Both the position numbers and the translations under genes were made by a program. From Amphiscolops sp. MND2022 (taxonomy: Eukaryota): a stretch of DNA of 64,000 bases. Positions within the stretch are counted from its first letter, which is position 1. Each line of letters starts with the position of its first letter. Shown here in pieces: positions 1 through 64,000 of the stretch. Below the pieces are notes generated by a model, which ran no database searches, was not told where the DNA came from, and was given only the letters and a program-made list of their open reading frames with translations. The stretch is from the NCBI GenBank assembly GCA_964187785.1, contig OZ076412.1, forward strand, positions 39,928,001 through 39,992,000. Reading direction: 5' to 3'.

Positions 1-1052
1 GTGCAAAAAGCACACTATTTTTTAAATTATGCATTTGACAAAAAAGTCACAAGAACAAACGTTTCATGTTTTGATCAAAATATTTTCTGAAATCGAGCAA
101 AAATTTAGAGTTATCTCACGTTGAAGTTTGGAATTTTTCACGTTTCTCACCTTGGAATTTTTCAAGCTTTATCACGCAACATCTCAGAAGGAAATGGTCA
201 TAAGAAAAACCTACATCGGTCTGTTTTAAAGCTTTGACACGGTTCTTGAACTTATATTTAGAACACTTTTAAAAATGAGCAGGAACTTAAGCTTATGAGC
301 AGGAACACCGGTGAATACAACTCTAAGGAGTTCCAATACGACCTGATCTTAAAGCAAATTGTACCTCAGACAATCGGTGAGCGGTAGACACCGCATGACA
401 AGAAGCATATAACTTTAAGGAGATAATCAAAGAAAATGCCGTATAATTTTGAACTTTTGTCAAGTTTCAAGCTATTTTATTTCTGAGAGTAGGAAAAATA
501 GTCTAAAATATCATCTTTCAGCGTGCACAAATCTTTGAGAGCGCTTCGCAAGCTATATAATCTAAGTTGGCCTTTTTCGACACTGAGACCAAAATTGAAT
601 TTCTCAGCATGTGCACTGAGTACGTATGAGTAGTCATGCTATCGCATTCAATTTTCTAACAAGAGCCCCGATTCCAATTGACTTATAAAACATAACACCC
701 GCTAAGCTCCAGTATATTTTAGCACCGCAGCATGGTAGCAACATACATACAGAAAATCGCTGAAAAAGGCATAAAAATTGAAGCAAAACTGAAATAATTT
801 CACTAAATTGAGCAGAAACTTCAAAGGTAAAATTTTATACAACTCAGAGGTGGTTTTTCCATTTTAGCATTCAGAACACTTGAAAAACAAACGTTCATAA
901 ACTAACGGGGTATGACATTTTTCACCTTGGTGACAAATTTTCTTCAAGACCGCAATTTCTTTAAGATGAAATATAAGATGGAGGAAAAGTGGCTTTTGAT
1001 AATAAACTCATCTCGAATACCAATATAGAATTATAATAAATTGCAGCATTGC

Positions 1053-2173
1053 TTACAAAACAATATAACGTCTACTTTTTCTGATCAACAATTCATAGAG
1101 GATAGAAATACAAATAGAGATGACAAACAAAACTGATACGCAATAATATGATGTCGCGTAGCTGCCTGTTTGCTGATACAGCATGCCCATGACAATAATT
1201 ACAGGCAAGTTAGAGCAACCATTAGCCAGACAAAAAAATCCAGCGGCCAGATCTCTCCCAGAAGATACACAATCTTTTATTAGTAGGAAGTCGGAAACGT
1301 TGATGACACCCCCACCGATTCCGATGAAGAAGTAGTAAAACAGTTGATATTCAGGTCCCGAGAAAACATTGCTCAGAACAGTGGATATAGCCAGAGAAAG
1401 TTTGGCCAGTTGACTCATCCGGATAGGGGTCGCAAGGCCTCTGGTTGCCGTGACTCCGACAAGAATGCGGACGACTACTTGAAGACACCCGTTAAGAGCC
1501 AGAGACAAGGGTCCCGAACTGACGCCTCCCTGGAGAAGCCGAATTGGGTGATGAGTCATAAGCCCATCGAATCCGGAACTGCCAATAGCGAAGGACAAAA
1601 GCATACAAACGAAGGGTCCATTCAGAAAGAGACCTTTAAAAAGACCCAAAACAGTCAACTCAGTCGTTTTTTGGAACGTCAATGAAATATTAGGAATTGG
1701 AGCTATTTCTTGCGACACCGCAAAACTTCTGGATGGAAAAAGCGAATCACTGCTGCTGGTTGCATTTGACGAGGACTCATAAGAACGTTCGTTCAACAGC
1801 GGTGCGTGTTCTTGAATCACCTCTTCTTCACTTTCTTTCAATTTTTCTCCACTCGATTTTATAGATAAAATCCTGACGACGTGAGGTGACAAAATAATGG
1901 ATGTGATTATGAGCACAACTAGGAAAGACAGCTGGATCAAGTATACAGTTCTCCAGCCCAAGGGTTTCAAAAACAGTCCAAAAATGAGGCACTCCGGCAA
2001 CACTCCGATGCCAGTTCCGGCTAAAACCGCACTGCTGAAGAGGTAGAGTTGGTCGTCTGAGAAGAAATAGAAAAGAGCGTTGTAGCACGAGGCAAAGCAT
2101 AACGACATACTCAAGCCGATAAAAATAACATTGAAAACAAACAAGGGCCAAAAGGAATTCGAGAAACTAGCAC
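1053..2173 (-). CDS. SLC16/MCT-like MFS transporter, exon 3 (terminal exon, most TM helices)
   Basis: The 390-aa hydrophobic ORF has MCT-like motifs (AGTGIG, LGWR, a long acidic central loop, a second TM bundle). Acceptor cattttag|GT at 2174/2173 is phase 1 and matches exon 2. Stop at 1053-1055. Confidence 0.9.
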
Positions 2174-2478
2174 CTAAAATGTCCGTTTCGATGCTATTTT
2201 GAGAATGCATAGAGTGACAAAACACTTACTAGTTTACATAACAAAAAAAACTCATCCCCGAGGTGTACCTGCAGAGACTCAATGGATCATCTGCAAAATA
2301 GACATATGAACGTGAAAACACAAACCAAATTATGGTCAAATTACCAGTAAATGATTTTACTGGCTAATATATGGTACTTAGTTTGTTATTTTATTGTTGA
2401 GCGTCGTAACTCAATTTTATGCGAATATATAAATTTTGAAGTTTCTTGATTTTTTTTTGTTTCTGCTAACAGTCAATG

Positions 2479-3051
2479 TTAACCCTAAATGGACCAGCAC
2501 ATTTCCGGATCCATCCAAAACTCTGGTGTTTAAACTTTAAGCCGCAATATCTCCTAAATTATTCAAGTCCGACGAACGATTCATGGCGCGTTCGAAAGAA
2601 GACAATCAGGGCTTTCGATTTGATTTTTGAACTGTTGGGCTAGAGCCCGCTAACGCGGTCCCCTTGCTCGCAAAATTTGCACTGGCCTTTGCGCCTGGCT
2701 CCGGACTTTGCGCCAAAACTTTGCACGCCTCTGGTGTCTAATTGCCTTTCAGCATGTTTCAACACATGCTAGGGTCACTGACTCAATCGTGATAACAGTG
2801 GGATAAAAGGGCAAGACACGAGAAGAGGAAAAACGGAAAATCTACGCACAATTTTTTTCAGATTTTTTGGTCCCACTTTCATGATTTCGGAGACATCTTG
2901 TCAATATTCCGTGAAATGGCGTGCAGTGCTATGTAAAATCGTCTGAAAATCTTATTCAAGAGTTTTCTTCACCATACAGTCAGCTGGTGCGTTTAGAAGT
3001 TTGCAGAATTTAACTGGTACGAAATCATAACCATGTTCCATTTAGGGTTAA
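2479..3051 (+). mobile_element. piggyBac-type MITE, copy 1 (non-autonomous, ~565 bp), in MFS intron 2
   Basis: TTAA|CCCTAAATGGACCA ... TGTTCCATTTAGGG|TTAA: TTAA target duplication plus CCC/GGG terminal inverted repeats, as in piggyBac. No ORF. A second copy is at 13060-13648. Confidence 0.85.
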
Positions 3052-3499
3052 GGTAAAGTCCCGTCTCTTGGCCTAGTGATTAGGCGACGTGCTTCGCAAA
3101 CAGCAGGTCTTGCATTCGAATTCCGCCTCGGCACATTTTCGCTTTCTTTTCGAATAAGCAGTAGTACCGGATATAACGTAATATACTTCGGATATAACGC
3201 TTTTTTGTTGGCGCTTTTCTAGTGAAAAGAGCCCGACTATTACAGTGGCTAGTTCTTTTTTCGTCAGACCACAGACCTCATCGTGTATATACCACTTTTT
3301 AGTACAGACCTTACTCGGTTTACGGTGAACCCAGCGATCACGGGTTCCAGTCCTTGCTTTAGCCAGAAACTTTTTCGAGCAGTTGCAAAAGCGGACTTTC
3401 AATTCAAAACCCTCTCTTTCAATTTTTTTTCGGCACCGTGCGCCGTTTTTTTTCGAATTTTTTTGCCTTCAAAGGGTCCCCCACCAATTTAGCAACAAA

Positions 3500-4500
3500 C
3501 TGGATTTTCAAAAAACCTAAAAGGGTCCCCCCGTTTACAGGTTTAAAAACTTAGCGCTTTTTGAGCCTTAGATATTTAGACGTTCCCGTCTTGTTGTAAC
3601 AAAAACTACCCGAATCCTACAGTGGCAAATCAGACCTAACACTGAATGGTTTACTTTCTGAACTTTACGTCTACGTTCTAAAGGGTACGCCCTTCGAGTA
3701 TTTCATAGCTTTACCCTATCCTCGAAAACTATGTGGGGCCGAAGGTTCCCCTATTAAGTTTTTTCCGCACTGGAAAACGTTTCTCAAAATTTTAAAAACG
3801 TCATCAAAGGGTCCGTCCCTCTTCAATTTTCCTTTCTTCACTCAGAAAAAAAATGTTTTTTGAGCCTAAATGATCCCCTTTGGGTTTTTCGGCAATGTGC
3901 GACTTTCGTCGAGGGATTTTTTTGAAAAATATTTCTTTCCTTAATTTTGCATTAAATCTTCGGTTAGAGAAGTGTTTTGTCAGCCCAAAAAGCGCCTTTC
4001 TGGCACTCTGAAATTTATGAAAATTTCATCAGTCATCCTCAGCATTTCGTCAAAAAAGTTCCCTCTTTTCATCGAAGAAACAACTTTTGAGAAGCTCAAA
4101 AAATCCCCTCTTGAAAACTTTCAGGCAGTTATATATTTTCCCAAAAGTTTCCCGAAAGCCACTACTGTGCATCTTTCATAATATTTTAGCCTTAAGCAAG
4201 GCGTCAATTTTAGACGTTCCCGTCTGATTTTAAATACTTTCCTCTGAGTGAGAGCATCAAAAAAAAAGGAAAATAGGGGAAATGATTTTGGATTTTTTTC
4301 GAAACAAGTTACAGTGCCGCAAAACTTGCAGGGATCACCCTTTACGCTCTTGAAATGTATTGCCCTAACGGAAAAAATCAGAGGGGAAACGTTCGGAGAA
4401 AGTCGCAGAGTGCCCAGAAAACCCCAAAAACCCTTTGGTTCCAAATAGTTTCGGGGATACCGTAAATACTATGAAAAACCCAAAACGAGTACCCTTTAGT
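3500..4500. repeat. Old degenerate repeat / fold-back-like element
   Basis: Exact 17-mer tttagacgttcccgtct at ~3576 and ~4209. ttttgagcct-like motifs recur about 310 bp apart. 3678-3745 is a degenerate inverted copy of 4432-4499 (ctaaagggtac...tttcatag...tatcc.cgaaa). Confidence 0.4.
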
Positions 4501-5329
4501 CTCCTTGAGTGCCATTTAGAATTCAGGCGTAAAGTCTTCAAAAAGTGGATGATTCAGTGTGCGGTCTGTAGTCTGACGAAAAATTTTTCTTGATAGCTTC
4601 AGATAGATTGTTACAGGGTTGTTTGATGTTGAAAAATGAGGTTTATCAAAATATAAAACAAGACGCCCGCTGAGCAGCGAGATACTTTCCGCCCCAAACT
4701 GTTCTACAACTACGTAAATTTGAGGCTCAAGAATAGCCAATGCAATATGAAAACGCAAGAAGTTCGAATAAAAAAAAAGCATTTGATACATTTTAGCCCA
4801 ATTTTAAAGGAAACGCCTAAATTATTAATTCTGCAATAGCTGGCCACTTTTCCTTTTTTTGGCACTAAGCGAAATTTTGAGTTTTTGAGGTTTTTTGTAA
4901 AGCAAATAAGTTTCCCGAGTCTCGAGGGTGACGTGACCTCTTTGTTACTTTTGATCATGTGGATCATGTTTTCTTACTGATTGTGGAGAATACATCATGT
5001 TTTTTTTTCAGCTCTGTGCGTCTTTCCGATACTTTCATTTGGTCGAAGGGTACCCAATTGCTTTCTTAGCTGATTTTGGCTTGAGAAAAGTAGTTTTGCG
5101 AGCTGAAACGTGTTCCGCCATCATAGGACTTTACCGAAAAAAGTCAAAAAAATTTTTTTGTGATTCCTGTTGGGGAAAAGTGGTTTCCGAGTCTCAGGCG
5201 TATTTCTTGAGGTAATTTTTCGCACTGAGAAAAAAGGAAAACCTTGAAACCAGGTCCTTTGCAAGTTTAGGAAACTTGAACGGTCCTGGTTTGTTATATT
5301 ATTGCACATAGTTTCACCAGAAGTGTCAG

Positions 5330-7250
5330 AAATGGAAACATTTTCGACACCTTTAGGGTCAATTTAAGGAACTTTTCTAACATGAATCTACAGATGTCTC
5401 TTCAAAAATAAGCCTACTGGACACCGAGTTCAGTTGTAGTTGATAGTTCACACCATTCTAACTCACGAAGTAGCTCGAAACAGTTTCCTTCGGAAGGTGT
5501 ACTCCATATCTAGTGAATTTGGAGCTTTTTGAATATTGTACAGATAAGGTCGAAATTTACGTTTTCAAAAACTTGTGCAAAAACACTTGACTGATATTTT
5601 TAACACTATTGGTAGCTACACGTTTCAAACCTGAGCGTCATGGTATTTCTGATTGAAGGAAATTTTCGGAAAGTGTCCAAATTTGGGACTATGTTCTCGA
5701 AAGTAGGGAAAATGCGGAAATTTTGACACCTTTGTTGTAAACTCGATGAACTTCATCCCACTTTTTTCCCAAATTGAGTTTTGAATACCCCATTGTCAAC
5801 GCTCAGGTCAATGCAAGTTATATTGTTCAAAAACTTTCGTGGTTTGAACAAAAAATGGGATTAATTTGTCAAAAAACGTGCTTTTCTGTTGTTACATGGA
5901 TTTTAGGGTGTTTTTGAGGCCACTTCCAACCAGAAAATTGCAGTTACATCCTCGAAATTGCCTACCTACTGGATACCAGGATTATTCACTGTTGAGTTTT
6001 TTACACCATTTTGTGCAGGGAAGTAGCTCAAAAGTTGTACAAAAAACTGCTTAAAAATGTTGAAAGTTTGGAATTTTTGTTTTTGCAAAATTTGGGTCAT
6101 TCTGAGGAAACTTTCTTCCCCAAAAGATGCCAATTTCCTTTTTGAAAAACGTGCTGTGGACCTAGTTTTATCATCTGGAGCTTTTCGAAGCTTTTAGTTT
6201 TATCATCTGGAGCTTTTCGAAGCTTTTTCGAAGCGAAAAAATTTCGACATTTTGCAGTCAATTTCGAGCCATTTTCCGGCCAAAGTCTGTAAATATTTCT
6301 TTACCAGCCTACTGGATTATGAGTTCAACCTTTGTTGCATGTTTGCCATTATTCTGACTCCAAAACGATTCAAAAAGTACACAAAAGTTGCACAAAAACG
6401 AAGATGTTGAAAGTTTTCAGCTCATTTGGAATCATTCCGGAATGTTTTTGAAGCAAAACGCTGCAACGTTCTCTTCAAAAAAATATTAGATATTCTCTTG
6501 TTGATTGTCTAGAAACTTATAATCAAATCTCTCGGATATTGTACAGAAATTGCATCTAAAACGACAAAATGTTCAAGTTTGTCTGCAATTTCAGGGTCAA
6601 TTTGATGCATTTTTCTTTCACAAATTGAACTTATCTTTTGGCGAAAGCTCACCGAAACAACGAATAGTCCCATTTTTCAGGGGTTTTAACATTCTAGTCC
6701 ACGAAGTCTATGAATAGTTTGACAAAAATAATTTGAAAACTTTTCGATATTCTGTCTTTTTCGATGTCAATTCCAGACATTTTTCATTCGAAAAACTGCA
6801 CTTATCTCTTCTCTAAGCGTACTGGACAACACATTTTTTCCTTGATGAACCTTTTCAACATTCGAATCCACGAAGTCTGTCAAAAATTTGGGAAAAATGC
6901 ATGAACTTTGAAAAATGGAAAACTGGGATTTTTGTCATTTTCGGTGTCAATTTGAGACATGTTTCATTCAGAAAATGCAATTATCTCTTCATAAAAGACT
7001 ACTGGACAACGAATTTTCACCCTAATGAACGTTTTCAACATTCTAATCCACGGAGACGAAATTGTGACAGAAATGGCAGAAAAACTTTGAAAACTGGAAA
7101 ATTTTGGGTTTTTTTGTGTTCATTCTTGTTCATTCGGGAAAACAGCAATTATCTCTTCATAGAAGACTATTGGACAACGAGTCCGTGCCTTTTTGAACGT
7201 TTTCAACATTCTAATTCACGATATCTATTGAAAAATTGACAAAATTTTTA
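5330..7250. repeat. Decayed A/T-tract-rich satellite, ~170-185 bp period
   Basis: The core motif (c/g)ta(c/t)tgga...aacattcta recurs at ~5414, 5966, 6309, ~6650, 6819, 6999 and 7167. Similarity rises to the right. Confidence 0.55.
6163..6226. repeat. Perfect 32-bp tandem duplication
   Basis: tagttttatcatctggagcttttcgaagcttt occurs twice, head to tail. Confidence 0.9.
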
Positions 7251-10018
7251 TTGAAACGCAAAAAAAACGAAATTTTTGCAAATTTCATCATTTTTGGGCC
7301 ATTCTGGGGTCAACGAAAAAAAGTCCAGAAATCTCCACAAATACATATCGCACGAAGCTAAATTTATGTGAGTTGAATTTTATGGGTAACACCCTTAAAG
7401 TTTGATATTAATTAGGTGCTTGGCAAATTTTGTAGAAAAAAAACCGTTTGATTTAAATATTTTCCTTTCCGATATGGAATATGAGCGGAAAATAAAATAA
7501 ACAGCAACACGTCCGCTAACTTGTTCTATTACTCAGAGATGTAACCAAAGAGAATAGTCAGGATGTACATCAAAACACAAAAAAATGTAAACATTTCAGG
7601 ATTTCATTCAACATCAGCTGCTACCAAGTCTCAGTGGTCACGGTCAAGTTGCACAGAGCTGAACGATAACTTTTAATAGGAGGCCACTGTCACTGCAGTA
7701 GTTTTGATACCCTAGTGGAAGCTTTCAATAAAAATGGCAAACGTCCTAGGAAAGTCGTCACTTATTGAAAAAAGTGCTTTCCGAACTTTGCTAGCCTCAT
7801 CATTGTACCTTTCGTTTGCAATCCTAGTCTGGTATCATCTGAAAACTGATCCAAAGTAAGAAAATTGCTTAAAAACAGTTGGCTTTTTAACTCATATTTC
7901 AAAATGATTATAATTAAACTGATTTAAAATTAGAATGCCCAAAACTGAATGTTTCTCAGCAACAATTTCAACACATCAGAAAATGCAATTATCTCTTCAT
8001 AAAAGACTACTGGACAACGAATTTTCACCCTAATGAACGTTTTCAACATTCTAATCCACGGAGACGAAATTGTGACAGAAATGGAAGAAAAACTTTGAAA
8101 ACTGGAAAATTTTGGGTTTTTTTTGTCATTTTCGGTGTCATTTTGAGATCTTGTTCATTCGGGAAAACAGCAATTATCTCTTCATAGAAGACTATTGGAC
8201 AACGAGTCCGTGCCTTTTTGAACGTTTTCAACATTCTAATTCACGATATCTATTGAAAAATTGACAAAATTTTTATTGAAACGCAAAAAAAACGAAATTT
8301 TTGCAAATTTCATCATTTTTGGGCCATTCTGGGGTCAACGAAAAAAAGTCCAGAAATCTCCACAAATACATATCGCACGAAGCTAAATTTATGTGAGTTG
8401 AATTTTATGGGTAACACCCTTAAAGTTTGATATTAATTAGGTGCTTGGCAAATTTTGTAGAAAAAAAACCGTTTGATTTAAATATTTTCCTTTCCGATAT
8501 GGAATATGGGCGGAAAATAAAATAAACAGCAACACGTCCGCTAACTTGTTCTATTACTCAGAGATGTAACCAAAGAGAATAGTCAGGATGTACATCAAAA
8601 CACAAAAAAATGTAAACATTTCAGGATTTCATTCAACATCAGCTGCTACCAAGTCTCAGTGGTCACGGTCAAGTTGCACAGAGCTGAACGATAACTTTTA
8701 ATAGGAGGCCACTGTCACTGCAGTAGTTTTGATACCCTAGTGGAAGCTTTCAATAAAAATGGCAAACGTCCTAGGAAAGTCGTCACTTATTGAAAAAAGT
8801 GCTTTCCGAACTTTGCTAGCCTCATCATTGTACCTTTCGTTTGCAATCCTAGTCTGGTATCATCTGAAAACTGATCCAAAGTAAGAAAATTGCTTAAAAA
8901 CAGAGTTGGCTTTTTAACTCATATTTCAAAATGATTATAATTAAACTGATTTAAAATTAGAATGCCCAAAACTGAATGTTTCTCAGCAACAATTTCAACA
9001 CATCAGAAAATGCAATTATCTCTTCATAAAAGACTACTGGACAACGAATTTTCACCCTAATGAACGTTTTCAACATTCTAATCCACGGAGACGAAATTGT
9101 GACAGAAATGGCAGAAAAACTTTGAAAACTGGAAAATTTGGGTTTTTTTGTCATTTTCGGTGTCATTTTGAGATCTTGTTCATTCGAGAAAACAGCAATT
9201 ATCTCTTCATAGAAGACTATTGGACAACGAGTCCGTGCCTTTTTGAACGTTTTCAACATTCTAATTCACGATATCTATTGAAAAATTGACAAAATTTTTA
9301 TTGAAACGCAAAAAAAACGAAATTTTTGCAAATTTCATCATTTTTGGGCCATTCTGGGGTCAACGAAAAAAAGTCCAGAAATCTCCACAAATACATATCG
9401 CACGAAGCTAAATTTATGTGAGTATGGGTAACACCCTTAAAGTTTGATATTAATTAGGTGCTTGGCAAATTTTGTAGAAAAAAACCGTTTGATTTAGATA
9501 TTTTCCTTTCCGATATGGAATATGGGCGGAAAATAAAATAAACAGCAACACGTCCGCTAACTTGTTCTATTACTCAGAGATGTAACCAAAGAGAATAGTC
9601 AGGATGTACATCAAAACACAAAAAAAGGTAAACATTTCAGGATTTCATTCAACATCAGCTGCTACCAAGTCTCAGTGGTCACGGTCAAGTTGCACAGAGC
9701 TGAACGATAACTTTTAATAGGAGGCCACTGTCACTGCAGTAGTTTTGATACCCTAGTGGAAGCTTTCAATAAAAATGGCAAACGTCCTAGGAAAGTCGTC
9801 ACTTATTGAAAAAAGTGCTTTCCGAACTTTGCTAGCCTCATCATTGTACCTTTCGTTTGCAATCCTAGTCTGGTATCATCTGAAAACTGATCCAAAGTAA
9901 GAAAATTGCTTAAAAACAGAGTTGGCTTTTTAACTCATATTTCAAAATGATTATAATTAAACTGATTTAAAATTAGAATGCCCAAAACTGAATGTTTCTC
10001 AGCAACAATTTCAACACA
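6969..10018. repeat. Recent tandem triplication of a ~1.0-kb unit in MFS intron 2
   Basis: cagaaaatgcaattatctcttcataaaag starts at 6969, 7977 and 9004 (periods 1008 and 1027). Copies are nearly identical apart from small indels. The third copy ends at ...tttcaacaca (~10018). Confidence 0.95.
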
Positions 10019-10880
10019 AATTTCCCAACTCTAAGTCGGTTTTTAATCTTCGAACATTTTTAGTCTCCAGTACTCGGAACACAAAAGAAAATCTGCAGAA
10101 CCGTAGATGAATTAAGTCATCCACGACAAAAAAGCCCCATTTTGGCTGAATCTGATCAATCATGAAAATAATAATATAATAGTTTGGATCAATTTGATGA
10201 TAATCTTAGGGCAAAAACCGGGCCCGTTCAGAATTTTCTAAAATTTTATCCATAAGCGCAGAAAACGCTAAAAGAAAAATTCGATTGCGAGAAATAAAAA
10301 CATTTACGTCGCTTAGATTCGAGCCCCCACTTTCTGCGAAAAAAAAAACGAAAAGGCGCTCCATTCAAATTAATAGCATTACATCCAAATTCTAAAATAT
10401 GTTTCCTCTTTTGTTTCCTCTCCACGGCCAAAAACTTTCAAAAGAACGTTCCACAACTTTTACAAGCTGGCCTTATTTTCTCCTTCCGAAGCACGATTAC
10501 TAAACTAGATCAAGTGAACAATATTTAGTCGACTTTTGAACAAGACAATAACTAGACTGATCTCAAGTCTGGAAGCAAGTGTTGAGAAAAATCACACATC
10601 ACTGAATGAAGATTTTAGATGAAACAGAAAAATGAAATCTTTATGCTGCTAGTTATTAACTGATATCATTTGCATGTGTTCAAAATTTGCAGTATTTTTC
10701 TCATCAGCCAATCCATCTAACCCTATTCCAGTTTGCTTTAATGATTTGATCTTTAGATAAGGAACTTGTATACAAGGTTGTGTCCCATTTGGAAAGCCGC
10801 TAATTAATATAACAAAATTTCGTTCGTCCGATTTTTTATAATCCGAAAGTCAGCTTGCGATGGAAAAGGACATGACTGGC

Positions 10881-11080
10881 CTATAAAGCCAATTGCCATC
10901 AGAGGCCACGCAGCTGAGATTGTGACGTAAGGCTTCAGTTTGAATTTGAGGATGATGATCTGCAGAAAAGGAGACACGATTTGATCTGCGAAAAAGGTCA
11001 TACTGTTGATAGTTGACCCTTCCGTAGGGGTCAGCAGACCTGTTTCTATCCAGCTCGCCTGGAAAAAGCCAATGGAATAG
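10881..11080 (-). CDS. SLC16/MCT-like MFS transporter, exon 2
   Basis: Acceptor tttttgtttcag|C at 11081/11080. The 200-nt exon reads YSIGFFQASWIETGLLTPTEGSTINSMTFFADQIVSPFLQIIILKFKLKPYVTISAAWPLMAIGFI(G), which resembles MCT TM1-TM3. It ends ATAG|GCCAGT (GC donor, phase 1) and joins in frame to G-ASFSNSF. Confidence 0.85.
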
Positions 11081-11241
11081 CTGAAACAAAAAGCTCCGTC
11101 AAAGTCGGATAAGGCATGATAAAAACGGGAAGGAACTTTCCTTCATCCTGGAAGATTTTTCTTGAGATGAAAAAAAAACTTTTACCGAGAGAAGTTAGAA
11201 TGAAGAGCCAGGAAAAAGCAAAGATGAGCGAGTGTACTTAC

Positions 11242-11333
11242 AGTTGGCCTCCACAAACTGCATAAGATAGAGTGAGCAACACCCCTACTAAGTAGTCCTG
11301 GGGAGAAGCTTTCAATGCACCGCCGAATGCCAT
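11242..11333 (-). CDS. SLC16/MCT-like MFS transporter, exon 1 (start codon)
   Basis: acaaATG at 11333 opens MAFGGALKASPQDYLVGVLLTLSYAVCGGQ(L), followed by a consensus donor CT|GTAAGT at 11241 (phase 2, matching exon 2). Intron 1 is 161 nt. The joined CDS is 92+200+1121=1413 nt, or 470 aa. Confidence 0.85.
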
Positions 11334-13059
11334 TTGTTTGTGCAGCTGCAGCTCCGGCAAGCAGACGCACCCTATCTGTTCTTTTCAAGCAATGATTCGA
11401 GCGAGGGCCACAGGAAAACTACAGTAGTTCTGCGGCGCGGCTTATTGATTAGCTACGACAATACTGGGCTACATACTAGGTCACGCCGCCTGTAAACTGA
11501 TCGATTACTGTGACAACAGAGACAAGCTCCAGCCCCCGTGATAACATACCATTGCATTCAATCTAATGTACACAAACTACTGATTACAAACTAGTACCAT
11601 AAATACATCGATACCCTTTTGTACCTCTTGCACCTGGCATGAAAGGTACGTTGATTGCCGCCATTACACGTGTTAGCCATAAAGCGTCGTTCAGGTCGCA
11701 AGCTTTCCAGTTTCAAGACAACGATGATGGCAAACGATGAGATGACCCCCGTGAAAACAAACTACACTACATATTTAGAATTAATTAAGCTTGCAGAACT
11801 ATCCAAGGGCGAATAAACCCTTGATTCCATCCTGATTTCCAACTGCAGTTTATTTTGAAAAATTTGAAGAAAAATAAATTCGAAGAAAAAAGATTCCAGT
11901 GTGATCAGTGATTATGAGCATTCTTCAGATATATTCGAAGACGCGCGGCGACAACTAATATCAAGCAACAACTCATATCAGGCGACAACTCATCAATTAC
12001 GGGTACAATTATCCAAATTATTTTTCAAAGACATTTCATTAGCAGCGATTTGAAACTTTTAAAAATGTGGAATTATGCCGCCATTTATGTGCTCTAGTCA
12101 AGATTTATTTCTCTGCAAACATTTTGATCACGGTGTGATGATGAAATGATAATCCAAAGCACTGGCATTTACATAAAAAATGTTGCTATATTATAATTAA
12201 ATAGTTTTGTATTACTTTATAAATTCAGAAAACAATTCCGCACTTTTCCTGATATAGTATTTTATTTTGTGATTTGAGGTTTGATTGATAGAGTGTTGTC
12301 GATTGATATCAGTTGTCGCTTTGATATGAATTGTCGCTGTAAGACATTGAAGGATGCTCAACCACAGGTCACCGTGTCTCATTTTTTCTCCGAAATAAAC
12401 TTCGGTTGGAAATCACACAAAGTGAGGACCGCGTCTAGGCCTTCATCTCCTTGTACACCAACCATAGTACCAAAAAGCTGAAGACATCTAATTTCTAAGG
12501 CAACAAAAAATTGAAAGCGCATTGAGTGGATATGCATTTGACAAACATCTCAGGCGCAAAGCCTCCTCAAATTCTGATCAGAATTCATATAAAATATATA
12601 CAGAAGATACTGTTTTGGGATCGAATACCCGTTACATCGATGTGATAAAACACTGTATTTTGGGATTTTTCGAACTTGTATTATTCAACACCTCGAAAAC
12701 TAGCGGTTTCCAGATACTGCAGGATACATTTTGGGAAATGCTAGAAGTCAAAAGAAAAGTAAGTGATGAAATTGTTTTTTTATTTCAAAAAGAAATTATC
12801 GTTTCGATCCTGTATAATTTGATCCTGAATAATTCGACACTCATACATGTGGATTGAATCGATTCCCCGAAAATGTAAATTTTTACAGGAGACGTCAACA
12901 TCAGAAAGCTGAAAATTATATAGCGCAAACAATAGACTCTAGACATCGTTATCATGAAAAAAAAAACAAAAATTTAATTTTAAGCAATTAAAGCGTCAAA
13001 AATTATGTGAAAGCCCTATGTGTGAATTTTGTTCCTATTTTAATAATTTTTAAACTTTG

Positions 13060-13648
13060 TTAACCCTAAATGGACCATGGTACGATTTCGTACCAGTTAA
13101 ATTCTGCAAACTTCTAAAAGCACCAGCTGACCGTATCATGAAGGAAACTCTTGAATACAGATTTTCAGACGATTTTACATAGCATTGCACGCCATTTCAC
13201 GGAATATTGACAAGATGTCTCCGAAATCATGAAAACTGGACCAAAAAATCTGAAAAAAATTGAGCGTAGATTTTCCGTTTTTCCACTTCTTGTGTCTTGC
13301 CCTTTTATCCCACAGTTATCAAGATTGAGTCAGTGACCCTAGCATGTGTTGAAACATGCTGAAAGGCAATTAGACACCAGAGGCGTGCAAAGTTTTGGCG
13401 CATAGTCCGGAGCCAGTGCAAATTTCCGGAGCCAGGCGCAAAGGCCAAAGCAAATTTTGCGAGCAAGGGGCCCGCGTTAGCGGGCTCTAGCCCAACAGTT
13501 CAAAAACCAAATCGAAAGCCCTGATTGTCTTCTTTCGAACGCGCCATGAATCGTTCGTCGGACTTGAATAGTTTAGGAGATATTGCGAGTTTCAAGAGTT
13601 TTAGCGTTTTGGATGGATGCGGAAATGTCCTGGTCCATTTAGGGTCAA
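13060..13648 (-). mobile_element. piggyBac-type MITE, copy 2 (inverted relative to copy 1)
   Basis: TTAA|CCCTAAATGGACCA ... TGGTCCATTTAGGG|TCAA: a 14-bp perfect TIR, with one target-site copy mutated. The internal sequence is the reverse complement of 2483-3047. Confidence 0.85.
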
Positions 13649-15339
13649 CATTGATTGTTAGCAGAAACAAAAAAGTCATGAAACTTCAAAATTTATTTAT
13701 CAAAAAAATTTATTCTGTTGATTTTGACTATTTGCAGCCAAATTTCACGCGAATATTCCTTTTTCATAGCACAAAAAGAGAACTAGCGAATCTGTCATAG
13801 GCAAATGACCACCCAAAATCATCGGCAACCCAACAAAAATGGTCGAATTCTTTTTCCCAGAAACGAGTGACTGCCAGAATTTGATATTGATCCAAAATTA
13901 AAACTAATGTTGTTTAAGAAATTGGTGCACAATAAAGATTATAATGAGAGCAAATAGCAGTTGATGAAAGTGATGAACACTAAAATTATTGGGTGGGAGA
14001 CAAAAATGATTTTCGGCATTGTTTATTTTCAACTTTTCATGAAAGGTGTTGAGAAAAAACTGGGGCGCAGGCAGGGGTGTAAAAATATATTACAAATAAA
14101 AATGTAGGAAATAAATACAAAATATCTATATATTTCTGGAGGCTCAAGGAAACCATGGTTACATAACAATATATGGTAAAAAATTTCTCCTTGCACGAAA
14201 TGCACTATTGAATTGAACATTTAAAATGAGGACAATTGTTTTTTTGCTGCTTACTCCGAGTGAAATTCTATATTTAAAGATTTAATTGGAGGAACTTGCT
14301 ATGTATGTTCAAAGATGCTCTAAGCATGTAAATCTGCACAGGCTGTTTACCCTCACAGACTATCAAAAAAGAACTTTACCTGATTTTCGAAAGTTTCGAC
14401 TTCCTCAGTACAAAACGCCATCTCCGATTTAATAATTTTGTATATGAAAACAAAAAATTTCTACAATAAAATTTTCCAAGAATATTTGGTTTTTACAAGG
14501 CTGGGAAAATGACTACAATATATTCATTCATGTGTAGAGAAGGAAACAACAATATTTTATTCATCTTTAAATATATGGTTAAATACAAAATTTTACACCC
14601 CTGGTTACAGTTATATTTGCATAATTCCCGAAATTTTTCCAATATGTTTTAGAAGCATACTTCCTACATACAGATAGATTTCAGGAAACACAGAATTTTA
14701 AAAAGTCCAGAGGGATACTGTAAAAAGTTCTTTCACCGCGGAAACTAAAACTAAGTTCCAATTCTCGGAACAATCTAAATTTTGGATTTAGCAAGAAAAA
14801 TTAAACCTAATGGATGGATAAAGCATAAATTGGATTAAAAAGTCTCGTTTGAGGAAAAAAGAATATGTAATAATGGCATTCCGACTCACTCTTTTCCAGC
14901 TTGCAATAAACTACTATTTGTCATAGGAGAGAATACGGAGAGTTTTAGGGAAACGAAAGAACTATTGAACCTGAAGTTTTGTTTGACGTCCGCAACACCC
15001 GGACAAAAAGCGTAACAATTCATCAGTCAGGTGTAGAACCCCAATTATAAAATGCGAAAGACGCTTACTCGTGTTACTCATTGAAAGAGAAACTGTCCAT
15101 GCAGTCCATAGAGAAAAAAATCCATCCATTATCAAATAGCAACAAATCATATCATCATTTAAACGAAACGCTCTAAAAAGCTAATCAAATTGCAAACTGA
15201 AACCAAGGCAAATTAAACGTCAAAACAGTATTCTAAATAATGTAGTAATTAGCGAAGGTGGTTGTTTTCATGGTTGAACATAATGTTTCTAAGTTGCTCG
15301 TTGGCTTTACATAACTTGTAGCTTGTGCGGCTAGTATTC

Positions 15340-16050
15340 GGACTATTTTGGCACGTCTCGTTTTGTTCTCGTCTAAGAAATGACAAAAATTTACCCAAGT
15401 GAAACCAGCAACTGTCATCTCATGTCTCTTGAGATGCAGTAAATACTGGTTGCAGGTAGTTACGTTGAACATGTGCAAAGAATCGGCGCCCTAACCTGCC
15501 ATAAAATCCCAGCCACATGTTTTCGTGACATTCGGGGAAGGACATCAAAAGGTTTCCTGAATCTTACAAAACTCGAGGAGTACATACTGCCCACAAGTAT
15601 CAAAGCCAGAGACTCCAAGCTTTAACTTTCTCCTTCTAGAGGACTTCTGATCCGAGATCCTGAATCTTTCTCAAAATTGCTTGCGTGAAATGCATGAAGC
15701 AAGCAACCCTTTACCTCTGTGGATGGCAGACTATTTTTGAACGAATTGACTGAAGACAGTACGAAATCAGTGATAACTCTTCGTGGTGAAATTTGTGGAT
15801 CAAGCTCTTTTGGGAGTCTTTTCTGGCATCGATTTATTCTTTTGGTGTTTTTAATTTGATGATATTGATTGTAATGTTGCCAGATAAATTAATTTATTAT
15901 TATTATTATTATTTGAGTGCTGAAAGTCTTTATGAATGGCCGTGCTCTTACTGGTCAGCAGCATAAAAACTATGTTTTGTAAAGTTTGTAAAAATTGGTT
16001 GATTGCAAACCCAGTGATATTCACTACAAGCACCCAAAGCTCGATAATTG
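15340..16050 (-). pseudogene. Mutator-like (MULE) transposase relic
   Basis: Frameshifted translation gives RVITDFVLSSVNSFKNSLPSTEVKGC (15780-15700), then HFTQAILRKIQDLG, then HLGKFLSFLRREQ (~15400-15361). These resemble the MULE TDFE...GC.FH..Q...RKIQ.LG and FI..L..EQ blocks. An (ATT)n tract interrupts it near 15895. Confidence 0.65.
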
Positions 16051-16139
16051 AAGTTTGTATTTTGAGTGAAGAATAAGCGACATGCAATGACCTTTAAGGG
16101 AATACCCAAATCGTCGAAATTCTGAACAGCCGAAAATGA

Positions 16140-19040
16140 GAAATTGATCCCAAACAGCAGAAAATTTCTTACTCGTTCATTCTGATTGGTGGAAATTTAA
16201 AATGTGCAAAGGATATTGTCGAAATTATGTAGTCAGCCTAGATAACATACTTCTAGCGCCCTAACTGCGGCAGTGAAGTGGCGTGTCTTAAATTTGACGA
16301 GTCCAGTTTACACGAAGGCCGAACTGGAGGGGCACGAAGGTCGAGTCATACAATCCATTACAGAAAATATGACTCGCATAAAAATAAATCCTTTATATTT
16401 CGTGACAGCTTCTTTCTTTTGGGCGTTTTTCCCGAATGCGTTTTTTCTTTGGACGTTTTTATTCGGCGCTTCATGAAATAAAACGCGGCTATTGTAGTGC
16501 CTTTTCGTTGGTTTTGATTTTTTTTCAACCCTGTCGAAGTAACCATAAAAGTTCTTTTGAAATATACAGACACGCAGAAATATACAGACACAGGGAACGC
16601 ATACAGACACAATGTAATACACATCCAATTTTCAAACAGCAGAATACTTGTTTATGCTGTAATCTGATTGGCCAAAATTTGAAATCGAATTTAATGCACT
16701 AAGCTGAAAACGCGTGTCTGCTTTTGTCGGAATTATTATCATAACGTAGTCAGCTATGTTCACATTTCCCTAGACGCAGGAGCGAAGCGTAGCGACGTGC
16801 CAGATGGCCATGCCTCAATGTTGCTACTTGGCGAAGGGAGCGAAGCGACCGAGCTATACAACAATTATGCTAACCTCTTCAAATAAATCAATTCCGCTAT
16901 ATGAATAGTCACCAGAAATTAGATTTAGATGTGTATTACATTACGTCTGTAGTAGTTGACTCGTTAGCAATGAATCTAATAGGCTTAATTATTGGACATT
17001 ATCCATCAAAACGTAAAATTCAGCATATTTGGTTTCAGAAATGTATGGAAATGAAAGCAACCTAATGAAATATTTATATAACTAATTGTGATCCATTAGC
17101 CAAAATTAGTTTAGGTCGAAACTGTGGAAGGATGAAATTTTGAGCGGTTGAAATTGCATAGGATGTCCTGATCCATCAATTTCGCAGTTCCGATAAATAC
17201 CCCAACGGATACGCATAAGATTCAAAAACAACTTTTTCCCAACTGGAAAAACAAAAAACGCATTTTTAGGAGTCGGAAAAAAATTGACTACTTATGCACT
17301 AGTACCTTCTTTCTCCCGACTTTTCAATGAAACGTACAAATTTCTGAAAAACTGTCGGTACGATGTTTATAAACTTTAGCACAGTCATTCTACACCCAAA
17401 GGGGTGCTCCTGCGTGCGCAATGACATCAAAATCGTATGACTGGGATCTGAGAAAGATAGCTAAAATTAGTCCGAAAATGACCAAATGACAAAGTACGTA
17501 ATGTGTTTTTCAATATTTTAATCAGTTTCCGACTCCTTTACCGCACATGCGGCTCTGGTTGCAGCTAGATTTTCAAAGATTTTTCCAGCTGCAGAAAAGT
17601 AGATTTTTCGTAGGCGCTTTTCTTGAGAAAAGAGTCGACTATAGTCATGGCTTTTCGTCAGTGTTTCTTTTTCGATGCACCTGAAGTGACCAAAATAGTT
17701 CTACCAAAAGTTCTACAAACTTTCAAGACGCCAAATTGTACCTGTTGGCCCAAGGAACTGAACCAAAAAGGTTTCCCACGTAACATACAATACCGGACGA
17801 TACTAAAGAGTCCCCTTTCAGATTTTTCGGCATTGAGAGACTTGTTTTTGGAAAAAAATCCCCGAAAAGCCCCCTTCAATTTTTTCGGGGTTTTACGACA
17901 GAATGGATGTTGAAAAATCCCAAACGGTCCTCCTTTTCAGTTTTTTGCGGCATTGAGACTTTTTTCACAAAATTTTCGGGCGCTGTAGAAGAGAATACTT
18001 TGACACTTTGAAGCCCTTTTGCTATTTTCAAGCCTTAGATCTGGCGCCGACTTGGGCCGGTCCCGGCTTGTTTCATCTTGGCTGAGGCAAAGCACTTTGT
18101 CAACATACTGTATTAGTTTGTTGTTGTTCATGAATACAAAAATGACTGAGATACAGATCATTCGATTGTAGCCATATTGAATGGAGGACTTCACACATCA
18201 AATTTGCCCGGTAGCGGTATCGGAGTTCCACAAATTGATTCGATACAATTTTCAGTAATTCATATCATTTCTAGTGATTCAGTAGTTCATAAGTTACAGT
18301 GCACAGTAATACGTTTTTTAATGAAACTTACAGTAAATTGGAATGGCATTGAAAATGATTGATAAGTTTTTCAAATACAGCTACTGTTTTTCAAATACAG
18401 CAACAGTTTTGTTTACTCAGGATTACAGCTAGTGTTTTAAGAAAAAACAGAACCAATCAGATCACAGCAAAAATTCTGCTATTTGAAAATTAGATGTGTA
18501 CAGTGTATGACGCTGAAAATTTATTAAACTACATTCAAAATATAAGATCCCATCAGGTGACAGATTGAATTTTCTAAATAGACGTTCAAAATTCCAAAAT
18601 CTACATTGAATTTTTGTAATGCCTCCGCAGACACTGCTCGCATACAGCGTGTAATTGAGATTGAAAGTTTGCGCCGCTATGCGAAGCAGCATTTTCATTC
18701 TTTCTATCTCTTCAGGAGCATGATAAAAGCATATGCTAATCTTGAAAAGTTGATTGTCTATTTCATTTAATTATCCAATCACAGACAATCTGCTGCCGAG
18801 CGGTTTAAATTTTGAATGTCCGTCCGTTCATTAAATTTTCAGTGTCATACACTTTTACATTATGTATGTATGACGTTCCCCTTACTAACTATTGTAATGA
18901 AAAAACACCTCAACCGAAGTAGAACTAATTAGTAAGAATTAGTTTAGGTTGGAATTGCGGAAGGTTGAAAATGCAATAGGTTGAAATTGTCAACGGTTGA
19001 AAGTGCATAGTATGAAATTGCATAGGGCGACATGACATGT
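16140..19040. repeat. Mosaic of old dispersed repeat fragments
   Basis: 16619-16672 (acacatccaattttcaaacagcagaat...tctgattgg) is an inverted copy of 18453-18499, with a third partial copy near 16150. attagtttaggt...gaaattgcatagg occurs at ~17107 and ~18938. ggagcgaagcg occurs twice near 16780-16850. Confidence 0.4.
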
Positions 19041-20086
19041 AGTCAATTTTAACAATAGTGTCCTTTGCATACATAAGAAACTTGATTATTTCAAACTCGA
19101 ACGGAGCGCTGACTTGGGCTGCTCCCGGCTTCTTTATATTGTATTGTGTTTCGAGTTCAGCTTGTGTTGGTTTTTATTATCATTTATTTTTTATTGTCAT
19201 TTATATGATGTTGACACACTTCAGTTTTTGCAGGATCTTGAGCGAAAGGAGTGCTAAATTTATTCTCAATTGTGGAAAATAAAATATCCGTATAAATCTC
19301 GACCTTAAGAATGAACACCCGTGTCATCTGACCCTTTTCTCAGCGAGTTTTGGTCTAGAAGACTACAGCCAATCAAAAATCATCGAACAAATGTAACAAA
19401 TGACCTTGTGCAAGTATCAACCTTTTGGTATCATGCGGGCGTTTCAAACTTCACACAAGTGCCCACTGATTTCAAAGCACAAAAGGAATTAAAACTAGCA
19501 AAAAGACTTGATTTCCCAAGGCAGATCGGATAGATAAAATCAAAGGTTGCCCTCCAATAAGGGTCTAGATAAAGGACCCGGTCTCATGGAAAATGTAATG
19601 ACGTTGTTACGGAAAAAAGTTCCTCAATGCGGAATAGCAGCCCGATAGCTTGATAAAAAAAACTGGCAGAACAAAAATTGCATTCCGACGTTCCATTAGC
19701 TGCGGAAGTTATCAAGGACTTGAAAAACAGCAAAAATAACACAGAAGCATTTCACATGAAACATCAAAAAGTTATTTGAACAAAGCATACATACTCGATT
19801 CCACCTTACGTTTCTGATTTTTTGGATTCTTGTTGAATTTGGTGCTAAGCTTCGTTATTTTTGCTGTTTTTCATATTCTTAATAATGTCAGCAGATGGTC
19901 GGAAATTTAATTTTTATTTCGCCAGTCTTTTTAATCAGTTTTTTCGAAAACGTTACAAAATGTACTCGAGTCACGTTTATACTGTTTATACTTATAAAAT
20001 CTAGTAATTCGAAAAGTACACTGAAACTTTCGAAATTCCCTCAAGTTTCATTGCCTTACTATTGTTCTTGCACAGCTAAAAATTGT

Positions 20087-20246
20087 TCATTCAGAATGCT
20101 CTAATTCTCGAGACTTTTTAACATAGTATTGGCAGAAAAGATGAAAGAAAGAGTTTCTCTGAGCAAGACAGTTGACGTACTTCAGAAACAGTTTAGTCTG
20201 ACAATCGGCATACACAAGAGTGGCTCTATTGTCACTAGGTGACACC
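20087..20246 (-). CDS. OGFOD1: OGFOD1/Tpa1-like prolyl hydroxylase, terminal exon
   Basis: Acceptor tctctgtcgacag|G at 20247/20246. It reads (R)VSPSDNRATLVYADCQTKLFLKYVNCLAQRNSFFHLFCQYYVKKSRELEHSE*, matching the OGFOD1 C-terminal pattern V.P..N.L.LVY.D..T..F.K..N...F....YY as I recall it. Not in the ORF track. Confidence 0.8.
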
Positions 20247-20708
20247 CTGTCGACAGAGATGACCATTAAATATATTTCTATCTATTTCATGTAAGTATAC
20301 CAATTATTCGAAAAAACAGCCAAGAAAAACCATTCATTTGATTCGGTCTAAAAACGATTCTTTCAAACAAAAACTGAAATTTTGAAATCACATCCAATGT
20401 CTAAGTTTAGTATGTTTCATTATTGCAGTATCGTTCAAATTCCTTAACAATAGTAGAATCTATTTCAATTTCGCCCATTTAGCGTTCATCTTTTAACAAT
20501 TAGGTTAGTTGCCTGATCCGTTATTATTGCACTATTTCTAATCGCTGCCGTTGTTAGTTGTACGCTGAGGGTACCGGAATGTTAAGTATGGTGTAATCCG
20601 GGAATGATATTTATAAAACGTTAACCCAGTGGAATCATTTGCGCTTATATTTCTCTTCATATAACATTAAAAATTGCATGGAAGGATTTATAGAATGGTC
20701 ATCAATGC

Positions 20709-20910
20709 CTTTGAATTTCTTCCCCCTCTTCGTCGACATATACCAAATAACCTCCCCATTCCTCGTCCCATTCTTGTCCCCGGGGCAGGAAAAATGCATG
20801 AAAGTCTAACCGGTATTCGACTTCATCGTTGTCAACGTGATTCGAGGAGGCAGAGTCTTTTGAATGCGTTTCTTTAGAGTCAGAGAGTAAAGAAAAACAA
20901 CCACGCTCAA
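20709..20910 (-). CDS. OGFOD1: OGFOD1/Tpa1-like prolyl hydroxylase, penultimate exon (C-terminal degenerate DSBH domain)
   Basis: Pyrimidine-rich acceptor cttttctctgtacttttgaactccgactag|TT at 20911/20910. The 202-nt exon reads ERGCFSLLSD...EVEYRLDFHAFFLPRGQEWDEEWGGYLVYVDEEGEEIQ, resembling OGFOD1 G.YTL..D...E..LD...W..E.GG...Y. It ends CAAAG|GCATTG (GC donor, phase 2). Confidence 0.8.
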
Positions 20911-20959
20911 CTAGTCGGAGTTCAAAAGTACAGAGAAAAGTTCTGAAACAAACAAATAA

Positions 20960-23900
20960 ATTGTTATAATTTCCAGCTAAGGGAAAAAACTTGCCCAAAA
21001 AATTCAAAACCATTTCATGTCTAAGCATCGCTAGCGAATGTTGAAAGACTTTCCCGAAGGTTTTGTTTGGCATGGCCAATAGCCGGAACCAACACTCTGA
21101 TGAAGCGGATAAAATTTTCGAGAATCAAGGTTAATTGGCCAAGCATTGGCCCCCAAAGGGAAAGAATCTTTGCCAAACGTGGCATGGCATGTCACTGAAC
21201 AATTTATGTAAGGGAAAAAATTCAATGAAAGTTTGAAAGTCAAACCAGGCGAAATGGAAATACTGCTAAGGCACGACGTTGTCAGTAATAGCATTCCAAA
21301 GCATCCGTATCAGGCTACAGAGTCCTTGTCAATGCACGAATTTAAAGAAGAGGTGCAAAAAATTCAGTGGAAAGGAGTTGTTGGATTTTCTTAGATGCCA
21401 AGAAAAGATGTGCAAACAAACCTAAATTGGGACGATTTAGCCAAGTTTGGCTTTATAAAGCTGTAGCCGATTCTGTCAAAGCGATACCGGGATATTTTGA
21501 AAAATGAAATTCATTTGGATCCCAAGCTGGAGCTTCATATGGCGAAGCGTGTGTTATTCAGCGAAGGTGTAGACAGCCTTATGATATGCAGACGGAACAT
21601 AAAAGTAGAAAAATTGTTGAGATACTATTTTGGTGAACATACTGTGGGTTCTTGTATTTTGATACTTTTACAGTTTTCAGCGATTTAAGCGAAACCAGTG
21701 AAAGTGCAGCAGTGTTTTGTTATTGTTCTTTTAGATACGCGAAGTTTATGTTGATACTGAATTTTGTTTTAGTTTGTTTTAAATCATGTTACACATCGTG
21801 GCTATGAGAACGTCAATTTTATTTCAAGTCTAACCTAACTTAAGAATTTTCTCTACCGCAATATCTCCCTGAAGCAGTGCAGGCGTTCTTCTTGTCGATG
21901 TAAAAATGTTGAGTGTACCAGCGGTTGAGTTGATGAGAAATGTGGTTTTTAAAATGAAAAATGTCCTAAGATCCAACTTTTTGGGGTTGTAAATAAGCAA
22001 TGGAATATTACTTTAGACATCATTTTCTGGTACTGAAAGAATTGCTACGTGTAAAAGAAAGTCATAAACAATCAGGAAAATTGTTTTCGGTATGGGATAG
22101 CACCTCCGTAATTATTGTTACAAACGATTATTGAATGGGTAACCAGGTATTGTTGTTACTTAAAATAATTCAATTGCAAGTATATGGGTGTTCTAAGAGA
22201 TGTAGCAAAACTGAAATGCGCCTCTGTGTTCTGTCTAAAATAGTTTATAAATGCATCGAGGATTTTACCAACTTCGCTGTTTATTGTGATGTGTGATGAA
22301 AGTTTCCTGATGAATTCAATCGTTACTTTTTGCAGTGGATAATCGATACATCCCCTGTAGGTTTTGTCACCGCTCGACAGATCTTTGATGGGAGTTTTGA
22401 AATACTTTTGCACTGCTTTGAAACGTTGCTGCGGTTATTTATCAAACCTCAATGTTTCATGCAGCATGTTGATAGGCTCCTTTATAGTATTCGACAGCCA
22501 TGAGTTAAAAACATCAAATTTTACCGTGTTATCATTACATTAGGTCAAAGCCAACAATCCCTGTCTCTCTCAAAAAATCACTCCCTCTCATATCGCATGT
22601 TATATTATAAATTGTTAAGCTTCAATAATATTAAGAACCTATGTCCAGTGCATAAAACCAGTGATCTCTAGTTTTAATATTGCATTCGAGCACATATCCA
22701 AATTTGAATAATACAAGAATTGCGAATGACAAAATCACATTTTTTTCTGTGAAATTTGACAGTTGACGCAAATGAATCAGTCTTTTATGTTGTAATAAAT
22801 GACTACTACTGAAAACCCTTGCCTTATTCAACATCGTTTAATTTGGAAAGTTCATCATGAAGAATTGGTTTTGGTCGCTGATTTCCTAAAAACAGCAAAG
22901 TTGATTTACAGAAGTCCCAAAATCGAGTCAAATTCATCGACATGGGTTGAGATGTAATGAATGCAAACATGTTGCGTAGCTGAAGATTATATAGGTATGC
23001 GGCCGTGTCGATTAAAATTTTGTGGAGTTCACATTACTACAATTGTCCAAAACACGTTGAAATTTCAATTATATGTACCAAAAACTTATTTCTGCTGAAG
23101 ATACAGAAATGGTCGCATTGTTCAAATTGCTGAAGTCATACACCCAAATGTCGTGAGATTTGCCGGCGTAATTCTGATAGCAGACAGGCCTTTACAAACT
23201 TCTCGCCTCAGCGGTTTGCGATCCAAAAAAACCTTTATGGATTCGAATTATGACAATGGTTGTAATTGTGAACTTACAACCGTGTAATTGCTTGGCCATA
23301 ACCACAAGGACTTCAACTTTTGCGAACAGCTCGCCAAACTGTTGGTTGCATAGTTAATGTACATGAGTAGTATTCACTGGGCTTTGCTTGGGCAATGGCC
23401 GCAGCAACCCAATTTTCGAAGTGTACAGAAGTCTAGAGGTCATTGAAGGCGTTGTACCGAACCCTCCAATTTCCTATAGTAACTAACCCTCTAACAACAG
23501 CGCTCACGAAATTCAACATGAACAAGGTAACACTGAGTTTTCGAGTCAACATTGTGTCTCCCACTTGCAGTGGGTTTTTACTCGACCGACGTATGAGCAA
23601 GTCAACGAACTGTCCTTGTGTTCAGAAGTCTGCGGTTTCTTCTTGGGCACTATCCTGACACAATTTTCACGAGACATTGCTAATTTGGACGATGATCCAT
23701 TCTCGAGAAAACTTCAATGTTCCAGCTTTTGGAAATCTACGAAATAGGCAATCTCGCTTCACATGGTAGTCAAATTCAATTGCAAAATCTGAGAAATGCT
23801 GAGACACGAGTCGTTGATTATGTGAATGAGAACGGTGGCTGGAATGTAGCAGGATATTTTAAAAGTGGCCTGTCGGATATTTATAATACATTGTTACAGT

Positions 23901-26321
23901 GTCCAGCTAATGAGAATAATTTGCCCAAAAATTCAAAACCCTTTCATGTCTAAGAATCGCTAGCGAATGTTGAAAGTCTTCCCCGAAGGTTCTGTTTGGC
24001 ATGGCCCAATAGCCGTAACCAACACTCTGGTGAAGCGCTTAAAATTTTCGAGAATCAAGGTTAATTGGCCAAGCATTGGCCTCATAAGATTAGAATCTTT
24101 GCCAAACGTGGCATGGCATGTCACTGAACAATTTATGTAAGGAAAAAAAATTTCAATGAAAGTTTGAAAGTCAAACCAGGCGAAATGGAAATCCTGGTAT
24201 GGCACGACGTTGTCAGTAATAGCATTCCAAAGCATCTGTATCAGGCTACAGAGCCCTTGTCAATGCACGAATTTAAAGAAGAGGTGCGAAAAATTCAGTG
24301 GAAAGGAGTTGTTGGATTTTCCTAGATGCCAAGAAAAGATGTGCAAACAAACCTAAATTGGGACGATTTAGCCGAGTTTGGCTTTATAAAGCTGTAGCCG
24401 ATTCTGTCAAAGCGATAACGAGATATTTTGAAAAATGAAAATCATTTGGATCCCAAGCTGAAGCTCCATATGGCGAAGCGTGTGTTATTCAGCGAAGGTG
24501 TAGACAGCCTTATGATATGCAGACGAAACATAAAAGTAGAAAAATTGTTGATACTATTTTGGTGAACATACTGTGGGTTCTTGTAGTATTTTGATACTTT
24601 TACAGTTTTTAGCGATTTAAGCGAAACCAGTGAAAGTGCAGCAGTGTTTTGTTATTGTTCTTTCAGATACGCGAAGTTTATGTTAATACTGAATTTTGTT
24701 TTAGTTTACTTTAAATCATGTTACACATCTTGGCTATGAGAACGTCAATTTTATTTCAAGTCTAACCTAACTTAACAAGAATTTTCTCTACCGCAATATC
24801 TCCCTGAATCAGTGCAGGCGTTCTTCTTGTCGATGTAAAAATGTTGAGTGTACCAGCGGTTGAGTTGATGAGAAATGTGGTTTTTAAAATGAAAAATGTC
24901 CTAAGATCCAACTTTTTGGGGTTGTAAATAAGCAATGGAATATTACTTTAGACATCATTTTCTGGTACTGAAAGAATTGCTACGTGTAAAAGAAAGTCAT
25001 AAACAATCAGGAAAATTGTTTTCGGTATGGGATAGCACCTCCGTAATTATTGTTACCAACGATTATTGAATGGGTAACCAGGTATTGTTGTTACTTAAAA
25101 TAATTCAATTGCAAGTATATGGGTGTTCTAAGAGATGTAGCAAAACTGAAATGCGCCTCTGTGTTCTGTCTAAAATAGTTTATAAATGCATCGAGGATTT
25201 TACCAACTTCGCTGTTTATTGTGATGTGTGATGAAAGTTTCCTGATGAATTCAATCGTTACTTTTTGCAGTGGATAATCGATACATCCCCTGTAGGTTTT
25301 GTCACCGCTCGACAGATCTTTGATGGGAGTTTTGAAATACTTTTGCACTGCTTTGAAACGTTGCTGCGGTTATTTATCAAACCTCAATGTTTCATGCAGC
25401 ATGTTGATAGGCTCCTTTATAGTATTCGACAGCCATGAGTTAAAAACATCAAATTTTACCGTGTTATCATTACATTAGGTCAAGGCCAACAATCCCTGTC
25501 CTTCTCAAAATATCACTCCCTCTCATATCGCATGTTATATTATAAATTGTTAAGCTTCAATAATATTAAGAACCTATGTTCAATGTATGAAACCAGTGAT
25601 CTCTCGTTTTACTAATGCATTCGAGCACATATCCAATTTTGAACCAGGCAAGAATTGCGAATGACAAAATCACATTTTTTCTGTGGAATTTGACAGTTGA
25701 CGCAAAAGAATCAGTCTTTTATGTTGTAATAAATGACTACTATTGAAAACCCCTGCCTTATTCAACATCGTTTAATTTGGAAAGTTCATCATGAAGAATT
25801 GGTTTTGGTCGCTGATTCCCTTTAAACAGCAAAGTTGATTTACAGAAGTCCCAAAATCGAGTCAAATTCATCGACATGGGTTGAGATGTAATGAATGCAA
25901 ACATGTTGCGTAGCTGAAGATGATATAGGTATGCGGCCGTGTCTATTGAATTTTTGAGGAGTTTACAGTATAACAATCGTCCAAAACATGTTGAATATTC
26001 AATTATACGTATCAAAAACTCATTTCTGCACAAGATACAAAAATAGCAGCATTGTTCAAATTGCTGAAGTCATACACCCAATTTTCGTGAGAATTGCCGG
26101 CGTAATTTTGATAGCAGACAGGCCTTCTCGCCTCAGCGGTTTGCGATCCAAAAAAACCTTTATGGATTCGAATTATGACAATGGTTGTAATTGTGAACTT
26201 ACAACCTTGTAATTGCTTCGCCATAATCACAAGGACTTCACAGGAGTCGCCTCAACTTTTGCGAACGACTGGCCTAACTGTTGGTTGCATAGTTAATGTA
26301 CATGAGTAGTATTCACTGGGC
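20960..26321 (+). repeat. Left-edge long units (~2.93-kb period), without the OTU module
   Basis: ttgtta...ccagctaa at 20961 and 23891. The identical minus ORF MQKYFKTPIK at 22156 and 25091 gives a period of 2935. Confidence 0.9.
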
Positions 26322-29300
26322 TTTGCTTGGGCAATGACCGCAGCAACCCAATTTTCGAAGTGTACAGAAGTTCTTGAGGTCATTGAAGACGCTGTCCCGA
26401 ACCTACTCCAAATTTCCTATAGTAACCAACCCTCTAACAACAGCGCTCACGAAATTCAACATGAACAAGGTAACACTGAGTTTTATTCGAGGCAACATTA
26501 TGTCTCCCACTTGCAGTGGGTTTTTACGCGACCGACGTATAAGCAAGACAACGAATTGCCCTCGTATTCAGAAGTCTGCGGTTTCTTCTTGGGCGCTAAC
26601 CTGCAGAAATTTCCAATAGGCATTGCTTATTTGGAAGATGATCATTCTCGGGAGAACAGTTCCAATGTTTCCAGCTTTCGAAAATCTTCTGCGCAAATGG
26701 AACTCTTGCTTTACCTGCCAGTCAAACCAAATTGCGAAATTGAGAAATCCAGATGTAAGCTGAATAGTTACCCGCACTTGTAGATGTGGTTGTCCATCAA
26801 CCCGTCAATGCAATAGCGCCGTATGAAACGTCCAGTACCTTTCTCACCTCCAATAGTCGTGATAAGGTACGACAAGCTAGTTGTAGCAATAATGCAGATG
26901 TTTAAATTTCAGAAAATATTAGCATCATTCATCAACAGTTGGGCTTGGATGTTGGTGCCTTTACATTATATTCGGTTGATACATCGGGAACAGTAGCTAG
27001 TGTAGCACCATCCTCATACAAAGATGTTTGTTCTAGCTTAGTAATCCCATTTGTAGCCAGTCTTTTGTCTACAACATGGCTGCAACTTCAAGATTTGTCA
27101 GTTGTCAAACCTCGGATTTAGCATCACGGACCAATGGATGGTGACTGTCTTTTTTCTTCGTTGGCAATCACAGCGACCAAATCTTACTTGCGCACTAAGA
27201 TATGTAATTTTCTTCCAGTATGCAATATTGCTCATTTTTTGGAGAAATACTTTATTGGCAAGTATGGGCGGCTGGAATCTGAAACATGCGCGGATGTCGA
27301 AATCCTGCTATGGCACGACGTTGTCAGTAATAGCATTTCAAAGCATCCCTATCAGGCTACAGAGCCCTTGTCAATGCACGAATTTAAAGAAGAGGTGCAA
27401 ATAATCAGTGGAAAGGAGTTGTTGGATGTTCTTAGATGCCAAGAAAAGATGTGCAAACAAACCTAAATTGGGACGATTCAGCCGAGTTTGGCTTTATAAA
27501 GCTGTAGCCGATTCTCTCAGATCGATACAGAGATATTTTGAAAAATGAAATTCATTTGGATCCCAAGCTTGAGCTTCATATGGCGAAGCGTGTGTTATTC
27601 AGCGAAGGCGTAGACAGGCTTATGATATGCAGACGGAACATAATAAAGTATTAAAATTATTGATAATATTTTGGTGAACATACTGTGGGTGATAAACTTT
27701 ACCGTGTTATCATTACATTGTAGGTCAAACAATGAACCTACTTTGCTTGGGCAATGACCGCAGCAACCCAATTTTCGGAGTGTACAGAAGTCTTGAGGTC
27801 ATTGAAGACGCTGTCCCGAACCTACTCCAATTTCCTATAGTAACCAACCCTCTAACAACAGCGCTCACGGAATTCAACATGAACAAGGTAACACTGAGTT
27901 TTATTCGAGGCAACATTATGTCTCCCACGTGCAGTGGGTTTTTACGCGACCGATGTATAAGCAAGACAATGCATTGCCCTCGTATTCAGAAGTCTGCAGT
28001 TTCTTCTTGGGCGCTAACCTGCAGAAATTTCCAATAGGCATTGCTTATTTGGAAGATGATCATTCTCGGGAGAACAGTTCCAATGTTTCCAGCTCTCGAA
28101 AATCTTCTGCGCAAATGGAACTCTTGCTTTACCTGCCAGTCAAACTAAATATGAGAAATCCAGATGTAAGCTGAATAGTTACCCGCACTTGTAGATGTGG
28201 TTGTCCATCAACCCGTCAATGCAATAGCGCCGTATGAAACGTCCAGTACCTTTCTTACCTCCAATAGTCGTGATAAGGTACGACAAGCTAGTTGTAGCAA
28301 TAATGCAGATGTTGAAATTCCAAAAAATATCAGCATCATTCATCAACAGTTGGGCTTGGATGTTGGTGCCTTTACATTATATTCGGTTGATACATCGGGA
28401 ACAGTAGCTAGTGTAGCACCATCCTCATACAAAGATGTTTGTTCTAGCTTAGTAATCCCATTTGTAGCCAGTCTTTTGTCTACAACATGGCTGCAACTTC
28501 AAGATTTGTCAGTTGTCAAACCTCGGATTTAGCATCACGGACCAATGGTTGGTGACTGTCTTTTTTCTTCGTTGGCAATCACAGCGACCAAATCTTACTT
28601 GCGCACTAAGATATGTAATTTCCTTCCAGTATGCAATATTGCTCACTTACTGGAGAAATACTTTATTGGCAAGTATGGGCGGCTGGAATCTGAAACATGC
28701 GCGGATGTCGAAATCCTGCTATGGCACGACGTTGTCAGTAATAGCATTTCAAAGCATCCCTATCAGGCTACAGAGCCCTTGTCAATGCACGAATTTAAAG
28801 AAGAGGTGCAAATAATCAGTGGAAAGGAGTTGTTGGATTTTCTTAGATGCCAAGAAAAGATTTGCAAACAAACCTAAATTGGGACGATTTAGCCGAGTTT
28901 GGCTTTATAAAGCTGTAGCCGATTCTCTCAGATCGACACAGAGATATTTTGAAAAATGAAATTCATTTGGATCCCAAGCTTGAGCTTCATATGGCGAAGC
29001 GTGTGTTATTCAGCGAAGGCGTAGACAGCCTTATGATATGCAGACGGAACATAAAAAAGTATAAAAATTATTGATACTATTTTGGTGAACATACTGTGGG
29101 TGATAAACTTTACCGTGTTATCATTACATTGTAGGTCAAACAATGAACCTACTTTGCTTGGGCAATGACCGCAGCAACCCAATTTTCGGAGTGTACAGAA
29201 GTCTTGAGGTCATTGAAGACGCTGTCCCGAACCTACTCCAATTTCCTATAGTAACCAACCCTCTAACAACAGCGCTCACGGAATTCAACATGAACAAGGT

Positions 29301-32300
29301 AACACTGAGTTTTATTCGAGGCAACATTATGTCTCCCACTTGCAGTGGGTTTTTACGCGACCGATGTATAAGCAAGACAACGCATTGCCCTCGTATTCAG
29401 ACGTCTGCAGTTTCTTCTTGGGCGCTAACCTGCAGAAATTTCCAATAGGCATTGCTTATTTGGAAGATGATCATTCTCGGGAGAACAGTTCCAATGTTTC
29501 CAGCTTTCGAAAATCTTCTGCGCAAATGGAACTCTTGCTTTACCTGCCAGTCAAACTAAATCTGAGAAATCCAGATGTAAGCTGAATAGTTACCCGCACT
29601 TGTAGATGTGGTTGTCCATCAACCCGTCAATGCAATAGCGCCGTATGAAACGTCCAGTACCTTTCTTACCTCCAATAGTCGTGATAAGGTACGACAAGCT
29701 AGTTGTAGCAATAATGCAGATGTTGAAATTCCAAAAAATATTAGCATCATTCATCAACAGTTGGGCTTGGATGTTGGTGCCTTTACATTATATTCGGTTG
29801 ATACATCGGGAACAGTAGCTAGTGTAGCACCATCCTCATACAAAGATGTTTGTTCTAGCTTAGTAATCCCATTTGTAGCCAGTCTTTTGTCTACAACATG
29901 GCTGCAACTTCAAGATTTGTCAGTTGTCAAACCTCGGATTTAGCATCACGGACCAATGGATGGTGACTGTCTTTTTTCTTCGTTGGCAATCACAGCGACC
30001 AAATCTTACTTGCGCACTAAGATATGTAATTTCCTTCCAGTATGCAATATTGCTCACTTTTTGGAGAAATACTTTATTGGCAAGTATGGGCGGCTGGAAT
30101 CTGAAACATGCGCGGATGTCGAAATCCTGCTATGGCACGACGTTGTCAGTAATAGCATTTCAAAGCATCCCTATCAGGCTACAGAGCCCTTGTCAATGCA
30201 CGAATTTAAAGAAGAGGTGCAAATAATCAGTGGAAAGGAGTTGTTGGATTTTCTTAGATGCCAAGAAAAGATTTGCAAACAAACCTAAATTGGGACGATT
30301 TAGCCGAGTTTGGCTTTATAAAGCTGTAGCCGATTCTCTCAGATCGACACAGAGATATTTTGAAAAATGAAATTCATTTGGATCCCAAGCTTGAGCTTCA
30401 TATGGCGAAGCGTGTGTTATTCAGCGAAGGCGTAGACAGCCTTATGATATGCAGACGGAACATAAAAAAGTATAAAAATTATTGATACTATTTTGGTGAA
30501 CATACTGTGGGTGATAAACTTTACCGTGTTATCATTACATTGTAGGTCAAACAATGAACCTACTTTGCTTGGGCAATGACCGCAGCAACCCAATTTTCGG
30601 AGTGTACAGAAGTCTTGAGGTCATTGAAGACGCTGTCCCGAACCTACTCCAATTTCCTATAGTAACCAACCCTCTAACAACAGCGCTCACGGAATTCAAC
30701 ATGAACAAGGTAACACTGAGTTTTATTCGAGGCAACATTATGTCTCCCACTTGCAGTGGGTTTTTACGCGACCGATGTATAAGCAAGACAACGCATTGCC
30801 CTCGTATTCAGACGTCTGCAGTTTCTTCTTGGGCGCTAACCTGCAGAAATTTCCAATAGGCATTGCTTATTTGGAAGATGATCATTCTCGGGAGAACAGT
30901 TCCAATGTTTCCAGCTTTCGAAAATCTTCTGCGCAAATGGAACTCTTGCTTTACCTGCCAGTCAAACTAAATCTGAGAAATCCAGATGTAAGCTGAATAG
31001 TTACCCGCACTTGTAGATGTGGTTGTCCATCAACCCGTCAATGCAATAGCGCCGTATGAAACGTCCAGTACCTTTCTTACCTCCAATAGTCGTGATAAGG
31101 TACGACAAGCTAGTTGTAGCAATAATGCAGATGTTGAAATTCCAAAAAATATTAGCATCATTCATCAACAGTTGGGCTTGGATGTTGGTGCCTTTACATT
31201 ATATTCGGTTGATACATCGGGAACAGTAGCTAGTGTAGCACCATCCTCATACAAAGATGTTTGTTCTAGCTTAGTAATCCCATTTGTAGCCAGTCTTTTG
31301 TCTACAACATGGCTGCAACTTCAAGATTTGTCAGTTGTCAAACCTCGGATTTAGCATCACGGACCAATGGATGGTGACTGTCTTTTTTCTTCGTTGGCAA
31401 TCACAGCGACCAAATCTTACTTGCGCACTAAGATATGTAATTTCCTTCCAGTATGCAATATTGCTCACTTTTTGGAGAAATACTTTATTGGCAAGTATGG
31501 GCGGCTGGAATCTGAAACATGCGCGGATGTCGAAATCCTGCTATGGCACGACGTTGTCAGTAATAGCATTTCAAAGCATCCCTATCAGGCTACAGAGCCC
31601 TTGTCAATGCACGAATTTAAAGAAGAGGTGCAGATAATCAGTGGAAAGTAGTTGTTGGATTTTCTTAGATGCCAAGAAAAGATTTGCAAACAAACCTAAA
31701 TTGGGACGATTTAGCCGAGTTTGGCTTTATAAAGCTGTAGCCGATTCTCTCAGATCGACACAGAGATATTTTGAAAAATGAAATTCATTTGGATCCCAAG
31801 CTTGAGCTTCATATGGCGAAGCGTGTGTTATTCAGCGAAGGCGTAGACAGCCTTATGATATGCAGACGGAACATTAAAAAGTATAAAAATTATTGATACT
31901 ATTTTGGTGAACATACTGTGGGTGATAAACTTTACCGTGTTATCATTACATTGTAGGTCAAACAATGAACCTACTTTGCTTGGGCAAGGACCGCAGCAAC
32001 CCAATTTTCGAAGTGTACAGAAGTCTTGAGGTCATTAAAGACGCTGTCCCGAACCTACTCCAATTTCCTATAGTAACCAACCCTCTAACAACAGCGCTCA
32101 CGGAATTCAACATGAACAAGGTAACACTGAGTTTTAATCGAGGCAACATTATGTCTCCCACTTGCAGTGGGTTTTTACGCGACCGACGTATAAGCAAGAC
32201 AACGCATTGCCCTCGTATTCAGAAGTCTGCAGTTTCTTCTTGGGCGCTAACCTGCAGAAATTTCCAATAGGCATTGCTTATTTGGAAGATGATCATTCTC

Positions 32301-35300
32301 GGGAGAACAGTTCCAATGTTTCCAGCTTTCGAAAATCTTCTGCGCAAATGGAACTCTTGCTTTACCTGCCAGTCAAACTAAATCTGAGAAATCCAGATGT
32401 AAGCTGAATAGTTACCCGCACTTGTAGATGTGGTTGTCCATCCCGTCAATGCAATAGCGCCGTATGAAACGTCAAGTACCTTTCTTACCTCCAATAGTCG
32501 TGATAAGGTACGACAAGCTAGTTGTAGCAATAATGCAGATGTTGAAATTTCATAAAATATTAGCATCATTCATCAACAGTTGGGCTTGGATGTTGGTGCC
32601 TTTACATTATATTCGGTTGATACATCGGGAACAGTAGCTAGTGTAGCACCATCCTCATACAAAGATGTTTGTTCTAGCTTAGTAATCCCATTTGTAGCCA
32701 GTCTTTTGTCTACAACATGGCTGCAACTTCAAGATTTGTCAGTTGTCAAACCTCGGATTTAGCATCACGGACCAATGGATGGTGACTGTCTTTTTTCTTC
32801 GTTGGCAATCACAGCGACCAAATCTTACTTGCGCACTAAGATGTGTAATTTCCTTCCAGTATGCAATATTGCTCACTTTTTGGAGAAATACTTTATTGGC
32901 AAGTATGGGCGGCTGGAATCTGAAACATGCGCGGATGTCGAAATCCTGCTATGGCACGACGTTGTCAGTAATAGCATTTCAAAGCATCCCTATCAGGCTA
33001 CAGAGCCCTTGTCAATGCACGAATTTCAAGAAGAGGTGCAGATAATCAGTGGAAAGTAGTTGTTGGGTTTTCTTAGATGCCAAGAAAAGATTTGCAAACA
33101 AACCTAAATTGGGACGATTTAGCCGAGTTTGGCTTTATAAAGCTGTAGCCGATTCTCTCAGATTGACACAGAGATATTTTGAAAAATGAAATTCATTTGG
33201 ATCCCAAGCTTGAGCTTCATATGGCGAAGCGTGTGTTATTCAGCGAAGGCGTAGACAGCCTTATGATATGCAGACGGAACATAAAAAAGTATAAAAATTA
33301 TTGATACTATTTTGGTGAACATACTGTGGGTGATAAACTTTACCGTGTTATCATTACATTGTAGGTCAAACAATGAACCTACTTTGCTTGGGCAATGACC
33401 GCAGCAACCCAATTTTCGAAGTGTACAGAAGTCTTGAGGTCATTAAAGACGCTGTCCCGAACCTACTCCAATTTCCTATAGTAACCAACCCTCTAACAAC
33501 AGCGCTCACGGAATTCAACAGGAACAAGGTAACACTGCGTTTTATTCGAGGCAACATTATGTCTCCCACTTGCAGTGGGTTTTTACGCGACCGATGTATA
33601 AGCAAGACAACGCATTGCCCTCGTATTCAGAAGTCTGCAGTTTCTTCTTGGGCGCTAACCTGCAGAAATTTCCAATAGGCATTGCTTATTTGGAAGATGA
33701 TCATTCTCGGGAGAACAGTTCCAATGTTTCCAGCTTTCGAAAATCTGCGCAAATGGAACTCTTGCTTTACCTGCCAGTCAAACTAAATCTGAGAAATCCA
33801 GATGTAAGCTGAATAGTTACCCGCACTTGTAGATGTGGTTGTCCATCAACCCGTCAATGCAATAGCGCCGTATGAAACGTCCAGTACCTTTCTTACCTCC
33901 AATAGTCGTGATAAGGTACGACAAGCTAGTTGTAGCAATAATGCAGATGTTGAAATTCCAAAAAATATTAGCATCATTCATCAACAGTTGGGCTTGGATG
34001 TTGGTGCCTTTACATTATATTCGGTTGATACATCGGGAACAGTAGCTAGTGTAGCACCATCCTGATACAAAGATGTTTGTTCTAGCTTAGTAATCCCATT
34101 TGTAGCCAGTCTTTTGTCTACAACATGGCTGCAACTTCAAGATTTGTCAGTTGTCAAACCTCGGATTCAGCATCACGGACCAATGGATGGTGACTGTCTT
34201 TTTTCTTCGTTGGCAATCACAGCGACCAAATCTTACTTGCGCACTAAGATATGTAATTTCCTTCCAGTATGCAATATTGCTCACTTTTTGGAGAAATACT
34301 TTATTGGCAAGTATGGGCGGCTGGAATCTGAAACATGCGCGGATGTCGAAATTCTGCTATGGCACGACGTTGTCAGTAATAGCATTTCAAAGCATCCCTA
34401 TCAGGCTACAGAGCCCTTGTCAATGCACGAATTTCAAGAAGAGGTGCAGATAATCAGTGGAAAGTAGTTGTTGGGTTTTCTTAGATGCCAAGAAAAGATT
34501 TGCAAACAAACCTAAATTGGGACGATTTAGCCGAGTTTGGCTTTATAAAGCTGTAGCCGATTCTCTCAGATTGACACAGAGATTTTTTGAAAAATGAAAT
34601 TCATTTGGATCCCAAGCTTGAGCTTCATATGGCGAAGCGTGTGTTATTCAGCGAAGGCGTAGACAGCCTTATGATATGCAGACGGAACATAAAAAAGTAT
34701 AAAAATTATTGATACTATTTTGGTGAACATACTGTGGGTGATAAACTTTACCGTGTTATCATTACATTGTAGGTCAAACAATGAACCTACTTTGCTTGGG
34801 CAATGACCGCAGCAACCCAATTTTCGAGGTGTACAGAAGTCTTGAGGTCATTAAAGACGCTGTCCCGAACCTACTCCAATTTCCTATAGTAACCAACCCT
34901 CTAACAACAGCGCTCACGGAATTCAACAGGAACAAGGTAACACTGCGTTTTATTCGAGGCAACATTATGTCTCCCACTTGCAGTGGGTTTTTACGCGACC
35001 GACGTATAAGCAAGACAACGCATTGCCCTCGTATTCAGAAGTCTGCAGTTTCTTCTTGGGCGCTAACCTGCAGAAATTTCCAATAGGCATTGCTTATTTG
35101 GAAGATGATCATTCTCGGGAGAACAGTTCCAATGTTTCCAGCTTTCGAAAATCTTCTGCGCAAATGGAACTCTTGCTTTACCTGCCAGTCAAACTAAATC
35201 TGAGAAATCCAGATGTAAGCTGAATAGTTACCCGCACTTGTAGATGTGGTTGTCCATCAACCCGTCAATGCAATAGCGCCGTATGAAACGTCCAGTACCT

Positions 35301-38300
35301 TTCTTACCTCCAATAGTCGTGATAAGGTACGACAAGCTAGTTGTAGCAATAATGCAGATGTTGAAATTCCAAAAAATATTAGCATCATTCATCAACAGTT
35401 GGGCTTGGATGTTGGTGCCTTTACATTATATTCGGTTGATACATCGGGAACAGTAGCTAGTGTAGCACCATCCTCATACAAAGATGTTTGTTCTAGCTTA
35501 GTAATCCCATTTGTAGCCAGTCTTTTGTCTACAACATGGCTGCAACTTCAAGATTTGTCAGTTGTCAAACCTCGCATTTAGCATCACGGACCAATGGATG
35601 GTGACTGTCTTTTTTCTTCGTTGGCAATCACAGCGACCAAATCTTACTTGCGCACTAAGATATGTAATTTCCTTCCAGTATGCAATATTGCTCACTTTTT
35701 GGAGAAATACTTTATTGGCAAGTATGGGCGGCTGGAATCTGAAACATGCGCGGATGTCGAAATCCTGCTATGGCACGACGTTGTCAGTAATAGCATTTCA
35801 AAGCATCCCTATCAGGCTACAGAGCCCTTGTCAATGCACGAATTTAAAGAAGAGGTGCAAATAATCAGTGGAAAGTAGTTGTTGGATTTTCTTAGATGCC
35901 AAGAAAAGATTTGCAAACAAACCTAAATTGGGACGATTTAGCCGAGTTTGGCTTTATAAAGCTGTAGCCGATTCTCTCAGATCGACACAGAGATATTTTG
36001 AAAAATGAAATTCATTTGGATCCCAAGCTTGAGCTTCATATGGCGAAGCGTGTGTTATTCAGCGAAGGCGTAGACAGCCTTATAATATGCAGACGGAACA
36101 TAAAAAAGTATAAAAATTATTGATACTATATTGGTGAACATACTGTGGGTGATAAACTTTACCGTGTTATCATTACATTGTAGGTCCAACAATGAACCTA
36201 CTTTGCTTGGGCAATGACCGCAGCAACCCAATTTTCGAAGTGTACAGAAGTCTCGAGGTCATTGAAGACGCTGTCCCGAACCTACTCCAATTTCCTATAG
36301 TAACCAACCCTCTAACAACAGCGCTCACGGAATTCAACATGAACAAGGTAACACTGAGTTTTAATCGAGGCAACATTATGTCTCCCACTTGCAGTGGGTT
36401 TTTACGCGACCGCCGTAAAAGCAAGACAACGAATTGCCCTCGTATTCAGAAGTCTGCAGTTTCTTCTTGGGCGCTAACCTGCAGAAATTTCCAATAGGCA
36501 TTGCTTATTTGGAAGATGATCATTCTCGGGAGAACAGTTCCAATGTTTCCAGCTTTCGAAAATCTTCTGCGCAAATGGAACTCTTGCTTTACCTGCCAGT
36601 CAAACTAAATCTGAGAAATCCAGATGTAAGCTGAATAGTTACCCGCACTTGTAGATGTGGTTGTCCATCAACCCGTCAATGCAATAGCGCCGTATGAAAC
36701 GTCCAGTACCTTTCTTACCTCCAATAGTCGTGATAAGGTACGACAAGCTAGTTGTAGCAATAATGCAGATGTTGAAATTTCAGAAAATATTAGCATCATT
36801 CATCAACAGTTGGGCTTGGATGTTGGTGCCTTTACATTATATTCGGTTAATACATCGGGAACAGTAGCTAGTGTAGCACCATCCTCATACAAAGATGTTT
36901 GTTCTAGCTTAGTAATCCCATTTGTAGCCAGTCTTTTGTCTACAACATGGCTGCAACTTCAAGATTTGTCAGTTGTCAAACCTCGGATTTAGCATCACGG
37001 ACCAATGGATGGTGACTGTCTTTTTTCTTCGTTGGCAATCACAGCGACCAAATCTTACTTGCGCACTAAGATATGTAATTTCCTTCCAGTATGCAATACT
37101 GCTCATTTTTTGGAAATACTTTATTGGCAAGTATGGGCGGCTGGAATCTGAAACATGCGCGGATGTCGAAATCCTGCTATGGCACGACGTTGTCAGTAAT
37201 AGCATTTCAAAGCATCCCTATCAGGCTACAGAGCCCTTGTCAATGCACGAATTTAAAGAAGAGGTGCAAATGATCAGTGGAAAGTAGTTGTTGGATTTTC
37301 TTAGATGCCAAGAAAAGATGTGCAAACAAACCTAAATTGGGACGATTTAGCCGAGTTTGGCTTTATAAAGCTGTAGCCGATTCTCTCAGATCGACACAGA
37401 GATATTTTGAAAAATGAAATTCATTTGGATCCCAAGCTTGAGCTTCATATGGCGAAGCGTGTGTTATTCAGCGAAGGCGTAGACAGCCTTATAATATGCA
37501 GACGGAACATAAAAAAGTATAAAAATTATTGATACTATATTGGTGAACATACTGTGGGTGATAAACTTTACCGTGTTATCATTACATTGTAGGTCCAACA
37601 ATGAACCTACTTTGCTTGGGCAATGACCGCAGCAACCCAATTTTCGAAGTGTACAGAAGTCTCGAGGTCATTGAAGACGCTGTCCCGAACCTACTCCAAT
37701 TTCCTATAGTAACCAACCCTCTAACAACAGCGCTCACGGAATTCAACATGAACAAGGTAACACTGAGTTTTAATCGAGGCAACATTATGTCTCCCACTTG
37801 CAGTGGGTTTTTACGCGACCGCCGTAAAAGCAAGACAACGAATTGCCCTCGTATTCAGAAGTCTGCAGTTTCTTCTTGGGCGCTAACCTGCAGAAATTTC
37901 CAATAGGCATTGCTTATTTGGAAGATGATCATTCTCGGGAGAACAGTTCCAATGTTTCCAGCTTTCGAAAATCTTCTGCGCAAATGGAACTCTTGCTTTA
38001 CCTGCCAGTCAAACTAAATCTGAGAAATCCAGATGTAAGCTGAATAGTTACCCGCACTTGTAGATGTGGTTGTCCATCAACCCGTCAATGCAATAGCGCC
38101 GTATGAAACGTCCAGTACCTTTCTTACCTCCAATAGTCGTGATAAGGTACGACAAGCTAGTTGTAGCAATAATGCAGATGTTGAAATTTCAGAAAATATT
38201 AGCATCATTCATCAACAGTTGGGCTTGGATGTTGGTGCCTTTACATTATATTCGGTTAATACATCGGGAACAGTAGCTAGTGTAGCACCATCCTCATACA

Positions 38301-41300
38301 AAGATGTTTGTTCTAGCTTAGTAATCCCATTTGTAGCCAGTCTTTTGTCTACAACATGGCTGCAACTTCAAGATTTGTCAGTTGTCAAACCTCGGATTTA
38401 GCATCACGGACCAATGGATGGTGACTGTCTTTTTTCTTCGTTGGCAATCACAGCGACCAAATCTTACTTGCGCACTAAGATATGTAATTTCCTTCCAGTA
38501 TGCAATACTGCTCATTTTTTGGAAATACTTTATTGGCAAGTATGGGCGGCTGGAATCTGAAACATGCGCGGATGTCGAAATCCTGCTATGGCACGACGTT
38601 GTCAGTAATAGCATTTCAAAGCATCCCTATCAGGCTACAGAGCCCTTGTCAATGCACGAATTTAAAGAAGAGGTGCAAATAATCAGTGGAAAGTAGTTGT
38701 TGGATTTTCTTAGATGCCAAGAAAAGATTTGCAAACAAACCTAAATTGGGACGATTTAGCCGAGTTTGGCTTTATAAAGCTGTAACCGATTCTCTCAGAT
38801 CGACACAGATATTTTCAAAAATGAAATTCATTTGGATCCCAAGCTTGAGCTTCATATGGTGAAGCGTGTGTTATTCAGCGAAGGCGTAGACAGCCTTATG
38901 ATATGCAGACGGAACATAAAAAAGTATAAAAATTATTGATACTATTTTGGTGAACATACTGTGGGTGATAAACTTTACCGTGTTATCATTACATTGTAGG
39001 TCAAACAATGAACCTACTTTGCTTGGGCAATGACCCCAGCAACCCAATTTTCGAAGTGTACAGAAGTCTTGAGGTCATTGAAGACGCTGTCCCGAACCTA
39101 CTCCAATTTCCTATAGTAACCAACCCTCTAACAACAGCGCTCACGGAATTCAACATGAACAAGGTAACACTGAGTTTTATTCGAGGCAACATTATGTCTC
39201 CCACTTGCAGTGGGTTTTTACGCGACCGACGTATAAGCAAGACAACGAATTGCCCTCGTATTCAGAAGTCTGCAGTTTCTTCTTGGGCGCTAACCTGCAG
39301 AAATTTCCAATAGGCATTGCTTATTTGGAAGATGATCATTCTCGGGAGAACAGTTCCAATGTTTCCAGCTTTCGAAAATCTTCTGCGCAAATGGAACTCT
39401 TGCTTTACCTGCCAGTCAAACTAAATCTGCGAAATCCAGATGTAAGCTGAATAGTTACCCGCACTTGTAGATGTGGTTGTCCATCAACCCGTCAATGCAA
39501 TAGCGCCGTATGAAACGTCCAGTACCTTTCTTACCTCCAATAGTCGTGATAAGGTACGACAAGCTAGTTGTAGCAATAAAGGAGATGTTGAAATTTCAAA
39601 AAATATTAGCATCATTCATCAACAGTTGGGCTTGGATGTTGGTGCCTTTACATTATATTCGGTTGATACATCGGGAACAGTAGCTAGTGTAGCACCATCC
39701 TCATACAAAGATGTTTGTTCTAGCTTAGTAATCCCATTTGTAGCCAGTCTTTTGTCTACAACATGGCTGCAACTTCAAGATTTGTCAGTTGTCAAACCTC
39801 GGATTTAGCATCACGGACCAATGGATGGTGACTGTCTTTTTTCTTCGTTGGCAATCACAGCGACCAAATCTTACTTGCGCACTAAGATATGTAATTTCCT
39901 TCCAGTATGCAATATTGCTCATTTTTTGGAAATACTTTATTGGCAAGTATGGGCGGCTGGAATCTGAAACATGCGCGGATGTCGAAATCCTGCTATGGCA
40001 CGACGTTGTCAGTAATAGCATTTCAAAGCATCCCTATCAGGCTACAGAGCCCTTGTCAATGCACGAATTTAAAGAAGAGGTGCAAATAATCAGTGGAAAG
40101 TAGTTGTTGGATTTTCTTAGATGCCAAGAAAAGATTTGCAAACAAACCTAAATTGGGACGATTTAGCCGAGTTTGGCTTTATAAAGCTGTAGCCGATTCT
40201 CTCAGATCGACACAGAGATATTTTCAAAAATGAAATTCATTTGGATCCCAAGCTTGAGCTTCATATGGCGAAGCGTGTGTTATTCAGCGAAGGCGTAGAC
40301 AGCCTTATGATATGCAGACGGAACATAAAAAAGTATAAAAATTATTGATACTATATTGGTGAACATACTGTGGGTGATAAACTTTACCGTGTTATCATTA
40401 CATTGTAGGTCCAACAATGAACCTACTTTGCTTGGGCAATGACCGCAGCAACCCAATTTTCGAAGTGTACAGAAGTCTTGAGGTCATTGAAGACGCTGTC
40501 CCGAACCTACTCCAATTTCCTATAGTAACCAACCCTCTAACAACAGCGCTCACGGAATTCAACATGAACAAGGTAACACTGAGTTTTAATCGAGGCAACA
40601 TTATGTCTCCCACTTGCAGTGGGTTTTTACGCGACCGCCGTAAAAGCAAGACAACGAATTGCCCTCGTATTCAGAAGTCTGCAGTTTCTTCTTGGGCGCT
40701 AACCTGCAGAAATTTCCAATAGGCATTGCTTATTTGGAAGATGATCATTCTCGGGAGAACAGTTCCAATGTTTCCAGCTTTCGAAAATCTTCTGCGCAAA
40801 TGGAACTCTTGCTTTACCTGCCAGTCAAACTAAATCTGAGAAATCCAGATGTAAGCTGAATAGTTACCCGCACTTGTAGATGTGGTTGTCCATCAACCCG
40901 TCAATGCAATAGCGCCGTATGAAACGTCCAGTACCTTTCTTACCTCCAATAGTCGTGATAAGGTACGACAAGCTAGTTGTAGCAATAATGCAGATGTTGA
41001 AATTTCAGAAAATATTAGCATCATTCATCAACAGTTGGGCTTGGATGTTGGTGCCTTTACATTATATTCGGTTAATACATCGGGAACAGTAGCTAGTGTA
41101 GCACCATCCTCATACAAAGATGTTTGTTCTAGCTTAGTAATCCCATTTGTAGCCAGTCTTTTGTCTACAACATGGCTGCAACTTCAAGATTTGTCAGTTG
41201 TCAAACCTCGGATTTAGCATCACGGACCAATGGATGGTGACTGTCTTTTTTCTTCGTTGGCAATCACAGCGACCAAATCTTACTTGCGCACTAAGATATG

Positions 41301-44300
41301 TAATTTCCTTCCAGTATGCAATACTGCTCATTTTTTGGAAATACTTTATTGGCAAGTATGGGCGGCTGGAATCTGAAACATGCGCGGATGTCGAAATCCT
41401 GCTATGGCACGACGTTGTCAGTAATAGCATTTCAAAGCATCCCTATCAGGCTACAGAGCCCTTGTCAATGCACGAATTTAAAGAAGAGGTGCAAATAATC
41501 AGTGGAAAGTAGTTGTTGGATTTTCTTAGATGCCAAGAAAAGATTTGCAAACAAACCTAAATTGGGACGATTTAGCCGAGTTTGGCTTTATAAAGCTGTA
41601 GCCGATTCTCTCAGATCGACACAGATATTTTCAAAAATGAAATTCATTTGGATCCCAAGCTTGAGCTTCATATGGTGAAGCGTGTGTTATTCAGCGAAGG
41701 CGTAGACAGCCTTATGATATGCAGACGGAACATAAAAAAGTATAAAAATTATTGATACTATTTTGGTGAACATACTGTGGGTGATAAACTTTACCGTGTT
41801 ATCATTACATTGTAGGTCAAACAATGAACCTACTTTGCTTGGGCAATGACCCCAGCAACCCAATTTTCGAAGTGTACAGAAGTCTTGAGGTCATTGAAGA
41901 CGCTGTCCCGAACCTACTCCAATTTCCTATAGTAACCAACCCTCTAACAACAGCGCTCACGGAATTCGACATGAACAAGGTAACACTGAGTTTTATTCGA
42001 GGCAACATTATGTCTCCCACTTGCAGTGGGTTTTTACGCGACCGACGTATAAGCAAGACAACGAATTGCCCTCGTATTCAGAAGTCTGCAGTTTCTACTT
42101 GGGCGCTAACCTGCAGAAATTTCCAATAGGCATTGCTTATTTGGAAGATGATCATTCTCGGGAGAACAGTTCCAATGTTTCCAGCTTTCGAAAATCTTCT
42201 GCGCAAATGGAACTCTTGCTTTACCTGCCAGTCAAACTAAATCTGAGAAATCCAGATGTAAGCTGAATAGTTACCCGCACTTGTAGATGTGGTTGTCCAT
42301 CAACCCGTCAATGCAATAGCGCCGTATGAAACGTCCAGTACCTTTCTTACCTCCAATAGTCGTGATAAGGTACGACAAGCTAGTTGTAGCAATAATGCAG
42401 ATGTTGAAATTTCGAAAAATATTAGCATCATTCATCAACAGTTGGGCTTGGATGTTGGTGCCTTTACATTATATTCGGTTGATACATCGGGAACAGTAGC
42501 TAGTGTAGCACCATCCTCATACAAAGATGTTTGTTCTAGCTTAGTAATCCCATTTGTAGCCAGTCTTTTGTCTACAACATGGCTGCAACTTCAAGATTTG
42601 TCAGTTGTCAAACCTCGGATTTAGCATCACGGACCAATGGATGGTGACTGTCTTTTTTCTTCGTTGGCAATCACAGCGACCAAATCTTACTTGCGCACTA
42701 AGATATGTAATTTCCTTCCAGTATGCAATATTGCTCATTTTTTGGAAATACTTTATTGGCAAGTATGGGCGGCTGGAATCTGAAACATGCGCGGATGTCG
42801 AAATCCTGCTATGGCACGACGTTGTCAGTAATAGCATTTCAAAGCATCCCTATCAGGCTACAGAGCCCTTGTCAATGCACGAATTTAAAGAAGAGGTGCA
42901 AATAATCAGTGGAAAGTAGTTGTTGGATTTTCTTAGATGCCAAGAAAAGATTTGCAAACAAACCTAAATTGGGACGATTTAGCCGAGTTTGGCTTTATAA
43001 AGCTGTAGCCGATTCTCTCAGATCGACACAGATATTTTCAAAAATGAAATTCATTTGGATCCCAAGCTTGAGCTTCATATGGCGAAGCGTGTGTTATTCA
43101 GCGAAGGCGTAGACAGCCTTATGATATGCAGACGGAACATAAAAAAGTATAAAAATTATTGATACTATTTTGGTGAACATACTGTGGGTGATAAACTTTA
43201 CCGTGTTATCATTACATTGCAGGTCAAACAATGAACATACTTTGCTTGGGCAATGACCCCAGCAACCCAATTTTCGAAGTGTACAGAAGTCTTGAGGTCA
43301 TTGAAGACGCTGTCCCGAACCTACTCCAATTTCCTATAGTAACCAACCCTCTAACAACAGCGCTCACGGAATTCAACATGAACAAGGTAACACTGAGTTT
43401 TATTCGAGGCAACATTATGTCTCCCACTTGCAGTGGGTTTTTACGCGACCGACGTATAAGCAAGACAACGAATTGCCCTCGTATCCAGAAGTCTGCAGTT
43501 TCTTCTTGGGCGCTAACCTGCAGAAATTTCCAATAGGCATTGCTTATTTGGAAGATGATCATTCTCGGGAGAACAGTTCCAATGTTTCCAGCTTTCGAAA
43601 ATCTTCTGCGCAAATGGAACTCTTGCTTTACCTGCCAGTCAAACTAAATCTGAGAAATCCAGATGTAAGCTGAATAGTTACCCGCACTTGTAGATGTGGT
43701 TGTCCATCAACCCGTCAATGCAATAGCGCCGTATGAAACGTCCAGTACCTTTCATACCTCCAATAGTCGTGATAAGGTACGACAAGCTAGTTGTAGCAAT
43801 AATGCAGATGTTGAAATTCCAAAAAATATTAGCATCATTCATCAACAGTTGGGCTTGGATGTTGGTGCCTTTACATTATATTCGGTTGATACATCGGGAA
43901 CAGTAGCTAGTGTAGCACCATCCTCATACAAAGATGTTTGTTCTAGCTTAGTAATCCCATTTGTAGCCAGTCTTTTGTCTACAACATGGCTGCAACTTCA
44001 AGATTTGTCAGTTGTCAAACCTCGGATTTAGCATCACGGACCAATGGATGGTGACTGTCTTTTTTCTTCGTTGGCAATCACAGCGACCAAATCTTACTTG
44101 CGCACTAAGATATGTAATTTCCTTCCAGTATGCAATATTGCTCATTTTTTGGAAATACTTTATTGGCAAGTTTGGGCGGCTGGAATCTGAAACATGCTCG
44201 GATGTCGAAATCCTGCTATGGCACGACGTTGTCAGTAATAGCATTTCAAAGCATCCCTATCAGGCTACAGAGCCCTTGTCAATGCATGAATTTAAAGAAG

Positions 44301-47300
44301 AGGTGCAAATAATCAGTGGAAAGTAGTTGTTGGATTTTCTTAGATGCCAAGAAAAGATTTGCAAACAAACCTAAATTGGGACGATTTAGCCGAGTTTGGC
44401 TTTATAAAGCTGTAGCCGATTCTCTCAGATCGACACAGATATTTTCAAAAATGAAATTCATTTGGATCCCAAGCTTGAGCTTCATATGGCGAAGCGTGTG
44501 TTATTCAGCGAAGGCGTAGACAGCCTTATGATATGCAGACGGAACATAAAAAAGTATAAAAATTATTGATACTATTTTGGTGAACATACTGTGGGTGATA
44601 AACTTTACCGTGTTATCATTACATTGTAGGTCAAACAATGAACCTACTTTGCTTGGGCAATGACCCCAGCAACCCAATTTTCGAAGTGTACAGAAGTCTT
44701 GAGGTCATTGAAGACGCTGTCCCGAACCTACTCCAATTTCCTATAGTAACCAACCCTCTAACAACAGCGCTCACGGAATTCAACATGAACAAGGTAACAC
44801 TGAGTTTTATTCGAGGCAACATTATGTCTCCCACTTGCAGTGGGTTTTTACGCGACCGACGTATAAGCAAGACAACGAATTGCCCTCGTATCCAGAAGTC
44901 TGCAGTTTCTTCTTGGGCGCTAACCTGCAGAAATTTCCAATAGGCATTGCTTATTTGGAAGATGATCATTCTCGGGAGAACAGTTCCAATGTTTCCAGCT
45001 TTCGAAAATCTTCTGCGCAAATGGAACTCTTGCTTTACCTGCCAGTCAAACTAAATCTGAGAAATCCAGATGTAAGCTGAATAGTTACCCGCACTTGTAG
45101 ATGTGGTTGTCCATCAACCCGTCAATGCAATAGCGCCGTATGAAACGTCCAGTACCTTTCTTACCTCCAATAGTCGTGATAAGGTACGACAAGCTAGTTG
45201 TAGCAATAATGCAGATGTTGAAATTTCGAAAAATATTAGCATCATTCATCAACAGTTGGGCTTGGATGTTGGTGCCTTTACATTATATTCGGTTGATACA
45301 TCGGGAACAGTAGCTAGTGTAGCACCATCCTCATACAAAGATGTTTGTTCTAGCTTAGTAATCCCATTTGTAGCCAGTCTTTTGTCTACAACATGGCTGC
45401 AACTTCAAGATTTGTCAGTTGTCAAACCTCGGATTTAGCATCACGGACCAATGGATGGTGACTGTCTTTTTTCTTCGTTGGCAATCACAGCGACCAAATC
45501 TTACTTGCGCACTAAGATATGTAATTTCCTTCCAGTATGCAATATTGCTCGTTTTTTGGAAATACTTTATTGGCAAGTTTGGGCGGCTGGAATCTGAAAC
45601 ATGCGCGGATGTCGAAATCCTGCTATGGCACGACGTTGTCAGTAATAGCATTTCAAAGCATCCCTATCAGGCTACAGAGCCCTTGTCAATGCATGAATTT
45701 AAAGAAGAGGTGCAAATAATCAGTGGAAAGTAGTTGTTGGATTTTCTTAGATGCCAAGAAAAGATTTGCAAACAAACCTAAATTGGGACGATTTAGCCGA
45801 GTTTGGCTTTATAAAGCTGTAGCCGATTCTCTCAGATCGACACAGATATTTTCAAAAATGAAATTCATTTGGATCCCAAGCTTGAGCTTCATATGGCGAA
45901 GCGTGTGTTATTCAGCGAAGGCGTAGACAGCCTTATGATATGCAGACGGAACATAAAAAAGTATAAAAATTATTGATACTATTTTGGTGAACATACTGTG
46001 GGTGATAAACTTTACCGTGTTATCATTACATTGTAGGTCAAACAATGAACCTACTTTGCTTGGGCAATGACCCCAGCAACCCAATTTTCGAAGTGTACAG
46101 AAGTCTTGAGGTCATTGAAGACGCTGTCCCGAACCTACTCCAATTTCCTATAGTAACCAACCCTCTAACAACAGCGCTCACGGAATTCAACATGAACAAG
46201 GTAACACTGAGTTTTATTCGAGGCAACATTATGTCTCCCACTTGCAGTGGGTTTTTACGCGACCGACGTATAAGCAAGACAACGAATTGCCCTCGTATCC
46301 AGAAGTCTGCAGTTTCTTCTTGGGCGCTAACCTGCAGAAATTTCCAATAGGCATTGCTTATTTGGAAGATGATCATTCTCGGGAGAACAGTTCCAATGTT
46401 TCCAGCTTTCGAAAATCTTCTGCGCAAATGGAACTCTTGCTTTACCTGCCAGTCAAACTAAATCTGAGAAATCCAGATGTAAGCTGAATAGTTACCCGCA
46501 CTTGTAGATGTGGTTGTCCATCAACCCGTCAATGCAATAGCGCCGTATGAAACGTCCAGTACCTTTCATACCTCCAATAGTCGTGATAAGGTACGACAAG
46601 CTAGTTGTAGCAATAATGCAGATGTTGAAATTCCAAAAAATATTAGCATCATTCATCAACAGTTGGGCTTGGATGTTGGTGCCTTTACATTATATTCGGT
46701 TGATACATCGGGAACAGTAGCTAGTGTAGCACCATCCTCATACAAAGATGTTTGTTCTAGCTTAGTAATCCCATTTGTAGCCAGTCTTTTGTCTACAACA
46801 TGGCTGCAACTTCAAGATTTGTCAGTTGTCAAACCTCGGATTTAGCATCACGGACCAATGGATGGTGACTGTCTTTTTTCTTCGTTGGCAATCACAGCGA
46901 CCAAATCTTACTTGCGCACTAAGATATGTAATTTCCTTCCAGTATGCAATATTGCTCATTTTTTGGAAATACTTTATTGGCAAGTTTGGGCGGCTGGAAT
47001 CTGAAACATGCGCGGATGTCGAAATCCTGCTATGGCACGACGTTGTCAGTAATAGCATTTCAAAGCATCCCTATCAGGCTACAGAGCCCTTGTCAATGCA
47101 CGAATTTAAAGAAGAGGTGCAAATAATCAGTGGAAAGTAGTTGTTGGATTTTCTTAGATCCCAAGAAAAGATTTGCAAACAAACCTAAATTGGGACAATT
47201 TAGCCGAGTTTGGCTTTATAAAGCTGTAGCCGATTCTCTCAGATCGACACAGGGATATTTTGAAAAATGAAATTCATTTGGATCCCAAGCTTGAGCTTCA

Positions 47301-50300
47301 TATGGCGAAGCGTGTGTTATTCAGCGAAGGCGTAGACAGCCTTATGATATGCAGACGGAACATAAAAAAGTATAAAAATTATTGATACTATTTTGGTGAA
47401 CATACTGTGGGTGATGAACTTTACCGTGTTATCATTACATTGTAGGTCAAACAATGAACCTACTTTGCTTGGGCAATGACTGCAGCAACCCAATTTTCGA
47501 TGTGTACAGAAGTCTTGAGGTCATTGAAGACGCTGTCCCGAACCTACTCCAATTTCCTATAGTAACCAACCCTCTAACAACAGCGCTCACGGAATTCAAC
47601 ATGAACAAGGTAACACTGAGTTTTATTCGAGGCAACATTATGTCTCCCACTTGCAGTGGGTTTTTACGCGACCGTCGTATAAGCAAGACAACGAATTGCC
47701 CTCGTATTCAGAAGTCTGCAGTTTCTTCTTGGGCGCTAACCTGCAGAAATTTCCAAAAGGCATTGCTTATTTGGAAGATGATCATTCTCGGGAGAACAGT
47801 TCCAATGTTTCCAGCTTTCGAAAATCTTCTGCGCAAATGGAACTCTTGCTTTACCTGCCAGTCAAACTAAATCTGAGAAATCCAGATGTAAGCTGAATAG
47901 TTACCCGCACTTGTAGATGTGGTTGTCCATCAACCCGTCAATGCAATAGCGCCGTATGAAACGTCCAGTACCTTTCTTACCTCCAATAGTCGTGATAAGG
48001 TACGACAAGCTAGTTGTAGCAATAATGCAGATGTTGAAATTTCAGAAAATATTAGCATCATTCATCAACAGTTGGGCTTGGATGTTGGTGCCTTTACATT
48101 ATATTCGATTGATACATCGGGAACAGTAGCTAGTGTAGCACCATCCTCATACAAAGATGTTTGTTCTAGCTTAGTAATCCCATTTGTAGCCAGTCTTTTG
48201 TCTACAACATGGCTGCAACTTCAAGATTTGTCAGTTGTCAAACCTCGTATTTAGCATCACGGACCAATGGATGGTGACTGTCTTTTTTCTTCGTTGGCAA
48301 TCACAGCGACCAAATCTTACTTGCGCACTAAGATATGTAATTTCCTTCCAGTATGCAATATTGCTCATTTTTTGGAGAAATACTTTATTGGCAAGTATGG
48401 GCGGCTGGAATCTGAAACATGCGCGGATGTCGAAATCCTGCTATGGCACGACGTTGTCAGTAATAGCATTTCAAAGCATCCCTATCAGGCTACAGAGCCC
48501 TTGTCAATGCACGAATTTAAAGAAGAGGTGCAAATGATCAGTGGAAAGTAGTTGTTGGATTTTCTTAGATGCCAAGAAAAGATGTGCAAACAAACCTAAA
48601 TTGGGACGATTTAGCCGAGTTTGGCTTTATAAAGCTGTAGCCGATTCTCTCAGATCGACTCAGAGATATTTTGAAAAATGAAATTCATTTGGATCCCAAG
48701 CTTGAGCATCATATGGCGAAGCGTGTGTTATTCAGCGAAGGCGTAGACAGCCTTATGATATGCAGACGGAACATAAAAAAGTATAAAAATTATTGATACT
48801 ATTTTGGTGAACATACTGTGGGTGATGAACTTTACCGTGTTATCATTACATTGTAGGTCAAACAATGAACCTACTTTGCTTGGGCAATGACTGCAGCAAC
48901 CCAATTTTCGATGTGTACAGAAGTCTTGAGGTCATTGAAGACGCTGTCCCGAACCTACTCCAATTTCCTATAGTAACCAACCCTCTAACAACAGCGCTCA
49001 CGGAATTCAACATGAACAAGGTAACACTGAGTTTTATTCGAGGCAACATTATGTCTCCCACTTGCAGTGGGTTTTTACGCGACCGTCGTATAAGCAAGAC
49101 AACGAATTGCCCTCGTATTCAGAAGTCTGCAGTTTCTTCTTGGGCGCTAACCTGCAGAAATTTCCAAAAGGCATTGCTTATTTGGAAGATGATCATTCTC
49201 GGGAGAACAGTTCCAATGTTTCCAGCTTTCGAAAATCTTCTGCGCAAATGGAACTCTTGCTTTACCTGCCAGTCAAACTAAATCTGAGAAATCCAGATGT
49301 AAGCTGAATAGTTACCCGCACTTGTAGATGTGGTTGTCCATCAACCCGTCAATGCAATAGCGCCGTATGAAACGTCCAGTACCTTTCTTACCTCCAATAG
49401 TCGTGATAAGGTACGACAAGCTAGTTGTAGCAATAATGCAGATGTTGAAATTTCAGAAAATATTAGCATCATTCATCAACAGTTGGGCTTGGATGTTGGT
49501 GCCTTTACATTATATTCGATTGATACATCGGGAACAGTAGCTAGTGTAGCACCATCCTCATACAAAGATGTTTGTTCTAGCTTAGTAATCCCATTTGTAG
49601 CCAGTCTTTTGTCTACAACATGGCTGCAACTTCAAGATTTGTCAGTTGTCAAACCTCGTATTTAGCATCACGGACCAATGGATGGTGACTGTCTTTTTTC
49701 TTCGTTGGCAATCACAGCGACCAATCTTACTTGCGCACTAAGATATGTAATTTCCTTCCAGTATGCAATATTGCTCATTTTTTGGAGAAATACTTTATTG
49801 GCAAGTATGGGCGGCTGGAATCTGAAACATGCGCGGATGTCGAAATCCTGCTATGGCACGACGTTGTCAGTAATAGCATTTCAAAGCATCCCTATCAGGC
49901 TACAGAGCCCTTGTCAATGCACGAATTTAAAGAAGAGGTGCAAATGATCAGTGGAAAGTAGTTGTTGGATTTTCTTAGATGCCAAGAAAAGATGTGCAAA
50001 CAAACCTAAATTGGGACGATTTAGCCGAGTTTGGCTTTATAAAGCTGTAGCCGATTCTCTCAGATCGACTCAGAGATATTTTGAAAAATGAAATTCATTT
50101 GGATCCCAAGCTTGAGCATCATATGGCGAAGCGTGTGTTATTCAGCGAAGGCGTAGACAGCCTTATGATATGCAGACGGAACATAAAAAAGTATAAAAAT
50201 TATTGATACTATTTTGGTGAACATACTGTGGGTGATGAACTTTACCGTGTTATCATTACATTGTAGGTCAAACAATGAACCTACTTTGCTTGGGCAATGA

Positions 50301-51680
50301 CTGCAGCAACCCAATTTTCGATGTGTACAGAAGTCTTGAGGTCATTGAAGACGCTGTCCCGAACCTACTCCAATTTCCTATAGTAACCAACCCTCTAACA
50401 ACAGCGCTCACGGAATTCAACATGAACAAGGTAACACTGAGTTTTATTCGAGGCAACATTATGTCTCCCACTTGCAGTGGGTTTTTACGCGACCGTCGTA
50501 TAAGCAAGACAACGAATTGCCCTCGTATTCAGAAGTCTGCAGTTTCTTCTTGGGCGCTAACCTGCAGAAATTTCCAAAAGGCATTGCTTATTTGGAAGAT
50601 GATCATTCTCGGGAGAACAGTTCCAATGTTTCCAGCTTTCGAAAATCTTCTGCGCAAATGGAACTCTTGCTTTACCTGCCAGTCAAACTAAATCTGAGAA
50701 ATCCAGATGTAAGCTGAATAGTTACCCGCACTTGTAGATGTGGTTGTCCATCAACCCGTCAATGCAATAGCGCCGTATGAAACGTCCAGTACCTTTCTTA
50801 CCTCCAATAGTCGTGATAAGGTACGACAAGCTAGTTGTAGCAATAATGCAGATGTTGAAATTTCAGAAAATATTAGCATCATTCATCAACAGTTGGGCTT
50901 GGATGTTGGTGCCTTTACATTATATTCGATTGATACATCGGGAACAGTAGCTAGTGTAGCACCATCCTCATACAAAGATGTTTGTTCTAGCTTAGTAATC
51001 CCATTTGTAGCCAGTCTTTTGTCTACAACATGGCTGCAACTTCAAGATTTGTCAGTTGTCAAACCTCGTATTTAGCATCACGGACCAATGGATGGTGACT
51101 GTCTTTTTTCTTCGTTGGCAATCACAGCGACCAATCTTACTTGCGCACTAAGATATGTAATTTCCTTCCAGTATGCAATATTGCTCATTTTTTGGAGAAA
51201 TACTTTATTGGCAAGTATGGGCGGCTGGAATCTGAAACATGCGCGGATGTCGAAATCCTGCTATGGCACGACGTTGTCAGTAATAGCATTTCAAAGCATC
51301 CCTATCAGGCTACAGAGCCCTTGTCAATGCACGAATTTAAAGAAGAGGTGCAAATGATCAGTGGAAAGTAGTTGTTGGATTTTCTTAGATGCCAAGAAAA
51401 GATGTGCAAACAAACCTAAATTGGGACGATTTAGCCGAGTTTGGCTTTATAAAGCTGTAGCCGATTCTCTCAGATCGACTCAGAGATATTTTGAAAAATG
51501 AAATTCATTTGGATCCCAAGCTTGAGCATCATATGGCGAAGCGTGTGTTATTCAGCGAAGGCGTAGACAGCCTTATGATATGCAGACGGAACATAAAAAA
51601 GTATAAAAATTATTGATACTATTTTGGTGAACATACTGTGGGTGATAAACTTTACCGTGTTATCATTACATTGTAGGTCA
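26322..51680 (+). repeat. Homogeneous core: 18 head-to-tail copies of a 1407-1411 bp unit
   Basis: MNLLCLG-type ORF starts at 27732, 29143, 30554, 31965, 33373, 34781, 36192, 37601, 39008, 40417, 41824, 43231, 44638, 46045, 47454, 48865 and 50275. The first copy starts at 26322 without the short junction. Confidence 0.98.
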
Positions 51681-54600
51681 AAGCCAACAATCCCTGTCCT
51701 TCTCAAAATATCATTCCCTAGCACTTGGCATGTTATGTTATTTATTGTTAAGCTTCAATAAAGTTAAGAACCTATGATCAAGGTATAACAACCACTGATC
51801 TCCAGTTTTACTAATGAATCCGGGCACATACCCAGTTTTGTTACATGCCAGATTTACGAATGGCAAAATTTTGTGGAATTTGTGAGTTGACGGAAATGAA
51901 TCAGTCTTTCATGTTGTAATTAATGACTACCACTGAAAACCCTGCTTTATTCAACATCGTTCAATTTGGAAAATTCATCATGAAGAATTGGTTTTGGTCG
52001 CTGATTCCCTATAAACAGCAAAGAGTTGATTTACAGAAGTACCAAAATCGAGTCAAATTCATCGACATGGGTTGAGATGTAATGAAAGCAAACGTGTTGC
52101 GTAGCTGAAGATGATATAGGTATGCGGCCGTGTCTATCGAATTTTTGAGGAGTTTACAGTATTACAATCGTCCAAAACACGTTGAATATTCAATTATACG
52201 TATCAAAAACTCATTTCTACTCAAGTTACAAAAATGGCAGCATTGTTCAAATTGCTGAAGTCATACACCTAATTTTCGTGAGAATTGCCGACGTAATTCT
52301 GATAGCAGACAGGCCTTTTCGCCTCAGCGGTTTGCGATCCAAAAAAACCTTTATGGATTCGAATTATGACAATGGTTGTAATTGTGAACTTACAACCTTG
52401 TAATTGCTTCGCCATAATCACAAGGACTTCACAGGAGTCGCCTCAACTTTTGCGAACGACTGGCCTAACTGTTGGTTGCATAGTTAATGTGCATGAGTAG
52501 TATTCACTGGACTTTGCTTGGGCAATGACCGCAGCAACCCAATTTTCGAAGTGTACAGAAGCCTTGAGGTCATTGAAGACGCTGTCCCGAACCTACTCCA
52601 ATTTCCTATAGTAACCAACCCTCTAACAACAGCGCTCACGAAATTCAACATGAACAAGGTAACACTGAGTTTTATTCGAGGCAACGTTATGTCTCCCACT
52701 TGCAGTGGGTTTATACGCGACCGACGTATAAGCAAGACAACGAATTGCCCTCGTATTCAGAAGTCTGCGGTTTCGTCTTGGGCGCTAACCTGCAGAAATT
52801 TCCAATAGGCATTGCTTATTTGGAAGATGATCATTCTCGGGAGAACAGTTCCAAGGTTTCCAGCTTTCGAAAATCTTCTGCGCAAATGGAACTCTTGCTT
52901 TACCTGCCAGTCAAACTAAATTGCGAAATCTGAGAAAACCAGATGTAAGCTGAATAGTTACCCGCACTTGTAGATGTGGTTGTCCATCAACCCGTCAATG
53001 CAATAGCGCCGCATGAAACGTCCAGTACCTTTCTCACCTCCAATAGTCGTGACAAGGTACGACAAGCTAGTTGTAGCAATAATGCAGATGTTGAAATTTC
53101 AGAAAATATTAGCATCATTCATCAACAGTTGGGCTTGGATGTTGGTGCATTTACATTATATTCGGTTGATACATCGGGAACAGTAGCTAGTGTAGCACCA
53201 TCCTCATACAAAGATGTTTGTTCTAGCTTAGTAATCCCATTTGTAGCCAGTCTTTTGTCTACAACATGGCTGCAACTTCAAGATTTGTCAGTTGTCAAAC
53301 CTCGGATTTAGCATCACGGACCAATGGATGGTGACTGTCTTTTTTCTTCGTTGGCAATCACAGCGACCAAATCTTACTTGCACACTAAGATATGTAATTT
53401 CCTTCCAGTATGCAATATTGCTCATTTTTTGGAGAAATACTTTATTGGCAAATATGGGCGGCTGGAATCTGAAACATGCGCGGATGTCCAAATCCTGCTA
53501 TGGCACGACGTTGTCAGTAATAGCATTTCAAAGCATCCCTATCAGGCTACAGAACCCTTGTCAATGCACGAATTTAAAGAAAAGGTGCAAATAATCAGTG
53601 GAAAGGAGTTGTTGGATTTTCTTAGATGCCAAGAAAAGATGTGCAAACAAACCTAAATTGGGACGATTTAGCCGAGTTTGGCTTTATAAAGCTGTAGCCG
53701 ATTCTCTCAGATCGATACAGAGATATTTTGAAAAAAGAAATTCATTTGGATCCCAAGCTTGAGCTTCATATGGCGAAGCGTGTGTTATTCAGCGAAGGCG
53801 TAGTCAGCCTTATGATATGCAGACGGAACATAAAAACGTATAAAAATTATTGATACTATTTTGGTGAACATACTGTGGGTGATAAAATTTACCGTGTTAT
53901 CATTACATTGTAGGTCAAAGCCAACAATCCCTGTCCTTCTCAAAATATCAGTCCCTAGCACTTGGCATGTTATGTTATTTATTGTTAAGCTTCAATAAAG
54001 TTAAGAACCTATGTTCAAGGTATAACAACCACTGATCTCCAGTTTTACTAATGAATCCGGGCACATACCCAGTTTTGTTTCATGCCAGATTTACGAATGG
54101 CAAAATTTTGTGAAATTTGTGAGTTGACGGAAATGAATCAGTCTTTCAAGTTGTAATTAATGACTGCCACTGCAAACGCTGCTTTATTCAACATCGTTTA
54201 ATTTGGAAAGTTCATCATGAAGAATTGGTTTTGGTCGCTGATTCCCTATAAACAGCAAAGAGTTGATTTACAGAAGTCCCAAAATCGAGTCAAATTCATC
54301 GACATGGGTTGAGATGTAATGAAAGCAAACGTGTTGCGTAGCTGAAGATGATATAGGTATGCGGCCGTGTCTATTGAATTTTTGAGGAGTTTACAGTATT
54401 ACAATCGTCCAAAACACGTTGAATATTCAATTATACGTATCAAAAACTTATTTCTACTCAAGTTACAGAAATGGCAGCATTGTTCAAATTGCTGAAGTCA
54501 TACATCCCAAATTTCGTGAGATTTGCCGCGAATTTCTGATAGCAGACAGGCCTTTACAATCTTCGCCTCAGCGGTTGGCGATCCAAAAAAACCTTTATGG

Positions 54601-56150
54601 ATTCGAATTATGACAGAATGGTTGTAATTGTAAAAATACAATCGTGTAATTTCTTCGCCATAATCACAAGGACTTCACAGGAGTCGCCTCAACTTTTGCG
54701 AACGACTGGCCTAACTGTTGGTTGCATAGTTAATGTACATGAGTAGTATTCACTGGGCTTTGCTTGGGCAATGACCGCAGCAACCCAATTTTCGAAGTGT
54801 ACAGAAGTCTTGAGGTCATTGAAGACGCTGTCCCGAACCTACTCCAATTTCCTATAGTAACTAACCCTCTAACAACAGCCCTCACGAAATTCAACATGAA
54901 CAACGAACACTGAGTTTTATTCGAGGCAACATTATGTCTCCCACTTGCAGTGGGTTTATACGCGACCGACGTATAAGCAAGACAACGAATTGCCCTCGTA
55001 TTCAGAAGTCTGCGGTTTCGTCTTGGGCGCTAACCTGCAGAAATTTCCAATAGGCATTGCTTATTTGGAAGATGATCATTCTCGGGAGAACAGTTCCAAG
55101 GTTTCCATCTTTCGAAAATCTTCTGCGCAAATGGAACTCTTGCTTCAGCTGCCAGTCAAACTAAATTGCGAAATCTGAGAAATCCAGATGTAAGCTGAAT
55201 AGTTACCCGCACTTGTAGATGTGGTTGTCCATCAACCCGTCAATGCAATAGCGCCGTATGAAACGTCCAGTACCTTTCTCACCTCCAATAGTCGTGATAA
55301 GGTACGACAAGCTAGTTGTAGCAATAATGCAGATGTTGAAATTTCAGAAAATATTAGCATCATTCATCAACAGTTGGGCTTGGATGTTGGTGCCTTTACA
55401 TTATATTCGGTTGATACATCGGGAACAGTAGCACCATCCTCATACAAAGATGTTTGTTCTAGCTTAGTAATCCCATTTGTAGCCAGTCTTTTGTCTACAA
55501 CATGGCTGCAACTTCAAGATTTGTCAGTTGTCAAACCTCGGATTTAGCATCACGGACCAATGGATGGTGACTGTCTTTTTTCTTCGTTGGCAATCACAGC
55601 GACCAAATCTTACTTGCACACTAAGATATGTAATTTCCTTCCAGTATGCAATATTGCTCATTTTTTGGAGAAATACTTTATTGGCAAGTATGGGCGGCTG
55701 GAATCTGAAACATGCGCGGATGTCCAAATCCTGCTATGGCACGACGTTGTCAGTAATAGCATTTCAAAGCATCCCTATCAGGCTACAGAGCCCTTGTCAA
55801 TGCACGAATTTAAAGAAAAGGTGCAAATATTCAGTGGAAAGGATTTGTTGGATTTTCTTAGATGCCAAGAAAAGATGTGCAAACAAACCTAAATTGGGAC
55901 GATTTAGCCGAGCTTGGCTTTATAAAGCTGTAGCCGATTCTCTCAGATCGATACAGAGATATTTTGAAAAAAGAAATTCATTTGGATCCCAAGCTTGAGC
56001 TTCATATGGCGAAGCGTGTGTTATTCAGCGAAGGCGTAGTCAGCCTTATGATATGCAGACGGAACATAAAAAAGTATAAAAATTATTGATACTATTTTGG
56101 TGAACATACTGTGGGTGATAAACTTTACCGTGTTATCATTACATTGTAGG
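51676..56150 (+). repeat. Two ~2.24-kb units (core unit plus an ~830-bp module missing from the core)
   Basis: ggtcaaagccaacaatccc at 51676, 53913 and 56149 (periods 2237 and 2236). Confidence 0.93.
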
Positions 56151-57589
56151 TCAAAGCCAACAATCCCTGTCCTTCTCAAAATATCAGTCCCTAGCACTTG
56201 GCATGTTATGTTATTTATTGTTAAGCTTCAATAAAGTTAAGAACCTATGTTCAAGGTATAACAACCACTGATCTCCAGTTTTACTAATGAATCCGGGCAC
56301 ATACCCAGTTTTGTTTCATGCCAGATTTACGAATGGCAAAAGTTTGTGGAATTTGTGAGTTGACGGAAATGAATCAGTCTTTCAAGTTGTAATTAATGAC
56401 TGTCACTGAAAACCCTGCTTTATTCAACATCGTTTAATTTGGAAAGTTCATCATGAAGAATTGGTTTTGGTCGCTGATTCCCTATAAACAGCAAAAAGTT
56501 GATTTACAGAAGTCCCAAAATCGAGTCAACTTCATCGACATGGGTTGAGATGTAATGAAAGCTAACGTGTTGCGTAGCTGAAGATGATATAGGTATGCGG
56601 CCGTGTCTATTGAATTTTTGAGGAGTTTACAGTATTACAATCGTCCAAAACACGTTGAATATTCAATTATACATATCAAAAACTTATTTCTGCTCAAGTT
56701 ACAAAAATGGCAGCATTGTTCAAATTGCTGAAGTCATACATCCCAAATTTCGTGAGATTTGCCGCGAATTTCTGATAGCAGACAGGCCTTTACAAACTTC
56801 GCCTCAGCGGTTGGCGATCCAAAAAAACCTTTATGGATTCGAATTATGACAGAATGGTTGTAATTGTAAAAATACAATCGTGTAATTTCTTCGCCATAAT
56901 CACAAGGACTTCACAGGAGTCGCCTCAACTTTTGCGAACGACTGGCCTAACTGTTGGTTGCATAGTTAATGTACATGAGTAGTATTCACTGGGCTTTGCT
57001 TGGGCAATGACCGCAGCAACCCAATTTTCGAAGTGTACAGAAGTTCTTGAGGTCATTGAAGACGCTGTCCCGAACCTACTCCAATTTCCTATAGTAACTA
57101 ACCCCCTAACAACAGCCCTCACGAAATTCAACATGAACAACGAACACTGAGTTTTATTCAAGTCAACATTGTGTCTCCCACCTGCAGTGGGTTTTTTGCG
57201 CGACCGACGTATAAGCAAGACAACGAACTTTTCTTGTGTTCAGAAGTCTGCGGTTTCTTTTCGGGCGCTATCCTGCTGAAATTTTCAAATTTTCAAGAGA
57301 CATTGCTAATTTGGACGATGATCCATTCTCGAGAAAACTTCAATGTTCCAGCTTTTGGAAATCTGCGATATAGGCAATCTCGCTTCACAGGGTAGTCAAA
57401 ACCAATGGCAAAAGCTCAGAAAAGATGTGACACGAATCGTTGACTATGTGAATGACAACGGTGGGTGGAATGTAACAGGATATTTTAAAAGTGGCCTGTC
57501 GGATATTTATGATAGATTGCCTTATAGATAGCCTAATTGTTGTGATGAACTTATTAAATAGCATCGGCTGTTCAAGAAGTCTTTTCAGA

Positions 57590-58010
57590 ATAGTCGTTAA
57601 AACGACCGTCCGTCAAGATGGGTGCATCTCGAACAAATTCAACTTCAACTAACCCGGCGAAGAAAGAGGAAGGTAGTAATCACCTGGTCGAATGCACAGG
57701 GCCCGGAGTGGATGGGAGGAGCGGCTGCGTCATCTGGACCAACATCTGGGTACCAATGTTGATCCCCAAAAATGTCTTCTCTAGACCTTTCCACTGTGGT
57801 TTCTGTGCCGTAGAAGAGCTCAAAAAGATCCAATGTTCTGCTGCTGAAGACCTGTCTCCTGTCATCGAGGCTGACAGCATAGAATATTGACGCAGGAAAA
57901 ATGTCCGGATCTTCGGTGTGAAGGATCCAGGCGAGGACGTCTTCGCACAGGTGGTTAGTGTGGCGGAGAAAGCAGGTGTGTCAATAACAATAAAAAAATC
58001 TGAGAAATGC
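57590..58010 (+). mobile_element. 5' fragment of a non-LTR retrotransposon ORF1 (PHD-like plus RRM start) embedded in the array
   Basis: ATG at 57618 gives ...VEC...GCVIW...RPFHCGFC (degenerate PHD-like), then EADSIEY*RRKNVRIFGVKDPGEDVFAQV, resembling the EQY.RR.N.RI.G motif of LINE ORF1 proteins. It has one in-frame stop and is truncated at ~58000. Confidence 0.6.
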
Positions 58011-59927
58011 TGTGACATGAGTCGCTGACTATGTGAATGAGAACGGTGGCTGGAATGTACCAGGATATTTTAAAAGTGGCCTGTCGGATATTTATAATAC
58101 ATTGTTATAGTGTCCAGCTAATGAGAATAATTTGCCCAAAAATTCAAAAACATTTCATGTCTTAGCATCGCTAGCGAAGGTTGAAACACCCCGATTTGTT
58201 TGGCATGGCCAATATCCGGAACCAATACTCTGGTGGAGCGATTGATATTTTCGAGAATCAAGGTTAATTGGCCAAGCATTGGCCCCCATAGGGATAGAAT
58301 CTTTGCCAAACGTGGCATGGCATGTCACTGAACAATTTATGTAAGGAAAAAATTCAATGAAAGTTTGAAAGTCAAACCAGGCGAAATAGAAATCCTGCTA
58401 TGGCACGACGTTGTCAGTAATAGCATTTCAAAGCATCCCTATCAGGCTACAGAGCCCTTGTCAATGCACGAATTTAAAGAAGAGGTGCAAATAATCAGTG
58501 GAGACGTGTTGGATTTTCTTATACGCCAAGAAAAGATGTGCAAACAAACCTAAATTGAGACAATTTAGCTGAGTTTGGCTGTATAAAGCTGTAGCCGATT
58601 CTGTCAGAGCGATACAGAGATATTTTGAAAAAAATTCATTTGGATCCCAAGCTGGAGCTTCATATGGCGGAGCGTGAGTTATTCAGCGAAGGTGTGGACA
58701 GCATTATGATATGCAGACGGAACATAAGTACAAAAATTATTGAGATGCTATTTCGGTGAACATACTGTGGGTTCTCTCGTAGTCTTTTGTTACTTTTACA
58801 GTTTTTAGCAATTTAAGCAAAACCAGTGAAAGTGCAGCAGTGTTTTGTTATTGTTCGTTTGGATACGCGAAGTTTATGTTGATACTGAATATTGTTTTAG
58901 TTATTTTTAAATCATGGTAAACATGGTGCCTATGAGAACGTCAATTTTATTTCAAGCCTAACCAAACTTAACAAAAACTTTTCTCAACCATGATATCTCC
59001 CTGAATCAGCGTAGGCGTTTTCGTTGCCGATGTAAAATTGTTGAGTGTAACGATGGTATTTGCAAATCCAATGAATGATGTAATCAGGTGTAACAGCGGT
59101 TGATGGGAAATGTGTTTTTAAATGAAAAATGTCCGAAATTCCAGCTCTTCCAAATTCTTGCATTTCCAAATTTATGGGTGTTGTAACAGCCGTAGCAAAA
59201 CAAAAATGCACCTCTATGTTCTGTCAAAAATAGTTAATAGTTTTTAAGTGCATTGACGCTTTTATCAACTTCGCTGTTTGTGATGCCTAATGAAAGTTTC
59301 CTGATGAATTCAATCGTTAGTTTTTGCAGTGGATATTCGATACATCCCCTGAAGGTTCTGTCACCCCTCTTTGATGGTGGTTTTGAAATACTTTTGGACT
59401 GCTTTGAAACGTTGCTGTGGTCGTTTATCAACCCTCAATGTTCCATGCAGCATGCTGATAGTCTCCTTTATAATATTCGACAGCCATGAGTTAAAAACGT
59501 CAACTTTTCCCGTGTTATCATTACATTAGGTCAAAGCCAACAATCCCTGTCCTTTTCAAAACATCACTCCCTCTCATATCGCATGTTACATTGTTAAGCT
59601 TTAATAATATTAAGAACCTATGTTCAATGTATAAAACCAGTGATCTCTCGTTTTACTAATGCATTCGAGCACATATCCAATTTTGAACCAGGCAAGAATT
59701 GCGAATGGCAAAAATCACAACTTTTCTGTGAAACTTGACAGTTGACAGAAATGAATCAGTCTTCTATGTTGTATTAAATGACTACCATTGAAAACCCTTG
59801 CTTCATTCAACATAGTTTAATTTGGAAAGTTCATCATGAAGAATTGGTTTTGGTCGCTGATTCCCTTTAAACAGCAAAGTTGATTTACAGAAGTCCCAAA
59901 ATCGAGTCAAATTCAACGACATGGATG

Positions 59928-59943
59928 TCTCTCTCTCTCTCTC
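59928..59943. repeat. (TC)8 microsatellite at an array rearrangement junction
   Basis: atgg-atg-tctctctctctctctc-attgttatag: one module stops here and another starts. Confidence 0.9.
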
Positions 59944-61039
59944 ATTGTTATAGTGTCAAGCTAAGGGAAAATATTTGACCAAAAATTCAAAACCATTTCT
60001 TCATGTCTTAGCATCGCTAGCGAATGTTGAAAGACTTACCTGAAGGTTTTGTTTGGCATGGCCAAATAGCCGGAACCAACACTCTGGTGAAGAGATTAAA
60101 ATGTTCGAGAATCAAGGTTAATTGGCCAAGCATTGGCCACATAGGGATAGAATCTTTGCCAAACGTGGCTTGGCATGTCACTGAACAATTTATATAAGGA
60201 AAAAATTCAATGAAAGTTTGAAAGTCTAACCAGGCGAAATGGAAATCCTGCTATGGCACGACGTTGTCAGTTATAGCATTCCAAAGCATACGTATCAGGC
60301 TACAGAGCCCTTGTCAATACACGAACTTAAAGAAGAGGTGCGAAAAATTCAGTGGAGAGTTGTTGGATTTTCTTATATGACAAGAAAAGATGCGCAAACA
60401 AACCTGATTTGAGACGATTTAGATGAGTTTGGTTTTATAAAGCTGTAGCCGATTCTGTCAAAGCGATACAGAGATATTTTGAAAAATGAAATTCATTTGA
60501 ATCCCAAGCTGGAGCTTCATATGGCGAAGCGTGTGTTATTCAGCGATGGTGTAGACAGCCTTATGATATGCAGACGGAACATAAAAAAGAAGAACATATA
60601 TTGAGATACTATTTTGGTGAACATACTGTGGGTGGTGAATTTTACCGTGTTATCATTACATTAGGTCAAAGCCAACAATCCCTGTCCTTCTCAAAATATC
60701 ACTTCCTCTCACTCCGCATGTTATGTAATTTATTGTTAAGCTTCAATAATGTTTAGAGCCTATGTTCAATGTATAACAACCACTGATCTCCACTTTTACT
60801 AATGCATCTGGGCACATGTCCAGTTTTGTTTCATGCAAGATTTACGAAAGGCAAAATCAGAAATTTTGAGGAATTTTTGAGTTGACGGAAATGAATCAGT
60901 CTTTTATGTTGTAATAAATGACTACCATTGAAAACCCTTGCTTAATTCATCATCGTTTAATTTGGAAAGTTCATCATGAAGAATTAGTTTTGGTCGCTGA
61001 TTCCCTATAAACAGCATAATGATCGCGCAATAATTATTA

Positions 61040-61117
61040 GTCCACATGGCATAGTGGATCAGTCTTTGCCTTCGAACCGGTCTGCGCCAGTTCAAATCTG
61101 CGACAGTTCTGTTTTTT
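61040..61117 (+). pseudogene. Degenerate tRNA-like / SINE-head Pol III unit
   Basis: A-box-like TGGCATAGTGG (61047-61057), B-box-like AGTTCAAATC (61089-61098) and a T-run at ~61112. The acceptor stem is imperfect and I could not assign an anticodon. Confidence 0.35.
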
Positions 61118-61469
61118 GATATCTTTGCTGATTTATTCTCTGACCTTTAATATTGATCAATCACTTTTCTTGACATTAATAACATTGCTCATTTTCATGT
61201 AAAATATTTACCATTCATTGCTCACCATTGTAAACGTTATTACATACGTGTAAACAATCGGTTCAGACCTTTTTGTTGTCCCTTTGGCTTCAAATGCCTA
61301 ATTTGTCGGTTAAAAACCAGCTGATAACCAGTCCCCCATTTCTCATTTCTTGTATCATTTCTTTATCATTCATACCATCAACAAACGTTATCAAACACCG
61401 ATCTGTTGCCTTGAGCCAAGACCCAATTCTCAATAGTTTGAACTCTATCTTTGAGTTCCTTCAATCTTC

Positions 61470-62060
61470 CTCCTTTACATTATATTCGGTTGATACATGG
61501 GGAACAGTAGCTAGTGTAGCACCATCCTCGTACAAAGATGTTTGTTCTACCTTAGTATTCCCATTTGTAGCCAGTCTTTTGTCTACATCATGGCTGCAAC
61601 TTCAAGATTTGTCAGTTGTCAAACATCGGATTTAGCATCACGGACCAAAGGATGGTGACTGTCATTTTTTCTTCGTTGGCGATGGGATCAATCACAGCGA
61701 CCACGTCTTACTTGCGCACTAAGATATGTAATTTCCATCCAGTATGCAATATTTATTGCTCATTTTTTGGAGAATTACTTTATTGGTGAGTCTGGGCGGT
61801 TGGAATCTGAAACATGCGCGGATGTCGATGATTACCTGCAAAAGACAAAAATGAAGCGGGATGGCGTTAACGGAACATGTGTGGAATTGTACGCATTTGC
61901 TCAATTAGCACACGTTGATGTATATGTTTATCAATGTCGATATTCATCGTGTGCGGTTTACAGTTTTGCAGGCGATCGAACGGACGTTGACATGGTGCTA
62001 TTATTGATTGTTAACAATTGGACTGGCAATCATTTTGATGCTTTACGGATGTTAGCAGTT
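61470..62060 (+). pseudogene. OTU-family cysteine protease / deubiquitinase domain (decayed, full span)
   Basis: Cys box DGDC at ~61650, then LRTKICNF, YLQKTKMKRDGVNGTCVELYAFAQLAHVDVYVY and the His box NHFDAL (~62030). It has one TAG and frameshifts near the Cys box. Confidence 0.8.
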
Positions 62061-62199
62061 CAAGATGCAGCAGCACGGTTGTCTCCTGAATCTACTGGTG
62101 GACTGAGATCTGCTCACAAACCTCCAATTATTTTCTCTACTACCAGCGCGTCAAATTCCAAGATTGTCCACTGTTTGATGAATATGAAGATTGTCATGT

Positions 62200-63057
62200 A
62201 TCAAAGGATAATGAATCAGAAGAACCTTATGATGAATTCCGCCGTCAGATGATTGTTGCAAGCGATGGTTCCCGGATGTCGCTGCGACAAATTTGTCTGT
62301 GTCTTCAATCCTAACAGTTCTTTGGGCGAAAGTGATTTGAATGGATACTTCGGTTTCGAAAAAGTTCTTTACAAGAAAAGTGTTTTGAGATAAATTTTCA
62401 TTCTCAAAAATAGACGATAGCAGATTTGTTGGAGATCATGTATGCGGTATGTGTGCGAGAAGTATCCTTTGCGTTGGGCGATTTCGAAAGCCACTGATGT
62501 CAAGCAGAGGAAGTTTGTCCTTTGTGTTTTGATTTCAACAAATTTGAATTAAAAACGCCGTTGATGGAGGTTTGCATGACCGGCAGTGTTGTTTAAACTT
62601 CTGACTGATCATTCTCTGAGTGATGAAGCAGCAACAAATTTGTATATGTATTGTACCTTCTACATTTCGAGTTGGGCAAAGTCAACAGGAATGTTTCATC
62701 GTGTCATTCGTCGTTCAGCAAAAGACCCGGTAATGTTTGATATTACGAAATGCAAATTAAAATTCAGCGAAAAAAATATGTCTTTATGGGGCAAAGATTT
62801 GGAAGGGAATCACACAATATATCATGTCTCATGGTCAACAATATATACAGTTCAACACTAACCTTTCGTCAGAAATTGATGAAATATCACATTTTTGGTA
62901 CAGTGGAATTGACAAAAAGGAAGCTTATCAGCAACTATTGTTTTCTGGTGGAAAACACAATCAATTTGATGTACGAAACAGCTATTTACAGAACATTAGA
63001 AGTCATTTGGAAATGTCTGGGTTGCTAAAAGACTTTCGGAATAGACCCATTACTTAA
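62200..63057 (+). pseudogene. Decayed continuation: acidic linker, Cys/His-rich putative zinc finger and an unknown C-terminal region
   Basis: Frame-hopping translation gives PGCRCDKFVC, HVCGMCARSI and EEVCPLCFDF, then open stretches 62586-62861 and 62824-63057. Confidence 0.4.
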
Positions 63058-63985
63058 ATTGCAGCATTTTCAAGGATGTCACAGCCTTTTTTCGCATCCG
63101 CAGTCGTACTTAGACCTTTTTGGTCTAACACAAAACTTGATAATCACTCAATGTGAGCACCTGACATTTAGAATGAAAACAAAGTGTATCGACATGTCAA
63201 AAGTAGTGATCGAGAGTTTTTCAACAAGCCCTGTTTTTCAGGCAATTTTAATACCGGTGCAGTTTTTACCGGTGCTCATCGGTTCTTGCATTAACGCTCA
63301 CTGACAATGAACATTATGCTTGTGGCTATGAAAAAGCTTTCATATTGAACTTCCGCTTGGTCTTCACACATGTTTATATTTCGATCTCAACAAAGAAAAA
63401 AAATTGATTCAACACCCATTTTTCGTCCGGACGAAATTTGTATTTTCGCCTGTAGACCAACATCACACACTCAGACACAACGCGTGGCCCCACAATACTT
63501 GAAAACACGAGTGCGACTGGTATGAGCGGCTTCAGTGACATTTGACCGGCGATAACACGTTTTCCAAACTAAACTTCCCCTTGGAAGTGCAAATTTCGAA
63601 GTCAATGTCAGGGTTAAAAGTTTTCATCAAAACGTACCCTTTTTCCGTCAAGCACAACTAACATTATCAGAGTTGAGCATATGAGGTCTATACAGGGGTG
63701 CATGGAAAAATTGTTGCCTAAAGCGTTGTCTAACACAATTACCACAATATGTTCACTATAATGTTGGCCCATTTTCTCAAAAAATTCGTGAAATAAACAT
63801 GATTCACCAGTTTCATTCGAGAGGGTAGTTGGACTCTGGATGTATCAGCAAGCCTAATTTTTCCGTGTCTCAGAAACTACCTCCTTACGGTTGAAAATTT
63901 GCACAGCATAGACAACACACAGGTCAAATTAACATACATTTGCAAAGACAGAATCGCTTCGACAGTAGCAAACAAAATTATGAAA

Positions 63986-64000
63986 ACTTACCTGACACCA
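63986..64000 (-). other. Consensus 5' splice donor at the window edge (possible upstream OGFOD1 exon end)
   Basis: The minus strand reads TGGTGTCAG|GTAAGT with GT at 63991-63990. Only 9 putative exonic nt are visible. Confidence 0.3.

What the first reader, a model, noticed from the sequence alone, without database searches (positions are those of the whole stretch)
20911..63991. A ~40-kb mobile-element-derived tandem array appears to fill one intron of an OGFOD1-like gene
Seen: the penultimate OGFOD1-like exon has a clean acceptor at 20911, and the array begins only ~50 bp upstream of it in gene sense. I found no further OGFOD1-like exon between 20911 and 63990. A perfect CAG|GTAAGT donor lies at 63991 and could be phase-compatible (TCA G|TT GAG gives S-V-E). 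The two visible exons have no stops or frameshifts. Known: OGFOD1/Tpa1 is a conserved ribosomal-protein prolyl hydroxylase. Inference: an apparently intact housekeeping gene carries a >40-kb intron made mostly of a recently expanding macrosatellite, whereas the other introns here are 161, 462 and 8707 nt.
Basis: partly seen in the sequence, partly recalled or inferred. Interest (0 to 1): 0.75.

Follow-up and report, generated by a model that had tools for sequence, protein, structure and literature searches.

The report
Helitron-derived repeat array filling OGFOD1 intron
A single-copy, apparently intact gene for the ribosomal prolyl hydroxylase OGFOD1 has one 44-kb intron, about 80 times longer than its other introns, and 94% of it is a tandem array that grew out of a decayed rolling-circle (Helitron-like) transposon; this is a clear but not unprecedented example of repeats bloating an intron.

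Summary
The core claim holds, but both splice sites were misplaced. OGFOD1 lies on the minus strand. Exons 1-4 sit just beyond the window end (extended coordinates 68129-65371). Exons 5-6 are at 20942-20709 and 20246-20087. The six exons join into a 499-aa open frame that aligns end to end with 14 orthologues (350 bits) and keeps the HxD...H/Arg catalytic residues. The gene appears single-copy.

Intron 4 runs from the donor CG|GTAAGT (65370) to the acceptor tttgtttgtttcag| (20943), which is 44,428 nt. The other introns are 584, 493, 576 and 462 nt.

The array starts at 20960, 17 nt from exon 5. It has 2 x 2.9 kb, 17 x 1.41 kb (97.7-99.9% identical) and 3 x 2.2 kb units, then decayed copies and a transposase remnant to 62804. 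Its coding scraps match a Helitron-like family (Rep/PIF1 helicase/GIY-YIG, OTU-like) and lie antisense to OGFOD1.

A distant relative has the same intron at 7.0 kb, filled with unrelated tandem repeats. No RNA data exist, so splicing is inferred. The case is ordinary in kind. The scan has unchecked notes of similar intronic arrays elsewhere in this genome.

The parts
20087..20246 (-). OGFOD1 exon 6, the last coding exon, including the stop codon at 20089-20087
   Evidence: Pfam Ofd1_CTDD positions 209-253 match at 20108-20245. tblastn with orthologues gives 20245/20248 to 20105. The relative's uninterrupted exon reads ...VYVDEEGEEIQR-IIPKHN..., which fixes the exon start at 20246.
20247..20708 (-). 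Intron 5, 462 nt, probably GC-AG (AAG|GCATTG ... gtcgacag|G).
   Evidence: The GC-AG model scores 350 bits against the orthologue HMM, versus 327 bits for GT-AG. The relative has no intron here and its sequence matches the GC-AG product. The intron sequence is unique in the genome.
20709..20942 (-). OGFOD1 exon 5 (phase 2 start; encodes R-TFLCTFELRLVERGCFSLLSD...WGGYLVYVDEEGEEIQ)
   Evidence: Several orthologue alignments begin at 20941. The acceptor is tttatttgtttgtttcag| with AG at 20944-20943.
20943..64000 (-). Intron 4, the part inside the window. The intron continues to its donor at extended coordinate 65370 (L011:1370), for a total of 44,428 nt.
   Evidence: The donor CG|GTAAGT ends exon 4 at 65371 in phase 2. 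CG + A gives an Arg codon and an open frame into exon 5. There is no OGFOD1-like hit inside. Upstream exons in extended coordinates: e1 68129-67857, e2 67272-66963, e3 66469-66178, e4 65601-65371.
20943..20959 (-). The only non-repeat sequence at the 3' end of intron 4: 17 nt holding the pyrimidine tract and AG
   Evidence: An alignment of four unit copies shows homology starting at 20960. A branch-point-like ttataac (about 20968-20962) lies inside the first array unit.
20960..26809 (+). Two long array units (about 2.93 kb, 93% identical to each other)
   Evidence: They carry broken fragments of the ORF337 accessory protein, residues 14-289.
26810..50763 (+). Seventeen 1407-1411-bp units, the homogeneous core of the array
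   Evidence: Pairwise identity is 97.7-99.9% (mean 98.5%), and neighbouring units are the most alike. Each unit equals the 2.2-kb unit minus about 840 bp. Each carries ORF337 residues 120-261. Each also carries the unit segment that in the 2.2-kb units (53324-53656) holds the N-terminal half of an OTU-like domain with a DGDC motif.
50764..57441 (+). Three units of 2197-2245 bp (95-97% identical)
57995..61828 (+). Decayed partial copies of the units (84-96% identical pieces)
61664..62804 (+). Decayed 5' part of a Helitron-like Rep/helicase gene (residues 273-682, including the OTU-like region), next to the array
   Evidence: tblastn with an intact 2820-aa RepHel gives 33-38% identity, E 4e-15 and 1e-9. 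The ORF at 61767-62252 matches giant RepHel ORFs elsewhere in the genome.
63989..63994 (-).
20669..20670 (.). Branch point in the read graph: a probable non-reference insertion of a dispersed element in intron 5 on another haplotype
   Evidence: A loose end lies behind 20669 in 3 of 4 runs. Its 25 letters occur 38 times in the genome, mostly as inverted pairs 17-22 kb apart.

Best explanation
This is the single OGFOD1/Tpa1-type gene of the genome. It lies on the minus strand and has six exons.

An element of a Helitron-like (rolling-circle) family inserted antisense into intron 4, immediately upstream of the 3' splice-site pyrimidine tract. A chimeric piece of it was then amplified into a head-to-tail array. 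The piece joins part of the accessory gene that normally follows the transposase to the OTU-like start of the transposase.

The array has 2.9-kb, 2.2-kb and 1.41-kb deletion variants. The 1.41-kb variant was expanded or homogenised most recently, presumably by unequal crossing-over or replication slippage. The array and the adjacent transposase remnant make up 41.8 kb (94%) of a 44,428-nt intron.

The gene stays functional because all the extra DNA is intronic and its coding remnants lie antisense. Strong canonical splice sites are retained (CG|GTAAGT ... tttgtttgtttcag|). The branch point is now supplied by the first array unit.

Shown: the exon set, the reading frame, the conserved catalytic residues, the array anatomy and the Helitron-family origin. 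Inferred: that the intron is actually spliced, the order of events and the amplification mechanism.
For: Gene:
- Pfam 2OG-FeII_Oxy_4 scores 75 bits at extended 66958-67191, and this locus is the only one in 1.07 Gb to match.
- Exon 2 aligns to human OGFOD1 residues 138-237 at E 1e-22, with the HDD motif.
- tblastn with 14 orthologues gives six colinear blocks and nothing in between.
- The spliced model is 499 aa with no stops. Introns 1-4 are GT-AG and phase-compatible.
- The model scores 350 bits over HMM positions 45-486 of 487, with the distal His and Arg conserved.
- A candidate second Ofd1_CTDD locus is not OGFOD1.

Intron ends:
-.
- In a relative, exon 5 starts at the same codon and phase, after ttccag|A.

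Array:
-.
- The DNA is unique to this locus.
- A read contig bridges exon 5, the acceptor and the array start with no differences. Array-segment word depth is 6.6-10.7 times the flank.

Helitron origin:
- ORF337 fragments match at 38-66% amino-acid identity.
- The OTU-like ORF matches giant ORFs that carry Helitron_like_N, PIF1 and GIY-YIG.
- The OTU domain scores 19.4 bits.
- ORF337 lies 1-4 kb downstream of RepHel at many loci.
- A RepHel remnant sits at 61664-62804.
- OTU upstream of RepHel, and GIY-YIG, are reported in Helitron-like elements (PMC11417382).
Against: - There is no RNA evidence at all. No RNA run holds the locus, so the 65371|20942 junction is inferred from frame and homology only.
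- The array comes within 17 nt of the acceptor. The branch point must therefore lie in transposon-derived sequence, which could impair splicing.
- The last intron needs a weak GC donor.
- Only short-read contigs of one sample, probably the assembly's own, were available, so the copy number is unverified. Observed word-depth ratios (about 7 in three runs, 10.7 in one) are below the 12-15 expected from the assembly. The tool warns that contig depth is not a copy number.
- No Rep or helicase domain itself survives inside the intron. Helitron termini were not looked for.
- OTU is below Pfam's cut-off.
Confidence: 0.78

Rival explanations
1. Assembly artefact. The array's length or copy number, and hence the 44-kb intron size, is materially wrong, or the two gene halves are mis-joined across a collapsed or expanded repeat.
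For: Units that are 98-99.9% identical are hard to assemble. Only short-read contigs of one sample could be laid, and none spans more than one unit. The depth ratio of 6.6-10.7 is lower than the 12-15 expected from the assembled copies.
Against: A contig bridges exon 5 into the array with no differences in three runs, and a second haplotype does the same. The array has an ordered architecture, with diverged long units at both edges and a homogeneous core, and unit lengths shift gradually (1411, 1408, 1409, 1407, 1410), unlike a random mis-assembly. The flanks on both sides carry the matching halves of one gene in the right order, strand and phase. The relative also has its longest, repeat-filled intron at this position.
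Confidence: 0.1
2. The gene is no longer functional as one unit. The array insertion next to the acceptor broke splicing, so exons 5-6 are an orphan 3' fragment or the locus is a young pseudogene.
For: There is no expression data. Array sequence replaces everything upstream of the last 17 nt of the intron. The last intron has a non-canonical GC donor. A nonsynonymous Arg-to-Gln variant segregates in exon 5. The protein is only 41-50% identical to most orthologues in its best-conserved exon.
Against: It is the only OGFOD1 locus found in the genome, and the family is conserved across eukaryotes. All six exons are open, and the catalytic and C-terminal motifs are conserved. Exons 5-6 are 44% identical over 133 aa to the relative, with no stop or frameshift. 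Outer array units are 7-15% diverged, which implies the insertion is old, yet no coding decay has appeared.
Confidence: 0.09
3. The intron runs from a donor at 63991 to an acceptor at 20911, with a further small exon ending at 63992.
For: A perfect CAG|GTAAGT is present at 63994-63989. An AG is present at 20912-20911.
Against: Joining exon 4 (which ends CG) to 20910 gives CGT TGA, a stop. Starting at 20910 would drop ten residues that align to a conserved block in orthologues and in the relative. The pyrimidine tract before 20911 is poor, while the one before 20943 is strong.
Confidence: 0.03

Closest known systems
OGFOD1 / Tpa1 / Sudestada1 / Ofd1 (2-oxoglutarate- and Fe(II)-dependent prolyl 3-hydroxylase of ribosomal protein uS12/RPS23)
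   Same: It has the two-domain architecture: an N-terminal catalytic double-stranded beta-helix with HxD...H and Arg, and a C-terminal Ofd1_CTDD-type domain. It aligns end to end with orthologues. It matches human OGFOD1 (PDB 4NHX) and yeast Tpa1.
   Different: The sequence is rather divergent: 41-50% identity to most orthologues in the best exon, and 62% to one relative. It is a compact six-exon gene apart from one 44-kb intron. Activity and expression were not tested.
Satellite-like tandem arrays derived from Helitron/Helentron elements (for example Crassostrea gigas Helentron-borne arrays, PMC7492417; Drosophila DINE-1/Helentrons, PMC4067079; review PMC12628747)
   Same: The tandem array's unit comes from a rolling-circle element family. 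The array sits beside a decayed copy of the element, at the 5' side of its transposase gene.
   Different: Units here are 1.4-2.9 kb chimeras of coding sequence (accessory ORF plus the OTU-like start of RepHel), not the short (about 100-200 bp) non-coding repeats carried by non-autonomous Helentrons. The array DNA is confined to one locus rather than dispersed. Helitron termini were not identified.
Satellite-containing gigantic introns of Drosophila Y-linked fertility genes (kl-3, kl-5; PMC6508621, PMC11207136)
   Same: One intron of an otherwise ordinary gene is dominated by tandem repeats, which must be transcribed and removed for the gene to work.
   Different: The size is 44 kb, not megabases. 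The units are complex and transposon-derived, not simple satellites. The host is a conserved, presumably broadly expressed gene on a large assembled contig, not a testis-specific Y gene. No evidence exists for a special expression programme.
Macrosatellites (kilobase-unit, copy-number-variable arrays such as human D4Z4, DXZ4, RS447; from general knowledge)
   Same: It shares the kilobase units, tens of copies, high identity between neighbours and diverged edge copies, and the units contain gene-derived sequence.
   Different: Copy-number polymorphism is not shown here. The unit ORFs are broken. The array is intronic and antisense to its host gene.

Membership tests
OGFOD1/Tpa1 family | N-terminal 2OG-Fe(II) oxygenase domain with the HxD...H iron triad and the 2OG-binding Arg | tested here: met
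   PF13661 scores 75 bits, above its 27-bit cut-off. Exon 2 aligns to human OGFOD1 138-237 at E 1e-22 with LLCHDD. SYHEV and PRIALSGWFH align to the conserved His and Arg columns.
OGFOD1/Tpa1 family | C-terminal Ofd1_CTDD-type second domain | tested here: inconclusive
   Single exons score 14.3 and 25.1 bits, below Pfam's 27-bit cut-off. The spliced protein does align through the whole C-terminal domain of a 14-orthologue HMM. The relative's fused exon carries a faint PF10637 hit.
OGFOD1/Tpa1 family | Full-length colinearity with orthologues and an intact reading frame | tested here: met
   The model is 499 aa with no stops and scores 350 bits over HMM positions 45-486 of 487.
OGFOD1/Tpa1 family | Prolyl hydroxylation of ribosomal protein uS12 | not testable with these tools
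   This is a biochemical assay.
Functional (spliced) intron | Junction reads joining the flanking exons | not testable with these tools
   No RNA run holds the locus. The four runs laid are DNA contigs.
Functional (spliced) intron | Canonical splice signals, compatible phase and a conserved position | tested here: met
   The signals are CG|GTAAGT and tttatttgtttgtttcag|A, in phase 2. The relative has the intron at the same codon and phase.
Macrosatellite / kilobase-unit tandem array | Head-to-tail copies of a unit of 1 kb or more with high identity | tested here: met
   There are 17 units of 1407-1411 bp at 97.7-99.9% identity, 3 units of about 2.2 kb and 2 units of about 2.9 kb.
Macrosatellite / kilobase-unit tandem array | Copy-number polymorphism between individuals | tested here: inconclusive
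   Only one sample was available. Depth ratios of 6.6-10.7, against 12-15 expected, hint at a difference between haplotypes, but contig depth is not a copy number.
Helitron-like element (HLE), as the source of the array | Rep (HUH) plus PIF1-type helicase transposase | tested here: inconclusive
   Intact relatives of the array's coding remnants carry Helitron_like_N (29.0 bits against a 28.9 cut-off) and PIF1 (46.6 bits), plus GIY-YIG. Inside the intron only residues 273-682 survive, upstream of the Rep domain.
Helitron-like element (HLE), as the source of the array | Characteristic termini, a 3' hairpin and insertion between specific dinucleotides | not tested
   Element ends were not mapped, either in the intron or in the intact copies.
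Helitron-like element (HLE), as the source of the array | OTU cysteine-protease domain upstream of RepHel (a feature of many HLEs) | tested here: inconclusive
   PF02338 scores 19.4 bits (E 0.0016), below its 23.3-bit cut-off, in the intact copy. There is no Pfam hit for the array or donor fragments. DGDC and NHFD motifs are visible.

The most novel reading that the evidence does not exclude
In this lineage, kilobase-unit arrays, many of them derived from Helitron-like elements, may expand preferentially inside introns of constitutively transcribed genes. Three observations fit this. The OGFOD1 array lies antisense to its host. The same orthologous intron of a distant relative is filled by unrelated tandem repeats. 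The scan has unchecked notes of 25-31-kb arrays in MRPS9, UPF1, CHD1 and MED12 introns of this genome. Two causes are possible. Host-gene transcription may turn such arrays into a steady source of antisense RNA (small-RNA precursors) against the element family. Alternatively, transcription-coupled processes may drive their expansion.
Probability: 0.1. Interest if true: 0.65.

Novelty: new member of a known kind. Interest (0 to 1): 0.3.

Why it matters
The case is well delimited. A conserved single-copy gene tolerates a 40-kb transposon-derived macrosatellite that starts 17 nt from a splice acceptor, so the branch point must come from the repeat itself. It shows the path from an autonomous Helitron-like element to a chimeric coding fragment and then to a locus-specific array. 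The orthologous intron of a relative is independently repeat-filled, so the locus gives a concrete place to ask whether some introns are preferred sinks for tandem expansion. It is also a practical warning for annotation: both true splice sites differ from the most obvious consensus matches. None of this changes current understanding. Transposon-derived satellites and repeat-bloated introns are both known.

Tried and rejected
- Tandem Repeats Finder found nothing because its period limit is 500 bp. k-mer spacing and the repeat finder were used instead.
- Pfam scans of eight array and donor ORFs and of the 337-aa accessory ORF gave no family. A protein-atlas search of that ORF gave only sub-threshold noise. 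A database search found 17 unnamed relatives. Its function stays unknown.
- A PDB search with exon 5 alone and with the OTU-like region was uninformative.
- The sequencing-run search found no RNA run, so the junction could not be tested. The one read-laying run showed DNA contigs only.
- Apparent exon 5/6 matches in the relative's locus L025 were repeat-borne chance hits. The real fused exon was found in L026.
- No nucleotide or translated similarity links the relative's intron-4 repeats to this array or to the Helitron proteins.
- The second-best Ofd1_CTDD hit (C4:50.58 Mb) is not an OGFOD1 paralogue.
- Intron 5 is not a multicopy 'introner'.
- The 17-22-kb inverted-termini element whose end appears as a loose end at 20669 gave no diagnostic Pfam domain in four large ORFs. 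A Polinton assignment was therefore dropped.
Full report
**Coordinates.** The window is G000:C4:39928001-39992000. I fetched the next 20 kb (L011, L012). I use 'extended' coordinates that continue the window numbering, so 64001 equals L011:1. The window contains no N.

**The array.** TRF reports nothing because its maximum period is 500 bp. k-mer spacing and repeat finding show a head-to-tail array with periods of 1407-1411 bp, about 2236 bp and about 2935 bp. BLAST of representative units against the region resolves these parts:
- two units of about 2.93 kb (20960-26809; 93% identical to each other);
- seventeen units of 1.41 kb (26810-50763);
- three units of 2.2 kb (50764-57441; 95-97% identical);
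- decayed partial copies up to about 61.8 kb.

The 1.41-kb unit is the 2.2-kb unit minus about 840 bp. The 2.2-kb and 2.9-kb units share two segments and differ in others. The 17 short units are 97.7-99.9% identical (mean 98.5%). Neighbours are the most alike (99.1% at distance 1, falling to 98.4% at distance 7). This pattern of diverged edges and a homogeneous core is what local unequal exchange produces. An alignment of four copies places the left edge of repeat homology at 20960.

The array DNA is essentially unique to this locus in the 1.07-Gb genome. Elsewhere there are only 65-69% matches of 190-435 bp on C1 and one short match on C10.

**The gene.**
- A six-frame Pfam search of the whole genome finds 2OG-FeII_Oxy_4 only at this locus. 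It scores 75 bits at extended 66958-67191 on the minus strand, about 3 kb past the window end.
- The best Ofd1_CTDD hit in the genome is at window 20108-20245, minus strand.
- The exon-2 ORF aligns to human OGFOD1 residues 138-237 (PDB 4NHX, E 1e-22, LLCHDD motif) and to yeast Tpa1.
- A profile-free search of 1.84 billion proteins with that exon returned OGFOD1-type proteins, the closest non-self at 62% identity.
- I took 14 full-length orthologues and ran tblastn on the 84-kb extended region. It gives six colinear minus-strand blocks: 68117-67827, 67278-66955, 66476-66195, 65711-65382, 20941-20708 and 20248-20105. There is no OGFOD1-like hit between 21.1 kb and 65.38 kb.

Reading the sequence at the block ends gives this model:

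| Exon | Extended coordinates |
|---|---|
| e1 | 68129-67857 |
| e2 | 67272-66963 |
| e3 | 66469-66178 |
| e4 | 65601-65371 |
| e5 | 20942-20709 |
| e6 | 20246-20087 |

The introns are 584, 493, 576, 44,428 and 462 nt. Introns 1-4 are GT-AG.

Exon 4 ends ...AAC CG|GTAAGT, in phase 2. Exon 5 follows tttatttgtttgtttcag| and begins with A. This completes an Arg codon and runs on into TFLCTFELRLVERGCFSLLSD.

The spliced product is 499 aa without a stop. Against an HMM built from the 14 orthologues it scores 350 bits over positions 45-486 of 487. HxD, the distal His, the Arg of R-x-x-x-S-G-W-F-H and the C-terminal motifs are all aligned. The second-best Ofd1_CTDD locus is not an OGFOD1 gene, so this appears to be the only copy.

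- The acceptor at 20911 (ctccgactag|) has a poor pyrimidine tract.
- Joining exon 4's CG to 20910 gives CGT TGA, a stop.
- Starting at 20910 would also delete ten residues that align to the conserved C-x-x-E-[LV]-R block.
- The donor at 63991 is a real CAG|GTAAGT. There is no in-phase acceptor for the frame exon 5 needs.
- No exon is missing from the protein alignment.
- Of the 'other introns' quoted, only the 462-nt one belongs to this gene.

**Intron 5.** Two models of equal length exist. The other is GC-AG (20708..20247). The GC-AG product scores 23 bits higher and is confirmed by a relative, described next.

**A relative.** The 62%-identical protein P0019 comes from a 216-kb contig in ENA assembly record ERZ25071359, which the look-up tool describes as a metagenome assembly. 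In that contig:
- Exons 1+2 are fused, and so are exons 5+6.
- The fused 5+6 exon reads ...WGGFVVYVDEEGEEIQRIIPKHN... This matches the GC-AG product here.
- It begins R-SYCCEFELRKIEKG after ttccag|A. That is the same codon position and phase as exon 5 here, so intron 4 is orthologous.
- Intron 4 is 7,026 nt there, against about 1.5-1.8 kb for its other introns.
- It too is almost entirely tandem repeats: about 1.04-kb units in three to four copies, and 1.7-1.8-kb units in two copies.
- These repeats show no nucleotide or translated similarity to the array here or to the Helitron proteins.

Repeat filling of this intron therefore happened independently in the two lineages.

**Origin of the array.** The units carry broken ORFs on the plus strand, antisense to OGFOD1.
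- One set of fragments matches a 337-aa ORF on C1 at 38-66% identity. That ORF belongs to a family with at least 117 genomic matches, many of them intact. It has unnamed relatives in public data and no Pfam domain.
- The other fragment is the N-terminal half of an OTU-like domain with a DGDC motif.
- A longer, frameshifted copy sits just beyond the array (61.6-62.25 kb). Its 161-aa ORF matches giant open frames of 2747-2853 aa elsewhere.
- One such ORF (2820 aa) carries Helitron_like_N, PIF1 helicase and a C-terminal GIY-YIG nuclease. Its homologous N-terminal region scores 19.4 bits for OTU, which is below the cut-off.
- The genome holds many intact relatives: 869 first-look candidates, of which the 17 scored include open frames of 2345-2853 aa. 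The 337-aa gene recurs 1-4 kb downstream of them.
- tblastn places residues 273-682 of this RepHel at 61664-62804 on the plus strand.
- OTU upstream of RepHel, and a captured GIY-YIG, are described for Helitron-like elements (PMC11417382). Tandem arrays derived from Helentrons are known (PMC7492417, PMC4067079, PMC12628747).

The intron holds a decayed Helitron-like element. The array unit is a chimera of its accessory gene and the start of its transposase. In an intact element these pieces are about 11 kb apart and in the opposite order. The order seen here fits a junction between two head-to-tail copies followed by deletion; that part is inference. Helitron-derived sequence (20960-62804) is 41,845 nt, or 94% of the intron. 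Without it the intron would be about 2.6 kb.

**Proximity to the splice site.** Only 17 nt (ttatttgtttgtttcag, 20959-20943) separate the repeat from exon 5. Any branch point at the usual distance lies in the first array unit. A ttataac sits about 20 nt upstream of the AG.

**Reads.** No RNA run holds the locus. Four runs of one sample and one study hold it as DNA. Laid on 19500-25499, they are short contigs.
- One contig of 446-500 bp bridges 20640-21085/21139, covering exon 5, the acceptor and the array start. It shows no differences in three runs.
- In the fourth run the contig carries a second haplotype. It has 20781 C>T (Arg to Gln), 20804 G>A (synonymous) and a TTC insertion at 21013. Both haplotypes therefore have the array at the same place.
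- Word depth of the segment shared by the short units is 6.6-7.3 times the flank in three runs and 10.7 times in one.
- The assembly predicts 12-15 times. This could mean fewer copies on the other haplotype, but contig depth is not a copy number and the runs disagree with each other.
- Spanning long reads were not available.

**Assessment.** Splicing is inferred from frame, signals, conservation of intron position and the lack of any other OGFOD1 copy. It has not been observed.

In kind, this is a transposon-derived macrosatellite inside an intron. That combines two known phenomena: Helitron/Helentron-derived tandem arrays, and repeat-dominated long introns such as the Drosophila Y genes (PMC6508621).

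Earlier unchecked notes of this scan report comparable arrays in introns of MRPS9, UPF1, CHD1 and MED12 in the same genome. I confirmed only that a 1.13-kb-period array exists at the place given for the UPF1 note. If those notes hold, this is one instance of a genome-wide habit. That lowers its individual novelty and makes the genome-level question the more interesting one.

Noticed in passing
window 20669-20670 (intron 5 of OGFOD1): In 3 of 4 DNA runs a contig follows the reference up to 20669 and then continues with 25 unrelated letters. That 25-mer occurs 38 times in the genome (up to one mismatch allowed), mostly as inverted pairs 17-22 kb apart. This indicates the terminus of a dispersed element with inverted ends, so there is probably a non-reference insertion on another haplotype. 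Four large ORFs of one copy gave no diagnostic Pfam domain.
   Followed up: partly
window 20781, 20804, 21013: A second haplotype in the sequenced sample carries 20781 C>T (Arg to Gln in exon 5), 20804 G>A (synonymous) and a TTC insertion at 21013 in the first array unit.
   Followed up: partly
L025 / L026 (ENA ERZ25071359, contig ctg36865): A distant relative's OGFOD1 lacks introns 1 and 5. Its orthologous intron 4 (same codon, same phase) is 7,026 nt and is filled with tandem repeats of about 1.04 kb and 1.7-1.8 kb that are unrelated to the array here.
   Followed up: yes
L036:1432-9894 (G000:C1:3619931-3628393, minus strand) and many other loci: The genome holds intact giant Helitron-like transposase ORFs of 2345-2853 aa. 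The 2820-aa copy scanned carries Helitron_like_N, PIF1 and a C-terminal GIY-YIG nuclease, plus an OTU-like N-terminal region. There are 869 first-look candidates in the genome. Two copies lie in tandem about 18-21 kb apart on C1.
   Followed up: partly
L023:1234-2247 (G000:C1:3615219-3616229) and at least 117 genomic matches: A gene of about 330 aa with no Pfam domain recurs 1-4 kb downstream of the Helitron-like transposase. It is sometimes itself in short tandem sets (periods of 1.6, 2.9, 3.1 and 3.2 kb at other loci). It has 17 unnamed relatives in public data. Its function is unknown.
   Followed up: partly
window 21257-21649 and 24188-24409 versus 19500-20669: Word depth of the array segment is 6.6-10.7 times the unique flank, but the assembled copies predict 12-15 times. 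This may reflect a copy-number difference between haplotypes or be an artefact of contig depth.
   Followed up: partly
window 1053-2225 (minus strand): A 390-aa open frame with a Major Facilitator Superfamily domain (E 1e-13) marks the neighbouring gene downstream of OGFOD1.
   Followed up: no
G000:C4:14736500-14746499 (L043): A tandem array with a period of about 1.13 kb (also 2.25 kb) fills this 10-kb stretch and ends near 14,746,500. No match to the Helitron proteins used here was found in this 10-kb stretch or the 40 kb to its right.
   Followed up: partly
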